Source of the DNA: a virus
Virus record (IMG/VR): IMGVR_UViG_3300021963_000113
Location: 3,835-67,834 of that record
DNA: 64,000 nt
Reading direction: 5' to 3' (one strand)
The notes under the pieces were generated by a model. It was not told the origin of the DNA. It worked only from the letters and a program-made list of their open reading frames with translations, and ran no database searches. The translations under genes were made by a program, and so were the position numbers. This document shows, in pieces, positions 1 through 64,000 of this stretch (the stretch's first letter is position 1; every line of letters begins with the position of its first letter).

Positions 1-975
1 TTTACCCTGTAAATTGTAAGTATTTGATCCGTGAAAATGCTCTGCTCCTTCAATTATTTCATCGTGACTACGACTAGTAAACAAAGTGCCATTACATTGC
101 ATATTTCCTTCACATCTTCCATCTCCCTCAGAGTAAACTGTGGCATTAGTCTCTCCAAATAAATTGGTGGTTTGCACTCTACCTCCGCCACCAGTGCCAC
201 GAAACGGTCCTTGAGGAAATTGAAAATTATTATCCAAATCTTCGGGAACATCACCCCTTGATACTCTAACTTGCACAGATGGATTTGCAGAGACTCTAAA
301 AGCAGCAGTAGTAGTACAGTTAACTAGACATTCACCACCAGGTTCTCGGCGGCGGCCTTGACACCAACTAGCACGACTACCTTCCCTATTATAAGAAGTA
401 GGATCAGTACTAGGATCTGCATGACTGTGCTCAGGAAGATGATTTACTCCCAAAGATTCTCCAGCAATAGTTGCCGTAAATGTGTAATTACCGTCGTCTA
501 CTGTTATATCATCATAAATCCCTTGAAATTGCACTGTAGTGCTTCTTTCCTGACCTACTAAATCAATAGTAGAAATCCAAAATGTTTGGGAATTACTACC
601 AGTGTCTCCATTTGTTCCTCGACCTATTATATTCCAAAAAGGGTCTAAATCAAATGTATCAGAATTTGAAGACGGGGAATGAGCATCTCCTGCGCTTTTC
701 AAATGATTGTAGTGCCCCCTAAAAGCATCCATAATACCTGGACCACCCTGTGTCAATGGTGGTAACCTATAAGTGCTTCCGATAGTTCCACCATATGCGT
801 TACCAATTATTTTAAAAAGTATTGGATATCTAGTATTTGAAATTGTTGCGCCATTACACACAATCCACCCAGGGGGAATTGTAGATTGGTCAGATGCCCA
901 CGGTATTATAGCGCCAATGGGCAAACCTTTCATAGAGCGTATTCTATTATATTTGATTGTATCTGCAAATGCCAT
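1..975 (-). CDS. Tail-collar-domain tail fibre/baseplate protein; its 3' end runs off the window start
   Basis: Manual translation from ATG at 975: MAFADTIKYNRIRSMKGLPIGAIIPWASDQSTIPPGWIVCNGATISNTRYPILFKIIGNAYGG, a phage tail-collar motif. No stop before base 1. Confidence 0.8.
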   Translation of the reverse strand, partial: MAFADTIKYNRIRSMKGLPIGAIIPWASDQSTIPPGWIVCNGATISNTRYPILFKIIGNAYGGTIGSTYRLPPLTQGGPGIMDAFRGHYNHLKSAGDAHSPSSNSDTFDLDPFWNIIGRGTNGDTGSNSQTFWISTIDLVGQERSTTVQFQGIYDDITVDDGNYTFTATIAGESLGVNHLPEHSHADPSTDPTSYNREGSRASWCQGRRREPGGECLVNCTTTAAFRVSANPSVQVRVSRGDVPEDLDNNFQFPQGPFRGTGGGGRVQTTNLFGETNATVYSEGDGRCEGNMQCNGTLFTSRSHDEIIEGAEHFHGSNTYNLQGK

Positions 976-979
976 AGAA

Positions 980-3900
980 TTAAATCTCCATCAAGAACCA
1001 ACCCTGCTGCTCTCCAGCGATACTATTTCCTGCTGCATCTGTTTCCCCGACATAGATAAGACCAAAAGCAGCATTTGGAGTGTTAACAACCAATTCACCA
1101 CCTCCATAATTAGATGCCCCACCCAAACTACTACCAGTTGGACTTCCTTGTAGAGATGTGCCAAGAGGTGCTCTAATAACTAGATTGACACTAAAGTTTA
1201 GAGCTCCACCAACATCAACAACTCTAATTGTATCTCCAGTAAGAGCGTCCTGAGGAAGTAATAAAACTAAAGTAGATGAAGGTCTAATCAAGTATTGAAT
1301 ATTTGGTCTCAATTGATATTGAGTATCAGATTGGGCAGATGCTTGATTGTTTCCTTGAGCACTAATAAAGACTGTTTTTCTGCCACCATTAGCATTATAG
1401 AAGTTTTCGTGTCCGAAAGCTTGTATAGAAGCATCCTGTCTAATTCTAAATGGTTTTGAATTATTATTACCTAAATTATTAATACTTAAGTAATTAACAG
1501 CAGCAGTAGGAGTACTAGTATAAGAGCCATGTAATGTAAGTGTTGCACCAGTGGCAGCAGAAGTTAATTCTCGTCCAATTACTGTACTACCTAATTGAGC
1601 GTCAACAGAGAATCTAGTAGTAAATGGATTTTGTCCAGTTTCCGTTGATGCGGGAGTAGTTAAAGTACCAACTGTCAAGTCATCGCCAACACGTAAAGTG
1701 CCTGCAATTTTAGTATTGCCAGTAGCACCCAATACTTCAAGTGCAATATTTTGTGCTACATCTTCTCTTCCTTTATCGAAATTACCAGAAGCAAAGAAGG
1801 AATCTTTAAAGATTTTGAGATTACCACCATTATAGATGCTTGTATTTCCAGATGCGGATTCGACATAGAATTTTGGAAGAGATCCATTAGTAATTACGAA
1901 ATACTGTTTTGCTGGTGTAGAAGTAGAAGTATTACCACTCAACTCAATTGAATTATGTACAATTAAGTTTCCGCCACCAGTTGCAATAATTGGATTTCCG
2001 TCCTTATCAACATCTGGTTTAGAAGTGCTAGATGGGAATCCATAAGAATCTGCTAGATTCTGGTCATTATCAGCATCATTAAATGGTTTAGTTGTATCAT
2101 AACCAATTACAACGTCACCAGAAATTTGTGTGTTACCTGTAGTTGATATTGTTTCAAATACTTTTAATGCATCTTTTTCAAATGATTCATTACCAAAATC
2201 TCCATTATTAATGACAAACTTCTGAGCATCTGCAGGATTTACCTGTGTAATTCTCACATATTCGCCACCTTCATTCAAACTTACCTTATTAAGTCTAAAC
2301 AAATCATTAATTTTGATATTTGCAGAGAATTCAGCAACATTAATAGCATTGCTAACGGCCGTTATTGGATTTGGATCTATATACGATGCATTTTGTTGCT
2401 CAACTAATCTGTAAATTCTCTGTCCATCTGGGTGAGATGATGCAGCTGTTCCTCTTTGTGCTCTTATAACTTCAACGTAGAATGGTTGTGGGCTATTAGG
2501 CACAAATGTGGATGGGAAATTAACTGTCTGAATAATTTCTTCACCAATTAAATACAATTGATTAATACCAATACCCGTTGGATTACTAATAGGAAGATTC
2601 CATGTTTGAATTCCATTAAAAATTCTATTCTTGAAAGAATCGTTGCCCCAGGGAACATCACCAGTTGTATCAATCACAGTGGAGAATAATCTCATTCTAG
2701 CATTACCTGCATCAGTAGTGCCAGATCTAAGTGCAATAGTGATATTATTATCAGAACTATTTTTTAATGTAAATCCTGTGGAATCTCTACTTGCAACATA
2801 ATAAGTTACATTAGTAGAAACGCCAGTTAGATTACCAACATCAAAAAATACTACCGCATCGTTTTGACTAAACCAATAATTATCAGAAAGTAATTTATTA
2901 TTTACTACTGTATTGATTCTAACAGTGCCATCAAAATTAGGAACAACAGAGAAATAATCGATATTCAAATTATCAAGACTACCAACCGACTGAGTAAGTC
3001 CTATATTTGTAATTACAGTACCAGTTGCTGCAGCCTGTGGATAATTAATACCAGGATTAGTATAAGTAAATGAATTTGGTCCAGTTACAGTAATTGCTAC
3101 TTGTCCGACCGTATTAAATGAATCGACACTACTTACAATTTGAGCAGTAGAAGAAATATTATGTGGGGAAACAGTGGTTACAGTCGCAACGCCATTAGAT
3201 CTTGTAAGAGTTGCAATTCTAATAGTGCCAAAGATATTTCTATTAATACCAAGATTGGTGTTTTTCAATCCACCATTTTGAGTAACATCAGATTCAAAGA
3301 ATGAAGAACCTAATACTTTCAATCCATTTCTGATTGTAGTTGTGCCAGCAACACCACCAAGAGTTAATGTACCAACACTTAAACCAATATTAAGTTTAGT
3401 AATTCCAGATGGGAATAGAGTGAATTCATCATTCAATGAAGTGGTATTAATTTCACCACCATTAATAGTTAATACACCATCAACTATAGTCTGATAATTT
3501 TTAATGTTGAAGAAACTGGACTGTCTGTTTAAGAATGCTCCACCAAAAGTAATATTTGATGAATATGCAGTATCATTATTTTCAACCGTGCCAATATCAA
3601 TTATAGAATTAGTAGCATTAGTATGAATATTGAGAGTTGATGCACCAGTTACCGCAGTGCCAATATTTACAGTTTGCTGGGTTGTTGCGAGATTTCCAAC
3701 ATTAACTGTTGTTGCATATCCAGCAAGAGTAAGATTAGTAGTGCTAGTCTGATTGGCAATTGTAAAGACACCCGAAGTAGTGCGAATATCTCCACCATTT
3801 ACATCAATATCAGATTCAAATCTGAAATCACCAGTGATTCTACCAGTGCCAGCAACCACAAGTGCTCTATCCAATGCACCATCAGCAATATTAATACCAA

Positions 3901-6900
3901 CTCTACCCTCATTATTTGTAGCAATTCTAAATGTTGCTGTGGTATCTGGATTCGCACTATCACCACCGACTAAGAAAGCATGTCTTGTTGGTAATGGAGT
4001 GCCACCATTAAGATTAGAGAAGTTTGTTTGCTTCTTGCCGCTGATAAAGGCGTTACCAACAACATCAAGGTTTGCTCTTGGCTCAGTTCTTGTTGGGGCA
4101 ATAAATCCAGTTGCATAATCAGTAGAAAGAGCTCTAGCAAGAGTGTTAATACCTAACTTATAATCACCATATGTTTCTGTTTCTGTGCGAAGTGCTTCAG
4201 CACCAATAACACCAACTTCTTTCCACTGCGACTCACCACGAGCAATTTCAAGAGTGCCTTGAATGATTGGATTTGTTGAAGAAATATATGGAGGATTGCC
4301 AGATAATGTAGCTTCAGACGCTCTTCTCGTTAGGAGATAAACATAACTGTTTGATTCGGAGTATTCATATCCTTCAGATGGATTGTCGTATACAGTGTGG
4401 ACACCATTAATAAACTGAAGTCTATCTGTGCCGCCAGTGATTCTGATTTGCGTTGACCTTGTGATTCCGAGAGAAGCTCCAGGATTAGAAGTGCTAAAAT
4501 TAATTTTTCCAATCTGGAAAATTAATTTAACAACATTGAGGTTTGGATAGAATTGTACGCCTGTAATATCAATCGATGATTCTTGTCCAGCAGGTGCGCC
4601 AAGTCTATATGCAACATAAGAATTTGCATAAATCCAACCAAGAGAACCAGTATAATTAATCTGTGCCCCTTTGAGTATTACATCACCAGAAAGAGGAACA
4701 GATGAACCAAAGGCAATAGTTTGTGAAGAATCAAATCTTGCTTTAGCACCAACAGTGAATTGGTTAGGAGTTACGTTTGTAATTGAAGTGCGGAATGAAT
4801 AACGCTGGGTGCCGCGTGTATTCATATCGAATATAGCAGCTCTTACTCTATTCTTATCAATTACAACGTCACCAGCTCTTGTAGTATCAAGTTGGGGGTC
4901 ATCATCACCTGGGAATACACCCTGTCTATCTCCAGGTCTAGAAACAATAGTGAGAGATGGAGGCGTCATGATTGCCTCAAACTCTGGGTCAACATTAATA
5001 GTAACTGGAGAGTTGAAGAAGTTAGTTAAATTTGGTGGAGCATTGAGAGTGATAATATTCTCAAAAGTAACGGGATCTTCAAATACCGTTACGAGGCTAC
5101 CGAAATCTCCATCCTCTTCTGTCTCTTCATCTGTAATAATAGCATCGAGAAACTCTTCTTCACCAGTAATAGCATTAATCTTACGGTTACCGATGTAAAG
5201 CTCACCATTAGAGTTAATACCAGTATAGAATACAATACCAGCATCTTGACGCTTGGACTGTGCATAGTAATCTTGTACAGAAGTTAAGATAACAGTTTGT
5301 CTTGCTGGGAAACCAGTTGAGTAGTTACCAGGACCAAAACCAAGATATTCAAACGTGTGGTTACCTGCACGAGCAATAGATGGTCTACGTAATTCAACAT
5401 AGATTCTTTGCTCTAATGGGAATTGAGAATCACCAGCAATAGGAATTAGTCTTTCCTCAGCCCCAGAAGACGCTGCGCCAGACCTTGCTTCAATCTTAGT
5501 TGCATTTGTAGTGAATTCATATCTACCAGATCCAGGATCTTGAATGAAATCTAATACTGCTTCCTTAGTGATGCTATTCTTAGCATCATTAATTGTTACT
5601 AGACCATGGATGTAGTTATCTGCCGCACAAACAGATGCTGGTGGGTCGATGATAGTTGTATTCTTATTACCACCTTGAGAATCAGAACCATCATACTGGA
5701 ATAATAGTGCATCATTTTTATATGATAGTGGATATAGTCTAGATACTGGTTGACTAAACTTAAAGTTTCTGAAGTTGGTACCAACTCCAGATCCAGTTGG
5801 ATATGGGGAAATATCACCACGAATACACGTTAGGTAGTAAATACCATCTTGCTGGCGTGGAATTCTTCTTTGAATAGTTTCAATTTTGTAAATATAATAT
5901 GTTTGTGCTAGGTCTTCTACATCTTCAACACTCACAACACGATACTGTCTAGCAGCATCGTCAGTAATGATGTCACCTGGAGTTACTGTGTAAACATTAG
6001 ATGCCTCAACTGCATATAAGAAATTTTTCTTATCCTCTTTTCCAAAGTTTGGTCTAGAGATAAGTTCAGCAATTACATTTGCTTCCCCATCAATTTCCTG
6101 AATAAAGAATGTTTGAGTCTTTTCATCAAAATCTAATTCGCCTTCCAAATCCTTTAGAATGAGATAATTGAAAGTTTCTGTGCCACCCTCTACTGGCTCT
6201 GTTCCATACCATGAGTGGACAATAGCAGATCCAGTGTATTCACCATACCATCTAATTCTCTTTTCAGGAACAAAGTTTCCATTACCACCCTGAGGTTGTG
6301 CAACTTTTACAGTTACAAATCTCTTTGCTTTTAGCGATTCTACATCAAGTCCATGGTCGAATACAACCATTTCCATGTATCCACCTTCAACAATCTTCGC
6401 AGATTGAATTGTAAATGAGATATTACTTTCAGTCTTGGTGCCTTCAATTCTCTTTCTAATTTCTGGATTATAAGGATCGTAAGTTCCCAATACATTAGTT
6501 ACACCAATTCTTTCTCTTGGTGATGGACCATTCTGGAAGAATGTCGCATCTTTCTGGTCGTTAGCAGAAACAGGCTTAAGTAGTAATCTCTGAGGTAAAA
6601 GTTTTCTAGTTTCGTCAGTTCTAATTTTAATAGCAAAACCATTGATAGGATCTCTAACATCATCACGATAGTTAGGAATTACATAACGTAGTTTGTAAGT
6701 TCTATCGTCATTTTCTCTAGTATCATCTGCTCTGTAGAAGAATGAGTCTGGAGTTCTGGGTGGTTTGTTAACATATGAAGAACCTCTAGATGGGTCATTC
6801 AATGTTAATCTTTCGTAGATTTCATTACCTTGTAGAAGAGTTCTGATAAACCAACCACCCTGTACAGGGTCATAACCAATAGGACTTCTCTTTCTGTTTG

Positions 6901-9900
6901 CAAGTACAAAGAATTCTTCTCCACTTGGGAAATTAAATTGTACAGCATTTTGTCTATTAATAGCATCAGATACTGATGTATAAATCGAGAATTGATTATT
7001 CTTGGTATATGTTGCTGGTCTACCAACATAGTAGTTTCTATTTGTTTCTAGTCTACCACCAGATGTTTTTGCAGGTAGAGTAGCGAGAGCAGCAGCATCA
7101 ACGATTCCATTGGTTAGATTTTCTTCTAGTGGATAGAAGAATACTTGCTGAACCTGGACACCAGCATATGCAGTATCAAATACGTTATTGGTTGAAGTTT
7201 CAAATACTCTGGAACTTGTTAATTTAGCAGTATAGCGGTGCAAATCGTAATTAACATTTGTCAAATATTGATGAACTTCAATCTGAACATCTGGGTCAAT
7301 TCCACTAGTCTCAGAAGAATAAATGTAGTTACCAGCAGTAGCATTTTCGATGCTAGTTGCAAGCATAAATGACTGAGTATTATTAAATTGTGCTGTTGCT
7401 CCACCAGCAGAATAATCATATGGTGCAGTAATCTTACCAGGAGCAATTACATAATAATTTTTGTTGCTTTCAAATCCTTTTGGTAATCTTACGAGACGCT
7501 TATCAACATCAACTGGTTTACCAGTAGAAGGATCTTTTCTTGGAACAGCAACAAGTCTTACTGGTGTGCCTGTTTCTAGATTGTGTGGATTGCTACCAGA
7601 TACTTTAAATAGAGTTGCTCTCTGTGCAAACGAAGTTGTGTTTACAAGTTGAGAAATGAGAGGCTCGGCATCAACACCATTCTTAATAATGTTTTCAATT
7701 ACTCTCATCTTCTCGATGATAGCATCCTTAGTACCAGCACACTTGTTAGCACTTGTGTCTACAATAATACTATTGTCTCTTTCAGGCTTTGTTCTTTCAG
7801 TATATTCATCTGTACCAAAAGTTTTTGGAGGAAGTGGAGATAGATTTTGAAGAGCGCCGAGAAGAATATCAAACTCAGTGGCAATGGTATAAGCAACATC
7901 TGCACAACGAGGAACTCCAGCAGTTGTAGTATCAATAGTAGGATCAATTTGATAATCTAAAGTTGTATTTGGGCGCTTAACATACAATGGATCGGAGTCT
8001 GTGCCATCACCAGTTCTCCAGTTACGCATCGCAAGAATAGCAAGATCTCTTGCCTTCTTATATGCATATACACTAATATCCAACTCACCAATAAGTGATG
8101 CTGCCCCAGCATTATATTTCAGAGCAGGATACTGATAAGAACCATTTTGTAGTTTTGTGAGAAGAATATTGAATAGTGAATTAATTTCGTTTCTTACATC
8201 AAGATAGGCATTAGGATTATCATTTGGAATGTTTGGACCAGGAACGCCTAATTCTGCTGGGCCAACAGGAATACCAAAATCTCTTACATTGAGTTGATTT
8301 GTTACTGCCTTGAAGCAAAGGTCTCTAGCAGCTTGGAATGCAGTTACTGACTGAGCAATTTCGCCAGCAAGTCCATTGTTTAATAGAGTATTGCCAGTGC
8401 TATCAAAATATGACTTGGTTGCAGTAATAATATTATAGTTTCCACCTAGAGCAAGGTCTTCTGCGATAGAATCAACAATGAATCCGATGTCACGCTTACA
8501 CTTAGCTTGGAATTCTGGTGCGCTACCATAATTAATTGGAGGTAATGCTGGATTTTGTGTAGTGCCAGTTACTAAATCACCTTGACGAATTCTAGCAAAA
8601 ATAATATTAGAAAGTGTATCTAATGTTGCTTGGACATTAGAGCAAGATTGACTATCATCATTGTTAGCAGTTACACCAGGAGTGCCAAATACGCTTAATC
8701 CAGATTGAGGAGTGCCAGGTGCTGGATCTCCAGTTAGAGAAAGATCTTTAACAGTTAGTTGGTTAGTAATTGCCTTCTTCATTTCGGCAATTGCCGCAGT
8801 GTAGGCAAAGATAGATTTTTGCTCTTCACCTTGAAGACCATTCTGAATCCATGCCTGCTCTACTGTAGAAACAGTTACTACAACATCATCAACTACATTA
8901 ACACCACCAATAGAAGATCCAGGAATAGTTACTGTATTACCAGCAACATACTTATAACCAGCAGCGTTAATAGTAACAGATGTAATTGCACCAGTAGAGC
9001 TTCTGGTTACATTGAAGGTAGCTCCCACACCGCTACCATTTGTCGTAGTTGAAACGCCAGTGTAAACTCTATTCTGTCTATTGGAAAGAGTAGTGCCATT
9101 GCTACGGGTAAAGGTTAAGATTTTGCCATTAACTTTATCTTCAATAAAATATTGACGAATAAAATCAATAGAATATGAGTTTCCTAGTGTAGTTAAATCA
9201 GTAGAAACTGCATCAATAAAATATCCGATATCACGCTTACACTTGTTTTCTAAATCTGCTGGAGCAGGTGTTGGAAGGCCGCTAGCAAGTAGAGCATTAT
9301 AAGCATTATTAATAATTTCTGCTCTATTTTGCTGAATTAGACGATATGAATCCTTATATCTTGAATAAACATTTGTCTGAGTATCTCCACCATCTGTAAA
9401 TCCAGGTCCACCATAATAGAAATCTGGATATTCGATAGCAAGTTTTGCAGCTGCTTTGTCTACAATTTCTCTTCTATTTGAAAGAATAAGATTCTTGGAA
9501 TAAGCATAACGAGAAGGAGCTCCAACATATGCTTCTGTAGCAGTTACAATACCAGAGTTGCCAGTTGTTTTAAGGTCTTGAATTACACCATCAAGCACTA
9601 AACCAATATCACGCTTACACTTAGTATCGTTTGGCACTGTAACTGTTGGGTATTGTGCCTTAGCAAGATTGAGTGCTTCTTCTGCAATAAAATCTTTGTT
9701 GCGATTGATTAAAGTGCCAGCATCAAATGCTCTACCAGATGAGGTAGCAAACTTACCTTGCTCTAATTCAAAGTTGAGTGTAACACCACCAACACCAATA
9801 GAGTTTGCAGTAATGGTAATGAGTGCTTGCACCTCCTCAGTATCATTTCTGTTACCAAGTTTAAATTGAGTTGTGTTTACAATTTCTCTAATATAGGTGC

Positions 9901-12343
9901 CAGCAGGAATTGGATTTGTTTGACCAGAAGCAACTGTAGCAGTTACTTTCATGCCCTCTACTAATCCAATAGTAGTGATATTGTTGGGTACAGTAACTGT
10001 TGATTGTCCAACAAAAGTTGAGCATCCTTCAATACGGAAATTCCAATTACGCATTGCAGCAACTGCAAGATTTCTAGCGTAATTAAATGCATCAAGAGTT
10101 TCTTCCTTCTCTGTGCTGATATAATCTAATTCGTTACCAACATAGTATGCTTGTGCTGCCTGGACGCTATTAACATTACCACCAACACGAAGGTCATTGG
10201 CAACTGCTTCTAGGATATAACCTACGTCACGCTTACACTTATTGATGCTGATGGGTCTAGTGAGAAGATATGGATACTTACGAGTGATGTATCCATATGT
10301 TTCAGCAGCAATGAAATCTCTGTTTAAATCAATAAGATTTGCAGCATCTTGGTCGTTGTTTGAAACTCCAGTTGCTACGCTTGGACTCAAAATAGATAGA
10401 GAAACATTCCACTTCTGATAACCAGATGGAGAAATTTCTGCACTGCGAATAGCTCCAGTAAATCCCTGTGCTGGATCTAGTTTAACATAAATTTTTTCGT
10501 GTGCAGCTGCGCCAAGACGATAACCATTTACAGTAGTAGATGGTTTTTGTAAAGGATTAGATGCTTCATCCTGACCATAATATAGTTTTGTTGTAACAGA
10601 AGAATTGCCGTTGGGACCATCAAAGTTTAGAGCATTTGGATTTCTAGACTTGATTTGATTGAATGTGAAATACTGGAATTTCTTAGTTGTAGTGGTAACT
10701 TTTCTTGGTGGGACAATGTGCGAAATATATCCACCTTGATCCTGGGCAAAGGAATATCCCTTATAACCAATAGCATGTAGAGAGGTATTACCAAAGTTAG
10801 AGTTTGAGTTGGTGATAGACATATCACCACCAGACTCCATGAGGAAGTGGTCAGCGAAACCTACAGCGAAGATAGAAACGTTTTGAATGAATGCGTCATT
10901 CGATGCTTTAACGTGGAAGTTTCTCCAATCATCTTTCCAGTATGCGTCACCCTTAGTGTGGTAAGGTGTGGTTGCAAACGCATCAGTAAGAGGTGCCTGA
11001 TTCCAAGTGTTAGAGAATTCATCGTAGCGAATGAATGCTCTGTCGTCTCTCTGTAGCGAAACACCCGTATACTGGGCGATAACCATCGACTTGAAACCAC
11101 TTGCCTTGGATCCATCAGCGTGGATGCCACAGATACCCCACGTAGAGCGGATAGAGACGTTGAAGACGTATGGTGAGGCAGATTCTACCGAGTCAACTTC
11201 CGCTTGCGTGATGGCGTTTGTATCGAGCGTAGGAGGCGTAATTGGTTGCCCAATTCTATCGCCTAATCCTACAGCAGCAGCATTCTTACCTTCTACACGA
11301 TACGAGAATTCTTTAGGATCACTAATGCTGATTCCTCTAACAGCAAATACACCAGTGAGAGGGTCATTTGCAAGTGGAATTGGCTCGCTAGCACCTGCAG
11401 GAAGAGTCGAACGAAGATTCGCAACAGCAACTGCTTGTCCTACATAATATCCATGATTTGTCTTCGTTCTAACAGTGACATCTAAAGCAGTGGTGCCAGG
11501 GACATTATTAACTTCGATAGAATCAATACGAATAGCATCTTGAAGAGGACCAACAATTCTATTTTCTTGTGGTCTCTGAGTAAATTCACCAGGATCGTCA
11601 ATTGTTGGTTGGAATAGAGAGAATGCCTTAGCAATCTTTCTGTAAAGTAAACCTAGATCGTCTCTACTAGCAAATTCAAAGTTACAAATTTTGTGGTGAG
11701 AATAATAAGGTATAGATTTAATAGTAGAATTTGGTTGAGAATAAACTTTACCAATTCCTTCATTTTCATCATACAATGGTGAATTAGGATCAACATCACC
11801 ATCAAGAATAGTAAACTGCCAGAAATAGCATCCACCAGTTACGTTAAAAAGGGTTGTGCGACCGATATCCTTGTCTGCTGGGTCTGGAACATAGAGAGGA
11901 TGCAGACGAGTCCTACGGAGGTCCATACCAACGAGAGAGGTGCCTCTAGGAATCGTAGCGCCACCGTTAGGACCGTTAAACTTGTAGAGAATATTATCAG
12001 GATTGCTGAGGTCTACAATCGAGTTATCTTCCCACTCTTGTGTTGCTTGATTGAATGCAAAAGGAACAATTTCCTCTGCATTCATGATGCCAGGACGGTT
12101 ATCAATATAGTGGTTGCCTGGCGACAACATAATTGTAAATTGGTCAAAACGATCATTCTCTTGACCAGGAACATACGAATACCTAGCAACCTCTAGGAAT
12201 GCTCTCTGAATTGTGAGGAAAGGACGGGTTGGGGAGTTGCCTCTATTGTCTAATGCATCAGAAGCATTAAAATCGTCAGGTGAAACATATAGATATCTTC
12301 CAGTTTTACTAGAAATTAAATTCTCTAATTTGGTTAGTGGCAT
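980..12343 (-). CDS. Giant (3787 aa) cyanophage structural/fibre protein with four internal phycobiliprotein-like units
   Basis: N-terminus MPLTKLENL..YVSPDD..GNSPTRPFLTIQRA is typical of large cyanomyovirus structural proteins. Beta-rich C-terminus, four KCKRD repeats, late promoter upstream. Confidence 0.8.
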   Translation of the reverse strand: MPLTKLENLISSKTGRYLYVSPDDFNASDALDNRGNSPTRPFLTIQRAFLEVARYSYVPGQENDRFDQFTIMLSPGNHYIDNRPGIMNAEEIVPFAFNQATQEWEDNSIVDLSNPDNILYKFNGPNGGATIPRGTSLVGMDLRRTRLHPLYVPDPADKDIGRTTLFNVTGGCYFWQFTILDGDVDPNSPLYDENEGIGKVYSQPNSTIKSIPYYSHHKICNFEFASRDDLGLLYRKIAKAFSLFQPTIDDPGEFTQRPQENRIVGPLQDAIRIDSIEVNNVPGTTALDVTVRTKTNHGYYVGQAVAVANLRSTLPAGASEPIPLANDPLTGVFAVRGISISDPKEFSYRVEGKNAAAVGLGDRIGQPITPPTLDTNAITQAEVDSVESASPYVFNVSIRSTWGICGIHADGSKASGFKSMVIAQYTGVSLQRDDRAFIRYDEFSNTWNQAPLTDAFATTPYHTKGDAYWKDDWRNFHVKASNDAFIQNVSIFAVGFADHFLMESGGDMSITNSNSNFGNTSLHAIGYKGYSFAQDQGGYISHIVPPRKVTTTTKKFQYFTFNQIKSRNPNALNFDGPNGNSSVTTKLYYGQDEASNPLQKPSTTVNGYRLGAAAHEKIYVKLDPAQGFTGAIRSAEISPSGYQKWNVSLSILSPSVATGVSNNDQDAANLIDLNRDFIAAETYGYITRKYPYLLTRPISINKCKRDVGYILEAVANDLRVGGNVNSVQAAQAYYVGNELDYISTEKEETLDAFNYARNLAVAAMRNWNFRIEGCSTFVGQSTVTVPNNITTIGLVEGMKVTATVASGQTNPIPAGTYIREIVNTTQFKLGNRNDTEEVQALITITANSIGVGGVTLNFELEQGKFATSSGRAFDAGTLINRNKDFIAEEALNLAKAQYPTVTVPNDTKCKRDIGLVLDGVIQDLKTTGNSGIVTATEAYVGAPSRYAYSKNLILSNRREIVDKAAAKLAIEYPDFYYGGPGFTDGGDTQTNVYSRYKDSYRLIQQNRAEIINNAYNALLASGLPTPAPADLENKCKRDIGYFIDAVSTDLTTLGNSYSIDFIRQYFIEDKVNGKILTFTRSNGTTLSNRQNRVYTGVSTTTNGSGVGATFNVTRSSTGAITSVTINAAGYKYVAGNTVTIPGSSIGGVNVVDDVVVTVSTVEQAWIQNGLQGEEQKSIFAYTAAIAEMKKAITNQLTVKDLSLTGDPAPGTPQSGLSVFGTPGVTANNDDSQSCSNVQATLDTLSNIIFARIRQGDLVTGTTQNPALPPINYGSAPEFQAKCKRDIGFIVDSIAEDLALGGNYNIITATKSYFDSTGNTLLNNGLAGEIAQSVTAFQAARDLCFKAVTNQLNVRDFGIPVGPAELGVPGPNIPNDNPNAYLDVRNEINSLFNILLTKLQNGSYQYPALKYNAGAASLIGELDISVYAYKKARDLAILAMRNWRTGDGTDSDPLYVKRPNTTLDYQIDPTIDTTTAGVPRCADVAYTIATEFDILLGALQNLSPLPPKTFGTDEYTERTKPERDNSIIVDTSANKCAGTKDAIIEKMRVIENIIKNGVDAEPLISQLVNTTSFAQRATLFKVSGSNPHNLETGTPVRLVAVPRKDPSTGKPVDVDKRLVRLPKGFESNKNYYVIAPGKITAPYDYSAGGATAQFNNTQSFMLATSIENATAGNYIYSSETSGIDPDVQIEVHQYLTNVNYDLHRYTAKLTSSRVFETSTNNVFDTAYAGVQVQQVFFYPLEENLTNGIVDAAALATLPAKTSGGRLETNRNYYVGRPATYTKNNQFSIYTSVSDAINRQNAVQFNFPSGEEFFVLANRKRSPIGYDPVQGGWFIRTLLQGNEIYERLTLNDPSRGSSYVNKPPRTPDSFFYRADDTRENDDRTYKLRYVIPNYRDDVRDPINGFAIKIRTDETRKLLPQRLLLKPVSANDQKDATFFQNGPSPRERIGVTNVLGTYDPYNPEIRKRIEGTKTESNISFTIQSAKIVEGGYMEMVVFDHGLDVESLKAKRFVTVKVAQPQGGNGNFVPEKRIRWYGEYTGSAIVHSWYGTEPVEGGTETFNYLILKDLEGELDFDEKTQTFFIQEIDGEANVIAELISRPNFGKEDKKNFLYAVEASNVYTVTPGDIITDDAARQYRVVSVEDVEDLAQTYYIYKIETIQRRIPRQQDGIYYLTCIRGDISPYPTGSGVGTNFRNFKFSQPVSRLYPLSYKNDALLFQYDGSDSQGGNKNTTIIDPPASVCAADNYIHGLVTINDAKNSITKEAVLDFIQDPGSGRYEFTTNATKIEARSGAASSGAEERLIPIAGDSQFPLEQRIYVELRRPSIARAGNHTFEYLGFGPGNYSTGFPARQTVILTSVQDYYAQSKRQDAGIVFYTGINSNGELYIGNRKINAITGEEEFLDAIITDEETEEDGDFGSLVTVFEDPVTFENIITLNAPPNLTNFFNSPVTINVDPEFEAIMTPPSLTIVSRPGDRQGVFPGDDDPQLDTTRAGDVVIDKNRVRAAIFDMNTRGTQRYSFRTSITNVTPNQFTVGAKARFDSSQTIAFGSSVPLSGDVILKGAQINYTGSLGWIYANSYVAYRLGAPAGQESSIDITGVQFYPNLNVVKLIFQIGKINFSTSNPGASLGITRSTQIRITGGTDRLQFINGVHTVYDNPSEGYEYSESNSYVYLLTRRASEATLSGNPPYISSTNPIIQGTLEIARGESQWKEVGVIGAEALRTETETYGDYKLGINTLARALSTDYATGFIAPTRTEPRANLDVVGNAFISGKKQTNFSNLNGGTPLPTRHAFLVGGDSANPDTTATFRIATNNEGRVGINIADGALDRALVVAGTGRITGDFRFESDIDVNGGDIRTTSGVFTIANQTSTTNLTLAGYATTVNVGNLATTQQTVNIGTAVTGASTLNIHTNATNSIIDIGTVENNDTAYSSNITFGGAFLNRQSSFFNIKNYQTIVDGVLTINGGEINTTSLNDEFTLFPSGITKLNIGLSVGTLTLGGVAGTTTIRNGLKVLGSSFFESDVTQNGGLKNTNLGINRNIFGTIRIATLTRSNGVATVTTVSPHNISSTAQIVSSVDSFNTVGQVAITVTGPNSFTYTNPGINYPQAAATGTVITNIGLTQSVGSLDNLNIDYFSVVPNFDGTVRINTVVNNKLLSDNYWFSQNDAVVFFDVGNLTGVSTNVTYYVASRDSTGFTLKNSSDNNITIALRSGTTDAGNARMRLFSTVIDTTGDVPWGNDSFKNRIFNGIQTWNLPISNPTGIGINQLYLIGEEIIQTVNFPSTFVPNSPQPFYVEVIRAQRGTAASSHPDGQRIYRLVEQQNASYIDPNPITAVSNAINVAEFSANIKINDLFRLNKVSLNEGGEYVRITQVNPADAQKFVINNGDFGNESFEKDALKVFETISTTGNTQISGDVVIGYDTTKPFNDADNDQNLADSYGFPSSTSKPDVDKDGNPIIATGGGNLIVHNSIELSGNTSTSTPAKQYFVITNGSLPKFYVESASGNTSIYNGGNLKIFKDSFFASGNFDKGREDVAQNIALEVLGATGNTKIAGTLRVGDDLTVGTLTTPASTETGQNPFTTRFSVDAQLGSTVIGRELTSAATGATLTLHGSYTSTPTAAVNYLSINNLGNNNSKPFRIRQDASIQAFGHENFYNANGGRKTVFISAQGNNQASAQSDTQYQLRPNIQYLIRPSSTLVLLLPQDALTGDTIRVVDVGGALNFSVNLVIRAPLGTSLQGSPTGSSLGGASNYGGGELVVNTPNAAFGLIYVGETDAAGNSIAGEQQGWFLMEI

Positions 12344-12384
12344 GTTCCTCAGGTACCCTTAATTACATAGGATTTCTTCTGTGT

Positions 12385-12392
12385 TATTTATA
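12385..12392 (-). promoter_or_regulatory. T4-type late promoter TATAAATA for the giant structural gene
   Basis: Exact TATAAATA about 40 nt upstream of the ATG at 12343. Confidence 0.8.
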
Positions 12393-12393
12393 C

Positions 12394-12420
12394 AAAAAAA
12401 CCCCAGGCGGACCTGGGGTT
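12394..12420 (-). terminator. Rho-independent terminator after tRNA-Thr
   Basis: AACCCCAGG-TCCG-CCTGGGGTT followed by a T run on the minus strand. Confidence 0.8.
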
Positions 12421-12442
12421 GGTTTTACTTCCTTCACACGGA

Positions 12443-12516
12443 AGCCCAAGGTCGGACTTGAACCGACGACCTACGGTTTACAAAACCGTTGCTCTATCCA
12501 GCTGAGCTACTCAGGC
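12443..12516 (-). tRNA. tRNA-Thr(UGU)
   Basis: Cloverleaf; anticodon arm ACGGT-TTTGTAA-ACCGT. The 5' end overlaps the pebS stop codon. Confidence 0.95.
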
Positions 12517-13143
12517 ATATTCAAAGAGAAATTCGTGTGTATATTTCTCTCCAAACTCTTTACCAAATTTAGAAGACATGTAACCAGAAACAGGATCTAA
12601 CTTTAGCATATATTTGTCAAAATCAGCAAATTCTGTTACATCATCTTCATCTGGTTGTGCTTCTTCTAGTAATTTGGCGTAAGTGCTAACATATTTCTCG
12701 AAATCAGGCAAATATTGCTCAACTTCATCCATATGGCACTTACGCACAAATACATAGCGTGAAAAGTGATTACCTGGCTCAAAGAAACGAATTTCTTTGG
12801 TATTGCCAGCATACTCACCCATGTTTTCCCTCACAATCTCATGATCAAAGTCATAATGCTCTTTTGGGTGTTGAAAATCAAATGTTAGAATAACTTTGTT
12901 TTCAAAGAATGCCATCAAGTCCATTCCCAGACAAGGCAGGTTTTTGCCTGTTTTTGGATAGATGATATTATTATATATTGAAGAAACACCGTGGGAAATA
13001 TCGGTAATTCTTGCTTTTTTGATATACTTGCCCTCGTAGAGCATCGAATCCATCACAATGTCCTTGTGACTATGAGTTTCACTGTATGTTTTGTTTAGGT
13101 CCAGATAGTCAAAAAGTATTTCATGGTATTTGCCCCAAAACAT
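12511..13143 (-). CDS. pebS: Phycoerythrobilin synthase (ferredoxin-dependent bilin reductase)
   Basis: Motifs IYPKTG.NLPCLGMDLM, FDFQHP, RFFE.GNHFS and LDPV.GYM match cyanophage PebS, including both catalytic Asp residues. Confidence 0.92.
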   Translation of the reverse strand: MFWGKYHEILFDYLDLNKTYSETHSHKDIVMDSMLYEGKYIKKARITDISHGVSSIYNNIIYPKTGKNLPCLGMDLMAFFENKVILTFDFQHPKEHYDFDHEIVRENMGEYAGNTKEIRFFEPGNHFSRYVFVRKCHMDEVEQYLPDFEKYVSTYAKLLEEAQPDEDDVTEFADFDKYMLKLDPVSGYMSSKFGKEFGEKYTHEFLFEYA

Positions 13144-13153
13144 AATCGTGTCC

Positions 13154-13420
13154 TCAGTCGTCTTTAGGAAGTAGCTCTGGATTGTCTATTTCTACTTCAA
13201 ACATTAGCGGATGCATTTCTTCCATTATTAAATAATTGGAAATTTTAAACATATCCTCATCATCGTAATCACGATGAGTCAGTGCTTCTGTTTGGACAGC
13301 AGGGTGGTCTTGTATAATCTGAGGTAATTCGTCAAATGTATAGGGAAGACCTTGGATGAAATACATTCGCACAACTTCTCCCATATAGAAGCAGTATGCT
13401 TGTGTTAGTGTGTATTTCAT
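13154..13420 (-). CDS. Cyanophage hypothetical protein (88 aa)
   Basis: Start trimmed to MKYTLTQAY because the longer ORF overlaps tRNA-Leu. Late-type ACTAAATA at 13440-13447. Confidence 0.7.
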   Translation of the reverse strand: MKYTLTQAYCFYMGEVVRMYFIQGLPYTFDELPQIIQDHPAVQTEALTHRDYDDEDMFKISNYLIMEEMHPLMFEVEIDNPELLPKDD

Positions 13421-13453
13421 TACATTTCCCACTACAATGTATTTAGTAGGAAA

Positions 13454-13537
13454 TAGGGCGAGGGAGACTTGAACTCCCACGGGCATAAGCCCAACAGATT
13501 TTAAGTCTGGTGTGTCTACCGATTCCACCACCGCCCC
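13454..13537 (-). tRNA. tRNA-Leu(UAA)
   Basis: Cloverleaf with long variable arm; anticodon loop CTTAAAA. Confidence 0.95.
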
Positions 13538-13671
13538 AAAAATTACCGACAAATAATAGTATCGGTTTTTAGTAGTTTTCTACACTTATCTAGTAGGTCA
13601 AAGAATTCATTAATTGTGGAGCATTTAAGGACAATAGTGGAATTGTCCTCTCCACGAATGATTATCTTCTT

Positions 13672-13700
13672 ATTATACAGGTCCGTTGTGATTTTGTCAA
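13672..13700 (-). promoter_or_regulatory. Sigma70-type early promoter
   Basis: TTGACA-N17-TATAAT. Confidence 0.85.
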
Positions 13701-13718
13701 TCACTTGCTCGTTAGAAA

Positions 13719-13946
13719 TCACTTTTCTGCCAAACGAGGAAGGAACATGTAACCAATCTCATCACCGTCATCAGCACTACCCCATTCCCAGAATTCTTGG
13801 GCAAGAGCCATAATATCTTCTTGACGGTCTTCTTTGTCGAGAGCATCAAAACGAGATTCTACATATTCAAGGATACTATCGATGGTTTCTTGCACTTGGT
13901 CAGACTCAACTTCTAGAATTTGACCGTCATCACCGTAGTTGAGCAT
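13719..13946 (-). CDS. Small acidic hypothetical protein, probably early
   Basis: Start trimmed to MLNYGDDG, which follows an AGAGGAG RBS and an early promoter. Confidence 0.7.
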   Translation of the reverse strand: MLNYGDDGQILEVESDQVQETIDSILEYVESRFDALDKEDRQEDIMALAQEFWEWGSADDGDEIGYMFLPRLAEK

Positions 13947-13974
13947 TTGGAGTGTCTCCTCTGTGTATGTATGT

Positions 13975-14003
13975 ATTATAGCAGGGTTGGAGGGGGTTGT
14001 CAA
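13975..14003 (-). promoter_or_regulatory. Sigma70-type early promoter
   Basis: TTGACA-N17-TATAAT with extended -10 TG. Confidence 0.9.
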
Positions 14004-14055
14004 GAGCTCTTAAGAATCTCTTAGGGACTCGGCCCCTTCAACCGAGCACATCGTT

Positions 14056-14084
14056 ATTGTAGCAGGATGGCAGGGGTCTGTCAA
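14056..14084 (-). promoter_or_regulatory. Second, tandem early promoter
   Basis: TTGACA-N17-TACAAT with extended -10 TG. Confidence 0.8.
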
Positions 14085-14168
14085 GGGGGCAGCTCGACTT
14101 TTTTTAGCGATTTTTTGCCGAGATTTTTTTTGCGCCTATTTGGTAATTAGAGGTCAATTTTGGATTTT

Positions 14169-16145
14169 CTAAATTATTCCGATGTTATCCACCGTTAAGT
14201 CTTCTCCATTTGCTCTAACTAATGGACCAGCTAATTGCACTAACACCCCGCTGGCTACAACTGTAGTTAATGCGCCAGACAATACTGCCGCACCACCTGC
14301 TAGGAGACCAATTGCACCAGCAGCAGAAACATTCAATGCTCCTCCAGCATTAATACTAACAGTGCCGCCTGCGTTGATGTTATATGCTCCGTCCGCATTA
14401 ACATTTATTGCTGGGGCAGATTGTGTCGCAAATCCAAATCCTCGTTTTGCCCAAACAGCACCATCTAGTTTTGCAAAAGCACCAGCATCAAATTCAAATG
14501 CTGCTCCCAGTTTAGATGTCTTATCAAATCCAAGCGTGGTATCAAACTTAGCGCCTTTGATATCTTGCCACTTAATACCAGAATAAGTGCCTGTTTTGAA
14601 TCCATTGATTATATCAAGTGCTCCAGCTGGTGTAAATGCCTTCAAAGACAACCCACTAGTCTGATAGATACCGAGACCAGCCTGTTGAGTAATACTACCA
14701 AGTCCACTGCTAAGTAAAATATTATTTGGCACTGCCTCAGCAACATCAAATGGTATAACTTTACCAGTATACATGCTGATAGACCCAACCTGAGTGCCCA
14801 TCGTGATGCCACCCAAACCTGTTACGTTGGCACGAATAGCAGAATTCCAACTAGCAAGAGAGATGCCGATTGGAGTTGGTGGTCCTAAAACATTTGCTGC
14901 TACTTCAAATGCAGCTGGTTGCTGAATCCACCACGCAGGTGGTATAGTAAGAGGATTAGATGTATTGATTGGCCAGTTTTGTGCCTCGATTCTAACTTTT
15001 TGACCAGCAGAAATTCTTACATTACCAGACGTGCTTAAATTAATATCGCCAGCAGAGTCTGTTGCGTCTACAGCATTAGAAGACCCCACTTCAGAAGTTT
15101 TAGCAGCACCAGTTTTAGATTGACGTTGTGAAGCAGAGTCTTTTAGCGTGGTGACATCCATATTCAGTTTACCACCCTTCATTATAATCTCACCGCCGCC
15201 GCCGACTGGCAGCTCAAAACCAAACAAGCTGCCAAGTTGTTTTGCTATACCAAATGCAGCACCAGAAGAACCAGTGAATGAAGAAAATAAACCTAGAGAC
15301 CTAGTGCCATTAAGATGTAGATTTTCTGTGGCATTCATGATAATATTCTTTCCTAGGAAAGAAATGTTTCCATTCTCACAGGTAATATCTAAACCACCGT
15401 TAGTAACATTAATACTGAATGCTGGATAATAAATCTTTGATGACGATTGAGACCCAGAAGAACTCATCGTGGTTTCTTCCTTGTGTTTTCCAGACTGATT
15501 TACATCAATCTTTAAGGAAGTGCCAACGTTAATTCTCATGCCATGCTCAGACCCAACCTCAACATTTCCCATTGTGAGGTCAGTATCGACAGGGGGAGCT
15601 GCTTTTATTTTCGCATTGCCTTTTTCATCTAAAATAAAATGAGAACCAGGAGTTGTCATCACTCCCCATGTGCTATCACCTTCCTTATTCTCACCCTGGA
15701 ACGTCATCGTCCCTTTCACCAAACTCACTGCAGAATCTGGTGGCACCACACTAGCAGTGCCCTCCTTAAAAGGTGAAGTGGGTGTTTGACTTTCGCTTTG
15801 ATCACTTGAAGAATTTGTATCAGCATTTTCTCCAGTTGATGTTTTAGGTGCTACGTCATCAAATGAAGACGTTACGTTTGGGTTACCAATAGAACCTAGC
15901 GAAGGGAAATTAATGGTGGGAGTGCCAGTAGTAACTACATTATTATCATTTTCTGTATACGAAACATCATCTCCAAATATTCCATCATTTCTATCTTTTT
16001 CTATGTCTTTTAATTGTGTTCCAGAAATACTCGCATCTTTAGTTAATGCATTAATCGCACCATTTTTATTGTAAATTCCCGTTTCGTTTTTTACAATAGT
16101 AGATTTTTGATTACCACCAATTACTGCTTCTAAATTTTTAGACAT
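14169..16145 (-). CDS. Putative baseplate spike protein, gp5 C-terminal beta-helix-like
   Basis: TPGSHFILDEKG motif, 8-residue G/A-rich repeats (INAGGTVS-INAGGALN), and position downstream of the gp5 N-domain gene. Confidence 0.55.
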   Translation of the reverse strand: MSKNLEAVIGGNQKSTIVKNETGIYNKNGAINALTKDASISGTQLKDIEKDRNDGIFGDDVSYTENDNNVVTTGTPTINFPSLGSIGNPNVTSSFDDVAPKTSTGENADTNSSSDQSESQTPTSPFKEGTASVVPPDSAVSLVKGTMTFQGENKEGDSTWGVMTTPGSHFILDEKGNAKIKAAPPVDTDLTMGNVEVGSEHGMRINVGTSLKIDVNQSGKHKEETTMSSSGSQSSSKIYYPAFSINVTNGGLDITCENGNISFLGKNIIMNATENLHLNGTRSLGLFSSFTGSSGAAFGIAKQLGSLFGFELPVGGGGEIIMKGGKLNMDVTTLKDSASQRQSKTGAAKTSEVGSSNAVDATDSAGDINLSTSGNVRISAGQKVRIEAQNWPINTSNPLTIPPAWWIQQPAAFEVAANVLGPPTPIGISLASWNSAIRANVTGLGGITMGTQVGSISMYTGKVIPFDVAEAVPNNILLSSGLGSITQQAGLGIYQTSGLSLKAFTPAGALDIINGFKTGTYSGIKWQDIKGAKFDTTLGFDKTSKLGAAFEFDAGAFAKLDGAVWAKRGFGFATQSAPAINVNADGAYNINAGGTVSINAGGALNVSAAGAIGLLAGGAAVLSGALTTVVASGVLVQLAGPLVRANGEDLTVDNIGII

Positions 16146-16157
16146 CTTTATATACTC

Positions 16158-17123
16158 TTAAGTTACTCTAATTTCTTGAGGCAACTCTGGATCAGATCCG
16201 AATTCCACTTCATTATCATGCATAACTTCAAATGCTTTAGTCCATATCCCCTTCAAAACATTATCATATGGATCATAATTTTCTTCCCATACATTAGATA
16301 TGCCATAAAAAGTTGTTGTTACTCCCTTATCACTACCAAATGCACTAGCCGATCTAAACCTGGCACTTAAAGTATTTTTCCATTCAATATACTGAGAAAA
16401 TTCTAAAAGAAAAGATTTAATACCAAACTCTTTAATATTATATCCTTCTTCTAGATTTTCTTTGAGTGCTTTGTTGTAATCTCTCCTCCAACTCGCAGGT
16501 AACTCAAGGTATGCTGGTAATGTTTGGAGCGCACGTAAATCTGGAGTGCTATAGGCAAGAATACCACCTCCAACTTTCCTAAGAATATAAGCACTCTGTC
16601 CAGTGCCCATTACAAAATCTGCTGCAATGAGAGAATAGTATGGTTTACCTTCATAAGTAAATGATGGTTCTTGTCTAGCCATCATACGATAGTATTGTTT
16701 TCCATCTTCACCCGTAAAAGTATATAATTCTATACCTTCATAATCTCTACCATCTAATCTAATTCTATCTGTATCATAAACTTTAGTATCAAATAAAACG
16801 TAATCATCTAATTGTATGTAACAAAAAAGTATGGGAACATCATGTAATACTCTTTTTGATAAGTCGGCGGTATATTTTCTAGTGCCATTAACTTGTCTAG
16901 AACTTATAGCGGGTCTAGACTGATAATATAAAACATTTTTAATGTTATAAGTATATCTTCCACCAACAGTGAATGGATAATCGAATACTACATATTTTGC
17001 TAGATTCCTTTTTCTAGCATTGATAAATTCCGTAGGACTCTTGGCAGACCCTAGAGCTCTTCTTTCATAATCATCTATAGATTGTTTGAATACAGACGGC
17101 AATGTTTGTTCAGTAAATATCAT
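16158..17123 (-). CDS. Hypothetical protein (321 aa) in the baseplate operon
   Basis: Long ORF with a GGAG RBS; no motif recognised. Confidence 0.75.
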   Translation of the reverse strand: MIFTEQTLPSVFKQSIDDYERRALGSAKSPTEFINARKRNLAKYVVFDYPFTVGGRYTYNIKNVLYYQSRPAISSRQVNGTRKYTADLSKRVLHDVPILFCYIQLDDYVLFDTKVYDTDRIRLDGRDYEGIELYTFTGEDGKQYYRMMARQEPSFTYEGKPYYSLIAADFVMGTGQSAYILRKVGGGILAYSTPDLRALQTLPAYLELPASWRRDYNKALKENLEEGYNIKEFGIKSFLLEFSQYIEWKNTLSARFRSASAFGSDKGVTTTFYGISNVWEENYDPYDNVLKGIWTKAFEVMHDNEVEFGSDPELPQEIRVT

Positions 17124-17134
17124 TTTCTATTCTC

Positions 17135-20100
17135 CTATGGGCAATCAATGTATTCGCCAACAGGTGTTGGTCCAACAATGTCTGCGAGCTCGTTAACTCT
17201 TTCTCTATCTAGGCAAGAAATATTTGCCACTGCAATGGCTCCAAGACCAGTGGTAGATGGAATAATTCTTACAGTAGGGTTATCAAGAAACTCTTTTGTT
17301 TTTTGTTTAACTTTGATATCAACCAACACACCATTAGAAACAACTGCTTCTGCGATAGTTTCATCACCATTAACTAATACAATAGGTGGTGTGCTATATC
17401 CAAATCCACTTTTAATTATAGTGAATCCAGTTATGACACAATTTAAATTATCATTAGGTGGAGCTGGTGGATACCCTCTACCTGCTCTAACAACTTTAAT
17501 CTCTTTCACGTATCCATTAGTATCTAATACAGCAACTGCAGAGGCACCGTATCCATTTCCTTCTGATTGGATGTAAACATCAGGTGGAGTTATGTATCTA
17601 GTTCCTGGTTTGCAAATAGGAATGCTGAGAATCTGTCCTTCTGTTGATATAATAGGAGGACATGCAGTTGGTGGTTGAGGTTCTAATGGTATAGTTTCTG
17701 GTATAATTGGCGTGTAATTACCTTTAATTACAAACTCAGCTGCTGCAGCACCATTATAAAGAGCAGCGTAAACCAATTCATCTTCAACAAAACTAACCTT
17801 TTCGGATACAGTAAAATCAAATGTTGCATAGTCATTTACAACATTGAAAATTCCTGTGAATGTTTCTTCTTCTAAATCTGAAAACTGTAAGTTAGGACCA
17901 AAGATATAAAATGGTATAGCTGTATTATTATTTACGTTTTCTGTGCGTAAAGTCACTCTAAACTTTTGTCCCGCATTCACTACTTTCGGGAAAACAGAGA
18001 GTTGATATGTTGGATTTTCTACTACATAATCAATCTTTCTAGGACTTGGGATATACAACACTTCAATATTACTATTGAAACCAAATGCTCGTTGCCTTAA
18101 GTTTGAATTGTCGAAAACATGGTCATATCTATTAGACTGGGCATTGAATTTGGTATAATTAATAGACGATACCGATTGTCTAATCGTCACACTATAATCA
18201 TTAAATCTTCTTGGATTTGAATCAACAACATCAGCGTTATCAAACAATGATATTGTTGCAGACTCTGATGTGAGAGAAGGTGGATTAGTATTCGCTGAAG
18301 ACACAACACATCTATAACTATATTGGTCTTGAGTTATCTGAATATCTTCTACAATATATGTTGATTGATTTGCTTGGGGAATGTCATCCCACAAAACGAT
18401 AGCAGGATTTTTTATAGCATCGTAAACCTGCCATTGATATGATATTGCACTACCCCTAGAAGTAGAAGCAACTACCTCAAATATGTGATTTTCCCCCACT
18501 CGTTTAGTAACAGATTTAGGATCTATTAAAATCGAAAGTGTTTCATCATTCAAGGTGGTGCCGCCTCCTGGTGTCCCTCCACCTGTTTCGCCAGTTGACT
18601 CTGGGTTTACTACAGTTTCTGGCATTGGATCTCCACCTCCAATGACCACATCAACCTCAGGAATTTGTGTTTCTTGACCTTCTTTACATACTCCTGGTGG
18701 AGAATATTTTATGCCACCCGTAAATGGATCTGTACTTGGTGCAGCATTAAGGTCATTGAGTAATCTATCTAAAAAGTCTTCTCCCTTTCCCTGCTTTACC
18801 TTCGGACCCTCGCCACACTCTTGGATTGGTTTCTTGCATTCCTTGGGTAATCCCGAGCAGGTAATACCTAGGACATCAAAAATTTTAGAGATAACTGCAC
18901 CTACTCCGTCTAATACTTTACCTACTGCACCTAGAATTTCAAGCAAAGGACCAAGTATAGTTTGAATAGCATCCTCAATAAATGATTGAATCTTTTGAAT
19001 AATATTTGCTACGAATTCATCTACTGCACAGACAGCATTGGACCAAATTCTATTGACTGCATCAAAAATAGTATTCATAATGAATCCAAGAAGTCTATCG
19101 TAAAGACTTTCAATGGTGCAACCAATTTTTGCTAATTGAGTTTTTAAAAATTCTTCAATTCTATCTAAAAGTTTTCTTGGATTTGCTGGACTATATGGAG
19201 GTTTAAAATTCTTTGGTTTAGCTTTATCAGTAATTAAACTAAGCAAAGAGTTAACAAGAAACTGCACACCTTGCTGTAGTAAATTGTACAACTCTCCTTT
19301 AACCCAAGCATATCCACCAGAAATAACCGCCAATATTTTATTGACATAACCCATTACAAATTGCTGTCCACTAACAGCGTATCCAGTTACTTTACTGGTT
19401 AAAAAACTACCTACTTGACCCCCAGATTGACTGACAATTTTAAATAATTCCGAAAGAATTATCTCAAGTTTAGATGCTGTCCTTCCCGCAGGACACTGTG
19501 CTTGTGAAAGAGTAGTGCATTTATATCCAGCAGAGTTTAGATTCCCCCCTGGTTGATGGGGACCATGCATAATAGATGATGGACCACCTGGACCTTGTTT
19601 TGTTGGATACTTAGATGTCCCTGGTTGCACAGTGGTAGAAACAAATCCTTGCGTTGCCTCTGTAAGAGTTTTCTCATCTCTTGGGATAGACATGTGAGGA
19701 TTAATTCTTTCTGGAGCAAAGTTAGTAAATGCTCTGCAATCTTCCTCGTCTCCTTTTAGTTTAGGGTATGGTAAGTTTTCTTTTGACTCTGCGTTTGCAA
19801 TACTACCAATAGACCCTAGAATAAATGGCTGTTGTGCCATATCGGAATCCATAAAGAATCCAATAACCCAATCACCCGCTTCTAATGGAGTGCTTGTGCT
19901 AGTGTGATATCCGTATGGTTGAGTTGTTGGAGCAACAGTTTGAGCAAGAGGTAAATCCTCTGTCTTTATTGCTTCACAACTCTTAAGATGGTGACCAACA
20001 ATTCTTACATGATAGCGATTAGAATTTTTACCATTCTGATCTCTATCTTTAACTCCTCTTTTGTCAGACTTTTCAATCTGACCTACCCACCAGTGGAAAC

Positions 20101-20149
20101 CATCTTTACCAACAAAATTGTTTGGTCCGATATAGCTTTCAAATGCCAT
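17135..20149 (-). CDS. gp5: Baseplate hub protein with gp5 OB-fold N-domain and an Ig-like insert
   Basis: N-terminal FVGKDGFHWWVGQIE..RYHVRIVGHH..LPLA..GDWVIGFFMD..QQPFILG; Ig-like segment SYQWQ..YRCVVS; G.GY..PP.V repeats. Confidence 0.8.
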   Translation of the reverse strand: MAFESYIGPNNFVGKDGFHWWVGQIEKSDKRGVKDRDQNGKNSNRYHVRIVGHHLKSCEAIKTEDLPLAQTVAPTTQPYGYHTSTSTPLEAGDWVIGFFMDSDMAQQPFILGSIGSIANAESKENLPYPKLKGDEEDCRAFTNFAPERINPHMSIPRDEKTLTEATQGFVSTTVQPGTSKYPTKQGPGGPSSIMHGPHQPGGNLNSAGYKCTTLSQAQCPAGRTASKLEIILSELFKIVSQSGGQVGSFLTSKVTGYAVSGQQFVMGYVNKILAVISGGYAWVKGELYNLLQQGVQFLVNSLLSLITDKAKPKNFKPPYSPANPRKLLDRIEEFLKTQLAKIGCTIESLYDRLLGFIMNTIFDAVNRIWSNAVCAVDEFVANIIQKIQSFIEDAIQTILGPLLEILGAVGKVLDGVGAVISKIFDVLGITCSGLPKECKKPIQECGEGPKVKQGKGEDFLDRLLNDLNAAPSTDPFTGGIKYSPPGVCKEGQETQIPEVDVVIGGGDPMPETVVNPESTGETGGGTPGGGTTLNDETLSILIDPKSVTKRVGENHIFEVVASTSRGSAISYQWQVYDAIKNPAIVLWDDIPQANQSTYIVEDIQITQDQYSYRCVVSSANTNPPSLTSESATISLFDNADVVDSNPRRFNDYSVTIRQSVSSINYTKFNAQSNRYDHVFDNSNLRQRAFGFNSNIEVLYIPSPRKIDYVVENPTYQLSVFPKVVNAGQKFRVTLRTENVNNNTAIPFYIFGPNLQFSDLEEETFTGIFNVVNDYATFDFTVSEKVSFVEDELVYAALYNGAAAAEFVIKGNYTPIIPETIPLEPQPPTACPPIISTEGQILSIPICKPGTRYITPPDVYIQSEGNGYGASAVAVLDTNGYVKEIKVVRAGRGYPPAPPNDNLNCVITGFTIIKSGFGYSTPPIVLVNGDETIAEAVVSNGVLVDIKVKQKTKEFLDNPTVRIIPSTTGLGAIAVANISCLDRERVNELADIVGPTPVGEYIDCP

Positions 20150-20151
20150 GA

Positions 20152-20364
20152 TTAATCTTCATAAATTCTACATTCTAGTGCTGATGGATTTTCATCACAA
20201 AATAATTCCAATGGAGTTGGATCTTTTTCTTCACCAGGATGTCTCTGTTGATATTTTTCCAATGCTTCTAATTCTTCTTCTGCATGTCTTCTTGACTGTG
20301 AAGATGCCATAGCATCGTCAACAATTTTTCTATCATGCTCTATGTGTTTTTGAATGTTTTCCAT
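20152..20364 (-). CDS. cp12: CP12 Calvin cycle inhibitor
   Basis: RRHAEEELEAL and C-terminal LELFCDENPSALECRIYED. Confidence 0.95.
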   Translation of the reverse strand: MENIQKHIEHDRKIVDDAMASSQSRRHAEEELEALEKYQQRHPGEEKDPTPLELFCDENPSALECRIYED

Positions 20365-20365
20365 G

Positions 20366-21742
20366 TTACTTTGCCTTGCTAATTAACCACCCTGGAGTAT
20401 CTTTAATTGCATCAATAACTGTGGTGGCTGTGTATGGATTTGCACCTCTAACAATAAAATTGTATCCAATATTCTTTACAAGATATTTACCACTATGCTC
20501 TTCATCATATGGTGTTTGCTCTCTGCCAGTTTGGTTAACCATGTTAGGAAATTTTAGAGTTAGCAAATCCCCAGCCCTTACCGATAGATTCGGTGGGACT
20601 GTAATATTTAGCTGCTGATTACTAGCGAAATGATACCTGGCATTTGACTGTGCTATAGCATACAAGTATGTGTCTTTAAACTTAGCATTTTCTTTACCTG
20701 GCGTATCTCTTTTGTCATGAAACATTTCATTATTAATCATCTGTGTCATAATCCTAGTAGGATATTGCGACAACTCTTTAGCACCTTTACTAATGCTAGC
20801 CGTTTTCCCTAAGTGTTTCATTTGATTGAAAGAATCTTCAAACTTATAAAGTCTTTCTTCGTAGGTATTTGTAGTTACATCAAACGCAACATACATGGTC
20901 GAGTAAACACCAGACCTCAACTGCTTGAGCATATCAAACTCATCTCTAAAAGTATAATCTAAAATTTTAAAAGCATTTTGACTATCACTCACTCCATCGT
21001 TTGCAATGCCATAAGTAAAAGTAAACTTTGATTTCTGACTCATCAAATCATTAAGAGACCTGAAATGATAATTATCATACGTTTCATAAAACAAATACCC
21101 CGCAGTGCCTTTCAGTTTCTTCATATCTTTACCAGTGATATCACTCTCTGGCATCTCTGAGGTAGCACCACCTTCTGATAACTTTCCTGCATTCGATTGC
21201 TCCCAACTAGACACAGTAATTCTTGCTAGCTGATAGATGAAATCGAATGGTCTCTTGAGTGAAGGAATATACTTCTGTCTAAATGCAGATGGGGAGGACT
21301 TCAATCCTTTTTTAACCTTAAGATAATTAGAAAGGATTGATGATACAATCTCTTCTGGTTTACCTTCTAATGTTTTGCCAATTCGTATGCCTTCATTTTG
21401 CATACCAGCATATGTCATCAACATTAAATTATAGAATTGATTTCTGTCTGATAGAGTGCGAGAACCAATTCCACTCACAACCATATCAAAAGTATATTCT
21501 TGTTGTGATATTGCAGGAGTGCTTACTGTAATTTTTACCCTTTCTCTACCCTGAATTGGGAGATTGGATAGAATATTATTAGAGCTATCTTCTAGCAATA
21601 AAGACCCTAGCATATAAGGATTATTAATACTTTCAAAAATAGTAAATTCTATAACCAAAGGAGTAATGTTAATAATTTGATTATCAACACTACTTAATGT
21701 CACTGATTTTAATTCAAATTGCCTTGAGTTTTCTATTGCCAT
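20366..21742 (-). CDS. Putative baseplate hub protein (gp27-like)
   Basis: Lies between the tape-measure-like genes and gp5; IFESI..P, LPIQG.E and C-terminal GD....SGKYLV features. Confidence 0.6.
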   Translation of the reverse strand: MAIENSRQFELKSVTLSSVDNQIINITPLVIEFTIFESINNPYMLGSLLLEDSSNNILSNLPIQGRERVKITVSTPAISQQEYTFDMVVSGIGSRTLSDRNQFYNLMLMTYAGMQNEGIRIGKTLEGKPEEIVSSILSNYLKVKKGLKSSPSAFRQKYIPSLKRPFDFIYQLARITVSSWEQSNAGKLSEGGATSEMPESDITGKDMKKLKGTAGYLFYETYDNYHFRSLNDLMSQKSKFTFTYGIANDGVSDSQNAFKILDYTFRDEFDMLKQLRSGVYSTMYVAFDVTTNTYEERLYKFEDSFNQMKHLGKTASISKGAKELSQYPTRIMTQMINNEMFHDKRDTPGKENAKFKDTYLYAIAQSNARYHFASNQQLNITVPPNLSVRAGDLLTLKFPNMVNQTGREQTPYDEEHSGKYLVKNIGYNFIVRGANPYTATTVIDAIKDTPGWLISKAK

Positions 21743-21743
21743 T

Positions 21744-24620
21744 TTACTCTATTAAATCTGCGTATAAAAAGTCAGCAAAAGTTGCTGCCATTGACCTTCC
21801 TTGTGGGACATTGCCACCAAAACCACCAACACTAAATGATTTACTAGATGCTGATGTAGATGCTGGCGGAGTGATAACTGCAGCTGCTGTTGCTGTTGGT
21901 TTAGATTGACTTGGTGATGGACCCACTCTCTGTGCAGCAGCAGCAGGTGGAGCTGGTTTTGGTGGTTTTGGTTTTAATTTTGCTGCCTCTTGTTTATTTA
22001 ACCTAGCAGCAAGTGACTTTGCTAATGCTTCTTGCTTTGATTTTCTTTCTGCTGTTGCTCCTTTCTTATTCCAAACCTGCCACCATGGGTTTCCACCAAC
22101 TGCTCTGTCGCTCACTCCCATGTTAACCCACTTGCCATTCACTTTCTGCACACCCAATCTTGAGCGTTGTGCTGATGCTCTTTGTGCTCTCAATCTAGCA
22201 GCATGTGCATGTCTGGAATCCATAGGTCCACCAGATGCATAACCTTTTAGTGGTGGTAGCCCCATCGTTCTTCTCATTTCTGGGTCAGTTACATCTTTAT
22301 ATCTTGCGTTATATCCTAACCCACTATTAGTATTTCTTTGATTGTTTACTAATTTACCCCAAGAGAATGGATTCCACCATGCTCCACCATCTTCTGCTTG
22401 TTGCTTTGGTTTATTCTTATTCCAATTAAATATAGGACTTACATCACCAGTTGGTAAATTTGTTTGTGCTGGATCATTAGTTGGATTTGGCGCTGGTTGA
22501 GCAGATGGTGTAGGTGGAGGATTAACTGGTTGACCATTATTTCTTTGTGTTGGTAAAGCAGGTGGTTGTGCTCCAGCTCTTCTCACATAATCAATTTTAT
22601 CTAATGCTATAGTGCCTCTAGTTACCTGGCCGCCTTGATTTCCACCAATGATTTCTACTGCCCCATTCTTAGGACTACCAGCAGCAAACATAACATGAGA
22701 CCTAGATCCACCACCGTAGTCACCAACAATAACATCTCCATATTGTATATTCTTTTTGTCTACAGGTGCTCCCCAGTTTTCAAAACTATCAGCTGCTGGA
22801 GAATCTGATCCTTTAATTCCCTGTCTTTCAAGTTGAGCATTTACATATGCAGCACACCATGGACCTTTTGTTGGATCTATAATACCTCTAGCACCACTTT
22901 GCATAATTTCTTCTCTCATCTGAGATGCATCTTTCCCAATGTCTGCTTCCAAATCACCCTTCAAACTTTCTGGTGTGCCGCCTGGTGGATTATCACCCCC
23001 ATCTCCATCACCTTTCTTCTTGTTAGCATCTCCACCACCACCTATTTTCATTCCATCAAAAAGATTTTTCATAAAATCTTTAGCAGCTTTGTTTGTATCA
23101 ACTACACCAAACTTTCCTTTGCCAATAGATGATGTAAATGTAAGATTAGATATACCAAATTCTTTTGCTGCTTTTCTAATGTCTTGCTTGACCATATCAC
23201 CTGCAGTGCCACTCTCTGTCTTGCCGAGCATACCAGAAGCAACACCAAGAATCATTGCACCAACAGTATCGACTGCAGTTTCTCCAGCTGGTGTATCTTT
23301 AGTATCACCAAACATTTTTTTACCAATGTTTCTGTTTAAAGGAATAACAGAATCACCAGGATTTAAATTTGTCTTAGTTGGATTATCTACTAGTCCTCCT
23401 TCTGCCATTGGAGAAACAGGAGATGGTGGTACTGCTGATGGGACTATACCACCTTCAGATGCCTGAGTTCTATCGATATTGGATAAAACATTATTATATT
23501 TTTCTCTCTCTCCAAAAATTCTTTCATTGAGCATTCTAGCTCTATCTGCCTGCGGACCTTCTCCTCTGACATCATAAAGATTTTTTTTGTTTGGGTCTGT
23601 TTGGAATAGATTGTAAATAGAAGATCCCAAATCTCCCAAAGAAGTGAAGAGATTATCATCTGGATTTAATACTTCTTTAGTTTGATTATATAAATCAAAC
23701 ACCATCAATGGTGCAGCTAATTTACCTAATACTCCACCCATTCCTTTAGGCATTCCAGGCATCTTAAATCCTTTAGGCATTCCAGGCATCTTAAATCCAC
23801 CTGAAGATGTGGCACCACCACTAGTTGTAACCTTTGGTCCAGTGCCAGGCATTCTAGGACCAGGAGGTTTGCCACCCGCTCCTTGAGTTACTGGAGATTT
23901 TTTAAATGGATTTAATTTTTGTAACCACTTATCAGGGATGAAGTTACTTGCTAAATCCCCAAGGCCAAGTAAATTTAACATCCAATCGAAAGGTCCACCG
24001 CCTCCGCTATCATTACCTTCCCCACCTTCCTTTCCTTTCTGAGATTCTCCCAGTGGAGATCTAGTGCTCGAAGTATCCTGTGTCTTCTCTAATTGCTTTT
24101 CTGCTCTAGCATATTTTGCTTCTTCTAATGCTTTTCTTCTTAAGTCAGTTTGAGAATCTAAAGTTTCTTTTATAGCTGTGAGTGTGCCTGCAGAGCTAGT
24201 TGTTGCTGCTAAATTCTGACCAATGCCATCGTTGATTCCACCCAGTTTAGCAACCATTACACCAGTATCTTTTAAGATAGCAGTGAATCCACCTGCGATA
24301 AACTCTTTTAGTTTAGCAGACCCGTTGGCACCGTCTCCTTCTGTCGGTGGTGTTACTGGTTTATCTTTTGGTTTATTCCAACTAAATTGCTTTGCCCAAT
24401 TAGACTTTGCTTTCTTAGACTTGATTGGGTTGAATTGATTTGCTAAAGAAGACTTAAACAAAGACCCCTTCTTAGGAGTTTCGCCTGCTGCTTGAGCTTT
24501 CTCTCTTTCTTCCTTAGCATTTTCAGCAGCATCACGAATTTTTGCACCAATAGTCTTGGCGATATTTAATACACTAGGACCAGTGCCAGCTTCTGTTGGT
24601 GTAGTGGTAAATGCTGCCAT
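21744..24620 (-). CDS. Tape-measure/hub-like virion protein with a CHAP/NlpC-P60-like (TIGR02594-type) peptidase domain
   Basis: PWCAAYVN..A.SF.NWG..GDVIV..SHV..IGGNQG motif; coiled-coil and low-complexity stretches. Confidence 0.7.
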   Translation of the reverse strand: MAAFTTTPTEAGTGPSVLNIAKTIGAKIRDAAENAKEEREKAQAAGETPKKGSLFKSSLANQFNPIKSKKAKSNWAKQFSWNKPKDKPVTPPTEGDGANGSAKLKEFIAGGFTAILKDTGVMVAKLGGINDGIGQNLAATTSSAGTLTAIKETLDSQTDLRRKALEEAKYARAEKQLEKTQDTSSTRSPLGESQKGKEGGEGNDSGGGGPFDWMLNLLGLGDLASNFIPDKWLQKLNPFKKSPVTQGAGGKPPGPRMPGTGPKVTTSGGATSSGGFKMPGMPKGFKMPGMPKGMGGVLGKLAAPLMVFDLYNQTKEVLNPDDNLFTSLGDLGSSIYNLFQTDPNKKNLYDVRGEGPQADRARMLNERIFGEREKYNNVLSNIDRTQASEGGIVPSAVPPSPVSPMAEGGLVDNPTKTNLNPGDSVIPLNRNIGKKMFGDTKDTPAGETAVDTVGAMILGVASGMLGKTESGTAGDMVKQDIRKAAKEFGISNLTFTSSIGKGKFGVVDTNKAAKDFMKNLFDGMKIGGGGDANKKKGDGDGGDNPPGGTPESLKGDLEADIGKDASQMREEIMQSGARGIIDPTKGPWCAAYVNAQLERQGIKGSDSPAADSFENWGAPVDKKNIQYGDVIVGDYGGGSRSHVMFAAGSPKNGAVEIIGGNQGGQVTRGTIALDKIDYVRRAGAQPPALPTQRNNGQPVNPPPTPSAQPAPNPTNDPAQTNLPTGDVSPIFNWNKNKPKQQAEDGGAWWNPFSWGKLVNNQRNTNSGLGYNARYKDVTDPEMRRTMGLPPLKGYASGGPMDSRHAHAARLRAQRASAQRSRLGVQKVNGKWVNMGVSDRAVGGNPWWQVWNKKGATAERKSKQEALAKSLAARLNKQEAAKLKPKPPKPAPPAAAAQRVGPSPSQSKPTATAAAVITPPASTSASSKSFSVGGFGGNVPQGRSMAATFADFLYADLIE
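23742..23798. repeat. Perfect 27-bp tandem duplication encoding GFKMPGMPK twice
   Basis: TCCTTTAGGCATTCCAGGCATCTTAAA occurs twice in tandem. Confidence 0.9.
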
Positions 24621-24643
24621 TAGTTAAAATCTCCCTGTGATAT

Positions 24644-27600
24644 TTAGGTTATAGATGTATAATGAGATAGTCTTGCCTTTTCTCTAGCAGCAACCAAAGG
24701 ATTTGCGGGGACATGAATATACTTAGTGTCACCTTTAATATAAACAGGCACCTGTTGTATGACAGGTGTGATAGTTTGTATCATAGCAACAGATGTACCA
24801 CTAACAGTGTCTTTAGGAATTGGTATAGGGTTTACTTGTCCCTCTGGAATTTCTGGAAGTGATGCTCCCTTAACAGGAGTGCCACCAAGTAGTCTTAAAA
24901 TCTCAGCACCAGATTCATCCTCTGCTCTATAAATTCTTTTAGGTTTAAATCCTTCTCCATATACGGGAGTCCTACCAGTTTTTGGTGGTGCTAATAAGTT
25001 ATCAATAAAATTAACAAATCCAGCAACTTCTACACCAGCTTGTCTTCCTATTTGCTCGTATCTATTAAATGCTTTTGCTGGATCTTTATAAACATTATAT
25101 TCATTATTTTCTATAGGAGCAATCACCATTTTATTTCCGATGTGGAATAACAATTCTCTACCATGTCCTATGTAAGGTTGACCACCTGTATATTGTGGAG
25201 GAATATTGAAACCAGATGGAGGACCAGAAATTTCAAATAATCCACGCACTTGATCAGAAAAATTGTTAGTGATGTTTTGCACTGCACCTTTAGATGCTCT
25301 TCTAGTAGAAGCACCTTTAGCTTTATCAATTGCTTTTTGTAATTTTTCTCTATTCTCAAATTTCAAACCTCTCCATTCTGATATAAAATTATCAACATTT
25401 GCTCCTGTTTTTAGTCTATATTTAATTAAAGCAATACCTAACTTATCTTGAGTTGATGCATTAAATTTATCATTAGGAGAAACACCAGTTTCTCCATAAC
25501 TTTTACGATTAATCAATCCATCCATGGTGCTGCCAATAATTTGGTATCTACCAGCTGCATGAATTGGTGGGTCTTTATCTTTTTGATGTTGCATAATCTC
25601 TGCAACAGTCATATCAGTCAGTTTTCTTTTTATTGGTCCTTGATCTGAAGGTCCACTGTAACCAATAACAGAATAACCATTATTAGATCCTCCTTCATTG
25701 TAAGCAATATAACCACCAGCAGAAGTACTTTCTTTGCCAGCAATCATATCTAATAATTCTTTATAGTCACCTGCATCAGGACTAGTTGTGTTATCATCAT
25801 CATCTCCACCATCACCACCGTCTTCACCATCACCACCTATATTAATTCCAAACATCTTGAAGAAGTTTGCAAAGAATTTGGATAATTCTTTTGCTCCTTG
25901 CTCTTCAGTCATTGCAGCGGAGTCTAACTCAGCAGCAAATGCTCCTTGATTTAAACCAAATAAAGTTGCTAATCCACCCAACAGGGGAGAAAACATCTTA
26001 GCAATTACACCACTGAAGGGACCAGCAGCTGCAACTATACTGGCAAGAGCACCAGAAATTTGAGCACCAATTACTTTGAATGGCATTTCCATTACATTGG
26101 CAAATGGTTGCACCTTCTTCATTAAGTCGCCAGCAGCACCAAGACCAGTGGCAAGAATATTGCTACCCGTGCCTTGCATTACACCACCTTCAGCAAGCTT
26201 CTTTGGAGCACTCCTAACAAGTATTTCTGGACCAGCTTCACCTATCAATGCTGGAACGGTATTTCTAACAGACGCAGCACCTTCAGAAAACTTCATTCTC
26301 CTACCAAACCTACCAAAAGAAGGCATTTTAAACCTGTTTCTCTTTGGCACATCACCTGTTATTTTAGGACCACCTCTTCTGGTAGTAGACCTCTGACCAC
26401 CTCCCTTTATTTTCTTTGCAATATCTCTTGTATCATCTGCTGCCATTAACAAATCAAACCAATCTAATCCACCCTCTGATTTTCCAAGTAAACCACTTAA
26501 ATCAATAGATGGAATATTAATATCACCTCCCGCTGCTTGCTGAGCAACTGCTTCATCAGATCCAGAATCAATTTCAACATCAACCATCTTGGATATAGAT
26601 GTTAGTATTCCCTCTAATAAATCTGAATTCCTTTCACTGGCATTAACAAGTTGCTCTAGAGTTTGTGTCTGTTTTGTTATTTGTTTATTAATTGCGCCCA
26701 ATGCAATTGATACTTTTTTAAATCCCGTTGCTAAATCACGTATCTCGTTTGCTTTCTTTTTCTTCTTGGGGTCTGAATCTCCATAGTCAAACTGGTCTCC
26801 AAATCCTGCTTGAGATTTGGATTGTTTAGATGGCATACTCTCAATGAATGCCCCAAATGTAGTGTCAAATGCTCTGCCACCAAACTGATAACCTATAGAC
26901 TTCTTGATAAAATATCCAGGCTCTAATACTTCTTGAGGTATATCAGCACCATTAGACTGTGCTTCTAATGCTCTTTCTTTCTGCTCTTTGGCATCTTGAA
27001 ATGCAGTCTTTACTTTTTTTCCTATCCATGAACCAAATGCTAACACAGATGGTCCTTCTCCTGGTGCTTTACTTACACCACCAGAAAATAATGTTTTCCC
27101 AACAAATGATCCTGTCTTTTTTAGACCACCACCAAACATTCTACCAAGACGTTTTCTTCTACTTGGTGGTGTTGGTGGCTCATTACCACCAGAAGGTGCC
27201 TTTGGTTTCTTTTTCTTTTTAACTGTATTCTTAGGTCTCTTAAGTTTTCTTCTAGAAGGTTTTTTCTTTTCCTTTTTTTTCTCAGTCTTAGGAACAGTTT
27301 CACTTCCCTCCCAAGGATCAGCAGGTCTCTGATACTCATTAGGAGGTGGCGAAATCTTCTCTTGAATATCTTCTAATATATCTATCTTGTCTTCAAGGAT
27401 TTCAGAAACTTCTGCTTTAGTTTCTGCTTCTTGAATCTCTTCTTGTGCTTCTACTAATACTTCCGAAGTTTGCTCAACAATTTTTTCACTTACTGCTTCC
27501 TCAAATGGGTTGTTGAGATACGCTTCTACTAACCACTCTTGATATAATCGTTGTCTCTCCATCCACTGTATAGGAGTGCCACTTTCCTGATCCAAAGAGG

Positions 27601-27808
27601 GATAACCTCTTGGATCTTTTTTTATATTAGCAATTAACCTATCGGCATCTTCATCAGATAGATTCACATATGAAGTATAGCTTTCATCTCCCTGTCTTCT
27701 ACCAGTTAATTTTGATTTTAAAATCAACCACAACCTAGAGTTAGGATTAATCCTACTCCAAGGCATCTTTGGGTGTAATACTCCTTCTGGCGGTTGTGGT
27801 AGATTCAT
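24644..27808 (-). CDS. Tape-measure/hub-like virion protein with a lambda-lysozyme (GH104)-like muramidase domain
   Basis: LLDMIAGKES..Y..AAGRYQII..T..F..QDKL motif; IGEAGPE motif. Confidence 0.7.
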   Translation of the reverse strand: MNLPQPPEGVLHPKMPWSRINPNSRLWLILKSKLTGRRQGDESYTSYVNLSDEDADRLIANIKKDPRGYPSLDQESGTPIQWMERQRLYQEWLVEAYLNNPFEEAVSEKIVEQTSEVLVEAQEEIQEAETKAEVSEILEDKIDILEDIQEKISPPPNEYQRPADPWEGSETVPKTEKKKEKKKPSRRKLKRPKNTVKKKKKPKAPSGGNEPPTPPSRRKRLGRMFGGGLKKTGSFVGKTLFSGGVSKAPGEGPSVLAFGSWIGKKVKTAFQDAKEQKERALEAQSNGADIPQEVLEPGYFIKKSIGYQFGGRAFDTTFGAFIESMPSKQSKSQAGFGDQFDYGDSDPKKKKKANEIRDLATGFKKVSIALGAINKQITKQTQTLEQLVNASERNSDLLEGILTSISKMVDVEIDSGSDEAVAQQAAGGDINIPSIDLSGLLGKSEGGLDWFDLLMAADDTRDIAKKIKGGGQRSTTRRGGPKITGDVPKRNRFKMPSFGRFGRRMKFSEGAASVRNTVPALIGEAGPEILVRSAPKKLAEGGVMQGTGSNILATGLGAAGDLMKKVQPFANVMEMPFKVIGAQISGALASIVAAAGPFSGVIAKMFSPLLGGLATLFGLNQGAFAAELDSAAMTEEQGAKELSKFFANFFKMFGINIGGDGEDGGDGGDDDDNTTSPDAGDYKELLDMIAGKESTSAGGYIAYNEGGSNNGYSVIGYSGPSDQGPIKRKLTDMTVAEIMQHQKDKDPPIHAAGRYQIIGSTMDGLINRKSYGETGVSPNDKFNASTQDKLGIALIKYRLKTGANVDNFISEWRGLKFENREKLQKAIDKAKGASTRRASKGAVQNITNNFSDQVRGLFEISGPPSGFNIPPQYTGGQPYIGHGRELLFHIGNKMVIAPIENNEYNVYKDPAKAFNRYEQIGRQAGVEVAGFVNFIDNLLAPPKTGRTPVYGEGFKPKRIYRAEDESGAEILRLLGGTPVKGASLPEIPEGQVNPIPIPKDTVSGTSVAMIQTITPVIQQVPVYIKGDTKYIHVPANPLVAAREKARLSHYTSIT

Positions 27809-27924
27809 TGTTGCTGACTATTCTTTTGCTCTTCTAGATAATTACTAAGCATAGCAACGAAAACTTCTCTCTCCCAAGGTATCATATTTTCTAATTCAGT
27901 TAATGAAAACTTATGGTGATACAT
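27805..27924 (-). CDS. gp51: Baseplate hub assembly protein gp51-like, probably made as a frameshift extension of gp26
   Basis: MYHHKFSLTELENMIPWEREVFVAML. The frame stays open upstream to the gp26 slippery site. Confidence 0.8.
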   Translation of the reverse strand: MYHHKFSLTELENMIPWEREVFVAMLSNYLEEQKNSQQQ

Positions 27925-27974
27925 TAAGTTGAAATTAGTTTGATAAAAGTTAGCAAGGTTTTCATGGAAGAGAC

Positions 27975-28691
27975 TTATGCGAAAAAATTTGTAAGACCCT
28001 CAATAGTATATTCAGACTCAACATTTGTCTTTGGATTCTTCAACGTAAATGTATGTGATACCTTAGGCATCGTAGCAAAGAAGTTTTGAATTGCTTCAAA
28101 CTGTTTACTTGTCAGACCTTCTAAGTAATCAGAAATATCTTTCTTGGAAAGACTAGACCCTTCCCATACTTCATCACCATCGAAAATTTGCTCTACACAA
28201 TCAATGATAACATCAAAAACTTCTTGCGTTGACTGCTCTTTCTGAAGAATTTGGGAAGTGATAAACTGCTCCATACCAGGATACTTCATAATCAAACCAG
28301 CACTATCAGTAAGCATTACCTTTTTGTCATGACCTTCTGGTTTGATGACCTCAACCTTTTCTAGATTTAATTTGTAGGGAATAGATGTTTCGCCATCATC
28401 CTTAGCAGTGAAAATCATCTCAACAATTTCACCCACAGATTTAGATCTGATTCTCAAGAAAACATATTCTAAATCAAACATCGGCAACTCATCAACTTTA
28501 ATACCTCTAGTGGTAATACAAGACTTCAAGGTTTCAATGATAGCATTACGAATCTCTTTGTCATCTTGACTCTCTGTTGCCATCAGAAGAATTTTTTCTT
28601 CCTTAACTAAAAATGGTCTATATTTAATTGTCTTGCCAGATGAGGGAAGTTGCAACTCATATGTTGGCACTGGGGGCTTTGGTAAAGACAT
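27975..28691 (-). CDS. gp26: Baseplate hub assembly chaperone
   Basis: MSLPK..PTYEL.LPSSGK.IKYRPFLVKEEKILL, LRIRSKSVGE, and C-terminal EGLTNFF. Confidence 0.92.
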   Translation of the reverse strand: MSLPKPPVPTYELQLPSSGKTIKYRPFLVKEEKILLMATESQDDKEIRNAIIETLKSCITTRGIKVDELPMFDLEYVFLRIRSKSVGEIVEMIFTAKDDGETSIPYKLNLEKVEVIKPEGHDKKVMLTDSAGLIMKYPGMEQFITSQILQKEQSTQEVFDVIIDCVEQIFDGDEVWEGSSLSKKDISDYLEGLTSKQFEAIQNFFATMPKVSHTFTLKNPKTNVESEYTIEGLTNFFA

Positions 28692-28721
28692 AATTTAACT
28701 CCTATTATAATATTATATATT

Positions 28722-29360
28722 TCAGTTAACTTGCCTTGAAATATTATTTCCCTGCCAAGACCAATTCCTATAATAAAAACTAGCAGTAACTTTCAAGAGT
28801 TGAGAAGAACCATAAGAAACTGGGGTGCTTTGAATTGTATATGGCCAAACTTCGTTGAAAGTATAAGTGCCAGCAGTTCTTCCTAAAGTATCTCCTTTAC
28901 TTCTTTCTGCTTTTCTTATAGTCATAGTACGACACATATATTCTTTGGGGTAATTCAATCTTGTAATGTTGTATCTAGTTGGACCACCCTCACCCTCTTC
29001 AAAAATTGCTCTCATCCATCCATTTAAAAATTTCAAAGGTAGTAAATTAGCATCACAAGTCCACCCCAAAGTTATATCTTGGTATGACTTAGTATGTGCA
29101 TAATTTACTTGACCTTCACCAAGATATTTTCCTGTAGTTTGTCCAGTATTTGCCATCATTCCTGGTAAAGATGCTTCTTCACACAATAAAGTTAGTAATG
29201 TTTCTGCGTCACGATCTCTATTAAATCCTGCTTCTTTGATTCGATCTTCTGCAGCCGAACCAAAAGCACCAAACTTTACCTCATAAGTATTTGAAAAAGC
29301 AACTCCACCAGAGCTCGATATTCTCTTTAAGAATTCGTTGATGCCTATATTTTCTGCCAT
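28722..29360 (-). CDS. Tail tube-fold protein (gp54/gp19-like)
   Basis: CEEASLPG, W...I, and Y.F..VWP.....PVSYG....KVTASF.Y motifs; synteny. Confidence 0.7.
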   Translation of the reverse strand: MAENIGINEFLKRISSSGGVAFSNTYEVKFGAFGSAAEDRIKEAGFNRDRDAETLLTLLCEEASLPGMMANTGQTTGKYLGEGQVNYAHTKSYQDITLGWTCDANLLPLKFLNGWMRAIFEEGEGGPTRYNITRLNYPKEYMCRTMTIRKAERSKGDTLGRTAGTYTFNEVWPYTIQSTPVSYGSSQLLKVTASFYYRNWSWQGNNISRQVN

Positions 29361-29396
29361 CTAAATAGATACTGAGGATAATATATATTATTTATG
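29360..29396. promoter_or_regulatory. Pair of crossed late promoters between divergent genes
   Basis: TCTAAATA on + (29360-29367) and CATAAATA on - (29389-29396); each overlaps the start codon of the opposite gene. Confidence 0.6.
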
Positions 29397-29828
29397 GCAT
29401 ACTCTGGGAAGTATAGACCTGAAAATCCACAGAAGTACAAAGGGAATCCGACTAACATAATCTATCGGTCTCTTTGGGAAAGAAAGTTTATGGTATTCTG
29501 TGATAGAAATCCCAGTGTCTTGCAATGGGGAAGTGAAGAATGCGTAATACCGTATCGCTCACCTATTGATGGTAGGGTGCATCGTTACTATGTTGATTTC
29601 TATATCAAAATACAAACAAAGACTGGTGAGATAAAGAAATACCTAATAGAAATTAAACCTAAAAAACAAACGATACCACCAGACCCACAGAAAAAACAAA
29701 CAAAAATTTATAAAGATAAAGTATTATCTTACTACAAAAACATGGCGAAGTGGGAAGCAGCTAAAGAATGGTGTGAAGATAGACGCATGGAGTTTCTAAT
29801 ACTGACAGAAGATCACTTAGGAGTCTAA
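29394..29828 (+). CDS. gp4: Head completion nuclease
   Basis: YSGKYRP.NP.KYKG, YRSLWE, WGSEE, RYYVDF, EIKP and N.AKW.AA motifs. Confidence 0.95.
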   Translation: MAYSGKYRPENPQKYKGNPTNIIYRSLWERKFMVFCDRNPSVLQWGSEECVIPYRSPIDGRVHRYYVDFYIKIQTKTGEIKKYLIEIKPKKQTIPPDPQKKQTKIYKDKVLSYYKNMAKWEAAKEWCEDRRMEFLILTEDHLGV

Positions 29829-29829
29829 C

Positions 29830-30507
29830 ATGGCAAAAGGATTCGGCAAAGATAGTAAGTCTGGTGGTAAAAACTACGAGACTATCTTTGAGCGTGTCCA
29901 GAAACTAACTGATGGTGAAGATAAAACGTGGTCATGGTATCGCCAAGCAGTAAAAAAAATAGCATTAGAATATAAAACAAAACCAGAAAAAACTATCAGA
30001 GACGAAAGAAGAGACAGGGTGCAAGATGAAAATAAGCAAGACAAAAATGAGTTAAGAAGATACGCTAGACAAGGAAGACTATTCCTCTTTGAATACAAAG
30101 CAAAAATGAAGTATCTTCCATACTACGATCAGTTTCCTCTTGCATATGTAATAAAAGCAAACAAAGATCATTTCATTGCAGCTAACTTACATTATGTACA
30201 TCCGAATAAAAGATTGAAAATCATACAGGATTTGATGGATGATAAAATTAACGTACCTACATGTATCATCCATAAATATATAACAGACCACGTTGATGGA
30301 TTTCTATTAGACTTAGCATCTGCTGAGTGGGAAACATCCATCGCCCTACCTGTTGAAAGTTTTGTCAGAGATAAGAATGGTCAAAAGTTTCCATACAAAT
30401 CTGCTGATGTGTGGAAAGAAACCAATGAAAAATTCTATACTAAATTTAGAGCAAAAAGAATCATCAAAGGTTATGGCAAACCAGAAGACATCGAGGACGT
30501 AGAATGA
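29830..30507 (+). CDS. gp2: DNA end protector protein
   Basis: LFEY.AK..LPYYDQFPL and NLHY motifs; follows gp4. Confidence 0.8.
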   Translation: MAKGFGKDSKSGGKNYETIFERVQKLTDGEDKTWSWYRQAVKKIALEYKTKPEKTIRDERRDRVQDENKQDKNELRRYARQGRLFLFEYKAKMKYLPYYDQFPLAYVIKANKDHFIAANLHYVHPNKRLKIIQDLMDDKINVPTCIIHKYITDHVDGFLLDLASAEWETSIALPVESFVRDKNGQKFPYKSADVWKETNEKFYTKFRAKRIIKGYGKPEDIEDVE

Positions 30508-31406
30508 TACCAGGAAAACTAAGCAACGCTGCAGGGGGAGGTGGTTTAAAGACTGGATTACGTTATCCTAGTGGCGGTATTGATTCGACTACCGACTATG
30601 TGAGTATTGCATTTCATGAATACAAACCTCCATTTAGTAAACAAGCATTTGGAGGATCAGGCACCGTTGGTGGTTACAATAAAAGTATTAGCGATTTAGG
30701 ATCACCGATAGGATCTGCACTCTTATACATGCCCCAAGACGTAAGTGTGCAGTATGGTGCCTCTTGGCAAGACATGAATTTTAGTAACATCGCTAGAAGT
30801 GCTGTAGGTGCAACTGGTCAAGGATTTGGCGGTGACTTGACAGGAGCTGCTGGAACTATGATAGAACAGTTTAAAGAAACTTTGATGAATGGAATGACAA
30901 AGGGAACTGCTGTTGCTGCAATAACTTCAGAAATGTTACAGCAGACAAACTTCGGAAATTTTTCTGTGCAAGATATATTTTCTGGCACCAAAGGAGAAAT
31001 ATTCAATCCAAACACTGAAGTTTTATACCAAGGACCAAAAATGAGAGGATTTTCTCTTGAATTTAAAATGATGCCAGAAAGTGACAGTGAAGCACAAGTA
31101 ATAAAAGATATTTTAATTTTATTTAAAACAGCAATACTTCCAAAATATGGTAATGCTGGGGCTAATGGAATAGCTTCTTTCGTTAAAGTTCCATCAATAG
31201 CAAATGTAACATTTATGACGGGCAACACACCAAACCCAAATGTTACTCAATTCAAACCATGTGCAATGATTGATTTAGATATTTCATATACGCCTGACGG
31301 ATCATGGGCAACATATCGAGATGGCACCCCAGTTGCAACAACATTGAAAGCAACTTTCCAAGAACTGAAGATGGTATACGCAGAAGAAGTAGCACAAGGA
31401 TTCTAA
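30504..31406 (+). CDS. gp48: Baseplate tail tube cap
   Basis: LRYP, LYMP, NPNTEVLYQGP.MRGF, YTPDG and F.EL motifs. Confidence 0.88.
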   Translation: MIPGKLSNAAGGGGLKTGLRYPSGGIDSTTDYVSIAFHEYKPPFSKQAFGGSGTVGGYNKSISDLGSPIGSALLYMPQDVSVQYGASWQDMNFSNIARSAVGATGQGFGGDLTGAAGTMIEQFKETLMNGMTKGTAVAAITSEMLQQTNFGNFSVQDIFSGTKGEIFNPNTEVLYQGPKMRGFSLEFKMMPESDSEAQVIKDILILFKTAILPKYGNAGANGIASFVKVPSIANVTFMTGNTPNPNVTQFKPCAMIDLDISYTPDGSWATYRDGTPVATTLKATFQELKMVYAEEVAQGF

Positions 31407-31407
31407 T

Positions 31408-32052
31408 ATGTATTTTTCATTTGTACCCGACATCAAATACGACGAGAAACCAATCAAGTTTCCATTTTCACAGTCAGAATATATCACTGCGAAAAATTTC
31501 TTTCGTCGTTTTAAGATAGATGAGGATTACTTTCAGTATTCAGTATACTTTAATAGGTATGCAATCACTGATACAGATAGATTAGATACCATCTCAGAAA
31601 AATTTTATGGCAATCCTTTTTATGATTGGGTGATTGCTATCACAAACAATATTATCAATACTCAATTTGATTGGCCATTGAAAGAATGGCAGGTTAGAGA
31701 TATGGTTGAAAATCCAGATGATACCCACCATTACGAAACTATTGAAGTAATAAATGCTGAAGGTAATGTCGTGCTACAACCTGGACTGACAGTAGATGAA
31801 AGATTTGTTAATAGTGTATTCAAATATGTTGATACAACTACACCTACAGTCATCTATACTACTAGAGCTGGCACTAATGTAACTCACAGAGTTACAAATT
31901 TGGACCAAACTATCAAAGAAAACGATGCAAAGAGAGAAATTTATATTCTTAAACCAATCTATCTTCAAAGTTTCGTAACAGAATTTAGAAAGCAGAATCT
32001 ATATTCGGAATCATCTAATTATATTAGCAGCACTTTAAAACAAACTGGGTAA
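31408..32052 (+). CDS. gp53: Baseplate wedge subunit
   Basis: MYF..P, KNFFRR, R.D.IS.KFYG..YDWVI..NNI..WP, HHYET and E...ND.KR.I.IL motifs. Confidence 0.92.
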   Translation: MYFSFVPDIKYDEKPIKFPFSQSEYITAKNFFRRFKIDEDYFQYSVYFNRYAITDTDRLDTISEKFYGNPFYDWVIAITNNIINTQFDWPLKEWQVRDMVENPDDTHHYETIEVINAEGNVVLQPGLTVDERFVNSVFKYVDTTTPTVIYTTRAGTNVTHRVTNLDQTIKENDAKREIYILKPIYLQSFVTEFRKQNLYSESSNYISSTLKQTG

Positions 32053-32064
32053 ACTTTTTCACAC

Positions 32065-32095
32065 AAAAAAATGGGCGGATTTTTTTTCCGCCCAT
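32065..32095 (-). terminator. Terminator hairpin between convergent gp53 and gp32
   Basis: ATGGGCGGA..TCCGCCCAT with a T run on the minus strand. Confidence 0.7.
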
Positions 32096-32121
32096 ATGGT
32101 TTTTAACTATGGATTTTGGTT

Positions 32122-33045
32122 TCAGTCTTCCTCAGCAAGGCGAGCGAAGTAACTGAGAGCATCATCTTCATCCTCGTCTACACCAGCAGCAACTGCAACC
32201 TTAGGCAGGGCAGGTTCGCGGCGAGCGATAGGGGCGGGAGCAGTGAATTCTTCATCCTCAATCTCTTCATCCAGAGTAGGACGAGCAACCTTTGCACGAG
32301 CAACGGCAGGAGTTTGAGTAACACCAAGCACCAGATTCAGACGCTCTTCAAGTTCTTCGTAGGACTTGAAGTTTTCTGCAGCAGTGAAAGCGGCAAGAGA
32401 ATGCTCTGACTTCCAGATGCTTTCCAGTTGAGAATCATCAGCAGAGAGTGCAGCAGGAGCAGCAAACTCAGACTTGTCGTAATTCCAGTAACCAGCAACG
32501 TTAGTAATCTTCAGTTTGAAGTTAGCACCTTCCCACATATCAAAGGGATTGATGGGAGTTTCATCTTCAAACTCAGGTTGCATGGCAGCCATAATCTTGT
32601 CAAAGATTTTCTTACCAAACTTATACAAGAATACTTTACCTTCATTCTCAGGGTTTGCTTTGTCGCTCACCACATAGATGTTAGCATAGTAGGACAGTTT
32701 GCGCTTCTGCTTACGAGCAGTTTCTTTATCAGCATCACTGCCGCTATTCCACAGGCGACGATTGATTTCACCAACAGGATCTTTGCCACCGATAGTGGTC
32801 AGAGAGTTTTCAATATACCAACCACCTGGACCTTGGAAGGCATGACTATACAGTTTTGCCCAGGGTACATCTTCACCCTCGGGGGCAGGCAGGAAACGAA
32901 TGACAGCAAACCCGTTACCAGCAGCATCGACTGACGGTTTCCAGAAACGCTCATCAGCACTGGAAGAAGAGTTTGCTTTCTCCAACTCTTTAGTAAGAGT
33001 TGCGAAATTGTTTTGCGACTTACGCTTAAGGTCAGCAAAAGACAT
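32122..33045 (-). CDS. gp32: Single-stranded DNA-binding protein
   Basis: DERFWKP, GNGFAVIRFLP, HAFQGPGGWYIENS, GKKIFDKI and an acidic tail. Start MSFADLK follows GAGGT. Confidence 0.97.
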   Translation of the reverse strand: MSFADLKRKSQNNFATLTKELEKANSSSSADERFWKPSVDAAGNGFAVIRFLPAPEGEDVPWAKLYSHAFQGPGGWYIENSLTTIGGKDPVGEINRRLWNSGSDADKETARKQKRKLSYYANIYVVSDKANPENEGKVFLYKFGKKIFDKIMAAMQPEFEDETPINPFDMWEGANFKLKITNVAGYWNYDKSEFAAPAALSADDSQLESIWKSEHSLAAFTAAENFKSYEELEERLNLVLGVTQTPAVARAKVARPTLDEEIEDEEFTAPAPIARREPALPKVAVAAGVDEDEDDALSYFARLAEED

Positions 33046-33099
33046 AGGATTACCTCGGATTAGTTTAGATTTGGTCTGTGTGACGCCTGCCACGGATAC

Positions 33100-33128
33100 A
33101 TCATAACACGGCAGAGGGGCGGCGTCAA
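33100..33128 (-). promoter_or_regulatory. Early promoter for gp32
   Basis: TTGACG-N17-TATGAT. Confidence 0.7.
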
Positions 33129-33469
33129 CCCTCTGCCTCTATCTCCTGCTCAAAATGGTCGAGCTTGTTGAGCATCTCACGCATCAGGGAGGTCACGTCA
33201 GCGGTCTCCCACCACCCATAGAGCATCTTAGCACCCTGCTCAATCTGCTCACACATCTCGACCGCACGAGGGTCGTCTGAGAGCTTTAGACGGGTGTAGA
33301 AAATCTGCTGCTTCTCCACCAGTGACCTTACTGTTTTGATGTAGTGTAGTTGGTCTTCTTTGGATTTTTGGAATGGAGCTGAGAGAGTCAGCTCCATTGC
33401 TTCCATCTGAAGACGCTCCATTTCCCGTGCTTCTTCACGGACAATTTCAGAATCAAAGAAGTCGTTCAT
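33125..33469 (-). CDS. DUF1825-like protein
   Basis: FFDSEIV.EE, L.EKQ.IFY.RL.LSDDP motifs. Confidence 0.75.
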   Translation of the reverse strand: MNDFFDSEIVREEAREMERLQMEAMELTLSAPFQKSKEDQLHYIKTVRSLVEKQQIFYTRLKLSDDPRAVEMCEQIEQGAKMLYGWWETADVTSLMREMLNKLDHFEQEIEAEG

Positions 33470-33717
33470 ACCAACATTAATTTTGCGCGTGATGTTTTCT
33501 TGATGAAGTTTAATTTTTGAGCATCAAACTTTAGTTTTTCTTTTAGAGGTTTGGTAATAAGTTTTGATACTGTTTCAACCTCAATATTATTGATATCACA
33601 ATAGTGTAGAATAGCATCAATATAATTCATATCATTATGTGATGCAATCTTCTCCACATCCTGTGAGAATTTTGCACTGGTCATAAATTTATCCTCTAGT
33701 ATTTCTCCTTTAGTCAT
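33466..33717 (-). CDS. gp33: Late promoter transcription coactivator
   Basis: F...VE......YIDAI..YC....IE.E...KLI.KPLKEKL..DA..LNF. Confidence 0.9.
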   Translation of the reverse strand: MTKGEILEDKFMTSAKFSQDVEKIASHNDMNYIDAILHYCDINNIEVETVSKLITKPLKEKLKFDAQKLNFIKKTSRAKLMLV

Positions 33718-34381
33718 AGGTTTTTTTGTATAGGTCTATGTAACCAATTAGTTTTTGAAGGTATTCCTTCTTTGGTGTTTCTACAAACACCTGAGTGTCT
33801 CCGCTTTCACAAGCGATGATAGTAACAATTTTATTAACTTTTAGTTTGTATCTTTCATACAGCATACATGCATATGCTGTTTCCTGAATAAGATAATCTT
33901 CAATCCACTCTAGCTTTTTTTCTTCGGCGGATGTTTTGAAGTCGATGATAGCCAACTCCCCATCAAATTCAGCAATACAATCCACCCGCCCTGCAATCTC
34001 TAGATTATCTGAATAGAGTGCTGCTTCTTGTGCGTAGATGTTATTGATTCTGTTTAGTGTTGGTTTAGCATTCTTAAACATCATCAAGGGCAAGTGCTTG
34101 TCCTTGAATTTAGTTTCATCGTATCTATTATTTAGGTAGTCTTCACACATAAGGTGAAACGCCGTGCCGCGAGTAGCAGCACGGTTAGAGATTCGATTTG
34201 CTTTTTCTTCTCCTACTCTTTGTCTCCACTTCATTATACCAGCTTTCTTGTCTGGATTACAAGAGAGCACAGTAGTAATTGATGGATACTTACCGCCAGA
34301 TGGCACGGGATATACCCTGCGACCATCTACGGTTTCCGCAATCAATTCGATTGGAGTCAAAGGCACATGATGAAAAAGCAT
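33710..34381 (-). CDS. PD-(D/E)XK exonuclease
   Basis: YPSITTVL, RGT.FH...E, AGRVDCIAE, IIDFKTS and Q..AY motifs. Confidence 0.85.
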   Translation of the reverse strand: MLFHHVPLTPIELIAETVDGRRVYPVPSGGKYPSITTVLSCNPDKKAGIMKWRQRVGEEKANRISNRAATRGTAFHLMCEDYLNNRYDETKFKDKHLPLMMFKNAKPTLNRINNIYAQEAALYSDNLEIAGRVDCIAEFDGELAIIDFKTSAEEKKLEWIEDYLIQETAYACMLYERYKLKVNKIVTIIACESGDTQVFVETPKKEYLQKLIGYIDLYKKTYD

Positions 34382-34382
34382 T

Positions 34383-35140
34383 TTATAGTCCTAAGTTTGT
34401 TTTGCTAATAAGATAACTACGGACTAATCCGCTACGTACGATGTCTTCGATTTGGAATTCAACCGTGGAAAACTCTTCCATGGTTTCAATGATACGCATA
34501 AAATCAATGATACCATTGCGCTCATGGGTTTTGATAAGGTCAGACTGCCTAACATCACCAGAGAAATAATCTTGGAGTCTTGTCCCACACGAGTGATGAT
34601 TGAATCTAACTCATGGAAGTTGAGGTTCTGCATCTCGTCAATAAGAATGATGCAGTTGTCTAGAGTGGTGCCACGAATAAAAGATGTGCTCCAGAAAGAA
34701 ATGGTTTCCTGTGCCTTGAGATTGTAATACAGTTTATCAAACTCGTCATCACTAGGCATCTCAAACATATATTTTACCATATTCTTATATGGAATTTGAT
34801 ATAGAGATGACTTATCTTCATGGTCGCCAGGTAGGAAACCAATCTCGCGTGTCGCTACCAGTGAGCGGACGATGTAGATTTTCTCATAAGGGGTATTCTC
34901 ATTGAGAACATCCTTGAGTGCGAGATATAGTGCGATGAATGTTTTACCAGTGCCAGCGCACCCGTAACCAAACATGTTTTTACCTTTTGCATACTCTTCA
35001 AAATATCTTTTTTGATTTTCTGTAAGGGGCTCAATGTCTGTAAGCAATTCAGAATTGACAGGTTTCTTCCTTTTCATTTGCTTCAAGCTCATACCAGCAG
35101 GCACCACGGCACCATTTTTCTTTCTAGTTTTCACAGGCAT
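34383..35140 (-). pseudogene. phoH: PhoH family ATPase with a 1-nt frameshift near 34565 (real or a sequence error)
   Basis: GCAGTGKT, IGFLPG, RGTTL, DEMQN and ITRVG motifs. The conserved tail FSGDVRQSDL..DIVRSGLV lies in the shifted frame; the span is 758 nt. Confidence 0.85.
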
Positions 35141-35143
35141 AAT

Positions 35144-35374
35144 TTACAGTCTCTCTACATTTGATCCAGGTACATTAGCAGCGCGGTTGATAATTGATTT
35201 CCAATCGCTCGATGATTTGTTTTGCCAGTTTCCAATCTCAGAAACTGAATGCAAAAGTGTTGGCATCTGAGTGATGTGAGGATTGGCAGCAAGATACGGT
35301 TCTCTTTCTGCCATATACATCCACTTCTCAAACTCTTCACCTGTGTTATTATCTTTGAATTTGTAAGTTGGCAT
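35144..35374 (-). CDS. Small FmdB-like conserved T4-like protein
   Basis: MPTYKFKD..TGE.FE..M; precedes phoH. Confidence 0.75.
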   Translation of the reverse strand: MPTYKFKDNNTGEEFEKWMYMAEREPYLAANPHITQMPTLLHSVSEIGNWQNKSSSDWKSIINRAANVPGSNVERL

Positions 35375-35912
35375 CTTCAATAAACCATGTGGGAATAGTA
35401 GCAGGAGATTTCCATTTCGCAAAAGAAACTTTATCTCCAATATAATAGTTACGGTATGACTGGATAGAATCACCAGGCACTTTATATATATCTGGCATCG
35501 CAGGAGGTGGATCTGTCCAACCATGATCAGGAATGTTGAATGGCGCTACCCACAGGTAACTAATCAAACTCTCTGTGCTGTGATAGTTTCCATAGCGTCG
35601 TGTGTATTCTACACAACAGTGCTGAAACAAATCAAACAACCAGCGATAGTGTGAGCGTGACTGACGCACCCAGATGTTAGATGGGTGATTAATATGACAT
35701 GCTTTGTATAGAATATCTTCGCGTGGTTTGTCGAGACGATAACGCTTTACCGTCTTACCTTTCGGTGACTTCTCTGTATAAGGAATGCCGTCGAGCACAC
35801 GATGAGCAGTGGAGAGAAGTTGAGCATACTCAACAATCATCTTAACCACATGCTTATCACAGTGCTCGGCGGCACAAGTGCGTGGATCGTAACTCAAATA
35901 GAAAATATTCAT
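35349..35912 (-). CDS. Pyrimidine-dimer DNA glycosylase/DenV-like family protein
   Basis: MNIF.L..DP..CA..HCDKHVVKMI.EYAQLLST, H.NHP..W and YR.YY motifs. Confidence 0.75.
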   Translation of the reverse strand: MNIFYLSYDPRTCAAEHCDKHVVKMIVEYAQLLSTAHRVLDGIPYTEKSPKGKTVKRYRLDKPREDILYKACHINHPSNIWVRQSRSHYRWLFDLFQHCCVEYTRRYGNYHSTESLISYLWVAPFNIPDHGWTDPPPAMPDIYKVPGDSIQSYRNYYIGDKVSFAKWKSPATIPTWFIEDANLQIQR

Positions 35913-36082
35913 TGCGAAATTTCTAGGAGGGGTATTCTCTCCTTGATTCTATCACCATCTACCCATAAACGCAAGACCCCGATGAGGTCTGTATATTCAA
36001 TTAAACATTTGCCAGTTACTTTATCCCATTCAATAATCTGGCAGGATACTGGAGTGCCATTGAGATCACATTCGTAATACAT
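35909..36082 (-). CDS. Hypothetical protein (57 aa), not in the ORF track
   Basis: MYYECDLNGTPVSCQIIEWDKV..EISQ; its stop overlaps the next ATG (ATGA). Confidence 0.6.
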   Translation of the reverse strand: MYYECDLNGTPVSCQIIEWDKVTGKCLIEYTDLIGVLRLWVDGDRIKERIPLLEISQ

Positions 36083-36083
36083 A

Positions 36084-36374
36084 TTATTCTCTCACTCTAA
36101 CTCTCCACATTTCAACTACTTCATCAAAGACACCACCCATACAAGTCTCCATCCAACCTGCATGGTCTGGATGATAGAAGGCAACTTTTGCCAATTCTTT
36201 TTCACTATCAACTTCAAGGATTGCACAGGGAATCCAACCCCTATCAACAGAAATCAAAACCTCGTATGGAAATCTGATTCTGTTTCGTTGTTCTTCGGAA
36301 ATTTTTACTTCATCTGAAGTTGCTTCTTCAAATTTCTGATGCAACTCTGAAATATCTGGTTGTTTATTCTTCAT
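36084..36374 (-). CDS. Hypothetical protein
   Basis: Tightly packed in the operon. Confidence 0.65.
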   Translation of the reverse strand: MKNKQPDISELHQKFEEATSDEVKISEEQRNRIRFPYEVLISVDRGWIPCAILEVDSEKELAKVAFYHPDHAGWMETCMGGVFDEVVEMWRVRVRE

Positions 36375-37008
36375 TGGTCCACCCTAATGCTTCAGATACT
36401 GTGGGGAATTGTTGTTTAAATACTTCACGACATGCTTCAGCGATTTGCATATGTTCTTTCTGAGTGCCATGTGCAGAGCGCAAATCAATATAATGAATCC
36501 ATGACCTGCATGAACCAGTCATATAGATTTTTGTTTTGGTTGCTAGAGGAAGCACAAACCTTGCACACTCTTTGGCAACTCCATGCTCTAGGAGGCGCTT
36601 GTAGAGATTGTTTGCTGCCATGAAGTGCTCTTGAATCTGAGTCTCTAGAGTAAGCTTCAGGTATCCTTCAAGGTCATCAGTAGAATTCTGACGATTCTTT
36701 TCATCTTGGCGACGCAACTCTGGCACAGGAATGTCAGATGCTAGAAGGTTAGCATCAGCATAGCGTTGAGAAAACTCTTGAAATGTAAATGAACGGTGGC
36801 GCAAAATCTGCGCCGCGATACCACGAGAGGTTTCAATCTCAAGTGTCATATGAGATTGCTCAAACACAGACCAATGATTATGCTTAATGCAATAACGCAA
36901 TAGCCCTGCATAGTTTTCGTTATCTTGGTTACTAGGATTAGACACTCTAGCAACATACGCCATTGTCTTTTCTGCATCGGGAGTTACGGAAACAAGTTCA
37001 ACCTTCAT
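36364..37008 (-). CDS. thyX: Flavin-dependent thymidylate synthase
   Basis: ARVS, HWSVFE, QILRHRSFTFQEFSQRY, ECARFVLP and TQKEH motifs. Confidence 0.96.
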   Translation of the reverse strand: MKVELVSVTPDAEKTMAYVARVSNPSNQDNENYAGLLRYCIKHNHWSVFEQSHMTLEIETSRGIAAQILRHRSFTFQEFSQRYADANLLASDIPVPELRRQDEKNRQNSTDDLEGYLKLTLETQIQEHFMAANNLYKRLLEHGVAKECARFVLPLATKTKIYMTGSCRSWIHYIDLRSAHGTQKEHMQIAEACREVFKQQFPTVSEALGWTNEE

Positions 37009-37372
37009 TATTTTCTTCACCTAGACGACGGATTTCGGACAGATTGCTACGAAGATACTTCTTATACTTCTTAATAATTTTATTAATCTCTTGTTGTTTG
37101 AGAGTAATTTTTCCTGTTGGTTCTAGAGAATCATCAAACCCTTTTGTGTCTTCATTTTTATAATCTTGTTGCCACTCGCTAGGAAATGAAGGAAGGTTTT
37201 CCAATTCCTTTCTTCGCTCTTCAATTTGTTGTAAACCTTCTTCACTTGCATCATCAATAAAAGTAGGGTCTGGAATATTCATTCCCTCTTCATTTATTTT
37301 TTCTTCAGGCACATCACGATTAGTAAATTCTATGACATGCTGAGCTTGCACATCTACAATTTCGTCAGACAT
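36998..37372 (-). CDS. Hypothetical acidic protein
   Basis: ORF with a GAGGT RBS. Confidence 0.65.
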   Translation of the reverse strand: MSDEIVDVQAQHVIEFTNRDVPEEKINEEGMNIPDPTFIDDASEEGLQQIEERRKELENLPSFPSEWQQDYKNEDTKGFDDSLEPTGKITLKQQEINKIIKKYKKYLRSNLSEIRRLGEENNEG

Positions 37373-37418
37373 TTTCTTACCTCAACTCATATTAGTTTAA
37401 CAAAAATTTTTGTGATTG

Positions 37419-37814
37419 TCAAATCAAAGAAATGGATACCGTAATTGTCACCGTATCACCAGGGGTTGCAATCGTAAATGGACCAGAATTAAATCTTTCT
37501 GCCGCAATTACTTTTCCTGAATTTTTTCCCACTAGATAATATCCATAAATTTGACCGACAAATGTTTGGAAAGAAAAGAATAATGGATTGGTAGTAGCAG
37601 TACCAGCATTAATAGACCAATTAGATGGAGTCAAAGTTTTAGATTGATATCCACCAACATCTTGCACTTCAACAAAAGTATCAGCAGCACTAACAAGTGT
37701 TGGTGTTACATTATTTGTGTACAATTTAAGAATTAATTCTTCAGTTTGAGTATTAACACCAACAAAGTTTTTTAAAATATTATCATTGCCAGTATTAGTA
37801 ATTTGAATTGGCAC
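37419..37814 (-). CDS. Hypothetical beta-rich protein, possibly structural
   Basis: GTG start after GGAGGT; LKLYTNN.TP and YGYY motifs. Confidence 0.65.
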   Translation of the reverse strand: MPIQITNTGNDNILKNFVGVNTQTEELILKLYTNNVTPTLVSAADTFVEVQDVGGYQSKTLTPSNWSINAGTATTNPLFFSFQTFVGQIYGYYLVGKNSGKVIAAERFNSGPFTIATPGDTVTITVSISLI

Positions 37815-37816
37815 AA

Positions 37817-38071
37817 TTACCTCCTTTTCTTTTCTTCTTTTGGTTTATTTCCCCATAGTTTTGGGTTGACTCTACCTTCAGATTGTTTCCAACCTTTCAG
37901 ACCTTCTCTATATCTATCCCAGTAGTAATCAAAAATTTCTACTTGTTTGTCTGGGATAACTAAATCATATGCAAGTGCTCCATCGATTTCATAAGTAACT
38001 AAGTAAGCATTGTAGGGTAGCTCTCTATCATTTGCTACCGCTGGGTCACAGTTTTGATGGAGAATTCGCAT
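37817..38071 (-). CDS. Cyanophage hypothetical protein
   Basis: Operon packing; G..NPKLW motif. Confidence 0.7.
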   Translation of the reverse strand: MRILHQNCDPAVANDRELPYNAYLVTYEIDGALAYDLVIPDKQVEIFDYYWDRYREGLKGWKQSEGRVNPKLWGNKPKEEKKRR

Positions 38072-38505
38072 CAGCTACGACCTCCCCATTGAATGTTAGG
38101 GAATGTTTCTTGAATCAAAGTCTTTGAAATACGAGTGTATTTTTTCTGCAAAGACTTATCTTTTACTAGACAAAGAATCTCTGCCTCTTCGGCATGGAGA
38201 GTTTCAAGAAGTCCGATAAAGATTTCCTCGCGCTTCATGTTACTAACATTCATACCACCCTTTACAAAGTAAGCAAACTTACGCTGCTCATTTTCAAGAT
38301 AGGTGTGGTCAAGACCTTTCGCAGCAGGATTCTTACGATAAGGCACATCACCTTCTGGAAGAAGTGTAACTACACTCTCATCATAATTCCAAATGAAAAG
38401 ACTACGAAGAGCTTGTGAATTATTCTCTTGTAGAATTTTACTTTTTTCTGCCTTGGTCTTTGCGTTGTTTACTTTCTGTAGAATTTCTGAAATTAAAAGT
38501 TTCAT
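38071..38505 (-). CDS. Conserved T4-like hypothetical protein
   Basis: LISEIL..V, LPEGDVPY, KRE..FI.LLE.LH..EA motifs; follows rnh. Confidence 0.8.
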   Translation of the reverse strand: MKLLISEILQKVNNAKTKAEKSKILQENNSQALRSLFIWNYDESVVTLLPEGDVPYRKNPAAKGLDHTYLENEQRKFAYFVKGGMNVSNMKREEIFIGLLETLHAEEAEILCLVKDKSLQKKYTRISKTLIQETFPNIQWGGRS

Positions 38506-38506
38506 A

Positions 38507-39409
38507 TCAGTTATTATTAAAGGTCAGTGTATTCTTGCGGAAATAATATTCCTGCATCAAATCATTGAGTTGGTGCTCCTTAAAATATTCAAGAGGCACT
38601 TGCTTCTCTTGATTATTTAGTGACAGATATTCATCGATGATTTTATTTTCAATGTCACTAGGAATACATGTGAGGTCAATTAGATTTCTATTTCTTTCAT
38701 AGTTGTCCATCAACTCTTTTGTATTACAGAAAACAGATGGGTCTAACTTAACCCACTTTTCTAAGTTTTTCTTACTTATAGGCTTCTGTCTTTTATTCAC
38801 CACAAATGTGTCGTCGTCAGATAAGAAATTAGGTATGCCATCTGACTTATCTCCCTTAATGATATGTTCGAGAATGTATGTCTTGGGGTCTTCATGTTTA
38901 ATTTCTTTCTTCAAGATAGGATTGAATTGTTTTACAAACGGATACCGTTGTAACTGAATAAAATCTTTGTCCCCAGATAGAATCAAAACTTTCTTAAGAG
39001 GTTGCCCTGCCTTATGAAGTTTGATATTCTCTTTCGCTTGATGCTTCACTAGTGAAGAGATAACATCATCTGCTTCTGCACCATATACTTCAACTACTTT
39101 GTAGGGAAAGTATTGTTTAATCTCATCCCTAATCTTATTCAGGACTTCAAAGATAGCATTCCAATCTAACTCGGATGCTTCGCGGTCTTTCTTTCTATTC
39201 TGTTTGTAATGGGGAAAGGCAGACTTACGCCAGTAATGTTTGCTGTCATATGCTAAGACCATTTCCCCATACTGATCTTTGTATTGTCTCTCGTAAGAGC
39301 GCAACCCAGTAAGCACCATATGCCTAACTAGATTCTCATTCAATACACTCATCTTCAACTGCATCATCAGATTACTAATCATAATCTGATTCATATCAAT
39401 TAGAATCAT
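38507..39409 (-). CDS. rnh: T4-like RNase H / 5'-3' exonuclease
   Basis: ILID.NQ, YWRK..FP.YK, EADD, SGDKDF.QL and GD.SDGIPN motifs. Confidence 0.95.
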   Translation of the reverse strand: MILIDMNQIMISNLMMQLKMSVLNENLVRHMVLTGLRSYERQYKDQYGEMVLAYDSKHYWRKSAFPHYKQNRKKDREASELDWNAIFEVLNKIRDEIKQYFPYKVVEVYGAEADDVISSLVKHQAKENIKLHKAGQPLKKVLILSGDKDFIQLQRYPFVKQFNPILKKEIKHEDPKTYILEHIIKGDKSDGIPNFLSDDDTFVVNKRQKPISKKNLEKWVKLDPSVFCNTKELMDNYERNRNLIDLTCIPSDIENKIIDEYLSLNNQEKQVPLEYFKEHQLNDLMQEYYFRKNTLTFNNN

Positions 39410-39676
39410 TTAATCCTCGTCGTCATACTCCTCTTCATCTACAAATGTGACTCGTAACAAGTCATCTCTATACATTTCACCATTCTCATCAAACATTTCT
39501 GGATGTAAAATGTGCTTGGCATAACCAGCATTCTCATACCACATATCAAAGATGTCTTTGAGATTCCATACTAACACACCACCTAGGATAAAGGCACCCA
39601 CAGTGAGGAAAAAAGCAATGAACAAAAATGGTGCTGTTGCTTCCATGAGTCTACTCCCTTGAATTGATTCTGTCAA
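39410..39676 (-). CDS. Hypothetical membrane protein
   Basis: One TM segment; HPEMFDENG motif. Confidence 0.7.
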   Translation of the reverse strand: MTESIQGSRLMEATAPFLFIAFFLTVGAFILGGVLVWNLKDIFDMWYENAGYAKHILHPEMFDENGEMYRDDLLRVTFVDEEEYDDED

Positions 39677-39800
39677 TCCTCAGAGACTTTCCAGTGTTAT
39701 CCTGAATGTCTTACGGAGGATTGTAAACGTTTTACTAAACATAATACCAGACTGATCTGGTGGATTTGTCTCCTTCCTCCGAAGCATTAACTCCACACCT

Positions 39801-40187
39801 CTATTTATTTGTAACTGCTGATTGTTTCTTTTTATTTTTACTTCCTGGTTTTCTCCCAGGTCTTTTTTCGGTTTCATATTTTTCAGCATCTTCAATTATT
39901 TTCATGAGATATTCTTTATATTTTCTGGCTCTTGGTTTGCCCATCCACCCATAAACTTCCCTGAGGTCAGCAACATCTGGACCGCCATCGAGATACAAAT
40001 CCAGATGAGAAATTTCGTCTCTCATCTGAGAAACCAATGAGCTATCAAGAAAAGATTTAATTTCATGCCTCTTAATATTTTCACCCTTGAGAAAGGAATA
40101 AAAATTCAATTGGTATTTTTCTGTGGTAACAGCAGAGTCAATTGCCGTGTTAACAATGTTATAAATCTCGTCGCTGTTTGTTTTCAT
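39801..40187 (-). CDS. Cyanophage hypothetical protein
   Basis: LREVYG..GKPRARK; basic tail. Confidence 0.7.
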   Translation of the reverse strand: MKTNSDEIYNIVNTAIDSAVTTEKYQLNFYSFLKGENIKRHEIKSFLDSSLVSQMRDEISHLDLYLDGGPDVADLREVYGWMGKPRARKYKEYLMKIIEDAEKYETEKRPGRKPGSKNKKKQSAVTNK

Positions 40188-40188
40188 T

Positions 40189-40443
40189 TTATTTCTTCGG
40201 CGGTTCTACGAGTCCTTTTTCTAGAAAGAGTTTTGCTGTCTCCACTAGTCCACCAATTTCTTTACCGTCGATGACAACATGCGGATAACCAGATGCCATA
40301 GGAAACTTAGTCCTAAATTCTTCTGCAGAAATATCTCTATTGATAGAAATCTCTGTGTAAGAAACAGATGCTCTCTTGAAAAGTTGTTTCAAGGTCGTGC
40401 AATAAGAGCATCCAGTATTTGTATATGCTACTACTTCCATCAT
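40189..40443 (-). CDS. nrdC: Glutaredoxin
   Basis: CSYC, YP.V and IGG motifs. Confidence 0.85.
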   Translation of the reverse strand: MMEVVAYTNTGCSYCTTLKQLFKRASVSYTEISINRDISAEEFRTKFPMASGYPHVVIDGKEIGGLVETAKLFLEKGLVEPPKK

Positions 40444-40793
40444 ATTCCTCTATAAACAATAGTAAAAATTGGTTGCTTTGATTCTAGCGCATCCGCCATG
40501 AATCTGCAAGCAACGTCTGGGTTGGTATGATCACCACAAGTAAAGATATCAACAGCAGCGTAACCCTTCTCTGGCCACGTATGAATGCTGATGTGACTTT
40601 CTGATAGCAGGCAGACAGCAGTGATTCCCTGTGGCGTGAATTCGTATTTAACTTCTTCAATCAGTGTTGCGTTAGCATGTTCTACTGCCTGCCTAAGGGA
40701 AGTGCTAATAAAATTAGAATCATTCAAAAGATCTGCATTACACTCACACAACTCAGCGATGTGATGCACACCAAGCACTTCATTAACCATCAA
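40440..40793 (-). CDS. speD: S-adenosylmethionine decarboxylase proenzyme
   Basis: F.PQG.T...LLSESHISIHTWPE.GYAAVDIFTCG. Confidence 0.93.
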   Translation of the reverse strand: MMVNEVLGVHHIAELCECNADLLNDSNFISTSLRQAVEHANATLIEEVKYEFTPQGITAVCLLSESHISIHTWPEKGYAAVDIFTCGDHTNPDVACRFMADALESKQPIFTIVYRGI

Positions 40794-40826
40794 TGTATCT
40801 CCAATGTCGTTGAGTATTTATCCCAA

Positions 40827-40851
40827 TAAAAAAGGGAGGGTCTCCCCTCCC
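40827..40851 (-). terminator. Terminator after psbA
   Basis: GGGAGGG-GAGA-CCCTCCC-TTTTTT on the minus strand. Confidence 0.85.
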
Positions 40852-40876
40852 AGTGTATCAGGTTTTACCCAGAGTG

Positions 40877-41956
40877 TCAACCGATTGCAGGTGCGGTGAG
40901 AGCAACAGGAGTTGCACTAGCAGCAGCAAGGTCAAGAGGGAAGTTGTGAGCGTTGCGCTCGTGCATCACTTCCATGCCCAGACCAGCACGGTTGAGGATG
41001 TCTGCCCAAGTGTTAATCACATGACCTTGACTATCCTGGATGGACTGGTTGAAGTTGAAACCGTTGAGGTTGAATGCCATGGTGCTAACACCAAGAGCAG
41101 TGAACCAGATACCAACCACAGGCCAAGCAGCAAGGAAGAAGTGCAGCGAGCGTGAGTTATTAAACGATGCGTACTGGAAGATCAGACGACCGAAGTAACC
41201 ATGAGCAGCTACAATGTTGTAGGTCTCTTCTTCTTGTCCGAACTTGTATCCGTAGTTTTGTGATTCGTTTTCAGTCGTCTCACGAACGAGTGAGCTTGTG
41301 ACCAAAGATCCATGCATAGCAGAGAAAAGAGAACCGCCAAATACACCAGCCACCCCAAGCATATGGAAGGGGTGCATGAGGATGTTATGCTCCGCCTGGA
41401 AAACAAGCATGTAGTTAAATGTTCCACTAATGCCGAGCGGCATAGCATCAGAGAAGGAACCTTGTCCAAAGGGATACACGAGGAAAACTGCAGAAGCAGC
41501 AGCAACGGGTGCGCTGTAGGCAACACAAATCCAAGGACGCATACCAAGTCGGTAAGAAAGTTCCCATTCGCGTCCCATGTAAGCATAGATGCCAATCAGA
41601 AAGTGAAAGACGACCAGTTGGAAAGGTCCACCATTATATAGCCACTCATCGAGAGAAGCAGCTTCCCAAATGGGGTAGAAGTGCAGTCCAATAGCGTTGG
41701 ACGATGGGACAACAGCACCAGAGATGATGTTGTTTCCATACATGAGTGAACCAGCAACGGGTTCACGGATACCATCAATGTCCACAGGAGGAGCAGCGAT
41801 GAAAGCAACAATGAAACAGATAGTAGCAGCGAGAAGGGTAGGAATCATTAGAGTTCCAAACCAACCGACATAGAGACGGTTATCAGTAGAAGTGATCCAC
41901 TCACAGAACTGTTGCCAAGTATTTGATTGTCGTTGTTGTGAAAGTGTAGCAGTCAT
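40877..41956 (-). CDS. psbA: Photosystem II D1 protein, intron-free, with Glu at the position-130 equivalent
   Basis: Full D1 sequence from NRLYVGWFG to HNFPLDLA. Confidence 0.99.
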
Positions 41957-41969
41957 TTTTTAAAAGAAT

Positions 41970-42075
41970 AGTAGGACCATCAGGGAAATGGTGGTGATAC
42001 TATGCTCCCCGCACCCTAAGCGGGGATATGAGAGACGTAATTTATACACCCATAGGTCTCGGTTAACGGGTGTTA
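41970..42075 (-). ncRNA. PhotoRC-II-like RNA motif in the psbA leader
   Basis: GAGAC..GTCTC, CCCCGC-TTAGGGT-GCGGGG and ACCAT..ATGGT stems directly upstream of psbA. Family assigned from recall. Confidence 0.7.
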
Positions 42076-42115
42076 CAAAAGATTAGAAATGTTTACATTT
42101 CTTAACCAGTTGACT

Positions 42116-42149
42116 TATTTATAATAGCATGGGATTCCACACCTGTCAA
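42116..42149 (-). promoter_or_regulatory. Composite early and late promoter of psbA
   Basis: TTGACA-N17-TATTAT overlapping TATAAATA (42116-42123). Confidence 0.8.
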
Positions 42150-42168
42150 GCCCCTCTCCCATCCGATT

Positions 42169-42176
42169 TATAAATA
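42169..42176 (+). promoter_or_regulatory. Late promoter of the fibre/protease cassette
   Basis: TATAAATA about 30 nt upstream of the ATG at 42207. Confidence 0.8.
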
Positions 42177-42206
42177 ACATAAATAGAAAACTTTTGCGTT
42201 CGTGTA

Positions 42207-45200
42207 ATGGCAAACCGCTTCCCTTTGATTGTCAATCCAGACACTAAAGAAATTCAAGAATTAAAACTAAACGATAATCTAGATTTAACTGGCAACGGAA
42301 TATATGCTGGTGGATCTATTGGCAACAACGGTCAAGTATTAACTAGCAACGGCACAACTGTTGAGTGGAGGACAGTCACTGGAGGTGGCGGAGGTGGCGG
42401 AGGTTTAGACCTCAACACTACTTATATTATTGAAACCGAAGAGCAAGCAGATGGTGCTAATTTAAACTTAGTTGCTGGTGGCACTGGTGTTGGCACTATA
42501 CGAGTTAAGTTTTTAGATAATGCTCAACTTAAATTCGATTCTCCAAATAATTTAACCATTGCGCCATCCATAAAACCAGCAAGTATTACTAATAGTTTAC
42601 TTGCCAATTCATCTTTTAGTGTAACTGTAGATGGAGTAACTCAATCAGTTTCTTTAGGCGGAAGTTTTGCTATCCCAATCTACGGAGATGTATATAGAAC
42701 CGCAGCACAAACAATAACTAATAAAACTTTTAGTAATTGTTTGCTATCTGGTGCTATCAATACATTTTCTAGTATTCCAAATAGTGCTTTATTAAACAAC
42801 AGTATTACAATTAACAATACTGTTGTTCCCCTTGGTGGAAGTATAAACATCGCTGGTGGAGGAGGAGGAGGTGTAGATACCAATACCACGTACAGTTTAT
42901 CTGCTATTGATTGGAGTGAGAACGGAGTAAATAACCCCAACAAAAAAGCAATTCGTTTAACTGGTAGCGATGCTGCTACAACTAATGCTGTGCTAGTTGC
43001 TGGCAGTAGAATTTCATTAAGTAGAAACGGAAATGAAATTACAATTACTGGCACTGAAATAAACACAGATACAGATACTACCTATAGTGTAAATACAGAT
43101 AGTTTAATTGTTAATAATTCCTCCGTGGGAGCAAGATTAAATTTAGTTGGAGGTGGCACTGGATCTGGTAATGGCACAACAGATAGAATTAACTTCAGAA
43201 GTGGAACTGGAGTAACGATATCTTCATCTACTGCCGATGATATATCAGTTTCAATTGGTCAAAACGTTGCAACCACAGCAAACGTAACTTTTAATGATTT
43301 AACATTAACTGGAAATTTGAATGTATCTGGTGCGCTAACTTATGTAAACACCACCAATTTAGTAGTAACAGATAAAACTATCACTATCGCAGATGGTGTT
43401 ACAAATTCAGTCTTGGCAAATGGGTCAGGTATTCTATTAGGCACTTCAAATATTAATTTAACTTATAGTCACGATGCTCAGTCATGGGAATCTACATCAA
43501 ACCTAAATCTAGTACCAACCAAAGTTTATAAAATTGGTAACACTACTGTATTATCATCTACTCAAGTACTAGGAAAATCAATGCCAACTGGCAATATTGT
43601 TGGTACAATTGATACACAAACTTTATCTAATAAAACTTTAGTAAATCCTGTAATATCATCAGTTATTAATACTGGCACAGTATATTTCCCTGCTCCTAAT
43701 ATTGCCGATACTCTAGTTGGTAGAAATACTTCGGACATTTTAACCAATAAAGTAATTAATGGAAATAATAATACCATTTCAAATATTGGAAATTCTTCAT
43801 TAGCAAATAGCAGTATTGTAATTAATGGAAATACAGTTGCCCTAGGAGGCAGTATTACAGTAGTTGCACAAGATCCATATAGCGATGAAAAAGCTCAAGA
43901 TGCTGTAGCAGGAAGCTTTACCAATGGAGTTCACAGTGGTATTAATTTCACTTATGATGATACTACTGGTAGAATCAACGCTAATGTAACCAACACTTTC
44001 GTATACCCAAATATTTCTGATTTCCCATCCGCTCTAACAAACGAGGGTGGCATTGCATATTCAGAAAATGACGGTGCTTTATATTATTCAAATGGCGTAA
44101 GCTGGACGAGTCAAAGAGTAGTAACAACAAATAGTTCAACATCATCCGATTTAGCAACTCTACTGAATAATTTTCAACTAACCTATTCGCTGTCCGCTGT
44201 AGATCAAGACTCAGAAAGAAAGAAAATAAGATTATCAGACTCGCAAGGAGTAACCAGTGAATTAGTTGTCAGAGCACACAATGGATTAAATATTTCAAGA
44301 TCTAATAATGAAATATCTCTAACTGGTACTACTTATGGTATTTCTGCAGAAAATGCAACTGGCACAAATGCAAATTTAAGATTAACACAAACGACTTCTG
44401 CTGGAACAACTAATGATGATGTGCTTTTAGTCGGCACAAATGGATTAACTATCACAAGAACCGATGCAAATACATTAACTTTCTCCATCCCATCTACTGC
44501 TTCAGAGACATATACAAATGAAGAAGCACAAGATGCAGCTGCTCAATTATTTTCAAATGGTACCCACACTGGTATCACATTTACCTACAATGATGTATCA
44601 AACAGTATCAATGCAACTGTTACAGGGGGTGGCGGCGCAGGCGGTGGCACATTATACGATCTAGTTGGTAGCAACACCACTAGCAACAACGCCATAATAA
44701 CTTTATCTGGTGCTGATAATACTGAAGATAGCATTGAATTTGTTGGAGGCGGCGGCACATCTGTTACTTGGGACGATTTAAATAACAGAATTACTCTTAG
44801 CAGCACTGCACCAGTGCAAGCAGATTGGAATGCTACATCTGGTCTAGCACAAATTCTCAACAAACCAACAATTCCACCAGCATACACGCTACCAACTGCG
44901 TCTGCTACCGTCCTTGGTGGAATTAAGGTTGGTGCTAATCTAACAATTAATCCTGTCACTGGAGTATTGGATGCTAACCCTGGATCATATACTCTGCCAA
45001 TTGCAAGTCCAACTACACTAGGTGGAATTAAAATTGGTGCTGGAATGTCAATCGACGCTAATGGAGTTGTTAGTGTTTCAGCTGCAGATGCACCAATTAT
45101 CCAAGACCTTTCTGGAACTTCTTCATTACTTAATATTAATTCAACTGGAGAAATAAATATTGTTGGATATAATGCTTACTCTTTATTCAAGATAACTACA

Positions 45201-45470
45201 GATGCAGAAGCATGGGTTAGAGTTTATGTAGATGATGCATCAAGAGATGCCGATTCCACTAGAAGTGAAGGCGTAGATCCAGCACCTGGAAGTGGAATTA
45301 TTGCTGAAGTAAGAACTTCGGGAGCAGAATCAATTTTAATCTCTCCTGGAGTTATGGGATTCAATAATGACAGTCCAAGAACCAGCACAATTTATGTTTC
45401 TGCAACAAACAGATCATCTTCCCCAACAACCATCACAGTAACTCTAACAGCGGTACAAATAGGAGCTTAA
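42207..45470 (+). CDS. Tail fibre-like protein (1087 aa)
   Basis: MANRFPLI N-terminus; repeats DTNTTYS, QTL.NKT, NS.L.NSSITIN and YTLP.AS..LGGIK.G. Confidence 0.75.
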   Translation: MANRFPLIVNPDTKEIQELKLNDNLDLTGNGIYAGGSIGNNGQVLTSNGTTVEWRTVTGGGGGGGGLDLNTTYIIETEEQADGANLNLVAGGTGVGTIRVKFLDNAQLKFDSPNNLTIAPSIKPASITNSLLANSSFSVTVDGVTQSVSLGGSFAIPIYGDVYRTAAQTITNKTFSNCLLSGAINTFSSIPNSALLNNSITINNTVVPLGGSINIAGGGGGGVDTNTTYSLSAIDWSENGVNNPNKKAIRLTGSDAATTNAVLVAGSRISLSRNGNEITITGTEINTDTDTTYSVNTDSLIVNNSSVGARLNLVGGGTGSGNGTTDRINFRSGTGVTISSSTADDISVSIGQNVATTANVTFNDLTLTGNLNVSGALTYVNTTNLVVTDKTITIADGVTNSVLANGSGILLGTSNINLTYSHDAQSWESTSNLNLVPTKVYKIGNTTVLSSTQVLGKSMPTGNIVGTIDTQTLSNKTLVNPVISSVINTGTVYFPAPNIADTLVGRNTSDILTNKVINGNNNTISNIGNSSLANSSIVINGNTVALGGSITVVAQDPYSDEKAQDAVAGSFTNGVHSGINFTYDDTTGRINANVTNTFVYPNISDFPSALTNEGGIAYSENDGALYYSNGVSWTSQRVVTTNSSTSSDLATLLNNFQLTYSLSAVDQDSERKKIRLSDSQGVTSELVVRAHNGLNISRSNNEISLTGTTYGISAENATGTNANLRLTQTTSAGTTNDDVLLVGTNGLTITRTDANTLTFSIPSTASETYTNEEAQDAAAQLFSNGTHTGITFTYNDVSNSINATVTGGGGAGGGTLYDLVGSNTTSNNAIITLSGADNTEDSIEFVGGGGTSVTWDDLNNRITLSSTAPVQADWNATSGLAQILNKPTIPPAYTLPTASATVLGGIKVGANLTINPVTGVLDANPGSYTLPIASPTTLGGIKIGAGMSIDANGVVSVSAADAPIIQDLSGTSSLLNINSTGEINIVGYNAYSLFKITTDAEAWVRVYVDDASRDADSTRSEGVDPAPGSGIIAEVRTSGAESILISPGVMGFNNDSPRTSTIYVSATNRSSSPTTITVTLTAVQIGA

Positions 45471-45473
45471 AAA

Positions 45474-47837
45474 ATGGCCATTTTAAAATCAGTCATCAAT
45501 GTAAATAATGGTAACACTGGTTGGACAAAAGCAAATGTATTAGATGCATTAGAAACTGCTTTTGCTAACTTAGGGTTTCATGGAGGCACTCCTATAACTG
45601 GATCGCCAGTAGCATTGCTATCCCCAGTAACACAATCATCAAATATAGGAGATAACAGTTGGATTAATGTCGGGGGAGTGCAACCTGGAAGAAGATATAA
45701 TAACTCAAGATATTTTTATGTAACATCAGTAGGAACTAGTGCATATAGTATTTTAGAAGAATGGAGATTTACTAGTGGATCTGTAAACACAAATGACAAC
45801 ACTATTCAATTAGTTCCTGGTGCAAATTATTTACCACATGTTGTGCAAACTGGAGATGCACTTCGTTATGCTCCAGGAGAAACTAATACTAACTTAAATA
45901 TTGGTGGTGGTATCAACATCAATACAGTATACTATGCTATTCGTGTAAATGAGTTTACTATAAAATTAGCAGCAACCGCAAATGATGCTACAAATAATGT
46001 ACCTATTGATATTACTTCAGCGCCAGCTGGCACTTTAATTCTTAGAAGAGAAGCAAGTGCCACTTGGGAAAATCCAACTATCAATATTGATTTAGGAGAT
46101 ACCGTATATTTCACTGTAAATGATACAACAAGTGGTGGAGATTTTTATCTAATTGATACAAGAGTAAATTCATATTCTACTGAAAGAATTTTAAATACGT
46201 CCAACTTCGATTCTGTTAGTTATAGACTATTCCCATCTGGAATGGGCATAAGAGATGCTAATGGTGTTCAATCAATTACATGGGAAGCAAGAGGTTGGCA
46301 ACAATCGGAAACAGAAAACGGTAGTCCAGAAGACATTTTACCTGAAGCTGGTTTTGGTGGCACATTCTCTTATGGGTATGCCAACAGCGCAAATGCTTCC
46401 ATGAAAGGAACTATCAATCTAGTTACTAGATATTCTACATGGAATGATTATACACCATTCTATCCATACTACAAATACACAGTGCCAGCGAGCGGTGGAA
46501 GATCAGAATTAAAACTAAGAATCTATCGCTTTCCAAGACAAAATACCAATGCTAATCAAATCGCAGGTGTATCCATTCATAGCATAGGAAGTGGGTGGTC
46601 CAACAATGAAGTATTTACTATTCCTGGATCAGCAACTGGTGGTGATGCAGTTAATGTAACTAATGATATTAAATTTGGTGTTAATGCAGCTGAAACTAAT
46701 AGCAATGCAAATGATGGCGTTGCAAGTTTGAAAGTAACAAATTATGGTGCAGGAAATTCATTCTGGCAAAAGAATCCTAATGGATATTTTGCCGTACTTA
46801 AGAATGTAAATGATGCTGGTAAAACTTTCGGCACCACATACTACACTTTCGGAATGGCATCTGGAAATAGTTACAGAATGTATACGCAATCTGGATGTGT
46901 CTGGGGCTCTTTAAATAGACTAGGAACTAACTCTGGCAATCCAGATGGAGCTTATGAGTATGGTTACTTTGGTGGTAATCCTGGTTTAGATTATCAATCA
47001 GGTTACAACTATATCGCAAACAGTGATAATAGTTTCAGTTATGTTGATTATGCATCAACTGCTACACCAACTGCATACCCCCTTTCAATTAGGACATACA
47101 GAGCACAATCACCACAAGACAACAGTTACGCTATCATACAGTTTACACAAACAATTAATGGAGTTGTAGTTCCTTTTGCTACATTTAGTATTAATAGAGG
47201 AATTAATTATGGTAGCGGAGTATGGGATACAAATCACGTATGGAATGGAGGACTAACATACTATTCTACCTCAACCAGAGGAGTAGATATTAGATATACT
47301 TCTCCTGGATATTCAAACGGTAGCGTTCAACCACAAGATGAGCCAGCAGATGCTCAATCATTAGCAAGAATGGCGGAGTATGGTTACCTAAGAAATCCTG
47401 GAAGTTGGACATCCAGAGAATCTAGAACAATGTATACATGCAATATTGATACAGATTCCGACACATACAACTACTCCCATGCAATAACTTACTACAGAAA
47501 TTCAACTTTTGATTCTGAACCAAGGACAGAAAGTATCTGTTTTGCTGATAGAAACAGAAACGTATCTTCATCTGCTAATTATTATAAACCAATCAAAGGT
47601 ATTCCTTTAGCAAATAACTTAATACCATGTCCATATTATATTCCAGATGATTTTGTAATGCTACAAGTCGCAACATCACCTGGACTTACTGAGTTTAGAG
47701 TTGGCGACACAGTAACAGTAAGTCAATCTGAAGTGTATGAAATTATTATGGCTTCATATCAAACAAACCAAAATGGATTGGATAATATCAGTAATAATTC
47801 TTCGATAGGAATGCTATTCTGCGCTAGAGTAACCTAA
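45474..47837 (+). CDS. Putative fibre-associated structural protein (787 aa)
   Basis: G/N/S/T/Y-rich; YYAIRV...IKLA repeat type; lies in the late cassette. Confidence 0.65.
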   Translation: MAILKSVINVNNGNTGWTKANVLDALETAFANLGFHGGTPITGSPVALLSPVTQSSNIGDNSWINVGGVQPGRRYNNSRYFYVTSVGTSAYSILEEWRFTSGSVNTNDNTIQLVPGANYLPHVVQTGDALRYAPGETNTNLNIGGGININTVYYAIRVNEFTIKLAATANDATNNVPIDITSAPAGTLILRREASATWENPTINIDLGDTVYFTVNDTTSGGDFYLIDTRVNSYSTERILNTSNFDSVSYRLFPSGMGIRDANGVQSITWEARGWQQSETENGSPEDILPEAGFGGTFSYGYANSANASMKGTINLVTRYSTWNDYTPFYPYYKYTVPASGGRSELKLRIYRFPRQNTNANQIAGVSIHSIGSGWSNNEVFTIPGSATGGDAVNVTNDIKFGVNAAETNSNANDGVASLKVTNYGAGNSFWQKNPNGYFAVLKNVNDAGKTFGTTYYTFGMASGNSYRMYTQSGCVWGSLNRLGTNSGNPDGAYEYGYFGGNPGLDYQSGYNYIANSDNSFSYVDYASTATPTAYPLSIRTYRAQSPQDNSYAIIQFTQTINGVVVPFATFSINRGINYGSGVWDTNHVWNGGLTYYSTSTRGVDIRYTSPGYSNGSVQPQDEPADAQSLARMAEYGYLRNPGSWTSRESRTMYTCNIDTDSDTYNYSHAITYYRNSTFDSEPRTESICFADRNRNVSSSANYYKPIKGIPLANNLIPCPYYIPDDFVMLQVATSPGLTEFRVGDTVTVSQSEVYEIIMASYQTNQNGLDNISNNSSIGMLFCARVT

Positions 47838-48100
47838 TGGCAAACATCAATCTATCTGGATTACAACCAACAACTGCAGTTTCAACAAGAAATAATACAC
47901 TTCATTTCAGACAAACTGCAGTTGGATTTTTACAACTAGTATTTTCTTCTTTAGTAAGATCACCAGTTGCTCCAAGAAACTTCAATATTAATAATTTAGA
48001 TTCTCCCACCTCAGGAGAAAAAAGAGCTGAAAGAGGATTCTTATTTGGCAGAAGACCTTCTAGAGGTCTTCTTTTTCCAAGAGGTTATTATAACAAATAA
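47837..48100 (+). CDS. Small basic hypothetical protein
   Basis: Translationally coupled (TAATG); G.L.GRRP..G..FPRG.YN tail. Confidence 0.65.
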   Translation: MANINLSGLQPTTAVSTRNNTLHFRQTAVGFLQLVFSSLVRSPVAPRNFNINNLDSPTSGEKRAERGFLFGRRPSRGLLFPRGYYNK

Positions 48101-48143
48101 ACTAAATATACTAAGAGAAGTATTATCATCCTAGAGGAATAAG

Positions 48144-49988
48144 ATGTCGATTAAAAAAATTCCTATTGCTATTGGAATTAAACCAAATCAGGTAGCAACA
48201 TTTACCAACAAAACTCTTGATGGCACCCAGAATATATTTCAGAATATTCCAACAGGTGCTCTGCAGTTTAATACCATTACAATTAATGGAAGCACTATTC
48301 CTCTTGGCGGTTCTATCAACATTCAAGCTCAAGGTGGAGCTCCAATTGTTGATACCAACACTACTTATAGCATTAAAGCATCCACTGTTACTAGTGGAGC
48401 ACGTTTAGATTTAGATGCTGGTGGTAGTGGAGCAGGCACAGATTCAGTTAACTTCATTGGTGCTGGTAATGTAACTGTGTCTAGAATAGATGACAATACT
48501 ATTAGAATTAGTGACGCTGGAACACTTGGCGGAGTTGCGTTAACTGCAGATAACACTGCAACACTAACAAATAAAACTATCAGTGGAAACACTAATATAT
48601 TATCAAATATTCCAAACACCGCATTAAATAATTCATCCATTACAATTAATGGAGAATCAGTTCCTCTTGGTGGAAGCATCACTATTGCAGGTGGTGGAGG
48701 AGGTGGTTCAGGAGATGTAACTCTTGCAGGAATTCAAACTCTCTTCAATAAAACAATTTCTGGCATATACAATAGTTTTGATAATATTCCAAATAGTGCT
48801 TTATTAAATCCTTTTATTAGAATTAATGGTAATGTAGTTAATTTAGGATCTAATTTTACCGTAACGGGTTTAGGTGATGTAACAACCACGGGAGTCCAAG
48901 ATTTATCAAATAAATCTTTAGCAGCTCCAATTATTCAAGATGCAAAATTAACTGGTACACTCAGAATTGGAACAGTAGGGGGAGGAAACCCTGGGGTAAA
49001 CGGCCAAGTATTAAAATCTACTGGCACTGGAGTTGCTTGGGTTGATGAAAATCGCACTACTGCATCAACACTAGTTGTGGGGTCTGGTCTCACTGGAACA
49101 GGAGGCACTGAGTTTGACGGATCTAATGGCATTACTATTTCTGTCAACACTGGTATTGTTGCTACATTAACTGGCACCCAAACATTAACAAACAAAACTT
49201 TAACAGCACCTAATCTAACAGGCGATTTAAAAATTAATAATGTTTCTGGCACCGCTGGACAAACCATTGTTTCTGATGGCGCAGGTGGTCTCACATGGGG
49301 TGCTGGTGGAGGTGGAGGAAGCGGAAGCTTCAATGGACCAGGATCAGCAGTTGATAATGCTATTGTTAGATTCGATGGAACCACTGGTGCATTAGCACAA
49401 AACTCTTTAGTCACCATCTCAGATACTGGTGTGATTACAGCACCATCTGTAGGAAGCGTAATTCCTTTTTATCATTCAAGTCCATTAGCATTCCCATCTG
49501 CTTCAACATACAACGGAGCAGTAGCAGTTGCAGCAAGTGATAACACTATTCACTTTGCAAGTGGTGGTAACTGGATTCAACTTGCTAAATCCACTGAAGT
49601 TGCAGTTTCTAGTAGACAAACTTTCTCAACTACGACATCAGCATTAGCAAATAATGCACCTGCATACCCAGATATTACTAATGCATACAAGTCTTATCTA
49701 CTATTCAAAATTCAAACTGATAGAGCAGCATGGGTAAGAGTTTACACATCTGTTGCTGCAAGAACTGCAGATTCAACAAGAAGTATTGATGTTGATCCAT
49801 TGCCAGGTAGCGGTGTTATCGCAGAAGTCATTACTACAGGTGCTTCTACTCAAGTATTAACACCAGCGGTAATCGGTTTTAATGACCAAGCATCTCCAGT
49901 TAATACAATTTATCTTGCTGTGACAAATAGAAGTGGCGTAACTGCCGCAGTAACCGTAACATTAACCGCCCTCAAGCTAGAAGCATGA
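48144..49988 (+). CDS. Tail fibre-like protein (614 aa), paralog of 42207-45470
   Basis: Same repeats, and the shared C-terminal AWVRVY..R.ADSTRS..VDP.PGSG.IAEV domain. Confidence 0.75.
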   Translation: MSIKKIPIAIGIKPNQVATFTNKTLDGTQNIFQNIPTGALQFNTITINGSTIPLGGSINIQAQGGAPIVDTNTTYSIKASTVTSGARLDLDAGGSGAGTDSVNFIGAGNVTVSRIDDNTIRISDAGTLGGVALTADNTATLTNKTISGNTNILSNIPNTALNNSSITINGESVPLGGSITIAGGGGGGSGDVTLAGIQTLFNKTISGIYNSFDNIPNSALLNPFIRINGNVVNLGSNFTVTGLGDVTTTGVQDLSNKSLAAPIIQDAKLTGTLRIGTVGGGNPGVNGQVLKSTGTGVAWVDENRTTASTLVVGSGLTGTGGTEFDGSNGITISVNTGIVATLTGTQTLTNKTLTAPNLTGDLKINNVSGTAGQTIVSDGAGGLTWGAGGGGGSGSFNGPGSAVDNAIVRFDGTTGALAQNSLVTISDTGVITAPSVGSVIPFYHSSPLAFPSASTYNGAVAVAASDNTIHFASGGNWIQLAKSTEVAVSSRQTFSTTTSALANNAPAYPDITNAYKSYLLFKIQTDRAAWVRVYTSVAARTADSTRSIDVDPLPGSGVIAEVITTGASTQVLTPAVIGFNDQASPVNTIYLAVTNRSGVTAAVTVTLTALKLEA

Positions 49989-51724
49989 TGGAAAGAGAAT
50001 ACATCGTAACAGCTAAAACAAAAGAAGATTTAGAAAGTTTATATAATGACTTAGAAACTATCGGTGGTTGTGATTGCATTCCAGATAGAGAAGTTGAGTG
50101 TGTCCATAGAAGGCCAATTAGTAGAAATACACATTATTATTTGACTGATGAAGAAGCAGAGTTAATTAAAAAAGACCCTAGAGTTTTAGACGTTGCTTTA
50201 ACTCCAGAAGAAAGAGGCGCTACAATTACTCCACAATATACTTTATCTACTACTACATGGAACAAATCTAATACAAATAATGATGCTCATAGATCATGGG
50301 CAATGTATAGATGTGTAAATGGAGCGACAGTTGCAAACTGGGGAAGTGATAGCACAGCAAGTCAAAACGCTACAGTTTTATTTACAAGCACTGGAAAAAA
50401 CGTAGATGTTGTAGTTGTTGATGGTTGTTTCGACCCAGCACACCCAGAATTTGCAGTTAATGAAGCAGGCACTGGGGGGAGTAGAGTTAATCAATTCAAT
50501 TGGTTTTCTTTAAACCCAGAAGTAACAGGCGGGGCTGCTGGAACCTATCTATATACAAATGTCGGTGGTAACTATATCAATGGTACAGCAGGACAGCAAA
50601 GTGACAATAACCATGGTTGCCATGTCGCAGGGACAGTATCTGGTAATAGAAGAGGATGGGCAAGAGAAGCAAACATTTATAATATAAACCCATATGGTAG
50701 TGCTCCTTCTACTATTACATCAAGTTTGTTAATTGACTATATCAGAGCATGGCACAATAGTAAAGCAGTAAATACAACTACTGGTAGAAAGAATCCAACT
50801 ATAACCAATCACAGTTATGGTATCACATATAATGTCGCCATATCAAATATAGATTATGTGATATACAGAGGCACTCAATATAATAGTCCCACTGCTGCAC
50901 AATTAACTACATTTGGACTATTAAATAACGGCACAACTGTGCTAAACATTCCTTATGTATCAACCGCAGCAAATGTAGATATTCAAGATGCAATTGCAGA
51001 TGGAATTATTTTTGTCGCTGCAGCAGGCAATAGCTCTTTCAAAATAGATGTTGCTGGTGGTCAAGATTATGATAATCAAATAAAAGAAGTTGGATTTGCT
51101 GCAGATTATTATCATAGAGGTTCTTCACCTGGAGCATTGGATAATGTAATTTGTGTTGGTAACATCGATGCTACTGTAGTAGAACAAAAAGCAACTTCAA
51201 GTAATTGTGGTCCAAGAATTGATGTGTATGCTCCTGGCACTAATATCATATCATCTGTACATAGTAATGAAGCGGGTGTGTCAGATTCTAGAACTAATAC
51301 AATAGCAGCAGAAGTTATAAAATATAATGGCACCAGTATGGCATCGCCAAATGTTGCTGGTGTCGTTGCTTGCTTAGCAGAGCAGTGGCCAAGAATGACA
51401 CAGGCAGAAGTCAGAGCATATCTTGGTGCTAGCTCATGGGGACAAACTAATTTAGCAAAACTAAATCAAGTTAATGATAACAACAACACCAATAGACCTT
51501 TACAAGGAAGTCCTAATAGATACTTATTCTACCCAATGGTAAGAAGAGTGCCAAATCCATCTGGAACTACTTGGGTCGGAGGACAAACTACTTCACAAAT
51601 TTCATTTCCAAGAAACGATAATAAATTCAGACCAGTATTAAACACTGGCAACCCAGATTCTACTCTATATAATTCTAGTATGGTTTATCCACGACATCCA
51701 ATTTGGAATAGAAGTTTGACATAA
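49985..51724 (+). CDS. Subtilisin-like S8 serine protease with propeptide
   Basis: Catalytic triad motifs VVVVDG, HGCHVAG and GTSMASP; oxyanion motif AAGN. Confidence 0.92.
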   Translation: MMEREYIVTAKTKEDLESLYNDLETIGGCDCIPDREVECVHRRPISRNTHYYLTDEEAELIKKDPRVLDVALTPEERGATITPQYTLSTTTWNKSNTNNDAHRSWAMYRCVNGATVANWGSDSTASQNATVLFTSTGKNVDVVVVDGCFDPAHPEFAVNEAGTGGSRVNQFNWFSLNPEVTGGAAGTYLYTNVGGNYINGTAGQQSDNNHGCHVAGTVSGNRRGWAREANIYNINPYGSAPSTITSSLLIDYIRAWHNSKAVNTTTGRKNPTITNHSYGITYNVAISNIDYVIYRGTQYNSPTAAQLTTFGLLNNGTTVLNIPYVSTAANVDIQDAIADGIIFVAAAGNSSFKIDVAGGQDYDNQIKEVGFAADYYHRGSSPGALDNVICVGNIDATVVEQKATSSNCGPRIDVYAPGTNIISSVHSNEAGVSDSRTNTIAAEVIKYNGTSMASPNVAGVVACLAEQWPRMTQAEVRAYLGASSWGQTNLAKLNQVNDNNNTNRPLQGSPNRYLFYPMVRRVPNPSGTTWVGGQTTSQISFPRNDNKFRPVLNTGNPDSTLYNSSMVYPRHPIWNRSLT

Positions 51725-51751
51725 AAAAGGGGGGTCGAGAGACCCCCTTTA
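51723..51751. terminator. Terminator between convergent transcription units
   Basis: GGGGGTC-GAGA-GACCCCC flanked by A and T runs. Confidence 0.85.
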
Positions 51752-51756
51752 AAGTA

Positions 51757-51876
51757 TCACCACACACCAGGAATAATTTGACCAGTGGTGAGGTAAGTGC
51801 CAACAGCAATGACGAAACCGAGCATTGCCAGGCGAGCGTTGAGGATCTCTGCCTCAGGGGTGAATCCGAATTTCAT
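51757..51876 (-). CDS. hli: High-light-inducible protein (39 aa), not in the ORF track
   Basis: MKFGFTPEAEILNARLAMLGF..TGQIIPGVW. Confidence 0.93.
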   Translation of the reverse strand: MKFGFTPEAEILNARLAMLGFVIAVGTYLTTGQIIPGVW

Positions 51877-51886
51877 AGTTGTTTCC

Positions 51887-52180
51887 TCAGTTAAGGTTTT
51901 CTTCTTGTTCAGTAAGGATGACGCAATCGCTGGTGGGATATGCTACGCAAGTGAGCACCCAACCATCAGCAAGTTGGTCGTCATCAAGGAAAGATTGCTC
52001 TTCATTATCTACTGTACCGCTAATGAGTTTGCCAGCACAAGCAGAGCAAGCGCCAGCACGGCAACTGGAAGGTAAATCAATGCCAGCCTCTTCAGCTGCT
52101 TCAAGAATGTATTGATCTTCAGGACACTGAATAGTTGCCTCGGTGCCATCAGGTGAGCGGAGGGTAACGGAATAAGTCAT
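51887..52180 (-). CDS. petF: Plant-type [2Fe-2S] ferredoxin
   Basis: [23 protein letters not shown]. Confidence 0.98.
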
Positions 52181-52266
52181 TAGTAAGTTTCACAAAGTTT
52201 TTCTACGGAATACGACAGCAACACGAGGAAGCTGACACTAGTGATTATAAAGGTAAATTCTGCCAT
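52180..52266 (-). CDS. 28-aa single-TM peptide between hli and petF
   Basis: [28 protein letters not shown]; TAATG-coupled to petF. Confidence 0.6.
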
Positions 52267-52279
52267 AGTCAATCAATTG

Positions 52280-52474
52280 TCAGAAGATGCCGAAGAAGAG
52301 CTTGCCAGTGACCATATAAGAAATAGCACCAGCAACAATGCCGACCATAGCCCAGCGTCCATTATACTTCTCCTTTACTTGGTTTGGGGTGTCCATACCA
52401 TAGTTTTCGTAATACATGGTAGGCTCTTTGGCAAACATATTCTGTTGACCAAACTCATTGGTTGTGACAGTCAT
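52280..52474 (-). CDS. hli: High-light-inducible protein
   Basis: NMFAKEP and EKYNGRWAMVG motifs. Confidence 0.93.
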   Translation of the reverse strand: MTVTTNEFGQQNMFAKEPTMYYENYGMDTPNQVKEKYNGRWAMVGIVAGAISYMVTGKLFFGIF

Positions 52475-52726
52475 GGGTTTTGTAACGAATCTTTACATAG
52501 TATATAGCATTGTAACGGGTTTGTCAAGCCCCCAGTCTGTCAGCAAACCCTGATAAGCATTTGCACCTACTAAATAGCTCGTTATACTACACATGTATGA
52601 GATATATCCATATCTGCTTACTACTTTGGAATGGCAGAACTGAATGGAGAACTATTCCATGGGGCAAAAAACACCTTGATTTTCATAGAAAACATGGTGA
52701 CATAATAATGTATAAAGAGTAATCTT

Positions 52727-52939
52727 ATGTATAACTTATCAAGCAAAGACGTTAATAGAATTATCACTGCTTGCAAACACTATGCTTACCATGAGACAGG
52801 CAGCGAATGGATGCATGATGAATATATTAATATCATCGAAAAACTTTGCACTTACTTAGAGCAAAACTTCGATGACGAAACTCCAAAGCCGTTGGAATGT
52901 TACATTCGTGTAAAGAAAGATGACTCATCTGATAGTTGA
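52727..52939 (+). CDS. Hypothetical protein
   Basis: First gene of an overlapping small-ORF array. Confidence 0.65.
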   Translation: MYNLSSKDVNRIITACKHYAYHETGSEWMHDEYINIIEKLCTYLEQNFDDETPKPLECYIRVKKDDSSDS

Positions 52940-53090
52940 AATCTTAAATAATCCCATCAGTTTAGGCATTCTATGCTTTGCCCTTGTTATGTTTCCTATT
53001 ATAGGTATCGCAAAAATCCATGAGTCACCGAATGAATCAACTCAACCCACAGAAACTGGTAACACAGAAAGAATGTCAGGAGATGATTGA
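52920..53090 (+). CDS. Single-TM microprotein
   Basis: MTHLIVEILNNPISLGILCFALVMFPIIGIAKIH.. Confidence 0.55.
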   Translation: MTHLIVEILNNPISLGILCFALVMFPIIGIAKIHESPNESTQPTETGNTERMSGDD

Positions 53091-53238
53091 TGCTGCTATA
53101 CGAAGGCACAATAGGAATGCTTCAATTATTTCTATGTGCGTTGGTTGGGTGGTTCTTGCTTTATTTGCTGAAGGATTGCTGAGATTGATAGGCGTTATTC
53201 CACCCGTACTACCATGGCTCAACATCACGTTGAAATAA
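53020..53238 (+). CDS. Small membrane protein
   Basis: ECQEMIDAAIRRHNRNASIIS followed by a TM segment. Confidence 0.7.
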   Translation: MSHRMNQLNPQKLVTQKECQEMIDAAIRRHNRNASIISMCVGWVVLALFAEGLLRLIGVIPPVLPWLNITLK

Positions 53239-53393
53239 TCGGTATCGTTTTCTTGTTAGTATTTGCTGCCACGATGTTTTATCAAGGCACCTGCATCATG
53301 AAAGGGCAGAGAGGATATTCTCTTAGAGATTATCTCAAGCAAGACAGCACGAATATGCGTAAAAGAATAGAAGAACTATTAAAAGACAAATGA
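53214..53393 (+). CDS. Single-TM microprotein
   Basis: MAQHHVEIIGIVFLLVFAATMFYQG..EELLKDK; ATGA overlap with the next ORF. Confidence 0.6.
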   Translation: MAQHHVEIIGIVFLLVFAATMFYQGTCIMKGQRGYSLRDYLKQDSTNMRKRIEELLKDK

Positions 53394-53518
53394 TAGTGTT
53401 AACCGAAGAGGATATAAAAGAACTTCAAGAAAGAGTTCTACAACAAAAGATGGATGAATTGTTTGAAGAGCCATCGACATACGAAGATGATGACTATGGA
53501 ATTGACAGAATTTATTGA
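53390..53518 (+). CDS. Acidic microprotein
   Basis: MIVLTEEDIKELQERVLQQKMDELFEEPSTYED.. Confidence 0.6.
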   Translation: MIVLTEEDIKELQERVLQQKMDELFEEPSTYEDDDYGIDRIY

Positions 53519-53609
53519 TTTTCTTGACAAACAAATTTTAATTTTTATAGTATTTGTTTGTGGTCTTATTGTTGGTTACATGTATGGTTTCCGAGACGGA
53601 GCAGGATAA
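53496..53609 (+). CDS. Single-TM microprotein
   Basis: MELTEFIDFLDKQILIFIVFVCGLIVGYMYGFRDGAG; TAATG overlap with the next ORF. Confidence 0.55.
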   Translation: MELTEFIDFLDKQILIFIVFVCGLIVGYMYGFRDGAG

Positions 53610-53734
53610 TGGGAGAGTTACCTTGGGGAGTTATTTCTATTCTTGGGGTTGGACTAGCAGGCACAGCGTATATCATTTATTACATACTTAAATTAGCAGC
53701 AGAGGAAATGAAAGATGACCAGCCTCATCATTAA
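53609..53734 (+). CDS. Single-TM microprotein
   Basis: MGELPWGVISILGVGLAGTAYIIYYILKLAAEEM.. Confidence 0.6.
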   Translation: MGELPWGVISILGVGLAGTAYIIYYILKLAAEEMKDDQPHH

Positions 53735-53807
53735 ATCAATGATACTTTTTACATCTATGGGGATGTTTATTTACTGGGGACTTAACAACGCTTATCCAAT
53801 CCATTGA
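53715..53807 (+). CDS. Single-TM microprotein
   Basis: MTSLIIKSMILFTSMGMFIYWGLNNAYPIH. Confidence 0.55.
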   Translation: MTSLIIKSMILFTSMGMFIYWGLNNAYPIH

Positions 53808-53832
53808 CAAATTTGAATATATATCTTATAAT
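53804..53832 (+). promoter_or_regulatory. Early promoter
   Basis: TTGACA-N17-TATAAT. Confidence 0.85.
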
Positions 53833-53855
53833 CAGCCACATATATCTGTTTCGTT

Positions 53856-54056
53856 ATGACACACTACAAACCATACTCACCAGAGTGGCATCGGAAACGC
53901 TACCTAAAAGAAGCGTTAGATAAGTATTTGGATGAATACATCGACAACGAAGTAATCCTTGATGATATTTCTGATATTCTAGCTGAAAGATCTGAGCGAG
54001 CATACGAAGAATTCAGTAGAATCAATGATTTGGAAGCAATGATTAATGCTAAATAA
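53856..54056 (+). CDS. Hypothetical protein
   Basis: YKPYS.EWHRKRYLKEALD; follows an early promoter. Confidence 0.7.
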   Translation: MTHYKPYSPEWHRKRYLKEALDKYLDEYIDNEVILDDISDILAERSERAYEEFSRINDLEAMINAK

Positions 54057-54075
54057 CCCTATATGGAGATTGCAT

Positions 54076-54396
54076 ATGCTCTCTACACAATATCGTCTTC
54101 GACTGGAAGGAATCTGTCAGAAAATTGCACAGCACGAAGAAGTATCTCTTGAAGACATGATTTGGGCAGAGAAACTTGCTAAAGCAAATAGAACGGCAGC
54201 AACCATTCTACGCCAAGCAAGAAGAACTGCAGAGAATCCCGACATGAAGGAGGGAGATATGGACGATTTTTTAAACCAACTTGACATCGGTGGTACAGGT
54301 CACGAGCGTTTTGGCAAACGTGGATTTGATAGCGTCGATGATATGGTTGATTGGTGGACTAAAGACAAACCTGATGACTGGAGGCAACGTGACTGA
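54076..54396 (+). CDS. Cyanophage hypothetical protein
   Basis: Start trimmed to MLSTQYRLRLE after GGAG; ends PDDWRQRD. Confidence 0.75.
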   Translation: MLSTQYRLRLEGICQKIAQHEEVSLEDMIWAEKLAKANRTAATILRQARRTAENPDMKEGDMDDFLNQLDIGGTGHERFGKRGFDSVDDMVDWWTKDKPDDWRQRD

Positions 54397-54565
54397 AGAA
54401 TCTCAAAAAGACAAATGGAATAGAGGTCTAGATTTATTCATTGAGAGTGTGCATAAACCAGACAATGAGCTTAGGCAATGTGCCCATGATCAAAAGTGTT
54501 ATCATGAATTAATGTGGGTGAGAGAAAATGTTTTAGAGTATCTCGCCACTCTACGACACCATTAA
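54389..54565 (+). CDS. Hypothetical protein
   Basis: GTG start after GGAGG; KWNRGLDLFIESV.KPD..LR.CAH.QKCY. Confidence 0.65.
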   Translation: MTEESQKDKWNRGLDLFIESVHKPDNELRQCAHDQKCYHELMWVRENVLEYLATLRHH

Positions 54566-54588
54566 AAAAGGGGGCAATTGCCCCCTTT
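54564..54588. terminator. Terminator between convergent transcription units
   Basis: AAAAAAGGGGGC-AATT-GCCCCCTTT. Confidence 0.85.
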
Positions 54589-54592
54589 CATT

Positions 54593-54679
54593 TTATCCAA
54601 GAGTCGCCATATGATATTGCGCTTCCTGTAGTTTCTTTTGTTTTTGAATTTGTTTACGGATAACATTCAACCAATTCAT
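54593..54679 (-). CDS. 28-aa basic peptide coupled to the DUF4278-like gene
   Basis: MNWLNVIRKQIQKQKKLQEAQYHMATLG; ATGA overlap. Confidence 0.6.
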   Translation of the reverse strand: MNWLNVIRKQIQKQKKLQEAQYHMATLG

Positions 54680-54840
54680 TTTGCTTCCTCCCAATTCCAG
54701 TTATTACATGGACGGTAGGCAACACCACGATACTTATTTTGTGGATGTGCTGGTGCATGAGTTTCTGAATACCAGTGCTGATATTCTTGCTTAGGGGTGT
54801 CAGTATTATACTTGCACCCACGATAGGTTGCTTGTGACAT
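54676..54840 (-). CDS. DUF4278-like protein (54 aa)
   Basis: Two YRG motifs (TYRGCKY, KYRGVAY), an AAGGAG RBS, and position downstream of glutamine aptamers. Confidence 0.8.
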   Translation of the reverse strand: MSQATYRGCKYNTDTPKQEYQHWYSETHAPAHPQNKYRGVAYRPCNNWNWEEAK

Positions 54841-54871
54841 TAGGTGTCTCCTTAAGTGTTAGTTTAAAGAG

Positions 54872-55043
54872 CGTTCCTTCAGTCGGCTTTTGCGTCTATG
54901 TTACACTTCTTTGGCGTTACAATTTTTAATTCATAAAGCAAATCATTTTTTAACTGAGGCGTCATTTGAGGATGAGAAGAAACTCTTCCCCAAATTAATT
55001 GTGCCTGTAAACAAGTTAAAACGAGTGCTTCCATAGATGAACG
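54872..55043 (-). ncRNA. Glutamine riboswitch-like (glnA-motif-like) aptamer 2 with a 131-nt P2 loop
   Basis: CGTTCA-TCTATG[131 nt]CATAGA-CGCAAAAGCCGACTGAAGGAACG. Confidence 0.65.
54879..55034 (-). CDS. 51-aa ORF nested inside aptamer 2
   Basis: MEALVLTCLQAQLIWGRVSSHPQMTPQLKNDLLYELKIVTPKKCNIDAKAD. Confidence 0.6.
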   Translation of the reverse strand: MEALVLTCLQAQLIWGRVSSHPQMTPQLKNDLLYELKIVTPKKCNIDAKAD

Positions 55044-55046
55044 TCC

Positions 55047-55088
55047 CGTTCCGAGTCGGCTTACTTCCGTCGCATATAGCGATGAACG
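55047..55088 (-). ncRNA. Glutamine riboswitch-like (glnA-motif-like) aptamer 1
   Basis: CGTTCA-TCGC-TATAT-GCGA-CGGAAGTAAGCCGACTCGGAACG. Confidence 0.75.
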
Positions 55089-55097
55089 TATTGTATA

Positions 55098-55126
55098 TAT
55101 TTATTTGATTTGGTAACATTTAATAC
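55098..55126 (-). promoter_or_regulatory. NtcA-box-like site plus late-type promoter upstream of the aptamers
   Basis: GTA-N8-TAC at 55113-55126; AATAAATA at 55098-55105. Confidence 0.55.
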
Positions 55127-55129
55127 CAA

Positions 55130-55201
55130 TGGGAACAGATAGATTTGAACTATCGACCTCCGCGTTATCAGCACGTTGCTCTACCACTGAGCTATGCTCC
55201 C
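55130..55201 (-). tRNA. tRNA-Ile(GAU)
   Basis: Cloverleaf; anticodon loop CTGATAA. Confidence 0.93.
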
Positions 55202-55204
55202 ATA

Positions 55205-55276
55205 TGGGTCTGGTGGGATTTGAACCCACAACTTCCAGGTTAAAAGCCCGTTACTCTACCATTGAGTTACAGACCC
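55205..55276 (-). tRNA. tRNA-Lys(UUU)
   Basis: Cloverleaf; anticodon loop CTTTTAA. Confidence 0.95.
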
Positions 55277-55280
55277 TCAA

Positions 55281-55362
55281 TGGGCAGGGAGGGATTTGAA
55301 CCCCCGTAGGCAGAGCCAGCGGATTTACAGTCCGCCTCCATTAACCACTCGGACACCTACCC
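55281..55362 (-). tRNA. tRNA-Tyr(GUA)
   Basis: Cloverleaf with variable arm; anticodon loop CTGTAAA. Confidence 0.95.
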
Positions 55363-55458
55363 AGATGGAGCAAGTGTGATACACCTCAAGGATGTAACAG
55401 TGACTTGCCCTCTATCTCACCACGGCATTCTGGTTTATCTTTCCAGCGCAAGTGGTAA

Positions 55459-55530
55459 CTGGAGTGGTGGGATTCGAACCTACGACCAATCGGTTAACAG
55501 CCGACCGCTCTACCACTGAGCTACACTCCA
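55459..55530 (-). tRNA. tRNA-Asn(GUU)
   Basis: Cloverleaf; anticodon loop CTGTTAA. Confidence 0.95.
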
Positions 55531-55536
55531 ATGAAA

Positions 55537-55707
55537 TCAGGACTGTTTAGTGTCCATCATGTATTCTACTGTGTTTGCAATATCATTCATTGCATCACGT
55601 AGAAAAGGTCGTTGACCAGATTCCTGGCGAACTATTGGGCGATGATCATCAGTGAGCGACCATCGCCATTGCTTCAACATTTCACAATACCATAGATTAA
55701 TCTTCAT
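55537..55707 (-). CDS. Hypothetical protein
   Basis: Start trimmed to MKINLWYC..QWRW.L..ESGQ. Confidence 0.65.
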   Translation of the reverse strand: MKINLWYCEMLKQWRWSLTDDHRPIVRQESGQRPFLRDAMNDIANTVEYMMDTKQS

Positions 55708-55900
55708 GTTTGCTATACTCCAATCGTATCCAGTTGAGAAGTGCGTAGACTTCTGACAATTCTGATTTGTATTCGGTATAGTCTGTGTCATCAAAAAGTT
55801 TTTCTTTTTCAAAAAATTCAATTTCACTGGTCAAAAAATCCACATAATGATTGAATACATTGATTGCAAGTTGTCTGTCTCTCTGTGAAATAAGTGACAT
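55697..55900 (-). CDS. Hypothetical protein
   Basis: GAGG RBS; begins MSLISQRDR. Confidence 0.65.
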   Translation of the reverse strand: MSLISQRDRQLAINVFNHYVDFLTSEIEFFEKEKLFDDTDYTEYKSELSEVYALLNWIRLEYSKHED

Positions 55901-55922
55901 GTTATTTATCCTCAGGGATAAG

Positions 55923-55994
55923 AGCGGAGTATCGGAATCGAACCGACGACATCTAACTTGGAAGGATAGCGTTCTACCGCTGAACTAACTCCGC
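55923..55994 (-). tRNA. tRNA-Gly(UCC)
   Basis: Cloverleaf; anticodon loop CTTCCAA. Confidence 0.93.
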
Positions 55995-56080
55995 ATGGCA
56001 GGAAGGAGAGCTCTTGATGCAATCGCAGGATCACTTCCCCCTTGGCCTCCTTCTAGGCTGTCTGCCTAACGAGTAACCAA

Positions 56081-56162
56081 TGTCGATGAGAGGACTTGAA
56101 CCTCCACGAATAAATTCACTGGAACCTAAACCCAGCGCGTCTACCAATTCCGCCACATCGAC
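56081..56162 (-). tRNA. tRNA-Leu(UAG)
   Basis: Cloverleaf with variable arm; anticodon loop TTTAGGT. Confidence 0.95.
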
Positions 56163-56163
56163 T

Positions 56164-56199
56164 TATTTATATTATACCCGAGAGGGTGGGGGATGTCAA
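56164..56199 (-). promoter_or_regulatory. Composite early and late promoter for the tRNA cluster
   Basis: TTGACA-N17-TATAAT overlapping TATAAATA. Confidence 0.85.
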
Positions 56200-56335
56200 C
56201 CCCCCGTTGCTCGGCTCGCCACTTGCCCTTTGACCAGAGGCAAGAAACTGGGCGGGAGTTATCCCCATCCGCACCACCAGTTTTTGAGAGAAACTGGAAA
56301 CTCATCGAGGGGGTTTCCCGACCAGGGCACTTTTA
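56198..56335 (-). ncRNA. manA-like structured RNA
   Basis: GAGTTTCCAGTTTCTC..AAACTGGTGG and GTTTCTTGCC..GGCAAGTGGCGAGCC modules, closed by AACCCCC/GGGGGGTT, next to tRNAs. Family assigned from recall. Confidence 0.65.
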
Positions 56336-56338
56336 ACG

Positions 56339-56575
56339 TCATTCCGAGACGGTTTGAGGAATTAAATCCTCGTATGCAGCATCTACTGCGTCCTGAAATT
56401 TACTATACGGTCCATGATTAACATCATTATACACATAGTAATACTTGTTTTCAACCTCTAGCACATCGAAATAAGTAATAACTTTATCTCCGTTGTCAAG
56501 GTCTTCAACGATTCGCATCCTAACAGGATTTGTATCAACAGGTTGCATAACATTCAAAGGGTAACGTGACTCCAC
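56339..56575 (-). CDS. Hypothetical protein
   Basis: HGPY..F.DAV.AA motif; operon context. Confidence 0.6.
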   Translation of the reverse strand: MESRYPLNVMQPVDTNPVRMRIVEDLDNGDKVITYFDVLEVENKYYYVYNDVNHGPYSKFQDAVDAAYEDLIPQTVSE

Positions 56576-56583
56576 CAGTGCTT

Positions 56584-57039
56584 TTAAAGTCTCTCCGTGA
56601 CTTGTTTTTCAAAGATATATAGGTCTTTTCCACCCCACACAATTTCACCGTTTTTGATACCAGCATCATAACACAACACCTGATTGCCTGTCAAGGTCAT
56701 TCTGGTTTCCATACGAGCATCATAAAGAATGCATTCTTCGTGATTAGTGCCCTCCCATGCTGTTGATGTGCGAGTGAAAATCATATCACATGGATACTTT
56801 TCCCAGTTGGCATCATAGTTTCTGACAATAATATTATTACCAGAGATTTCTAGTCGATGATACTTCTCTCTATAAGGAGCATCTTCACCAGCATAGTTAT
56901 ACCAGTGCTTAGAGTGAATTTCATTCTCTCCCACTTGCTCCCAATAGCAGTGAATGTATGCAAACTTAGATGGATTTACAAATGCTTGGTCTCTATTGTG
57001 ATAACGACCAAGTAGAAAAGAAAGAAAGTCTTCTATCAT
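56584..57039 (-). CDS. cpeT: T-type phycobiliprotein (bilin) lyase
   Basis: G.Y.N..QA..NP..FA.I, PYR, CDM.F, W.G and D.G...G..VWG motifs. Confidence 0.88.
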   Translation of the reverse strand: MIEDFLSFLLGRYHNRDQAFVNPSKFAYIHCYWEQVGENEIHSKHWYNYAGEDAPYREKYHRLEISGNNIIVRNYDANWEKYPCDMIFTRTSTAWEGTNHEECILYDARMETRMTLTGNQVLCYDAGIKNGEIVWGGKDLYIFEKQVTERL

Positions 57040-57245
57040 GATAGGTCTACTAGCGCGTCATCCTTAGGTTTATAATATGAATAAGGGTCTTCATCAAGAC
57101 CGAGATAGGGAGCATAGATACCCATATGGTCATCGTATTTTACTGGTGTGCTAGCAACTTGAGTATCTTCACGAAGATACTTTGCCATTTCTGTCAGAGC
57201 ATCAATCGCTCGCTCTAATTGATATAGTGCTTTATCATTCATCAT
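57036..57245 (-). CDS. Hypothetical protein
   Basis: Overlapping operon ORF. Confidence 0.6.
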   Translation of the reverse strand: MMNDKALYQLERAIDALTEMAKYLREDTQVASTPVKYDDHMGIYAPYLGLDEDPYSYYKPKDDALVDLS

Positions 57246-57519
57246 CGTCGTCTCCTTTAACGTAAGCAGGAACTCGGTCTGGGTCTAGCCAACAAGTATA
57301 GTCATGGTCTTCCATGGCAGTCAGCAGTTGCATTTCATTGTCACAAAGATACATATCGCGGTAACGACCAGTGTATGCATCTACTTTTTGAATACGACAA
57401 TCGGGTTTGCCGTTGATTTCAAGGGTGCCTACTTGCACATAACGATAAGGAAAGCGGTCAAGAAGAACCGTCACGCGGCTTCGGTTTGTTGCACTCATTG
57501 CAGTAGTAGGAGAATCCAT
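57235..57519 (-). CDS. Cyanophage hypothetical protein
   Basis: RFPYRYV..G.LE.NG.PD.RIQK..Y.DMYLCDN.MQ; promoter-like TTGACA-N18-TAAAAT upstream. Confidence 0.75.
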   Translation of the reverse strand: MDSPTTAMSATNRSRVTVLLDRFPYRYVQVGTLEINGKPDCRIQKVDAYTGRYRDMYLCDNEMQLLTAMEDHDYTCWLDPDRVPAYVKGDDDDE

Positions 57520-57590
57520 TACGAAAGTATTTTACCACCTGATAGTGGTCGCTGTCAAGGGGTTTCTCGGTGTCGCATTTAGAGCAAACC

Positions 57591-58172
57591 CTAGTCCCAC
57601 CACCAGCAGAGGTTTTCAAGGGTGTTGATGAATTGCTCATGATAGACCGTACGACTTGGATTAGGTTTGCCATCTTTCATGTCTTGGAGATACTGCATTA
57701 TACCACGAACCACTGGAGTGTCTTGAAAGTATTCGTGCATTCGGTAACAATCAAACTTCTCATTGTATTGAATGAAGTCATGGAGAGGTGCCATGTTGCG
57801 ACGGTATGCACGAATGAATACGTCTTCATCTTTGATACCGTGCTTATTACGAATGTCAAGTGGTGTATATTTTTCACCATTATATTCTTCATCCAGTTCT
57901 TCTGGGTCACCAAATACAAAGTGAAGGTCTTCGTAATACTTCTCCATCAACTCTAGGTCTGGTGCTACACGAAGTTCTTCATTCTCTTCCAAGTAATAAT
58001 CCATTCTGCGTTTCGCGTCTGAGTCTGTCAGACGAAATACGATGTTACCGATGTAGTAATTTACTGGACCACCATATGTGCTTTCTGATAGTTTCTTACG
58101 AAAGGATAAATGAATAATTTTAAATCCAGGCTCTTCATTCTCTTCCATTACTAAACCTTGCGAAATGCTCAT
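57591..58172 (-). CDS. Hypothetical protein (193 aa)
   Basis: Long ORF ending LCWWWD. Confidence 0.7.
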   Translation of the reverse strand: MSISQGLVMEENEEPGFKIIHLSFRKKLSESTYGGPVNYYIGNIVFRLTDSDAKRRMDYYLEENEELRVAPDLELMEKYYEDLHFVFGDPEELDEEYNGEKYTPLDIRNKHGIKDEDVFIRAYRRNMAPLHDFIQYNEKFDCYRMHEYFQDTPVVRGIMQYLQDMKDGKPNPSRTVYHEQFINTLENLCWWWD

Positions 58173-58173
58173 G

Positions 58174-58389
58174 TCAATACCTATCAGGAATGTTATCGTA
58201 ATCTAGTGGGTGGTCTTGTTTCTTTTCTTGCTTGCGAAACTTTTTAAGGTCTTCAAACAACTCTTTGATTTTTTTATATGCCGCGTCGGCATCTTCTTTT
58301 CCTGCCATCTCAGCAGCAATAATATATTCCACCTTTTTACCGAAGTCAAATAGGTGATACTCAAAATCTGTTTGATGTTGATATGACAT
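58174..58389 (-). CDS. Hypothetical protein
   Basis: AGGAGGT RBS; FG.KV..I.A.E..GK...AY..IK. Confidence 0.7.
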   Translation of the reverse strand: MSYQHQTDFEYHLFDFGKKVEYIIAAEMAGKEDADAAYKKIKELFEDLKKFRKQEKKQDHPLDYDNIPDRY

Positions 58390-58411
58390 ATGACCTCCTT
58401 TTTATTTTATA

Positions 58412-58504
58412 TAGGAGTGGAGGGACTCGAACCCCCAACCGCGCACTAATCTGGTGCATACAGAAGGTATAAGCTTCTCGCTCTGCCAATTGAGCTACAC
58501 TCCC
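58412..58504 (-). tRNA. tRNA with UAU anticodon (Ile?) and a long variable arm
   Basis: 7-bp acceptor stem; AGAAG-CTTATAC-CTTCT; extra arm TGCAC-CAGATTA-GTGCG. Confidence 0.8.
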
Positions 58505-58509
58505 ATAGG

Positions 58510-58582
58510 TGCTCCTTGCGTGGATCGAACACGCCTCAGGCGAATTATGAGTTCGCTGCATTCACCAGATTGCTAAAGGAGC
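58510..58582 (-). tRNA. tRNA-Met/Ile2(CAU)
   Basis: Cloverleaf; anticodon loop CTCATAA. Confidence 0.9.
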
Positions 58583-58589
58583 TAATGAA

Positions 58590-58662
58590 TGGAGAATAGG
58601 GGACTCGAACCCCTGACTTACAGCTTGCAAAGCTGTCACTCTACCAACTGAGTTAATTCCCC
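58590..58662 (-). tRNA. tRNA-Ala(UGC)
   Basis: Cloverleaf with G3:U70; anticodon loop TTTGCAA. Confidence 0.95.
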
Positions 58663-58809
58663 TTGTATTCGCTCATAATTTTGATATGGCGTCAGAAGAA
58701 CATCACTGCCATCACTGGTAGTAATAATAAAACTTTCTTTATTGAGCATCACTTCGTCCATGATTGCATCAAAGTCGTGGCAAAAAGTTTCTTCTGAAAT
58801 AGTTTTCAT
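58636..58809 (-). CDS. Phd/YefM antitoxin-fold-like small protein
   Basis: MKTIS..F..DF..IMDEV....E.FIIT...G.DVLL.P...YE pattern. Confidence 0.6.
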   Translation of the reverse strand: MKTISEETFCHDFDAIMDEVMLNKESFIITTSDGSDVLLTPYQNYERIQGELTQLVE

Positions 58810-59069
58810 ACCATACACTCCATGTCTTTTTCTTCTTGTAGGCAACCAATACTGGTTAGATATTCAATAGTGTCGGTGCATCCACCCATAATCATACCAT
58901 CAAGAGTTACCTGTGGAAAGGTAGCACCTTGACCAAACTCAGTATAAAATCCTTCACGAGTAAAGTCATCGTCAAGTTTGTATTGTGTGTATTTCACATC
59001 AAAACTATCAAGAATCATCTTGAGTTTGCTGCAATACTGACAATTTTCACGAGTGTAAATAACTAACAT
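58806..59069 (-). CDS. nrdC: Glutaredoxin (second copy)
   Basis: CQYC, FG.GATFPQV and GGC.D motifs. Start trimmed because the longer ORF overlaps tRNA-Pro. Confidence 0.88.
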   Translation of the reverse strand: MLVIYTRENCQYCSKLKMILDSFDVKYTQYKLDDDFTREGFYTEFGQGATFPQVTLDGMIMGGCTDTIEYLTSIGCLQEEKDMECMV

Positions 59070-59089
59070 TAAATCTCCTATAAGAAGAA

Positions 59090-59163
59090 TCGGGATGACA
59101 GGATTCGAACCTGCGACATCTCGCTCCCAAAGCGAGTGCTCTACCAAACTGAGCTACATCCCG
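59090..59163 (-). tRNA. tRNA-Pro(UGG)
   Basis: Cloverleaf; anticodon loop TTTGGGA. Confidence 0.95.
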
Positions 59164-59239
59164 TGGTGAGTCGGATATGATGGTCCCGACTCGTTATGAA
59201 AACCTCTTTTTAGGCTATCTGCCTAACGAGTGCCTTCAA

Positions 59240-59324
59240 CGGAAAGGGTGGGATTCGAACCCACGGAAGCTTTCACTTCGCTGGTTTTCAAGACCAGAGC
59301 CTTCAACCACTCGACCACCTTTCC
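59240..59324 (-). tRNA. tRNA-Ser(UGA)
   Basis: Cloverleaf with variable arm; anticodon loop CTTGAAA. Confidence 0.95.
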
Positions 59325-59337
59325 AAGTGACCTCCTA

Positions 59338-59366
59338 ATTATATAGGAGGTTGGGGGTTGTGTCAA
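59338..59366 (-). promoter_or_regulatory. Early promoter for tRNA-Ser
   Basis: TTGACA-N17-TATAAT. Confidence 0.85.
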
Positions 59367-59378
59367 CCCCCCTGGTTA

Positions 59379-59744
59379 TCAAAAGGTATAACGAACTTTC
59401 AGTTCACCACCAAGAGCGAAGATTTCGGAATCGAAACCATGCTCACCAGCAACCTTGGCTTTAATAGAAACGCTTTCGCCCACGGGGAAAGTAGCACCAA
59501 GTTCACCAACAGCAACTGCTTCGTTGCCAAGACCAGCATTATTCCACTCATAACCAGGACCAATCTCAGCAAAGAGAGTGATACCATTTTCCAGTTTCTG
59601 CTCATAACCAACACGAAGTTCGGTTTGAGCACCAGTGTAATCACCATCCACCATAGCGCCAGTGGTTTTAGATTCCACATAAGGAGCTGCCATAGCAGGT
59701 GCTGCAATCATGGGGAGAGCAGCAAGAGAAATCAGTTGTTTCAT
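59379..59744 (-). CDS. Small outer-membrane beta-barrel-like protein
   Basis: Signal peptide ending in AMA, alternating beta-strand pattern, and C-terminal VRYTF. Confidence 0.75.
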   Translation of the reverse strand: MKQLISLAALPMIAAPAMAAPYVESKTTGAMVDGDYTGAQTELRVGYEQKLENGITLFAEIGPGYEWNNAGLGNEAVAVGELGATFPVGESVSIKAKVAGEHGFDSEIFALGGELKVRYTF

Positions 59745-59786
59745 ACTTTTTTAATGTATCAGTTTACAAAATGCCCATAAGGGCAA

Positions 59787-59877
59787 CGGAAGTGGTTGGA
59801 TTTGAACCAACGGATGCCCACAAAAAGACATCGGGGGATTAGCAATCCCCTGCATTAAACCGCTCTGCCACACTTCC
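59787..59877 (-). tRNA. tRNA-Ser(GCU)
   Basis: Cloverleaf with long variable arm; anticodon loop TTGCTAA. Confidence 0.93.
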
Positions 59878-60134
59878 TAACGGATTTCAAACTCCATTTT
59901 TCTGGGTATTCTCTTAGTATAACCTGATACTGGTTGTGTGTCAAGCTTTTTTTCTTTCGGTTTTCCGACTCCATCAATACCCGTAATAACAGACAAATCA
60001 TTACCTGAGATGATAGGCATACCACTTCTATCCAATCTCAATAGAGTATGATTATCACACCCACATGCTTTGCTTTTGTTTGCTTGTGTTACTTCTAATT
60101 CTACACCACATGCGTTACATCTGATCCTTGCCAT
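59877..60134 (-). CDS. Small putative zinc-binding protein
   Basis: CNAC..CGC.N pattern. Confidence 0.7.
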   Translation of the reverse strand: MARIRCNACGVELEVTQANKSKACGCDNHTLLRLDRSGMPIISGNDLSVITGIDGVGKPKEKKLDTQPVSGYTKRIPRKMEFEIR

Positions 60135-60342
60135 TTTCTTTCATCCATTCTTTCATTGCTTTTTGCATATCATTATAATCTTTATCAAGCTGTCGCTTCA
60201 TTTTAATCTTCATAAAAAATGTGATGACTTTAATTCGTGCTAGTTGAGTCATCAAATTAATAAACTTCGGCACATTCGGGTCTTGCCAAAGAATGTATAC
60301 GATAGCAGCGATTGCTGCCATTGAAATGTAATATGTATTCAT
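60115..60342 (-). CDS. Hypothetical membrane protein
   Basis: N-terminal TM segment. Confidence 0.65.
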   Translation of the reverse strand: MNTYYISMAAIAAIVYILWQDPNVPKFINLMTQLARIKVITFFMKIKMKRQLDKDYNDMQKAMKEWMKENGKDQM

Positions 60343-60351
60343 AGTTTAATA

Positions 60352-60423
60352 TGGGCGATACTGGAATCGAACCAGTGACTTACCACTTGTAAGGAGGCCA
60401 CTCTACCGCTGAGTTAATCGCCC
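60352..60423 (-). tRNA. tRNA-Val(UAC)
   Basis: Cloverleaf; anticodon loop CTTACAA. Confidence 0.92.
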
Positions 60424-60499
60424 TGGCGTCTCGGGCTGGGATCGAACCAGCGACCAACTGCTTAGAAGGCAGATGCTCTATCCGCTGAGCTACCGAGAC
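60424..60499 (-). tRNA. tRNA-Arg(UCU), CCA encoded
   Basis: Cloverleaf; anticodon loop CTTCTAA. Confidence 0.95.
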
Positions 60500-60507
60500 A
60501 TGTATGT

Positions 60508-60536
60508 ATTATATCACTGCTTTGGGCAGTTGTCAA
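60508..60536 (-). promoter_or_regulatory. Early promoter for tRNA-Arg
   Basis: TTGACA-N17-TATAAT, partly inside the upstream ORF. Confidence 0.85.
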
Positions 60537-60915
60537 GCCAAGGAGCACAGAGTCTCATGGGTGGTGCGAGTGATTTACACTCTTCAGTGTAGCATATCGA
60601 TTCGTTGTTTGCTTCTTCTATATAGCGAGGTTTTGATACCTCTGCTTTTGATAATCCAGATTGTCTCCAGTAGTCATCTACTGCTCTGTCTACGTCTCTC
60701 GTAATTCTTCTGTTTAGTTTCTCAGGATCTTTAAGTATAAACTCATTAAGCATAGTTTGTGGGAAATATTTTCTTTGAATCTCATCCAGTAAATCCCATA
60801 ATCCATTTTCAGATACTCCAGTGCATTGTGAGAGTGCTGCAATAACAGATGATAATATTACTGCAAGTATAGCGTATTGTTTTATATCAGGTTTCTTCTT
60901 TCCGAAGTTAAACAT
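60514..60915 (-). CDS. Membrane-anchored hypothetical protein
   Basis: MFNFGKKK followed by a TM segment; Cys-rich C-terminus. Confidence 0.7.
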   Translation of the reverse strand: MFNFGKKKPDIKQYAILAVILSSVIAALSQCTGVSENGLWDLLDEIQRKYFPQTMLNEFILKDPEKLNRRITRDVDRAVDDYWRQSGLSKAEVSKPRYIEEANNESICYTEECKSLAPPMRLCAPWLDNCPKQ

Positions 60916-60954
60916 AGGGGAGTTCTGCAGCACTCCCCCGTATTTATTCGATTG

Positions 60955-61590
60955 TCAAACTTCTACCGTAATCAGTTTGTTGGCATACTCATAGGCATAA
61001 TCTGTACGGGCACCATGAATACCCCAACCAATCCAACTGTACGCATAATTCATGTAGCGAGAGATTGATTTGCCAGGAGTTTTCATCTTCTCCTCAATCT
61101 CTTTCCACTGAATTTCATTAGTTAGATAACGAAGTTGCGTCTCAAGCGATGATGGAGAACCACCATACTTTCTAGCAAAATCACCCAGTCCATGATAACG
61201 ATTGGCAGATGTCCATTGGATCAGTCCATAACCGCCGTAGCAATTATGATAACTGGTCCTGCTACCACCTTCACAAATATTAGGAACAAAAGTAGACTCT
61301 TGCTTAATATTGCCCATGATAGTAGCAAGGGCGTTTCTGTCTTTAATACCTCTGTCTTGGAAATATTCCAAAGCAAGGTTTTCATGTGTCGAACACCCTT
61401 TACAAATTAACCTTTTCTCTTTTGGTTTTTCGGGAGCAACCGTTCTGGTCGCTGTCTTTGTTTCAAACTCCTTGATAATAGCAAATGGGGGTGGACCCTG
61501 GACTGGAGGAGGTGGAAACAATGGCATCGTTGCCGTTGTGGTTGTAACCGATGCCAGGAGAGGCAGGGTTACTGTAAGGAATTGTTGCAT
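60955..61590 (-). CDS. Phage-tail-lysozyme-family muramidase with an N-terminal hydrophobic leader
   Basis: A.IMGNI.QES.F.P, GYGLIQWT and L.TQL.YL motifs. Confidence 0.8.
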   Translation of the reverse strand: MQQFLTVTLPLLASVTTTTATMPLFPPPPVQGPPPFAIIKEFETKTATRTVAPEKPKEKRLICKGCSTHENLALEYFQDRGIKDRNALATIMGNIKQESTFVPNICEGGSRTSYHNCYGGYGLIQWTSANRYHGLGDFARKYGGSPSSLETQLRYLTNEIQWKEIEEKMKTPGKSISRYMNYAYSWIGWGIHGARTDYAYEYANKLITVEV

Positions 61591-61724
61591 TTAAATTGAT
61601 TGAACTCTACATCCCAATAGAAGGGGGGTATACCAATCCTCTCGGAGGGCACCTTCCTGGGCTCTAATTGTCACATCACTTTCTCATAATGCGAAACCTG
61701 CCCCTTTCGGTAGCAGGTCGTAAC

Positions 61725-61753
61725 ATAATATCACGTATTTATGAAGTTGTCAA
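61725..61753 (-). promoter_or_regulatory. Early promoter with an embedded late element
   Basis: TTGACA-N17-TATTAT, with CATAAATA in the spacer. Confidence 0.7.
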
Positions 61754-61795
61754 GTTTGATAAATAGATATGGTCATCTTATATACCAAAAGAACA

Positions 61796-62260
61796 ATGAA
61801 AAGATTACTTTTAATCTCTTCGTTATTCTTAATTACTCCTGTAAGTGCTGCTGAAATTACATCCAAAATCACTGATTCTGTTCAATTAGGTGTACAGGGC
61901 GCTGCGGTTCAATCTACAAGGATTGGAGCATCATACTCCGTTTCAGGAACCAACATTCAATCATCTGCATTTGGCGGTGTTGCTGGTGCTGGAACATACT
62001 CAATCAATACAGCAGGTCAAGCATTTAGCTTCTCAGAAAGTTTCAATGCTGCTGATACTCCTGTAACCACACAAACAGTTACCAACCAAGGAACAATTAC
62101 ATCACCCAATCTCTATGGAGATAGTGTAACTCAAGTTGGTGGCGAGAAAGGAACTCTCGCTGGCACACTATCTCCTACTGGTGTACCTACTGTTACTGCT
62201 GGTGGTGCAGGAACTACTGCTACAGCACAACGTAGTATTGAATTGAGCGTATTCAAATGA
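61796..62260 (+). CDS. Exported hypothetical protein
   Basis: Signal peptide MKRLLL..PVSA; T/S/G-rich; late element GATAAATA at 61758. Confidence 0.75.
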   Translation: MKRLLLISSLFLITPVSAAEITSKITDSVQLGVQGAAVQSTRIGASYSVSGTNIQSSAFGGVAGAGTYSINTAGQAFSFSESFNAADTPVTTQTVTNQGTITSPNLYGDSVTQVGGEKGTLAGTLSPTGVPTVTAGGAGTTATAQRSIELSVFK

Positions 62261-62616
62261 GAAGAATCCTAGCAGGGTTATTCCTGCTAGGGTTTCATCA
62301 TGCTGCCCTAGCGGAATCTGTTGTGCCTAATTTTACTAGGGGCACAATTACGGCAACAACCGAATCGACTACAAAGATTATAGAAACAATTCGTCAAGTT
62401 GAATATACAACTGGCACATCATACACTGTGACTGGAACTAATATTAACATTCCTGGGAGACCTACTCAGGATTCAAATTATAGTATCATGACTCAGGGTG
62501 CTCCATTCCAGTTCAGTGAAACTTATCTCGGACCTGGAGTGGCAAAAGAAACATGGATAGATCGCACCACAGAAACTCAGTCTACCACAAACTCGGTATC
62601 TGTCTTTACGCAGTAG
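62257..62616 (+). CDS. Exported hypothetical protein
   Basis: Signal peptide ending in ALA; VVPNF motif. Confidence 0.75.
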   Translation: MRRILAGLFLLGFHHAALAESVVPNFTRGTITATTESTTKIIETIRQVEYTTGTSYTVTGTNINIPGRPTQDSNYSIMTQGAPFQFSETYLGPGVAKETWIDRTTETQSTTNSVSVFTQ

Positions 62617-63131
62617 GTTTATATGTATCGCCTGTGCTGGCTCAAACAGCTCCTAGCAACACTAATATTGCTGGGCCTAGTGCTAGTGCTACAGGAAACG
62701 TTACTAACCAAGCGGTTCAAGTCTTACAGGGTCCATACGCCCTCAATACGTTTGGTGCTGGAGTTAGTTGCCAGGGACCAACGATGAGTTTTGCTCCATT
62801 TGCTTTAGCAACTGGAAACGGTAATGATGACCCAGAAACATTTAAATCTTACAGTGGCAACGCTGGTGTAAGTTTGGGATTCAACTTTCCTCTCGATGGA
62901 TCTCTACAAGAATTATGTAAAGCAAGAGTAAATGTTGAAATTGCTAGACAACAAGCAGAAGCAGATAAAGCACGTCTTGATTTTGAATTAGTTAGATTAC
63001 TCAAGTGCGGTGAAGCATACAAGAATGGTATTATGTTTCATCCTGATAGCCCATACTATAAAATTTGTGCTGATGTTGTTGTAAAGTATCCGAAGGTTGA
63101 GGCAGTAGTCAATGCCAATAAACCAAATTAA
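62553..63131 (+). CDS. Putative exported hypothetical protein
   Basis: Hydrophobic leader; VTNQAVQ, SCQGPT and a Cys-containing helical tail. Confidence 0.7.
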   Translation: MDRSHHRNSVYHKLGICLYAVGLYVSPVLAQTAPSNTNIAGPSASATGNVTNQAVQVLQGPYALNTFGAGVSCQGPTMSFAPFALATGNGNDDPETFKSYSGNAGVSLGFNFPLDGSLQELCKARVNVEIARQQAEADKARLDFELVRLLKCGEAYKNGIMFHPDSPYYKICADVVVKYPKVEAVVNANKPN

Positions 63132-63966
63132 TTCTAATTCAATACCGACAATCGGAAATAAACCGATTAACGTATCGAATATAGGCATCAACGGACCAAG
63201 CGTTATACCAACCATCAATCCACCAGTCACCAAAAGTGTAGAGGTGCCAGTGGTGCGTGGTCTTGCGCTGCCTGTATTTGAAGCACCAGACCCATCAATC
63301 AAGTATCCTGTGATTAATGTGCCAACACAGGAAGAGTTTGATGCTGCTGTAAAAGCAGAGCGTGATAAGCAAGCAGCAGAAGAGCAGCAGAAAAGTAGAG
63401 GACTACCAGATAGTAAACCACCCGAATTGCCACAGCAACTGGTGCAATCTGCTACACCACCACCCGTAACAAAAGCAGAGATACCAGCAGAAAATCCAAG
63501 CATTCAGATTGCTGGAATGAATATCGATCTCCCAGACCCCTCTGTGGTCGCCACAGCGGGTGCTGTAGCAGTTGTGACTACTGCCACTACGATGGTCTCT
63601 GGCATCGCCTTAAACATGGTAAAGAATGCCGCTGAACCACTCATCCGTGAAGCAGTGAAGAATAAATTTAAAATCAAACTCAAGCAAGTCAAACCTGTGC
63701 TTCACTATGTCATGACAGACACAGGACACGTTGACATCTTTGAGTATTCTGCTGATGGCACAAAGCTTGTTGACACTACAGACAACGTAGAGAATTATAT
63801 CAGAGCACAAGTAGAAACCAATGCTTTCTACGAAACAGAAAACAAAATTATTATTGATGATGTAGTGGGAGAGACATTCACAAAGGAAGGTCAGAAAAGA
63901 TTCAAGCCTCTGTTTGCTCCTGCGAAGAAGATTGCGAAGAAGTTGTCTGCTCGTCTTTCTTTTTAA
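63112..63966 (+). CDS. Pro-rich hypothetical protein with a central hydrophobic segment
   Basis: 284-aa ORF overlapping the previous gene. Confidence 0.7.
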   Translation: MPINQINSNSIPTIGNKPINVSNIGINGPSVIPTINPPVTKSVEVPVVRGLALPVFEAPDPSIKYPVINVPTQEEFDAAVKAERDKQAAEEQQKSRGLPDSKPPELPQQLVQSATPPPVTKAEIPAENPSIQIAGMNIDLPDPSVVATAGAVAVVTTATTMVSGIALNMVKNAAEPLIREAVKNKFKIKLKQVKPVLHYVMTDTGHVDIFEYSADGTKLVDTTDNVENYIRAQVETNAFYETENKIIIDDVVGETFTKEGQKRFKPLFAPAKKIAKKLSARLSF

Positions 63967-64000
63967 TAGCAACCTCTGTGAGCAGCGAAGAGAATGCTGC

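Follow-up and report, generated by a model that had tools for sequence, protein, structure and literature searches.

The giant protein encoded in the stretch of viral DNA analysed here (64,000 nucleotides, hereafter the window) contains four repeat units with a KCxRD motif which, judged by profile comparison, are truly homologous to the region around the bilin-carrying Cys84 in phycobiliproteins. Since four sites of the pigment-attachment type stand in a tail protein, and since viral pigment genes lie beside or travel with the genes for such proteins, the virus particle may itself carry light-absorbing pigment. The best explanation as a whole, which we put forward tentatively, would be that units in a virion protein carry a bilin and that CpeT delivers the pigment. 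A sequence-only reading of the window had proposed that PebS, PetF and CpeT form a chromophore supply chain for a structural protein of the phage itself. From this proposal, the phage-encoded target with KCxRD repeats has become credible through the Pfam and PDB profile matches of its units, and cpeT turned out to be linked to such units, whereas pebS as a dedicated supplier could not be upheld. The features on which the argument rests are collected in Table 1.

Table 1. Coordinates of the giant gene, its phycobiliprotein-like units and the surrounding features in the window.
Feature	Position	Strand	Details
Giant ORF	980..12343	-	3787 aa; ORF and translation; ATG at 12343
Phycobiliprotein-like unit 4	8261..8665	-	Cys1282 codon 8498-8500; first row of alignment A1
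Phycobiliprotein-like unit 3	9002..9406	-	Cys1035 codon 9239-9241; PF00502 match; beta-rich insert after the unit
Phycobiliprotein-like unit 2	9344..9805	-	residues 847-1000; Cys909 codon 9617-9619; KCKRD; row of A1 and A2
Phycobiliprotein-like unit 1	9962..10423	-	residues 641-794; Cys703 codon 10235-10237; first row of alignment A2
TATAAATA, T4-type late-promoter motif	12385..12392	-	read from the sequence; 41 bases 5' of the ATG of the giant gene
Intrinsic-terminator-like hairpin and T-run	12394..12420	-	9 pairs (6 G-C); 3' of tRNA-Thr
tRNA-Thr (TGT)	12443..12516	-	ARAGORN
pebS-type ferredoxin-dependent bilin reductase	12511..13143	-	210 aa; occupies the variable slot 5' of the giant gene
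Small conserved gene, S-PM2 p216-like	13154..13420	-	~88 aa; phrog_4134 E 2.4e-41, residues 45-132 of the listed ORF
petF, plant-type 2Fe-2S ferredoxin	51887..52180	-	97 aa; PF00111 E 5.6e-25
cpeT, short phage type (PhiCpeT-like)	56584..57039	-	151 aa; PF06206 E 1.7e-9

The giant protein has 14 cysteines in total and holds the KCKRD motif four times, at the cysteines given in Table 1, where 0.0014 occurrences are predicted from its composition; a second cysteine of unit 4, at position 1234, lies within an SCSNV motif. All four units align with the Cys84 region of solved chains. When the PDB was searched with a single sequence, every one of the seven matches obtained at E<10 was an alpha chain of phycocyanin or phycoerythrin. 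Six of them are aligned in the neighbourhood of Cys84, at chain residues ~68-106, with residues ~1266-1303 of unit 4 pairing with residues 68-105 of phycocyanin alpha. The profile of alignment A1 (117 units) gave 103 PDB matches at E<10, led by the alpha chain of R-phycocyanin (1f99_A, E 1.9e-8), and the profile of alignment A2 (65 units, looser motif) gave 74 at E<=0.01, with phycoerythrin alpha 5aqd_A at E 9.4e-8; in both cases, the best 60 of these matches are all phycobiliprotein-family chains. Because the units for both profiles were selected by motif, the weight of the site in them is inflated.

One could object that the units resemble phycobiliproteins through a helical motif that arose by chance or convergence, and that bilins are irrelevant to the repeats, as the gathering cut-off of PF00502 (22.2 bits) is passed by one of the four units and narrowly so (unit 3, residues 999-1044 against profile positions 34-85 of 155; 24.0 bits, E 4.2e-5), and as the E-values of the structural comparison with Foldseek never fall below 0.013. 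However, two separately built profiles reach E-values of 1e-7 to 2e-8, some alignments of the A2 profile cover chain residues 31-156 and hence nearly the whole globin-like domain, the top 50 structural matches are without exception phycobiliprotein-family chains, and 55 of the 120 metagenomic relatives listed carry a precomputed PF00502 match, so that we regard a mere coincidence of motifs as extremely improbable.

The predicted fold lends moderate support to this likeness. For unit 1, the AF2 model has a pLDDT of 66.5 (core 75-86), and its top 50 Foldseek matches in the PDB have TM scores of 0.39-0.61 and a best E-value of 0.013; the modelled helical fold would superpose on that of the alpha subunits with TM 0.5-0.6, and on phycoerythrin alpha 5aqd_A and 7f86_A with TM 0.55-0.56 and an rmsd of 3.6-3.8 Å over 123 columns. 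The model of unit 4 (AF2, first model; model pLDDTs 65-66) gave TM scores of 0.2-0.44 and E-values of 0.86 or higher.

The match between the units and phycobiliprotein alpha subunits (C-/R-phycocyanin and phycoerythrin alpha) runs from helix A/B past Cys84 into helix E, and both have the motif K-C-x-R-D-(I/V)-G, followed by GG. In contrast to phycobiliproteins, which are free subunits of 160-170 aa, the units are tandem modules of ~130-155 aa inside virion proteins of 1,500-8,500 aa, they stand outside any phycobilisome context and have neither a partner subunit nor a linker, and in about one third of them the upstream helix is swapped for a different, Cys-bearing one. The units have no counterpart to the first 20-30 residues of these solved structures, which form the X-Y helices for alpha/beta pairing; the alignments begin at chain residue ~14-39. 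As internal tandem modules of a 3787-aa protein in which the pairing helices find no match, the units are thus homologues of the domain and not phycobilisome subunits, and we rejected the idea that they represent free alpha or beta subunits of a phycobilisome.

In phycobiliproteins, the Cys-x-Arg-Asp site carries a thioether-linked bilin and grips the propionate and the pyrrole nitrogens of the bilin. Cys, Arg and Asp of the predicted site are the best-kept positions of the units, which otherwise show ~26% column identity. The cysteine is kept in 147 of the 157 distinct units found by HMM in related loci, and in 31 of the 41 HMM-found units that had not been pre-selected by motif. From our point of view, the units probably bind a bilin. 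With regard to their distribution, a search with the repeat region matched 341 phage records, every one of them from cyanophages or a marine single-cell virus, and with the most distant unit-bearing protein as query this applies to all 69 matched phage records; among matching phage records, the unit is restricted to cyanophages.

The giant gene sits in a tail-fibre/baseplate module, between the gene for a gp5 baseplate hub/lysozyme on its upstream side and that for a tail-collar/short-fibre protein on its downstream side. It is a late gene and the orthologue of the gene for the 'short tail fiber protein' YP_195253 (3779 aa) of S-PM2, a phage with 10 unit matches spread over two proteins. N-terminus and repeat region also match the giant genes of S-WAM2, S-RSM4, Syn1, S-CAM1 and Sf-FP1, whose products are of similar size (3,700-4,800 aa) and whose gene order is the same (gp5 ... 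p216-like ... giant ... gp12-like). The difference lies in the slot upstream of the giant gene, which in the S-PM2-type phages contains a full-length cpeT (in Sf-FP1 also a pcyA-like reductase), whereas the window has pebS at this place and a short cpeT 44 kb off. Units as in the window are likewise present in the 'baseplate wedge initiator' S-SZBM1_208 (6619 aa) and in the 6,000-8,600-aa giants of Syn9, P-RSM4, P-SSM7, P-RSM6 and P-TIM40, which form another paralogue class and, unlike the giant gene of the window, are encoded at genome positions of ~65-117 kb, away from gp5 and gp12. For S-SZBM1_208, a table of one study lists 71 peptides detected by mass spectrometry in CsCl-purified particles (PMC9146016), which demonstrates that a unit-bearing protein is present in virions.

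The sequence-only reading had described pebS as the nearest upstream protein gene on the strand of the giant gene, with a tRNA-Thr, a terminator and a late promoter in between, and each of these elements could be located (Table 1). On the minus strand, pebS is followed by the tRNA gene, the terminator hairpin, the TATAAATA motif, which we take to be the T4 late-promoter consensus, a GAGGAA ribosome-binding site and the ATG of the giant gene, with six terminator-like sites in the interval 12200-13700 compared with 0.7 expected from shuffles. On its upstream side the slot is bounded by the p216-like small gene, whose homologues in relatives are followed by cpeT or the giant gene. The ORF listed for it overlaps, in its 5' part, with a tRNA-Leu at 13453-13538. 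The pebS product itself (PF05996, E 9.5e-21) is by sequence a PebS-type bilin reductase, an enzyme type that converts biliverdin to phycoerythrobilin by four-electron reduction, and has PebS as its best solved relative (P-SSM2, 2vck_A, E 5.3e-49 over residues 28-209), nearer than PebA (2x9o_A, E 3.2e-14). It is 42% identical (tblastn) to the phycoerythrobilin synthase of P-SSM2 (PDB 2vck), which with 233 aa is longer at the N-terminus than the 210-aa window copy, and 47.6% identical to the copy of P-HM1.

The co-occurrence and synteny of pebS with the repeat proteins, which had been proposed as a check of the supply chain, speak against a dedicated role. We found no association between pebS and the units; five of the ten pebS-bearing isolates have no unit, and pebS needs seven changes on the portal tree. 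Its genomic position in the window is unlike that in every isolate examined, where pebS is usually found in replication modules with cobS/gp45 or gp32 as neighbours, and of five close pebS relatives from IMG/VR that are informative, three have no giant gene after them. Compared with the 341 unit-bearing records, pebS was found in 33 phage records and is hence absent from at least 308 of the former. Seven related contigs, one of them with a repeat region 92% identical to that of the window, have nothing in the slot; two others have a 2OG-Fe(II) oxygenase there, with an HNH endonuclease nearby; and the giant gene of Sf-FP1 follows a pcyA-like reductase after 41 bases. From the gene orders of Sf-FP1 and the other relatives it follows that, depending on the lineage, the same slot holds pebS, cpeT, or cpeT together with a pcyA-like reductase, and as it is hypervariable, adjacency to the giant gene may reflect an insertion hot spot. 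That PebS mainly serves the giant protein is very unlikely.

The rarity of pebS beside the units, the changing content of the slot and the terminator and separate late promoter that split pebS from the giant gene would also be in line with the conventional notion that (i) PebS, PetF and CpeT are auxiliary metabolic genes for the phycoerythrin or bilin pool of the host; (ii) the units are pigment-free helical spacers; and (iii) pebS came to its position by chance insertion. The loss of the cysteine in 10 of the 157 units fits this notion, as does the association of cpeT with the units, which amounts to two transitions, and the rise of host phycoerythrin upon infection with S-PM2, which passages of a review attribute to cpeT (PMC2984593). 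However, a spacer has no evident need for Cys, Arg and Asp to be its best-kept residues, units are found only in phages of bilin-making hosts, and three different bilin genes occupy the slot by the giant gene across lineages. Furthermore, a comparative genomics study speaks, in the passages concerned, of 'a mystery' with regard to the role of phage pebS and pcyA, and describes the role of cpeT as 'unresolved' (PMC3037559). Overall, we see in auxiliary genes combined with pigment-free spacers a real possibility, albeit on balance a doubtful one.

The petF and cpeT genes were placed correctly in the window, as their Pfam matches confirm (Table 1), and the C-x4-C-x2-C pattern of the cluster cysteines is visible in the petF translation. 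A PF01126 search for heme oxygenase, which had been reported as missing from the window, gave no match there or in the rest of the 67,834-base contig; as the contig is a fragment estimated to be 35% complete, this absence refers to the contig alone.

The case of cpeT differs from that of pebS. The window copy matches PF06206 with 38.3 bits (cut-off 21) over profile positions 2-80 of 181 only, i.e., the N-terminal half, and its residues 1-131 match PhiCpeT of Prochlorococcus phage P-HM1 (5hi8_A, E 1.6e-8; PDB 5hi8, deposited as 'Antenna protein'). Its relatives occur in 288 phage records, all from cyanophages. Among 28 complete cyanomyovirus genomes, units are present in all 14 that carry cpeT and in two of the 14 that do not, with the remaining 12 having neither (Fisher p 6e-6), and genomic adjacency in relatives points the same way, so that for cpeT the proposed co-occurrence with KCxRD-repeat proteins was borne out. 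In S-PM2, S-RSM4, S-WAM2, Syn1, S-CAM1, Sf-FP1 and contig L028, the orthologous giant gene is preceded at 0.24-1.5 kb by a full-length cpeT in the same orientation. Two contigs, and by coordinates a third, carry a short cpeT that follows a 10-unit giant gene at a distance of 0.3 kb. In eight of the 14 isolates with both, the distance between cpeT and any unit-bearing gene is tens of kilobases, and it is 44 kb in the window.

On the portal tree cpeT needs two changes and offers only two independent contrasts, with 13 of the 14 phages that have both falling into one clade, and because of this the association is inseparable from shared descent. It could be imagined that the units receive a bilin from the host pool via host lyases or autocatalysis, that phage cpeT, pebS and petF act on the antenna of the host or have some other purpose, and that the co-occurrence is one of clade structure. 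S-BM3 and S-SKS1, with one unit each and no cpeT, would fit such a scenario, and so would the type of the attachment site. Cys84-type sites are served by E/F-, S/U- and Y/Z-type lyases, and we know of no T-type lyase that serves them. In passages of PMC10452541, the T-type lyases CpcT/CpeT are described as acting on Cys-153 of beta subunits and not on the Cys84-type site, whereas the site proposed for the units is of the latter type. On the other hand, cpeT adjoins unit-bearing giant genes in two different arrangements and with two different cpeT types, and S-SCSM1 has both cpeT and a unit within a clade whose other members carry neither. In addition, the MED4 phages P-HM2 and MED4-213 combine 5-6 unit matches with ho1, pebS and cpeT, while the lyase set of Prochlorococcus MED4 is much reduced. 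We consider attachment by host lyases or autocatalysis, with the phage genes serving other purposes, unlikely and, provided that the units bind a bilin, lean slightly towards a participation of the phage CpeT.

In the explanation we favour, in which the units carry a bilin delivered by CpeT, the giant gene would encode a virion protein that is made late and belongs to the tail-fibre/baseplate module, and in which residues ~640-1400 would comprise four helical units of phycobiliprotein descent with alpha subunits as their closest solved relatives. The units would be chromophorylated in the infected cell with any bilin available (PEB, perhaps PCB or PUB), and a few dozen covalently bound bilins per particle could result. 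The 'supply' gene tied to the giant protein would be cpeT, encoding a bilin-holding chaperone or a lyase that delivers the pigment, while PebS and PetF, and elsewhere pcyA-like reductases and ho1, would boost the bilin supply in hosts with a small pool without being dedicated to the giant protein.

Prochlorococcus is devoid of phycobilisomes, and the question arises why even its phages carry genes such as cpeT, pebS, pcyA and ho1. A phage protein with conserved predicted bilin-attachment sites would represent a phage-side client for at least cpeT. If the units bind a bilin, a light-absorbing chromoprotein would be built into the virus particle and host antenna protein domains would have been recruited into phage structural proteins. 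If they do not, the units still document that virion proteins have taken up an antenna domain of the host, an event that is widespread and restricted to cyanophages and of which we found no published description.

A pigment-bearing tail protein would further be a concrete candidate in the context of adsorption, which in some cyanomyoviruses, according to passages of PMC6628666, proceeds only in light and independently of host photosynthesis. Both this light requirement and the presence of bilin genes in phages would then become directly testable. One could speculate that bilin-bearing units turn the tail-fibre/baseplate protein into a virion-borne photoreceptor in which absorbed light shifts the fibre conformation and thereby licenses adsorption, a scenario that we consider quite unlikely. 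In such a case, cpeT would act as a dedicated chromophore chaperone of the viral light sensor, and phage pebS, pcyA and ho1 would secure pigment in bilin-poor hosts. Three phages have a published adsorption behaviour that can be checked against this idea, and all three agree with it: from passages of the same source, P-HM2 (five unit matches) does not adsorb in the dark and S-PM2 (10) adsorbs only in light, whereas P-SSM2, in which no unit match was found, adsorbs in the dark (PMC6628666).

The motif KCKRD occurs in the giant tail protein at Cys703, 909, 1035 and 1282 (of 14 cysteines in total), where 0.0014 occurrences would be expected from composition. The phycobiliprotein family PF00502 matches residues 999-1044 over profile positions 34-85, with 24.0 bits barely exceeding the cut-off of 22.2, and a plain sequence search of residues 650-1400 against the PDB returned seven weak matches, every one a phycocyanin or phycoerythrin alpha chain, six of them with the match near Cys84 (chain residues about 68-106). 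Much stronger matches were obtained with profiles, both of which were built from motif-selected units. Using 117 distinct units cut out around the motif from 43 related IMG/VR loci, 103 PDB matches at E<10 were found, the best 60 of which are all phycobiliprotein-family chains (top match R-phycocyanin alpha, E 1.9e-8), and the aligned part of the chain begins at residue 31, includes Cys84 and extends to the GG that follows helix E. A second set of 65 units, cut longer and selected by a less strict motif, gave 74 matches at E<=0.01; once more the best 60 are without exception phycobiliprotein chains, and chain residues 31-156 are covered in several alignments.

The AF2 models of the units are of middling confidence (pLDDT 65-66). 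Unit 4 (Cys1282), folded from a mixed alignment, was poorly modelled in its N-terminal half and gave Foldseek E-values of at least 0.86. Unit 1 (Cys703), folded afterwards from an alignment of units sharing one upstream-helix type, performed better: phycobiliprotein-family chains make up all of its top 50 PDB matches by Foldseek, with no E-value below 0.013, and it superposes on phycoerythrin alpha with a TM of 0.55-0.56 and an rmsd of 3.6-3.8 A over 123 columns. We are thus confident from the sequence comparisons, and moderately confident from the predicted fold, that the units represent diverged phycobiliprotein domains.

An HMM of the units, run on the related loci, recovered 157 distinct units covering the motif, with the Cys kept in 147 and KCxRD read in 116; among the 41 units lacking motif pre-selection the Cys is kept in 31, and column identity among the units is about 26% elsewhere. 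It is against this retention that one alternative has to be weighed, namely that the units are pigment-free and that cpeT, pebS and petF all serve the host antenna, which we regard as possible but somewhat doubtful. In 37 of the 117 units (about a third) the upstream helix is of another type and carries a further conserved Cys, possibly a second attachment site. This Cys is part of a C-x-(N/D/T)-(V/I) motif, precedes the KCxRD Cys by 41-48 residues and corresponds to Cys1234 in the window.

Of 50,697 phage records searched by tblastn with the repeat region, 341 gave a match, and these are Synechococcus or Prochlorococcus phages save for one marine single-cell virus (cpeT was found in 288 phage records and pebS-like genes in 33). 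With the most distant unit-bearing protein from IMG/VR as query there were 69 matching phage records, all cyanophages. When metagenomic proteins of 271-2000 aa were searched with the profile, 121 matched; of the 120 listed, none has an informative name and 55 come with a precomputed PF00502 match. The annotations given to unit-bearing proteins are tail, short-tail-fibre, baseplate-wedge or structural protein, and 71 peptides of one such protein, S-SZBM1_208 (6619 aa), were detected in CsCl-purified virions (PMC9146016). No description of phycobiliprotein-like domains in phage virion proteins was found in the literature searched, the coverage of which was incomplete, with most subscription journals outside it. 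The IMG/VR contigs of loci L032, L034 and L035 carry the most divergent of the unit-bearing proteins and are, according to CheckV, 2-13% complete at 9-41 kb, implying very large genomes; their isolate relatives are cyanophages only.

The source contig is a 67.8-kb fragment of a T4-like cyanomyovirus, estimated to be 35% complete, and the giant gene resides in its tail module, with gp5 hub/lysozyme and other baseplate/tail proteins upstream and a tail-collar/short-fibre protein downstream. The sequence-only reading had proposed that PebS, PetF and CpeT might supply chromophore to this phage protein, and the gene arrangement on which it drew is correct. The pebS gene lies just upstream of the giant gene, followed on the minus strand by tRNA-Thr, the hairpin terminator, the late-promoter motif TATAAATA, a ribosome-binding site and the ATG; petF and cpeT were confirmed within the window by Pfam matches; and heme oxygenase, reported as not visible in the window, was not found in the whole contig either, itself a fragment of the phage genome. 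With a terminator and a late promoter between them, pebS and the giant gene are unlikely to be co-transcribed. Since two of the 16 tRNA genes in the window flank pebS and the other 14 cluster around cpeT, the bilin genes lie in tRNA-rich, variable regions. The window also carries psbA, and a 64-aa ORF beside petF presumably resembles a high-light-inducible protein.

Positions of the features discussed, in the window and in related records
Feature	Record	Position	Strand	Remarks
Giant ORF	window	980..12343	-	3787 aa
Giant-protein residues 1 to about 640	window	10424-12343		58-61% identity to S-WAM2 and S-RSM4; no Pfam family match (residues 1-640)
Second conserved Cys (Cys1234)	window	8642-8644
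Late-promoter motif TATAAATA	window	12392-12385	-
G+C-rich hairpin and T-run	window	12420-12394	-
pebS	window	12511..13143	-	PF05996 E 9.5e-21; best solved relative PebS 2vck_A E 5e-49 vs PebA 3e-14
tRNA genes	window	12443-13538 and 55129-60499
psbA	window	40877-41956		PF00124 E 1e-88
petF	window	51887..52180		PF00111 E 6e-25
64-aa ORF	window	52280-52474		no Pfam match at E<=0.001
Short cpeT	window	56584..57039		PF06206 E 1.7e-9; PDB 5hi8_A E 1.6e-8
2OG-Fe(II) oxygenase	S-PM2, NC_006820.1	165307-165888
2OG-Fe(II) oxygenase	L014	2001-2549
2OG-Fe(II) oxygenase	L015	6585-7139
HNH endonuclease	L002	7120-7587		PF13392/PF01844
CP12 - cpeT - pcyA	P-SSM7, NC_015290.1	13407-14559
tRNA features listed inside the giant CDS	S-PM2, NC_006820.1	168556-173383		16 features, single locus tag

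If the bilin genes served the giant protein, pebS and cpeT might be expected to accompany the units across genomes, and this expectation held for cpeT and failed for pebS. The unit profile and Pfam models were applied to 28 complete genomes of isolates; 10 had been found by a pebS match, 3 by a cpeT match, S-PM2 by a tRNA match, S-SKS1 and P-TIM40 by a repeat match and 12 by a trait-neutral tail protein. Units are present in 14 of 14 genomes with cpeT vs 2 of 14 without it (S-BM3 and S-SKS1, one unit each), leaving 12 with neither (Fisher p 6e-6, in a small sample partly chosen through the traits compared). With the six genomes picked by cpeT, tRNA or repeat match omitted, the counts are 9 with both, 0 with cpeT only, 1 with units only and 12 with neither (p 2e-5). 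A tree of portal proteins places 13 of the 14 phages carrying both traits in one clade (support 97), S-SCSM1 being the sole separate event, and on it cpeT requires 2 changes, the units 4 and pebS 7. As such, there are only two independent cpeT contrasts, with which no test can reach significance. The units showed no association with pebS, or with any ferredoxin-dependent bilin reductase, among the 28 isolates (Fisher p 0.70 in both cases); the units are absent from five of the ten pebS phages, among them P-SSM2, the source of the characterised PebS. Reductases of the pcyA type occur in five of the 28 genomes, all five with units, and ho1 in five, three of them with units. These distributions also bear on the reading in which host enzymes pigment the units and the phage bilin genes are unrelated to them, which we consider unlikely.

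The synteny result was similarly divided, in that cpeT was found near the giant gene in several lineages, whereas pebS precedes it only in the window and in two contigs from IMG/VR. The isolates have pebS between cobS and gp45 (S-BM3, S-SSM7, Sf-FS3, S-8S55), beside gp32 (P-HM2, MED4-213) or elsewhere. An IMG/VR single-protein scan with the window PebS gave 7 close relatives, with the giant gene after pebS in two of five informative loci, neither of which adds a new contig; the 3 close relatives from the scan with the window CpeT were not enough for a survey of synteny. Gene order is conserved as gp5 ... p216-like gene, a variable slot, giant gene and gp12-like gene. Apart from the three pebS cases, the slot is occupied by a 2OG-Fe(II) oxygenase in two contigs and by a full-length cpeT in L028 (0.24 kb from the giant gene), and it is empty in seven related contigs, one with a repeat region 92% identical to that of the window. 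It is plainly an insertion hot spot. In S-PM2, S-RSM4, S-WAM2, Syn1, S-CAM1 and Sf-FP1, which form one clade, the p216-like gene is followed by cpeT, a few small genes and the giant gene; Sf-FP1 also has a pcyA-like reductase gene, whose end is 41 bases ahead of the giant gene, and a separate lineage has a giant gene of 10 units with a short cpeT 0.3 kb downstream of it. Three different bilin genes are therefore found in the giant-gene neighbourhood, and that they share it in different lineages is suggestive, with the reservation of the hot spot and of the single clade.

Further observations concern the surroundings of the slot. Among giant proteins of the S-PM2 type, from six isolates and L028, the N-terminal 30 residues are near-identical. 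The recurrent 2OG-Fe(II) oxygenase (about 183-193 aa), directly upstream of the giant gene in S-PM2, L014 and L015, may be a structural-protein-modifying enzyme or a mere passenger of the slot; ORFs of like size (190-199 aa) occur in Syn1, S-CAM1 and Sf-FP1. An HNH endonuclease gene (L002 copy tested against Pfam) is located just before the p216-like gene in close relatives (L002, with the same ORF in L007, L008 and L010), which fits an insertion hot spot. In P-SSM7, pcyA immediately follows cpeT, so bilin genes also cluster together away from any giant gene.

From our point of view, the reading to be tentatively preferred takes the units to be chromophorylated virion domains, in whose loading phage CpeT would help; PebS and PetF would merely enlarge the bilin pool. 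Two points count against a role of CpeT: a review gives T-type lyases as specific for beta-Cys153 (PMC10452541), and cpeT lies far from any unit-bearing gene in 8 of the 14 genomes with both. A complex prediction for unit 1 and the window CpeT, for which the CpeT alignment had 6 rows only, gave a score of 0.02 against a mark of 0.32, which speaks neither for binding nor against it.

One could speculate that bilin-bearing units in the tail protein act as a putative virion photoreceptor governing light-dependent adsorption, an idea that we hold to be rather improbable. According to PMC6628666, adsorption in the dark is absent in P-HM1 and P-HM2 and present in P-SSM2, and S-PM2 adsorbs in the light only. 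Unit matches number 5 in P-HM2, 10 in S-PM2 and 0 in P-SSM2; these three phages fit and prove nothing, and their match with adsorption behaviour makes the photoreceptor worth testing. In S-PM2, RefSeq further shows 16 tRNA features within the giant CDS, which looks like a coordinate or annotation error.

Follow-up and report, generated by a model that had tools for sequence, protein, structure and literature searches.

Two features of marine cyanophages remain hard to explain. For several marine cyanomyoviruses light is a condition of adsorption to the host, and the purpose of phage bilin genes, cpeT above all, is still debated. The locus described here raises a question that bears on both: what are four units resembling phycobiliproteins doing inside a giant tail-fibre-like protein, encoded beside a gene for phycoerythrobilin synthesis? 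A fibre that carries the full bilin-attachment motif is a concrete candidate molecule for either problem. On the accepted reading phage bilin genes serve host pigments, and the only role given for cpeT is to regulate or support the phycoerythrin of the host (PMC2984593).

The DNA analysed is a stretch of 64,000 nucleotides (hereafter the window) of the IMG/VR virus record IMGVR_UViG_3300021963_000113, which is itself a 67.8-kb fragment, estimated to be 35% complete. A window coordinate equals the record coordinate minus 3834.

The giant fibre gene and its repeated units

The units belong to a giant late structural gene, tail-fibre-like, that is defined by its open reading frame and by PHROGs matches (980..12343, minus strand; 3787 aa). 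The protein matches phrog_529 at aa 1-626 (E 2.5e-289), phrog_5342 at aa 655-787, and phrog_4527 ('short tail fiber') over its C-terminal 2370 aa (aa 1416-3787, E 0). The first 626 residues are a core cyanomyovirus fibre domain, which occurs in 459 phage records whose names are all those of cyanophages or marine viruses. Neighbouring genes encode a collar-domain fibre protein, baseplate hub proteins, a T4 baseplate protein and a tail tube protein. The family profiles (PHROGs 529 and 4527), together with this place among baseplate and tail genes, put the product among the tail fibres of T4-like cyanomyoviruses, and we treat it as a predicted tail-fibre-like virion protein of a T4-like marine cyanophage.

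Several signals stand between this gene and its upstream neighbour. The box TATAAATA (12385..12392, minus strand) ends 42 nt upstream of the ATG and resembles a T4-type late promoter; it has four copies in the 64-kb window, which is not above chance, so only its position is suggestive. Next come a hairpin of nine pairs followed by a T run, resembling an intrinsic terminator (12399..12420, minus strand), and a tRNA-Thr gene with anticodon tgt (12443..12516, minus strand) that overlaps the end of pebS. The pebS gene, for a phycoerythrobilin synthase of 210 aa (12511..13143, minus strand; PF05996 E 9.5e-21; PebS structure 2vck_A E 5.3e-49; phrog_7278), directly precedes the fibre gene on that strand, at a distance of 167 nt. 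A small conserved ORF of phrog_4134 (13154..13552, minus strand) marks the left border of what is, in relatives, a variable islet before the fibre gene.

The motif KCKRD(I/V)G occurs in exactly four copies in the 3787-aa ORF, with Cys at aa 703, 909, 1035 and 1282 (codons 10235-10237, 9617-9619, 9239-9241 and 8498-8500). A preliminary description of this DNA had given the same four copies at the same coordinates, and its quoted text for unit 1 likewise agrees with the sequence. When the protein was shuffled, none of 2000 shuffles contained even one KCxRD. An HMM prepared from the four units and scanned against the ORFs of the window returned those four copies alone, the next-best ORF having E 0.063.

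Unit 1 (10022..10375, minus strand; about aa 657-774, with Cys703) has the best profile match (E 1.6e-43). Unit 2 (9518..9760, minus strand; Cys909; E 9.3e-30) covers profile positions 3-82 only, its C-terminal helix being missing or diverged. In unit 3 (9011..9388, minus strand; Cys1035; E 3.8e-32) the core is followed by a beta-rich insert, and a match to the last helix (profile positions 85-121, E 3e-5) comes after the unit, at 8738-8848. Unit 4 (8273..8665, minus strand; Cys1282; E 1.5e-34) has a further cysteine, Cys1234, at the start of its first helix, 48 residues before Cys1282. A remnant consisting of the C-terminal helix only, with no Cys site, lies at 7997..8113 on the minus strand (profile positions 80-121, E 6e-5).

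Homology to phycobiliproteins and predicted fold

We are nearly certain that the four units are homologous to phycobiliproteins, with a predicted phycobiliprotein fold. PF00502 is the sole Pfam family matched by the whole protein, at 24.0 bits against a cut-off of 22.2, and it scores 33.7 bits (E 4.4e-8) on aa 640-1620; taken singly, units 2 and 3 reach 20.3 and 14.9 bits and the other two give no match, so that all fall below the cut-off. A phmmer search of the PDB with aa 640-1620 returned five sequences, all phycocyanin alpha, and within unit 4 it aligned aa 1266-1303 to C-phycocyanin alpha residues 68-105, Cys84 included. A profile of 109 units found 115 PDB sequences at E<=10, with a best E of 1.4e-6, and the best 60 of these 115 are without exception phycobiliproteins or their derivatives. 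The alignment pairs profile positions 12-68 with alpha residues 36-103, which places the unit Cys on Cys84, and a second, weak stretch is collinear with the first (profile positions 79-112 against phycobiliprotein residues 128-159). PF00502 is moreover flagged in public precomputed Pfam tables on 104 of 120 homologues among those listed.

Structure prediction points the same way. The AlphaFold model of unit 1 has pLDDT 85 and pTM 0.76. A Foldseek search of the PDB with this model placed phycobiliproteins at ranks 1-30 (TMq up to 0.70 at rmsd 2.7); it gave no match at E<=0.001, the phycobiliproteins having E 0.014-0.15. VIA-align against 48,161 chains filled ranks 1-9 with phycobiliproteins, ApcE bilin domains and one photocobilin (Z 10.3-11.6; 101-116 residues aligned at rmsd 2.5-3.4). 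Our statement on the fold rests on the Foldseek ranking, the VIA-align Z scores and the sequence profile taken together. Both the homology and the globin fold had been proposed in the preliminary description; the Pfam score above cut-off and the PDB profile matches bear out the one, and the ranking of phycobiliproteins first by two structural searches with the model bears out the other.

The four units are shortened phycobiliprotein domains, closest to phycocyanin and phycoerythrin alpha chains, and the model suggests that each is a globin core corresponding roughly to phycobiliprotein residues 27-143. The X-Y helix pair is lacking: the model aligns from residues ~24-43 to ~142-152 and the profile from residues 32-36, and in neither the structure nor the profile alignments does any part of the unit correspond to residues 1-25. 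A model of aa 1225-1620, the stretch with Cys1480 and Cys1535, was built on an 18-row alignment and had pLDDT 36.6, too low for a fold search.

The candidate bilin site, its neighbourhood and its hosts

The alignment of 109 units has a mean column identity of 24%, and its most conserved positions are those of the bilin site. Cys is found in 106/108 units, Arg in 102/108 and Asp in 108/109, so that none of the three falls below 94%, with Lys in 87/108, and CxRD is kept in 543 of 611 unique units from 121 giant proteins; these figures are inflated, because the HMM and the DNA pattern by which units were collected both include the motif. All four units of the window show Cys84 followed by Arg86-Asp87 when aligned to C-phycocyanin alpha, which upholds the equation of the unit Cys with the bilin-carrying Cys, and of the Arg-Asp after it with the bilin-coordinating pair, made in the preliminary description. 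The units also have invariant residues of their own, namely Asp63, Asn69 and Tyr79 in unit numbering (each 107/109). The 109-unit alignment contains no conserved stretch of 7-10 columns.

Lyases of the T type (CpcT/CpeT) serve the beta-153/155 site, in the G-H loop region ~70 residues after Cys82, and are not known for the Cys84-type site. It had been suggested that three further cysteines, in SCSNV (Cys1234), RCADV (Cys1480) and KCAGT (Cys1535), end the units in the manner of this second site. The cysteines are there, and they are conserved: Cys1234 and Cys1480 each in 21/21 orthologues, Cys1535 in 15/21 with gaps in the remaining six. Indeed all nine cysteines from aa 703 to 1535 are conserved, in 15-21 of 21 orthologues, the rest being almost all gaps. 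Their placement at unit ends did not stand, as Cys1234 is N-terminal in unit 4 and the other two lie outside any profile-recognised unit. Nor did the role proposed for them: the 109-unit alignment has a single conserved Cys column, the next richest (17/109) being at the N-terminal end of the unit, and no conserved Cys follows at ~70 residues as in a T-type lyase substrate. Mimicry of the beta-153/155 site was rejected on this ground.

A candidate for such a lyase is encoded in the window. The cpeT gene (56584..57039, minus strand) specifies a short 151-aa form of the T-type bilin lyase family (PF06206 at 38.3 bits against a cut-off of 21; phrog_488 E 1.5e-38) and lies 44 kb from the fibre gene. 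Elsewhere the two are close. Among 43 cpeT-centred IMG/VR loci, a giant frame bearing units was found in all 34 that have 8 kb of downstream DNA and in one that has 4.1 kb, with its start 0.13-3.3 kb downstream of cpeT and in the same orientation. The remaining eight have at most 4.3 kb downstream, and none of the metagenomic loci can be counted as independent of the others. As a control, units were found in 0 of 80 phoH-centred loci, 18 of which are at least 12 kb long. In ACG-2014e, Syn1 and S-PM2, cpeT stands close upstream of a unit-bearing fibre gene, from which no more than three small genes or a tRNA separate it. A pebS-centred search gave seven close relatives, three of them informative, with the fibre gene downstream in two and not in the third, a sample too small for a judgement. 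Homologues of phrog_4134 directly precede cpeT, pebS or the fibre gene in 15 of 80 unit-centred loci.

These adjacencies may have another origin. In relatives the variable islet also holds unrelated genes (for a 2OG-Fe(II) oxygenase, HNH, JmjC, a methyltransferase and Mom), so the closeness of pebS and cpeT may only come from a site prone to insertions and an order of genes that is conserved. Other points against bilin binding are the 44 kb that part cpeT from the fibre gene in this window, the tRNA, hairpin and promoter-like box that stand between pebS and that gene, the lack of a second conserved Cys for a T-type lyase, and the conservation among orthologues of every other cysteine in the region. 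A cpeT match (E<=1e-5) is present in 87 phage records against 336 with units; most unit-bearing phages are thus without a detectable lyase of their own. No heme oxygenase match was found in the 67.8-kb record, which as a fragment says nothing of the whole phage. P-SSM2 carries pebS (PMC2984593), and our unit search found none in its genome, so phage bilin genes exist without such a fibre.

All 336 phage records with a unit match are cyanophages. A baseplate protein of the same phage type, used as a control, finds at least 21 relatives infecting heterotrophs (Sinorhizobium, Pelagibacter and others), and none of their names is among the 336. Matches in BFVD at E<=0.1 that carry an organism name are all from Synechococcus phage or uncultured Caudovirales phage. 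By the preliminary description, a repeat equally common in phages that lack bilin genes and cyanobacterial hosts would have refuted its reading; the repeat proved to be restricted to cyanophages. Units number from 4 to 33 per protein and occur in many different giant structural proteins. A scan of cellular genome contigs with one strict pattern from the four-unit alignment, which probes their absence from such genomes only narrowly, gave eight stretches, one of them a relative; it lies on a contig of 4.4 kb from a MAG labelled Lewinella.

Possible roles and comparison with known systems

The conserved site suggests that the units bind bilin at the conserved Cys, for which we put the chances at about even. 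A bilin would be bound at this Cys in each unit during synthesis of the fibre inside the infected cell. It could be the phycoerythrobilin made by the adjacent pebS product or a bilin of the host, and its attachment might be autocatalytic, for which ApcE and the BBAG globins are precedents, or aided by a lyase, either the CpeT of the phage or one from the host. Virions would then leave the cell with a chromoprotein on their fibres. If the chromophore made the conformation of the fibre light-dependent, this would account for the restriction of adsorption to the light in some cyanomyoviruses. This last step is more speculative, and we think it fairly unlikely that adsorption is light-gated through a fibre chromophore.

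What is known of adsorption accords with the idea in a small sample. Darkness prevents adsorption of P-HM1 and P-HM2 but not of P-SSM2 and P-SSP7 (PMC6628666). The unit search gave six matches in P-HM1, six in P-HM2 and 12 in S-PM2, and none in the genomes of P-SSM2 and P-SSP7. Adsorption of S-PM2 is presumably light-dependent too; units are then present in the three phages taken as light-requiring and absent from the two dark-adsorbing ones, a comparison of five phages from at most three independent lineages. The S-PM2 homologue S-PM2d218 is still called a 'very large hypothetical protein' (PMC9910659). The complete reading, in which fibre domains with covalent bilins serve as the photoreceptor for light-dependent adsorption and cpeT and pebS exist at least partly to pigment the virion itself and not the host antenna, we regard as unlikely.

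The main competitor of bilin binding is that the globin core of a phycobiliprotein was captured from a host gene and now gives giant fibres no more than a stable helical spacer or knob that bears no chromophore. Folding, contacts between domains or subunits, or a non-bilin ligand such as a metal ion would be the reason why Lys-Cys-x-Arg-Asp is kept along with the phage-specific Asp, Gly-Asn and Tyr. Since the units are without the X-Y helices, have a shortened B-E loop and carry invariant residues (Asp63, Asn69, Tyr79) not typical of phycobiliproteins, their pocket may serve another purpose; their number per protein is that of modular fibre parts, cpeT is undetected in most unit-bearing records, P-SSM2 has pebS and no units, and we found no pigmented cyanophage particle described in the literature searched. 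Yet in such divergent units Cys, Arg and Asp are the positions most conserved, and we know of no role for Arg86 and Asp87 in phycobiliproteins beyond holding bilin; the cyanophage restriction and the recurrent pebS or cpeT neighbourhood are likewise unexpected for a purely mechanical module. We give the spacer a substantial but less than even chance. That the conserved Cys acts instead in redox chemistry or cross-linking is improbable. Disulfides formed after lysis in oxygenated sea water, with other conserved fibre cysteines or neighbouring subunits as partners, might stiffen or lock the fibre, as would suit a protein that works outside the cell and conserves all nine cysteines of aa 703-1535; the single conserved Cys column leaves no regular partner within the unit, and neither the strict Arg and Asp two and three residues on nor the homology with Cys84 would be explained.

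Two further readings carry little weight. Cyanophages do interfere with host antenna biology, and they carry nblA, cpeT, pebS, pcyA and ho1 (10.1101/2024.11.10.622831 and PMC2984593), so the units could be intracellular mimics of host phycobiliproteins that soak up lyases, bilins, NblA or linkers before assembly and have no role in the free virion. We hold this to be very improbable: the units are part of a late structural gene product, before whose gene stands a late-promoter-like box, the X-Y helices through which they would pair with host subunits are missing, and a fibre of 3787 aa would make an unlikely decoy. A convergent resemblance, or a low-complexity helix artefact with no phycobiliprotein homology, would fit the single units that fall under the Pfam cut-off and the failure of Foldseek to reach E<=0.001; it is already close to refuted by the PDB profile matches, the collinear second stretch, PF00502 on most of the listed homologues and the top nine structural ranks among 48,161 chains.

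Should the units bind bilins, the virus particle would carry a photoreceptor, a new use of the phycobiliprotein fold, and the compact module of ~115 residues might serve as a fluorescent tag; if the light-dependent-adsorption reading is true as well, this would be the first virion-borne photoreceptor. Should they bind none, they remain a clear example of how a phage has made a structural component out of an antenna protein of its host. The preliminary description had presented the arrangement as undescribed. We found no description of phycobiliprotein domains in phage fibres in the literature searched, which lay outside subscription journals; the domain was, however, already flagged in the public Pfam tables.

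The closest known proteins are CpcA and CpeA (PF00502). The phage units share with them a homologous sequence that begins at helix B and runs through helix E, Lys83-Cys84-x-Arg86-Asp87, the Gly-Gly after helix E and a globin-type fold, predicted in the phage case. They differ in being tandem or interspersed copies, 4-33 of them, inside giant virion proteins; in lacking the X-Y helices, which pair alpha with beta, and any H-helix equivalent in the aligned range; in a B-E loop shorter by ~11 residues; and in their own invariant Asp, Asn and Tyr, with no sign of discs or rods.

ApcE, the core-membrane linker, offers a phycobiliprotein-fold domain within a larger, non-antenna protein context (its chains score Z 10.3-11.2), with the attachment Cys elsewhere in the domain. 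The BBAG globins of heterotrophic bacteria lie beside bilin reductase genes, a parallel to pebS beside the fibre gene, and are called 'self-assembling biliproteins' (PMC10151467), so a lyase is not always needed. Unlike the phage fibre, ApcE and the BBAGs are cellular proteins, and neither is part of a virus particle. Photocobilins (PDB 8j2y and 8j2w; Z 10.8 and 9.1), in which a bilin-binding globin is fused to a B12 photoreceptor for light sensing, also have a phycobiliprotein-like globin outside light harvesting; they differ in being actinobacterial, soluble regulators, with 10% identity to the phage unit. Finally, the known cyanophage bilin genes pebS, pcyA, ho1 and cpeT have counterparts in the pebS and cpeT of this window (12511-13143 and 56584-57039). 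They are read as auxiliary genes for the host antenna, whereas here, for the first time as far as the literature searched shows, a candidate substrate encoded by the phage itself adjoins pebS.

Phycobiliprotein-like units in the giant protein

The giant tail-fibre-like ORF (3787 aa; window 980-12343, minus strand) contains KCKRD exactly four times. Its cysteines, at aa 703, 909, 1035 and 1282, and their codon positions were all recovered as the preliminary description had them, and not one of 2000 shuffled versions of the protein held even a single KCxRD. An HMM made from four 95-residue stretches of the protein was searched against every window frame; it matched aa 659-752, 868-957, 991-1084 and 1237-1330 (units 1-4) and found no further unit in any of these frames, the next ORF reaching only E 0.063.

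PF00502 (Phycobilisome protein) is the sole Pfam family on the whole giant protein at E<=1, its 24.0 bits exceeding the curated 22.2-bit cut-off. On aa 640-1620 it scores 33.7 bits (E 4.4e-8), and on single units 20.3 bits, 14.9 bits and, for two of them, no match. A phmmer search of all PDB sequences with aa 640-1620 gave five matches, every one phycocyanin alpha, with unit 4 aligned to residues 68-105 and its Cys on Cys84 at an E of only ~0.1. A profile of 109 units collected from IMG/VR loci, the alignment being headed by window unit 1, retrieved 115 PDB sequences at E<=10, and the best 60 of the 115 are all phycobiliproteins or derivatives. The top match is C-phycocyanin alpha (E 1.4e-6; profile positions 12-68 on residues 36-103), where a second stretch is weak but collinear (positions 79-112 on residues 128-159). 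Giant homologues number 257 at E<=0.001, with a precomputed PF00502 match on 104 among the 120 listed. Unit matches in 121 giant proteins total 997 (4 to 33 each); the 611 unique units have the consensus KC(K/R)RDIG..D....DL..GGN, and 543 keep CxRD. HMMER against 1.84 billion cluster representatives (without taxonomy) yielded 1672 proteins at E<=0.001, in which as many as 36 stretches match per protein.

The preliminary description had proposed a phycobiliprotein (PF00502) fold, which the structure predictions bear out. AlphaFold2 models unit 1, using the 109-unit alignment, as all-helical (pLDDT 85, pTM 0.76). Foldseek against the PDB places phycobiliproteins at ranks 1-30 (E 0.014-0.15; best TMq 0.70, rmsd 2.7 over 120 columns), with no PDB match at E<=0.001. 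In VIA-align (48,161 representative chains) ranks 1-9 are allophycocyanin, phycoerythrin, ApcE bilin domains and photocobilin (Z 10.3-11.6; 101-116 residues aligned, rmsd 2.5-3.4), model residues 1-113 covering phycobiliprotein chain residues ~27-143. Middling Z values are common for helical models, but here the phycobiliprotein family occupies the top of the list and the sequence profile concurs. Judged by profile and model together, each unit is a homologue of the phycobiliprotein globin core, shortened and lacking the X-Y helices, and we regard this homology and predicted fold as settled.

Within the 109-unit alignment (mean column identity 24%), Cys49 (unit-1 numbering) is kept in 106/108 units, Arg51 in 102/108, Asp52 in 108/109, Asp63, Asn69 and Tyr79 in 107/109 each, Gly68 in 99/109 and Lys48 in 87/108, figures somewhat inflated because the collecting DNA pattern and the HMM both include the motif; units without CxRD (68/611) were nonetheless picked up by a motif-containing search. 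Cys49, Arg51 and Asp52 align on phycobiliprotein Cys84, Arg86 and Asp87, of which the Arg and Asp hold the bilin.

Three further cysteines, Cys1234, Cys1480 and Cys1535, had been likened to the beta-155 site served by T-type lyases. They do exist, and orthologues keep them (21/21, 21/21 and 15/21), as they keep every other Cys in that region. The likeness itself is not borne out: the units have one conserved Cys column (the next richest, 17/109, lies at the N-terminal end), and Cys1480 and Cys1535 are located past unit 4, the last unit. Cys1234 sits 48 residues N-terminal of Cys1282. A beta-155-like site in the units is not supported, and the sole profile match beyond the last unit is a C-terminal-helix remnant (window 7997-8113). 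A helix of ~22 residues recurs after each of these cysteines, with one Cys-less copy at ~aa 1379-1400; the repeats form a helical region after unit 4 (aa 1415-1620; window 7484-8100, minus strand), where an AlphaFold model of aa 1225-1620 reached a pLDDT of only 36.6, too low to define the structure.

Distribution and gene neighbourhood

By tblastn, aa 640-1620 matched 336 of 50,697 phage records, named Synechococcus (272), Cyanophage (53), Prochlorococcus (10) and Marine (1). By comparison, a baseplate protein of the window matched 495 T4-like records, 463 with cyanophage names and at least 21 from phages of heterotrophs (Sinorhizobium, Methylophilales, Pseudomonas, Pelagibacter, Caulobacter, Ochrobactrum). 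None of the heterotroph-phage names from that search occurs among the 336. The fibre N-terminal 626 aa form a core domain present in 459 phage records, so the units are accessory elements that have been inserted into core fibre proteins. Named-organism BFVD matches at E<=0.1 are exclusively Synechococcus phage or uncultured Caudovirales proteins. In 185,579 species genomes, a scan with one strict pattern turned up a lone relative; it lies on the 4.4-kb contig CAJXMP010000232.1 of a MAG labelled Lewinella, probably through mis-binning of cyanophage DNA.

The window comes from a T4-like cyanomyovirus and carries, among other genes, psbA, phoH, gp32 and those for a tail tube protein and a T4 baseplate protein. 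Immediately upstream of the fibre gene, and sharing its strand, is pebS (phycoerythrobilin synthase; 12511-13143, minus strand; PF05996; PebS structure 2vck, E 5.3e-49). Three elements lie between the two genes, at 12385-12516 on the minus strand: a tRNA-Thr(tgt) that overlaps the pebS stop, a hairpin strongly resembling a terminator, and TATAAATA, a box ending 42 nt upstream of the fibre-gene ATG; given these elements, the fibre gene is probably a late transcription unit of its own. Elsewhere, tRNA genes beside cpeT (T-type bilin lyase family) are tRNA-Leu in Syn1 and tRNA-Thr in S-CAM3.

In relatives, a short and variable islet separates the fibre gene from a conserved small ORF, phrog_4134 (window 13154-13552, minus strand), which always borders the islet on the left. 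The ORF stands immediately before cpeT or pebS, frequently overlapping, and may be a bilin-pathway partner or a mere border gene. Among 17 orthologous loci with sufficient upstream DNA, the islet holds cpeT and/or a bilin reductase in 10 and a 2OG-Fe(II) oxygenase, HNH or FkbM methyltransferase in the others; JmjC and Mom genes also occur next to cpeT in relatives' islets. In 35 of 43 cpeT-centred IMG/VR loci, a giant frame with units starts 0.13-3.3 kb downstream of cpeT in the same orientation, the other eight having at most 4.3 kb of downstream DNA; with the full 8 kb the count is 34/34, and no unit occurs in 80 control loci centred on phoH, although conserved gene order in cyanomyoviruses makes such loci far from independent. 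The cpeT-fibre order is repeated in the isolates ACG-2014e, Syn1 and S-PM2, and cpeT and unit match positions agree in S-RSM4, S-CAM1, S-CAM3, S-CAM4, Sf-CH1a and ACG-2014i.

The window's own cpeT (56584-57039, minus strand) lies 44 kb from the fibre gene and is a short 151-aa form, missing ~20 residues relative to the 172-aa form, the one adjoining the fibre gene in relatives. A 579-aa subtilase (Peptidase_S8; 49985-51724, plus strand) stands amid large structural genes; in locus L047 (1335-3266) a different unit-bearing giant gene is immediately preceded by genes for a subtilase and a C1q-domain protein. A TnsA-like endonuclease N-terminal domain protein (29394-29828, plus strand; PF08722, E 1.1e-21) is encoded between the tail tube gene and tail-cap-like genes, and speD (S-adenosylmethionine decarboxylase; 40440-41956, minus strand) adjoins psbA.

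Possible bilin binding, light and precedents

Conservation of the site, confinement of the units to cyanophages and the neighbouring genes together suggest that the units could bind bilin, a proposition that we hold to be evenly balanced. Its main rival, that they are a chromophore-free structural module, is possible if doubtful. The link between the bilin genes and the units is weakened by several observations: cpeT precedes unit-free fibre genes in P-HM1 and P-HM2 and is distant from the best unit match in S-SZBM1 and S-B64; 87 phage records match cpeT against 336 that bear units; and P-SSM2 has no unit match, whereas PebS is described in it (PMC2984593, available part).

Beyond bilin binding, light-gated adsorption through the units would be a further step, which we consider unlikely. 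Unit matches number 12 in S-PM2, 11 in ACG-2014e, 10 in Syn1, six each in P-HM1 and P-HM2, three in P-SSM4 and none in P-SSM2 or P-SSP7. S-PM2 reportedly adsorbs solely in light. Adsorption in the dark is absent in P-HM1 and P-HM2 and present in P-SSM2 and P-SSP7 (Liu et al. 2019, PMC6628666, available part), and the accessible portion of a review attributes light-only adsorption to 'several marine cyanomyoviruses', leaving S-PM2 unnamed (PMC2984593). Unit presence fits the phenotype in 5/5 phages, with S-PM2 counted on its reported phenotype and the five representing at most three independent lineages.

The preliminary description knew of no account of such proteins. Full-text searches of the literature agree, having turned up no description of phycobiliprotein domains in phage fibres, though public precomputed Pfam tables already flag PF00502 on giant homologues. 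In a 2023 paper the S-PM2 homologue still figures as a 'very large hypothetical protein', the stem 'phycobili' being absent from its available text (PMC9910659). New here are pebS immediately adjoining the fibre gene, the cpeT-centred locus count with its phoH control, and the agreement between published dark-adsorption phenotypes and the presence of units.

Precedents exist for a phycobiliprotein fold that binds bilin without a lyase or serves outside antennae. ApcE, which attaches its bilin autocatalytically, is one; photocobilins, matched by the unit model in VIA-align, are another. A third is offered by the BBAG globins, which adjoin bilin reductase genes and are termed 'self-assembling biliproteins' in the available part of their description (PMC10151467).

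What the first reader, a model, noticed from the sequence alone, without database searches (positions are those of the whole stretch)
27805..27990. Probable programmed -1 frameshift fusing gp26 to gp51, like lambda G/GT
Seen: gp26 ends AAT TTT TTC GCA TAA, which contains the X XXY YYZ heptamer T TTT TTC (27987-27981). The -1 frame runs 60 codons (FFRISLFHENLANFYQTNFNLMYHHKFSLTELENMIPWERE..) and stops overlapping the start of the tape-measure-like gene. The gp51-like sequence appears to begin well before its first Met, which has no clear RBS. Known: tail assembly chaperone genes upstream of tape measure genes use such frameshifts in many long-tailed phages, but T4-like gp26 and gp51 are normally annotated as separate genes. 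Predicted products are 238 and 295 aa.
Basis: partly seen in the sequence, partly recalled or inferred. Interest (0 to 1): 0.7.

Follow-up and report, generated by a model that had tools for sequence, protein, structure and literature searches.

The report
Frameshift in cyanophage tail-chaperone gene
One tail-assembly gene of this uncultured T4-like cyanophage very probably makes a short and a long protein because some ribosomes slip back one base on a strictly conserved run of T's; the device is real, but a 2022 paper appears to have described it for T4-like phages, so this is one more example and a gap in annotation.

Summary
The gp26-like gene (28691..27975, minus strand, 238 aa, Pfam PF12322) ends AAT TTT TTC GCA TAA. 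The heptamer T TTT TTC lies at 27987..27981. The -1 frame then runs 58 codons to a TGA that overlaps the ATG of the next gene.

The extension matches the 'gp51' family from its second residue (E 1.4e-23). Its first Met is residue 20 and has no ribosome-binding site. All 77 distinct related sequences carry an in-frame TTTTTTN, and only 1 of 77 has a start codon upstream of it in the -1 frame.

T4 gp51 is a gp26 paralog that carries the same extension in frame. T4 has two PF12322 genes. Nine other complete T4-like genomes have one, and eight of those carry the heptamer.

The N-terminal 90 residues of the model resemble the HK97 tail assembly chaperone (Z 7.5).

My best reading is a lambda G/GT-type -1 ribosomal frameshift giving 238-aa and 295-aa products. 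RNA polymerase slippage on the T run is not excluded.

Two papers cite Vladimirov, Gautam and Davidson (Virology 2022), which I could not read, for this chaperone pair and its poly-T signal in T4-like phages. This scan has also noted the same device on hundreds of other genomes. It is a new member of a known kind.

The parts
27975..28691 (-). gp26-like gene, the short chaperone form (TAC-N), 238 aa. Stop TAA at 27977-27975. AGGAG lies 8 nt before the ATG.
   Evidence: ORF. PF12322 T4_baseplate E 2.2e-69, 233.9 bits against a cut-off of 24.5. phrog_150 'baseplate hub' E 3.9e-73. AlphaFold2 model pLDDT 86.9, pTM 0.81. RBS.
27981..27987 (-). Slippery heptamer T TTT TTC in X XXY YYZ phase (0-frame codons AAT TTT TTC)
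   Evidence: An in-frame TTTTTTN is present in 77 of 77 distinct relatives (71 C, 3 T, 3 A). The third base of the preceding codon is T in 77 of 77 across Asn, Asp, Ser, Ala and Gly.
27805..27981 (-). -1 frame extension: 58 codons plus TGA. This is the 'gp51'-like C-terminal domain of the long form (TAC-NC, 295 aa, made of residues 1-237 of gp26 plus these 58).
   Evidence: Translation. phrog_634 'baseplate hub assembly catalyst' E 1.4e-23, extension 2-58 on profile 58-114/121. phrog_150 positions 237-278/282, E 1e-4. BLASTP to T4 gp51 residues 207-237, E 2e-4. AlphaFold2 model pLDDT 82.6 with helices 9-22, 27-31 and 35-57.
27922..27924 (-). First ATG of the -1 frame (extension residue 20). 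This is the start gene callers would use for a separate 39-aa 'gp51'.
   Evidence: No SD-like core upstream in the window. Across relatives, 1 of 58 such ATGs has one, against 53 of 76 gp26 starts.
27997..28001 (-). GAGGG, a Shine-Dalgarno-like run 9 nt upstream of the heptamer. It is a possible 5' stimulator and is not shown to act.
   Evidence: GGAG, GAGG or AGGA ends 6-14 nt upstream in 47 of 77 relatives. The signal is confounded by the conserved Glu-Gly codons.
24644..27808 (-). Downstream 1054-aa gene whose ATG overlaps the extension's TGA (ATGA). It is a large tail or hub protein with a lysozyme- or transglycosylase-like part, and a tape-measure candidate only.
   Evidence: phrog_11440 (function unknown) and phrog_1200 'endolysin' E 2.7e-14. 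No Pfam or NCBIfam tape-measure hit. The Atlas gives leads to SLT and lysozyme clusters at 0.80-0.85 only.
28722..29360 (-). Upstream 212-aa tail-tube-family gene (gp54-like position)
   Evidence: PF23849 Phage_TTP_2 E 3.9e-36. phrog_45 'tail tube'. A gene in this position was found in 73 of 76 related loci.

Best explanation
The gp26-like gene is the tail (baseplate-hub) assembly chaperone gene of this T4-like cyanophage, and it encodes two proteins.

Most ribosomes read AAT TTT TTC GCA TAA and release the 238-aa short form. A minority slip back one base while two tRNA-Phe sit on UUU UUC within U UUU UUC. They re-pair with UUU UUU, continue with CGC, and add a 58-residue three-helix domain. 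This gives a 295-aa long form that ends where the next gene starts.

The pair corresponds to phage T4's two separate paralogous genes: 26 (short) and 51 (long, with the extension in frame). It works like lambda G/GT.

Shown here: the sequence anatomy, its conservation, the homologies and the predicted fold.

Inferred: that the slip occurs, that ribosomes rather than RNA polymerase cause it, that the long form is the minor product, and that both forms act in hub and tail-tube assembly.
For: 1. The heptamer is conserved at nucleotide level. It is in frame in 77 of 77 distinct relatives at 39-97% gp26 identity. The preceding codon ends in T in 77 of 77 although it encodes five different residues. 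T-ending codons make up 41-80% of those residues' codons elsewhere in the same genes. Treated as independent, the product is 1e-11.8, which is overstated because the sequences are related.

2. The 0-frame stop moves (0, 3 or 24 nt after the heptamer in 4, 60 and 13 sequences) while the heptamer stays put.

3. The -1 frame is coding from the slip onward. Nucleotide diversity at its codon positions 1/2/3 is 0.321/0.266/0.559 over codons 1-19, which lie before the usual first Met. Over 40 codons it is 0.276/0.185/0.526. The same stretch holds at least 3 stops in the 0 frame and at least 2 in the +1 frame (76 sequences, L058 dropped).

4. Independent initiation cannot make the conserved start of the domain. 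Only 1 of 77 sequences has ATG, GTG or TTG upstream of the slip in the -1 frame. The conserved Met20 has an SD-like core in 1 of 58. Predicted helix 1 (residues 9-22) lies mostly before Met20.

5. The join is colinear with natural in-frame long forms. On phrog_150, gp26 residues 1-237 cover profile 5-232 and extension residues 5-47 cover 237-278. T4 gp51 matches PF12322 over residues 1-201 and phrog_634 over 147-246, and aligns with the extension.

6. Gene counts fit. There is one PF12322 gene in S-RSM4, S-SM2, S-RIM32, KVP40, phiM7, pf16, PX29, DLP_6 and PhiSH19, and two in T4. The first eight carry NNT TTT TTY followed by the extension.

7. T4 is a natural control. T4 gene 26 keeps the Phe-Phe motif but codes it GAG TTC TTT, with no heptamer.

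8. Fold. Model residues 1-91 align to the HK97 tail assembly chaperone 2ob9_B (Z 7.5, 85 residues, rank 2 of 48,161 chains).
Against: - There is no protein, ribosome-profiling or usable RNA evidence. The one RNA run found held only short pieces of relatives.
- The window has no downstream stimulatory structure: -2.3 kcal/mol, z -0.27, no RNAalifold consensus, and no Rfam match.
- A run of six T's could also be a site of RNA polymerase slippage, which would give the same protein.
- Part of the heptamer's conservation follows from the conserved Phe-Phe motif and AT-rich codon usage.
- The C at the last position is also the first base of a conserved Arg codon in the -1 frame.
- In 14 of 77 relatives, and in KVP40, a start codon lies within 4 codons after the slip. 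A nearly full-length separate peptide is conceivable there.
- Within this window alone the coincidence of heptamer and open -1 frame is not beyond chance.
- The fold match at Z 7.5 is in the range the tool calls common for models without true relatives. Foldseek gave no hit at E <= 0.001.
Confidence: 0.75

Rival explanations
1. Transcriptional slippage. RNA polymerase adds one extra U while copying the T run, so a minority of mRNAs carry the extension in frame. The protein products are the same as with a ribosomal slip.
For: The conserved element is a homopolymer run of 6 T's in 74 of 77 relatives and 8 in 3. The window has no downstream hairpin of the kind that often helps ribosomal slips. 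The title of Vladimirov et al. [quoted passage not shown] PRFect reads that phrase as meaning separate genes.
Against: From recall, six T's is short for efficient bacterial RNA polymerase slippage. The run is always in X XXY YYZ phase, with its first T supplied by the wobble base of a variable codon, in 77 of 77. The run is capped by C in 71 of 77 although TTT makes up 79% of Phe codons elsewhere. A longer run would be expected if length were selected, though this point is confounded by the Arg codon. The Adele paper cites the 2022 work for poly-T '-1 frameshift signals (slippery sequences)'.
Confidence: 0.13
2. There are two separate genes, as annotated in databases. A small gp51 peptide of 39 aa here starts at its own ATG, and no fusion is made.
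For: All 10 single-gene phage records opened show no joined product, and nine of them annotate a separate small ORF (in PhiSH19 the stretch is unannotated). The best 150 of 2110 matches to the extension profile are separately called proteins of 46-203 aa. The best 120 gp26 relatives are all 237-240 aa.
Against: Homology and purifying selection begin 19 codons before the Met. The Met has no RBS: 1 of 58. Called starts scatter over profile positions 1-20. Only 1 of 77 sequences has a start upstream of the conserved region. This reading gives no reason for the invariance of the heptamer.
Confidence: 0.07
3. Chance. The heptamer merely encodes Phe-Phe, and the open -1 frame is a relic with no function.
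For: Within the window alone, about 1.3 ORFs would be expected to show both features.
Against: 77 of 77 relatives and five distant phage genera keep both features. The -1 frame shows a coding pattern. The extension matches a protein family at E 1.4e-23.
Confidence: 0.02

Closest known systems
[quoted passage not shown] Source: Vladimirov, Gautam and Davidson, Virology 2022;566:9-15, seen only as a title in reference lists and through citing sentences in PMC10885494 and PMC12846349.
   Same: Same protein family: PF12322 for the window's gene, T4 gp26 and T4 gp51. The same C-terminal extension is found in T4 gp51. [quoted passage not shown]
   Different: T4 uses two diverged paralogs on opposite strands (BLASTP 20% identity over 161 aligned positions, E 2e-6) and has no heptamer in gene 26. 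Here one gene plus a slip does both jobs. I could not read the primary paper, so I cannot say whether cyanophages and this exact heptamer are treated in it.
Lambda gpG/gpGT and the conserved -1 frameshift of tail assembly genes in long-tailed phages. Sources: Levin, Hendrix, Casjens 1993 and Xu, Hendrix, Duda 2004, both seen as titles in reference lists. The mechanism is recalled.
   Same: [quoted passage not shown]
   Different: No detectable sequence similarity. The short form here is 238 aa with an added domain after the chaperone-like first 90 residues. The heptamer is U UUU UUC and sits one codon before the stop. The downstream gene is not shown to be the tape measure.
HK97 tail assembly chaperone, PDB 2ob9
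   Same: Model residues 1-91 superpose on 85 of its 104 residues, Z 7.5, rmsd 4.0 A, rank 2 of 48,161 chains. It is also the highest-probability Foldseek row among those listed: prob 0.54, E 1.0.
   Different: 8% identity. Z is below the level the tool calls safe. Residues 92-238 of the model have no counterpart in it.
E. coli dnaX -1 frameshift (A AAA AAG with an upstream Shine-Dalgarno-like element and a downstream hairpin); recalled, not from a call
   Same: A possible SD-like GAGGG 9 nt upstream of the heptamer.
   Different: No downstream hairpin in this window. The SD-like run coincides with conserved Glu-Gly codons, so its role is untested.

Membership tests
Pfam PF12322 T4_baseplate (T4 gp26/gp51 family) | Whole-protein score above the curated cut-off | tested here: met
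   233.9 bits against a cut-off of 24.5, E 2.2e-69, residues 9-238 on profile 2-219/219. T4 gp26 scores 215.6 bits and T4 gp51 scores 177.5 bits on the same model.
T4 gp51-type long form | C-terminal extension of about 50 residues homologous to the C-terminus of T4 gp51, directly behind the gp26-like domain | tested here: met
   phrog_634 E 1.4e-23. phrog_150 profile positions 237-278 follow on from gp26's 5-232. BLASTP to T4 gp51 residues 207-237, E 2e-4. The join needs the -1 shift.
G/GT-type tail assembly chaperone | Slippery X XXY YYZ heptamer near the 3' end, with the -1 frame open to the end of the long form, conserved among relatives | tested here: met
   77 of 77 distinct relatives and five distant phages. 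PhiSH19 has the -1 ORF but no canonical heptamer.
G/GT-type tail assembly chaperone | Two proteins are actually made, with the long one as the minor product | not testable with these tools
   The only RNA run found covered short pieces of relatives, held as contigs. No proteomic data are at hand.
G/GT-type tail assembly chaperone | Gene lies immediately upstream of the tape measure gene | tested here: inconclusive
   The next gene (1054 aa) overlaps by ATGA. It matches only a family of unknown function and an endolysin-like family, and no tape-measure model. T4 gp29 belongs to another PHROG.
G/GT-type tail assembly chaperone | Chaperone fold of the shared N-terminal part | tested here: met
   2ob9_B (HK97 tail assembly chaperone) Z 7.5. 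The top three chains score Z 7.2-7.6 and the next scores 4.9, out of 48,161. Caveats: Z under 8 can be a common arrangement by the tool's own note, and Foldseek found nothing at E <= 0.001. That 3fgx and 3klu are also chaperone relatives is recalled, not from a call.
G/GT-type tail assembly chaperone | Required for tail assembly and absent from the virion | not testable with these tools
   [quoted passage not shown] 2010, PMC3004832, passages read).

The most novel reading that the evidence does not exclude
In this lineage the slip would run without any downstream RNA structure. It would be driven by U UUU UUC, an upstream Shine-Dalgarno-like GAGGG 9 nt before it, and the 0-frame stop one codon after it. 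The single-gene frameshift would then be the ancestral state of the whole T4-like assemblage. T4's genes 26 and 51 would be a derived duplication in which the long copy fixed the extension in frame and the short copy lost the heptamer. If the unread 2022 paper does not cover Kyanoviridae, this would also be the first account for cyanophages, whose records (378 Synechococcus, 61 'Cyanophage' and 24 Prochlorococcus among the 528 that match the extension) were annotated as two genes in every case I opened.
Probability: 0.25. Interest if true: 0.45.

Novelty: new member of a known kind. Interest (0 to 1): 0.3.

Why it matters
It puts T4-like cyanophages under the rule that long-tailed phages make a short and a long tail assembly chaperone from one locus. 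It also explains what the puzzling 40-60-residue 'gp51' of marine T4-like phages is: the tail end of a 295-aa protein, not a gene of its own.

In practice, the 'baseplate hub' and 'baseplate hub assembly catalyst' entries should be joined with a ribosomal-slippage annotation. The extension matches 528 phage records, and all 10 single-gene records I opened lack such a join.

It also gives a clean natural series for studying how a frameshift is replaced by gene duplication: single gene with heptamer, T4 with two genes, and Ackermannviridae without a canonical heptamer. The principle itself appears to be in print since 2022.

Tried and rejected
- RNA evidence. One metatranscriptome run (coded X1) held 5% of the sampled words. 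When laid on the window it gave 7 contig pieces of 33-47 bases at 90-95% likeness. None covered the heptamer, so it says nothing.
- Downstream stimulatory structure in the window: none (MFE -2.3 kcal/mol, z -0.27). RNAalifold over 77 sequences gave no consensus. Rfam gave 0 matches at E <= 1 in 27600-28200.
- Promoter and terminator scans of 27300-29600: 8 promoter-like sites against 7.4 expected and 1 terminator-like site against 1.1 expected. The T4 late-promoter motif TATAAATA occurs 4 times in the window against 5.6 expected, and none is near the locus.
- Tape-measure identity of the 1054-aa gene: no family support. The Atlas gave leads under 0.9 only.
- Solved structures by sequence: nothing at E below 0.85.
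- Fused forms among close relatives: none in the best 120 gp26 hits, which are all 237-240 aa. None of at least 230 aa in the best 150 extension hits.
- Tail tube gene gp19 (PF06841), the analogue of lambda gpV: not found in this 35%-complete record.
No result exists.
- Literature. Searches found no open paper describing a gp26-gp51 frameshift. led, through PRFect, to the 2022 Virology paper, which is not held.
Full report
**What is there**

All features below are on the minus strand. A 238-aa ORF (28691..27975) ends AAT TTT TTC GCA TAA. The heptamer T TTT TTC occupies 27987..27981 in X XXY YYZ phase.

Reading from 27981 in the -1 frame gives 58 codons and then a TGA at 27807-27805. That TGA overlaps the ATG (27808) of a 1054-aa gene. 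Upstream of the heptamer the -1 frame is open for only six codons.

The first ATG of the -1 frame is extension residue 20 (27924-27922). It has no Shine-Dalgarno-like core in front of it. The gp26 start, by contrast, has AGGAG 8 nt upstream.

The predicted products are 238 aa and 237+58 = 295 aa.

**What the parts are**

- The 238-aa protein belongs to Pfam PF12322 'T4_baseplate' (E 2.2e-69) and phrog_150 'baseplate hub'.
- The 58-residue -1 product matches phrog_634 'baseplate hub assembly catalyst', the small 'gp51' of marine T4-like phages. The match runs from extension residue 2 to 58 (E 1.4e-23).
- The extension also matches positions 237-278 of the 282-position phrog_150 profile. The gp26 part covers positions 5-232 of that same profile.
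- The two pieces joined by a -1 shift are therefore colinear, without a gap, with the long members of that family.

The window is part of a 67.8-kb IMG/VR virus record estimated 35% complete. Its nearest named relatives are Synechococcus and Prochlorococcus myoviruses.

The gene order on the minus strand is:
1. tube-family protein (212 aa)
2. gp26 plus extension
3. 1054-aa protein with a lysozyme-like part
4. 958-aa protein with a CHAP domain
5. 458-aa tail protein
6. 1004-aa gp5-like hub/lysozyme protein

Genes resembling gp4, gp2 and gp48 run divergently.

**Is it more than chance?**

Not within the window alone. Of 54 ORFs of at least 100 aa, 14 have at least 50 open -1 codons beyond their stop, mostly because the next gene overlaps. 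Five have an in-frame XXXYYYZ in the last 15 codons. About 1.3 ORFs would be expected to have both, and one does.

The comparative evidence decides the question. I took the best 80 of 593 IMG/VR relatives, found with the gp26 protein alone (39-97% identity). I added three cyanophage records (S-RSM4, S-SM2, S-RIM32) and the window. One locus (L045) ran off its contig. Of the remaining 83 sequences, 77 are distinct over 500 nt around the site.

Results across the 77 distinct sequences (unless stated):

| Feature | Result |
|---|---|
| In-frame TTTTTTN at the 3' end | 77 of 77 (71 C, 3 T, 3 A) |
| Codon before it | AAT 26, GAT 26, AGT 12, TCT 9, GCT 3, GGT 1 |
| That codon ends in T | 77 of 77, across five amino acids |
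| 0-frame stop after the heptamer | 0 nt in 4, 3 nt in 60, 24 nt in 13 |
| Extension length | 57-68 residues in 75 of 76 complete cases, 41 in one |
| Canonical start upstream of the slip in the -1 frame | 1 of 77 |

T-ending codons are 41-80% of those five residues' codons elsewhere in the same genes. Downstream start codons sit at scattered positions, from 1 to 48 codons after the slip.

The -1 frame shows the diversity pattern of a coding frame already in the 19 codons before the usual Met: 0.321/0.266/0.559 at codon positions 1/2/3. The other two frames hold at least 3 and at least 2 stops there (76 sequences, L058 dropped). The conserved Met20 has an SD-like core in 1 of 58 cases, against 53 of 76 for gp26 starts.

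**Wider distribution and the T4 comparison**

The same arrangement occurs in five distant T4-like phages. Each has NNT TTT TTY a few codons before the stop, followed by a -1 extension carrying the conserved motifs:
- Vibrio phage KVP40
- Sinorhizobium phage phiM7
- Pseudomonas phage pf16
- Aeromonas phage PX29
- Stenotrophomonas phage DLP_6

Each of these five, each of the three cyanophages, and Salmonella phage PhiSH19 has exactly one PF12322 gene. T4 has two.

T4 gp26 (208 aa) and gp51 (249 aa) both match PF12322. In addition, gp51 matches the small-gp51 family over residues 147-246, and its residues 207-237 align with the window's extension.

T4 gene 26 keeps the C-terminal Gly-Leu-x-x-Phe-Phe motif but encodes it GAG TTC TTT, with no slippery run. 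This is a single natural control. It suggests the heptamer is not forced by the protein sequence.

**Fold**

An AlphaFold2 model of the 238-aa protein, built from a 38-sequence alignment, has pLDDT 86.9 and pTM 0.81.

- Foldseek against the PDB gave nothing at E <= 0.001. The HK97 tail assembly chaperone 2ob9_A was rank 4 with the highest probability among the rows listed (0.54).
- The exhaustive aligner put 3fgx_B (Z 7.6), 2ob9_B (HK97 tail assembly chaperone, Z 7.5, 85 residues, model 1-91) and 3klu_A (Z 7.2) on top of 48,161 chains. The next chain scored 4.9.
- By the tool's own note, Z under 8 can be a common arrangement. This is supporting evidence, not proof.
- Against predicted viral structures, the model matches 'baseplate hub subunit / assembly chaperone' proteins of many myoviruses: 69 matches at E <= 0.001.

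The extension alone, modelled from a 41-sequence alignment, gives a small three-helix domain with pLDDT 82.6. Helix 1 (residues 9-22) lies mostly before Met20.

**Mechanism**

The best-supported reading is a -1 programmed ribosomal frameshift. Two tRNA-Phe on UUU UUC re-pair with UUU UUU, and the next codon read is CGC (Arg, conserved in 71 of 76).

Stimulators are unclear for this window:
- There is no downstream hairpin (-2.3 kcal/mol, z -0.27). Some cyanophage relatives have a 9-bp hairpin starting 7 nt after the heptamer (z -3 to -4.8).
- A GAGGG lies 9 nt upstream. Similar cores occur in 47 of 77 relatives, but they coincide with conserved Glu-Gly codons.
- The 0-frame stop one codon downstream (60 of 77) may also contribute. 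This is inference.

RNA polymerase slippage on the T run would give the same protein and is not excluded. Three observations speak against it, all indirect:
- the invariant phase
- the short run (6 T's in 74 of 77)
- the capping C in 71 of 77, although TTT is 79% of Phe codons elsewhere

By analogy with lambda G/GT (recalled), the short form would coat the tape-measure or hub protein, and the extension of the rare long form would recruit tube-family proteins. None of this is tested. The major tube gene is not in this fragment, and the complex-prediction job could not be run (see Tried and rejected).

**Prior knowledge**

Six open-library searches found no paper describing a gp26-gp51 frameshift:
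- gp26, gp51, frameshift
- tail assembly chaperone with gp51, gp26 and bacteriophage T4
- cyanophage, frameshift, baseplate hub
- 'baseplate hub assembly catalyst', frameshift
- TAC-NC, TAC-N
- gp26, gp51, tail assembly chaperone, from 2021 on

A further search led to PRFect (PMC10885494, passages read). [quoted passage not shown] It cites Vladimirov, Gautam and Davidson, Virology 2022.

A 2025 paper on Pseudomonas phage Adele (PMC12846349, section 3.8.3 read) cites the same work. [quoted passage not shown]

The primary paper is not held, so I saw only its title. Its supplements and text may bear directly on how much of the present result is already in print.

Leiman et al. [quoted passage not shown]

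All 10 single-gene phage records I opened lack a joined product. Nine annotate two separate genes, and in PhiSH19 the extension ORF carries no annotation. The KVP40 record itself notes the similarity of its small ORF to the C-terminus of T4 gp51.

**Earlier notes of this scan**

The same device has been noted on hundreds of other windows: 299 notes for one word query. Some of those notes say no paper reports it. Others name the 2022 paper. My own literature check agrees with the latter.

**Verdict**

This is a real and strongly conserved frameshift site in the tail/hub assembly chaperone gene of a T4-like cyanophage. It is a new member of a known kind, of modest interest, and is mainly an annotation correction plus a clean comparative series.

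Noticed in passing
L086 (Salmonella phage PhiSH19, NC_019530) 3286-3471: This Ackermannviridae phage has one PF12322 gene ending GAG ATT TTC ATT TAA, with no canonical X XXY YYZ. An unannotated -1 ORF nevertheless follows and carries the extension-like motif (Met-Pro-Trp). The stretch 3311-3816 has no annotated gene. It may be a non-canonical slip site or another route to the long form.
   Followed up: partly
L001 3191-3225 (S-RSM4) and IMG/VR loci L016-L030, same relative position: A subset of cyanophage relatives has a 9-bp hairpin (CUCUUCC...GGAAGGG type) starting 7 nt after the heptamer (MFE -12 to -16 kcal/mol, z -3 to -4.8). The window and its nearest relatives (L004-L015) lack it. The stimulator therefore seems to be lineage-specific.
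   Followed up: partly
L084 (T4, NC_000866) 7803-7830, minus strand: T4 gene 26 ends Gly-Leu-Lys-Glu-Phe-Phe-Glu-Leu-Leu, with Phe-Phe coded TTC TTT after GAG. The protein motif is kept and the slippery run is lost in the one phage examined that has a separate long-form gene.
   Followed up: yes
window 27984-27990, minus strand: A second in-frame heptamer, A AAT TTT, overlaps the main one. It occurs in only some relatives, so it is probably incidental.
   Followed up: partly
window 21744-27808, minus strand: Two very large adjacent proteins follow the chaperone gene: a 1054-aa protein with a lysozyme- or transglycosylase-like part and a 958-aa protein with a CHAP domain. Neither matches a tape-measure family. 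Which one measures the tail in this phage group is open.
   Followed up: partly
proteins P0122-P0271: Gene callers start the small 'gp51' ORF at scattered points of the domain (profile positions 1 to 20) and give lengths of 46-203 aa. This is what one expects when there is no true start codon.
   Followed up: no
L094 1207-1374 (KVP40 record note): The KVP40 annotation already remarks that its 55-aa ORF resembles a 40-residue stretch at the C-terminus of T4 gp51. The link was seen at annotation time, but without the frameshift.
   Followed up: no
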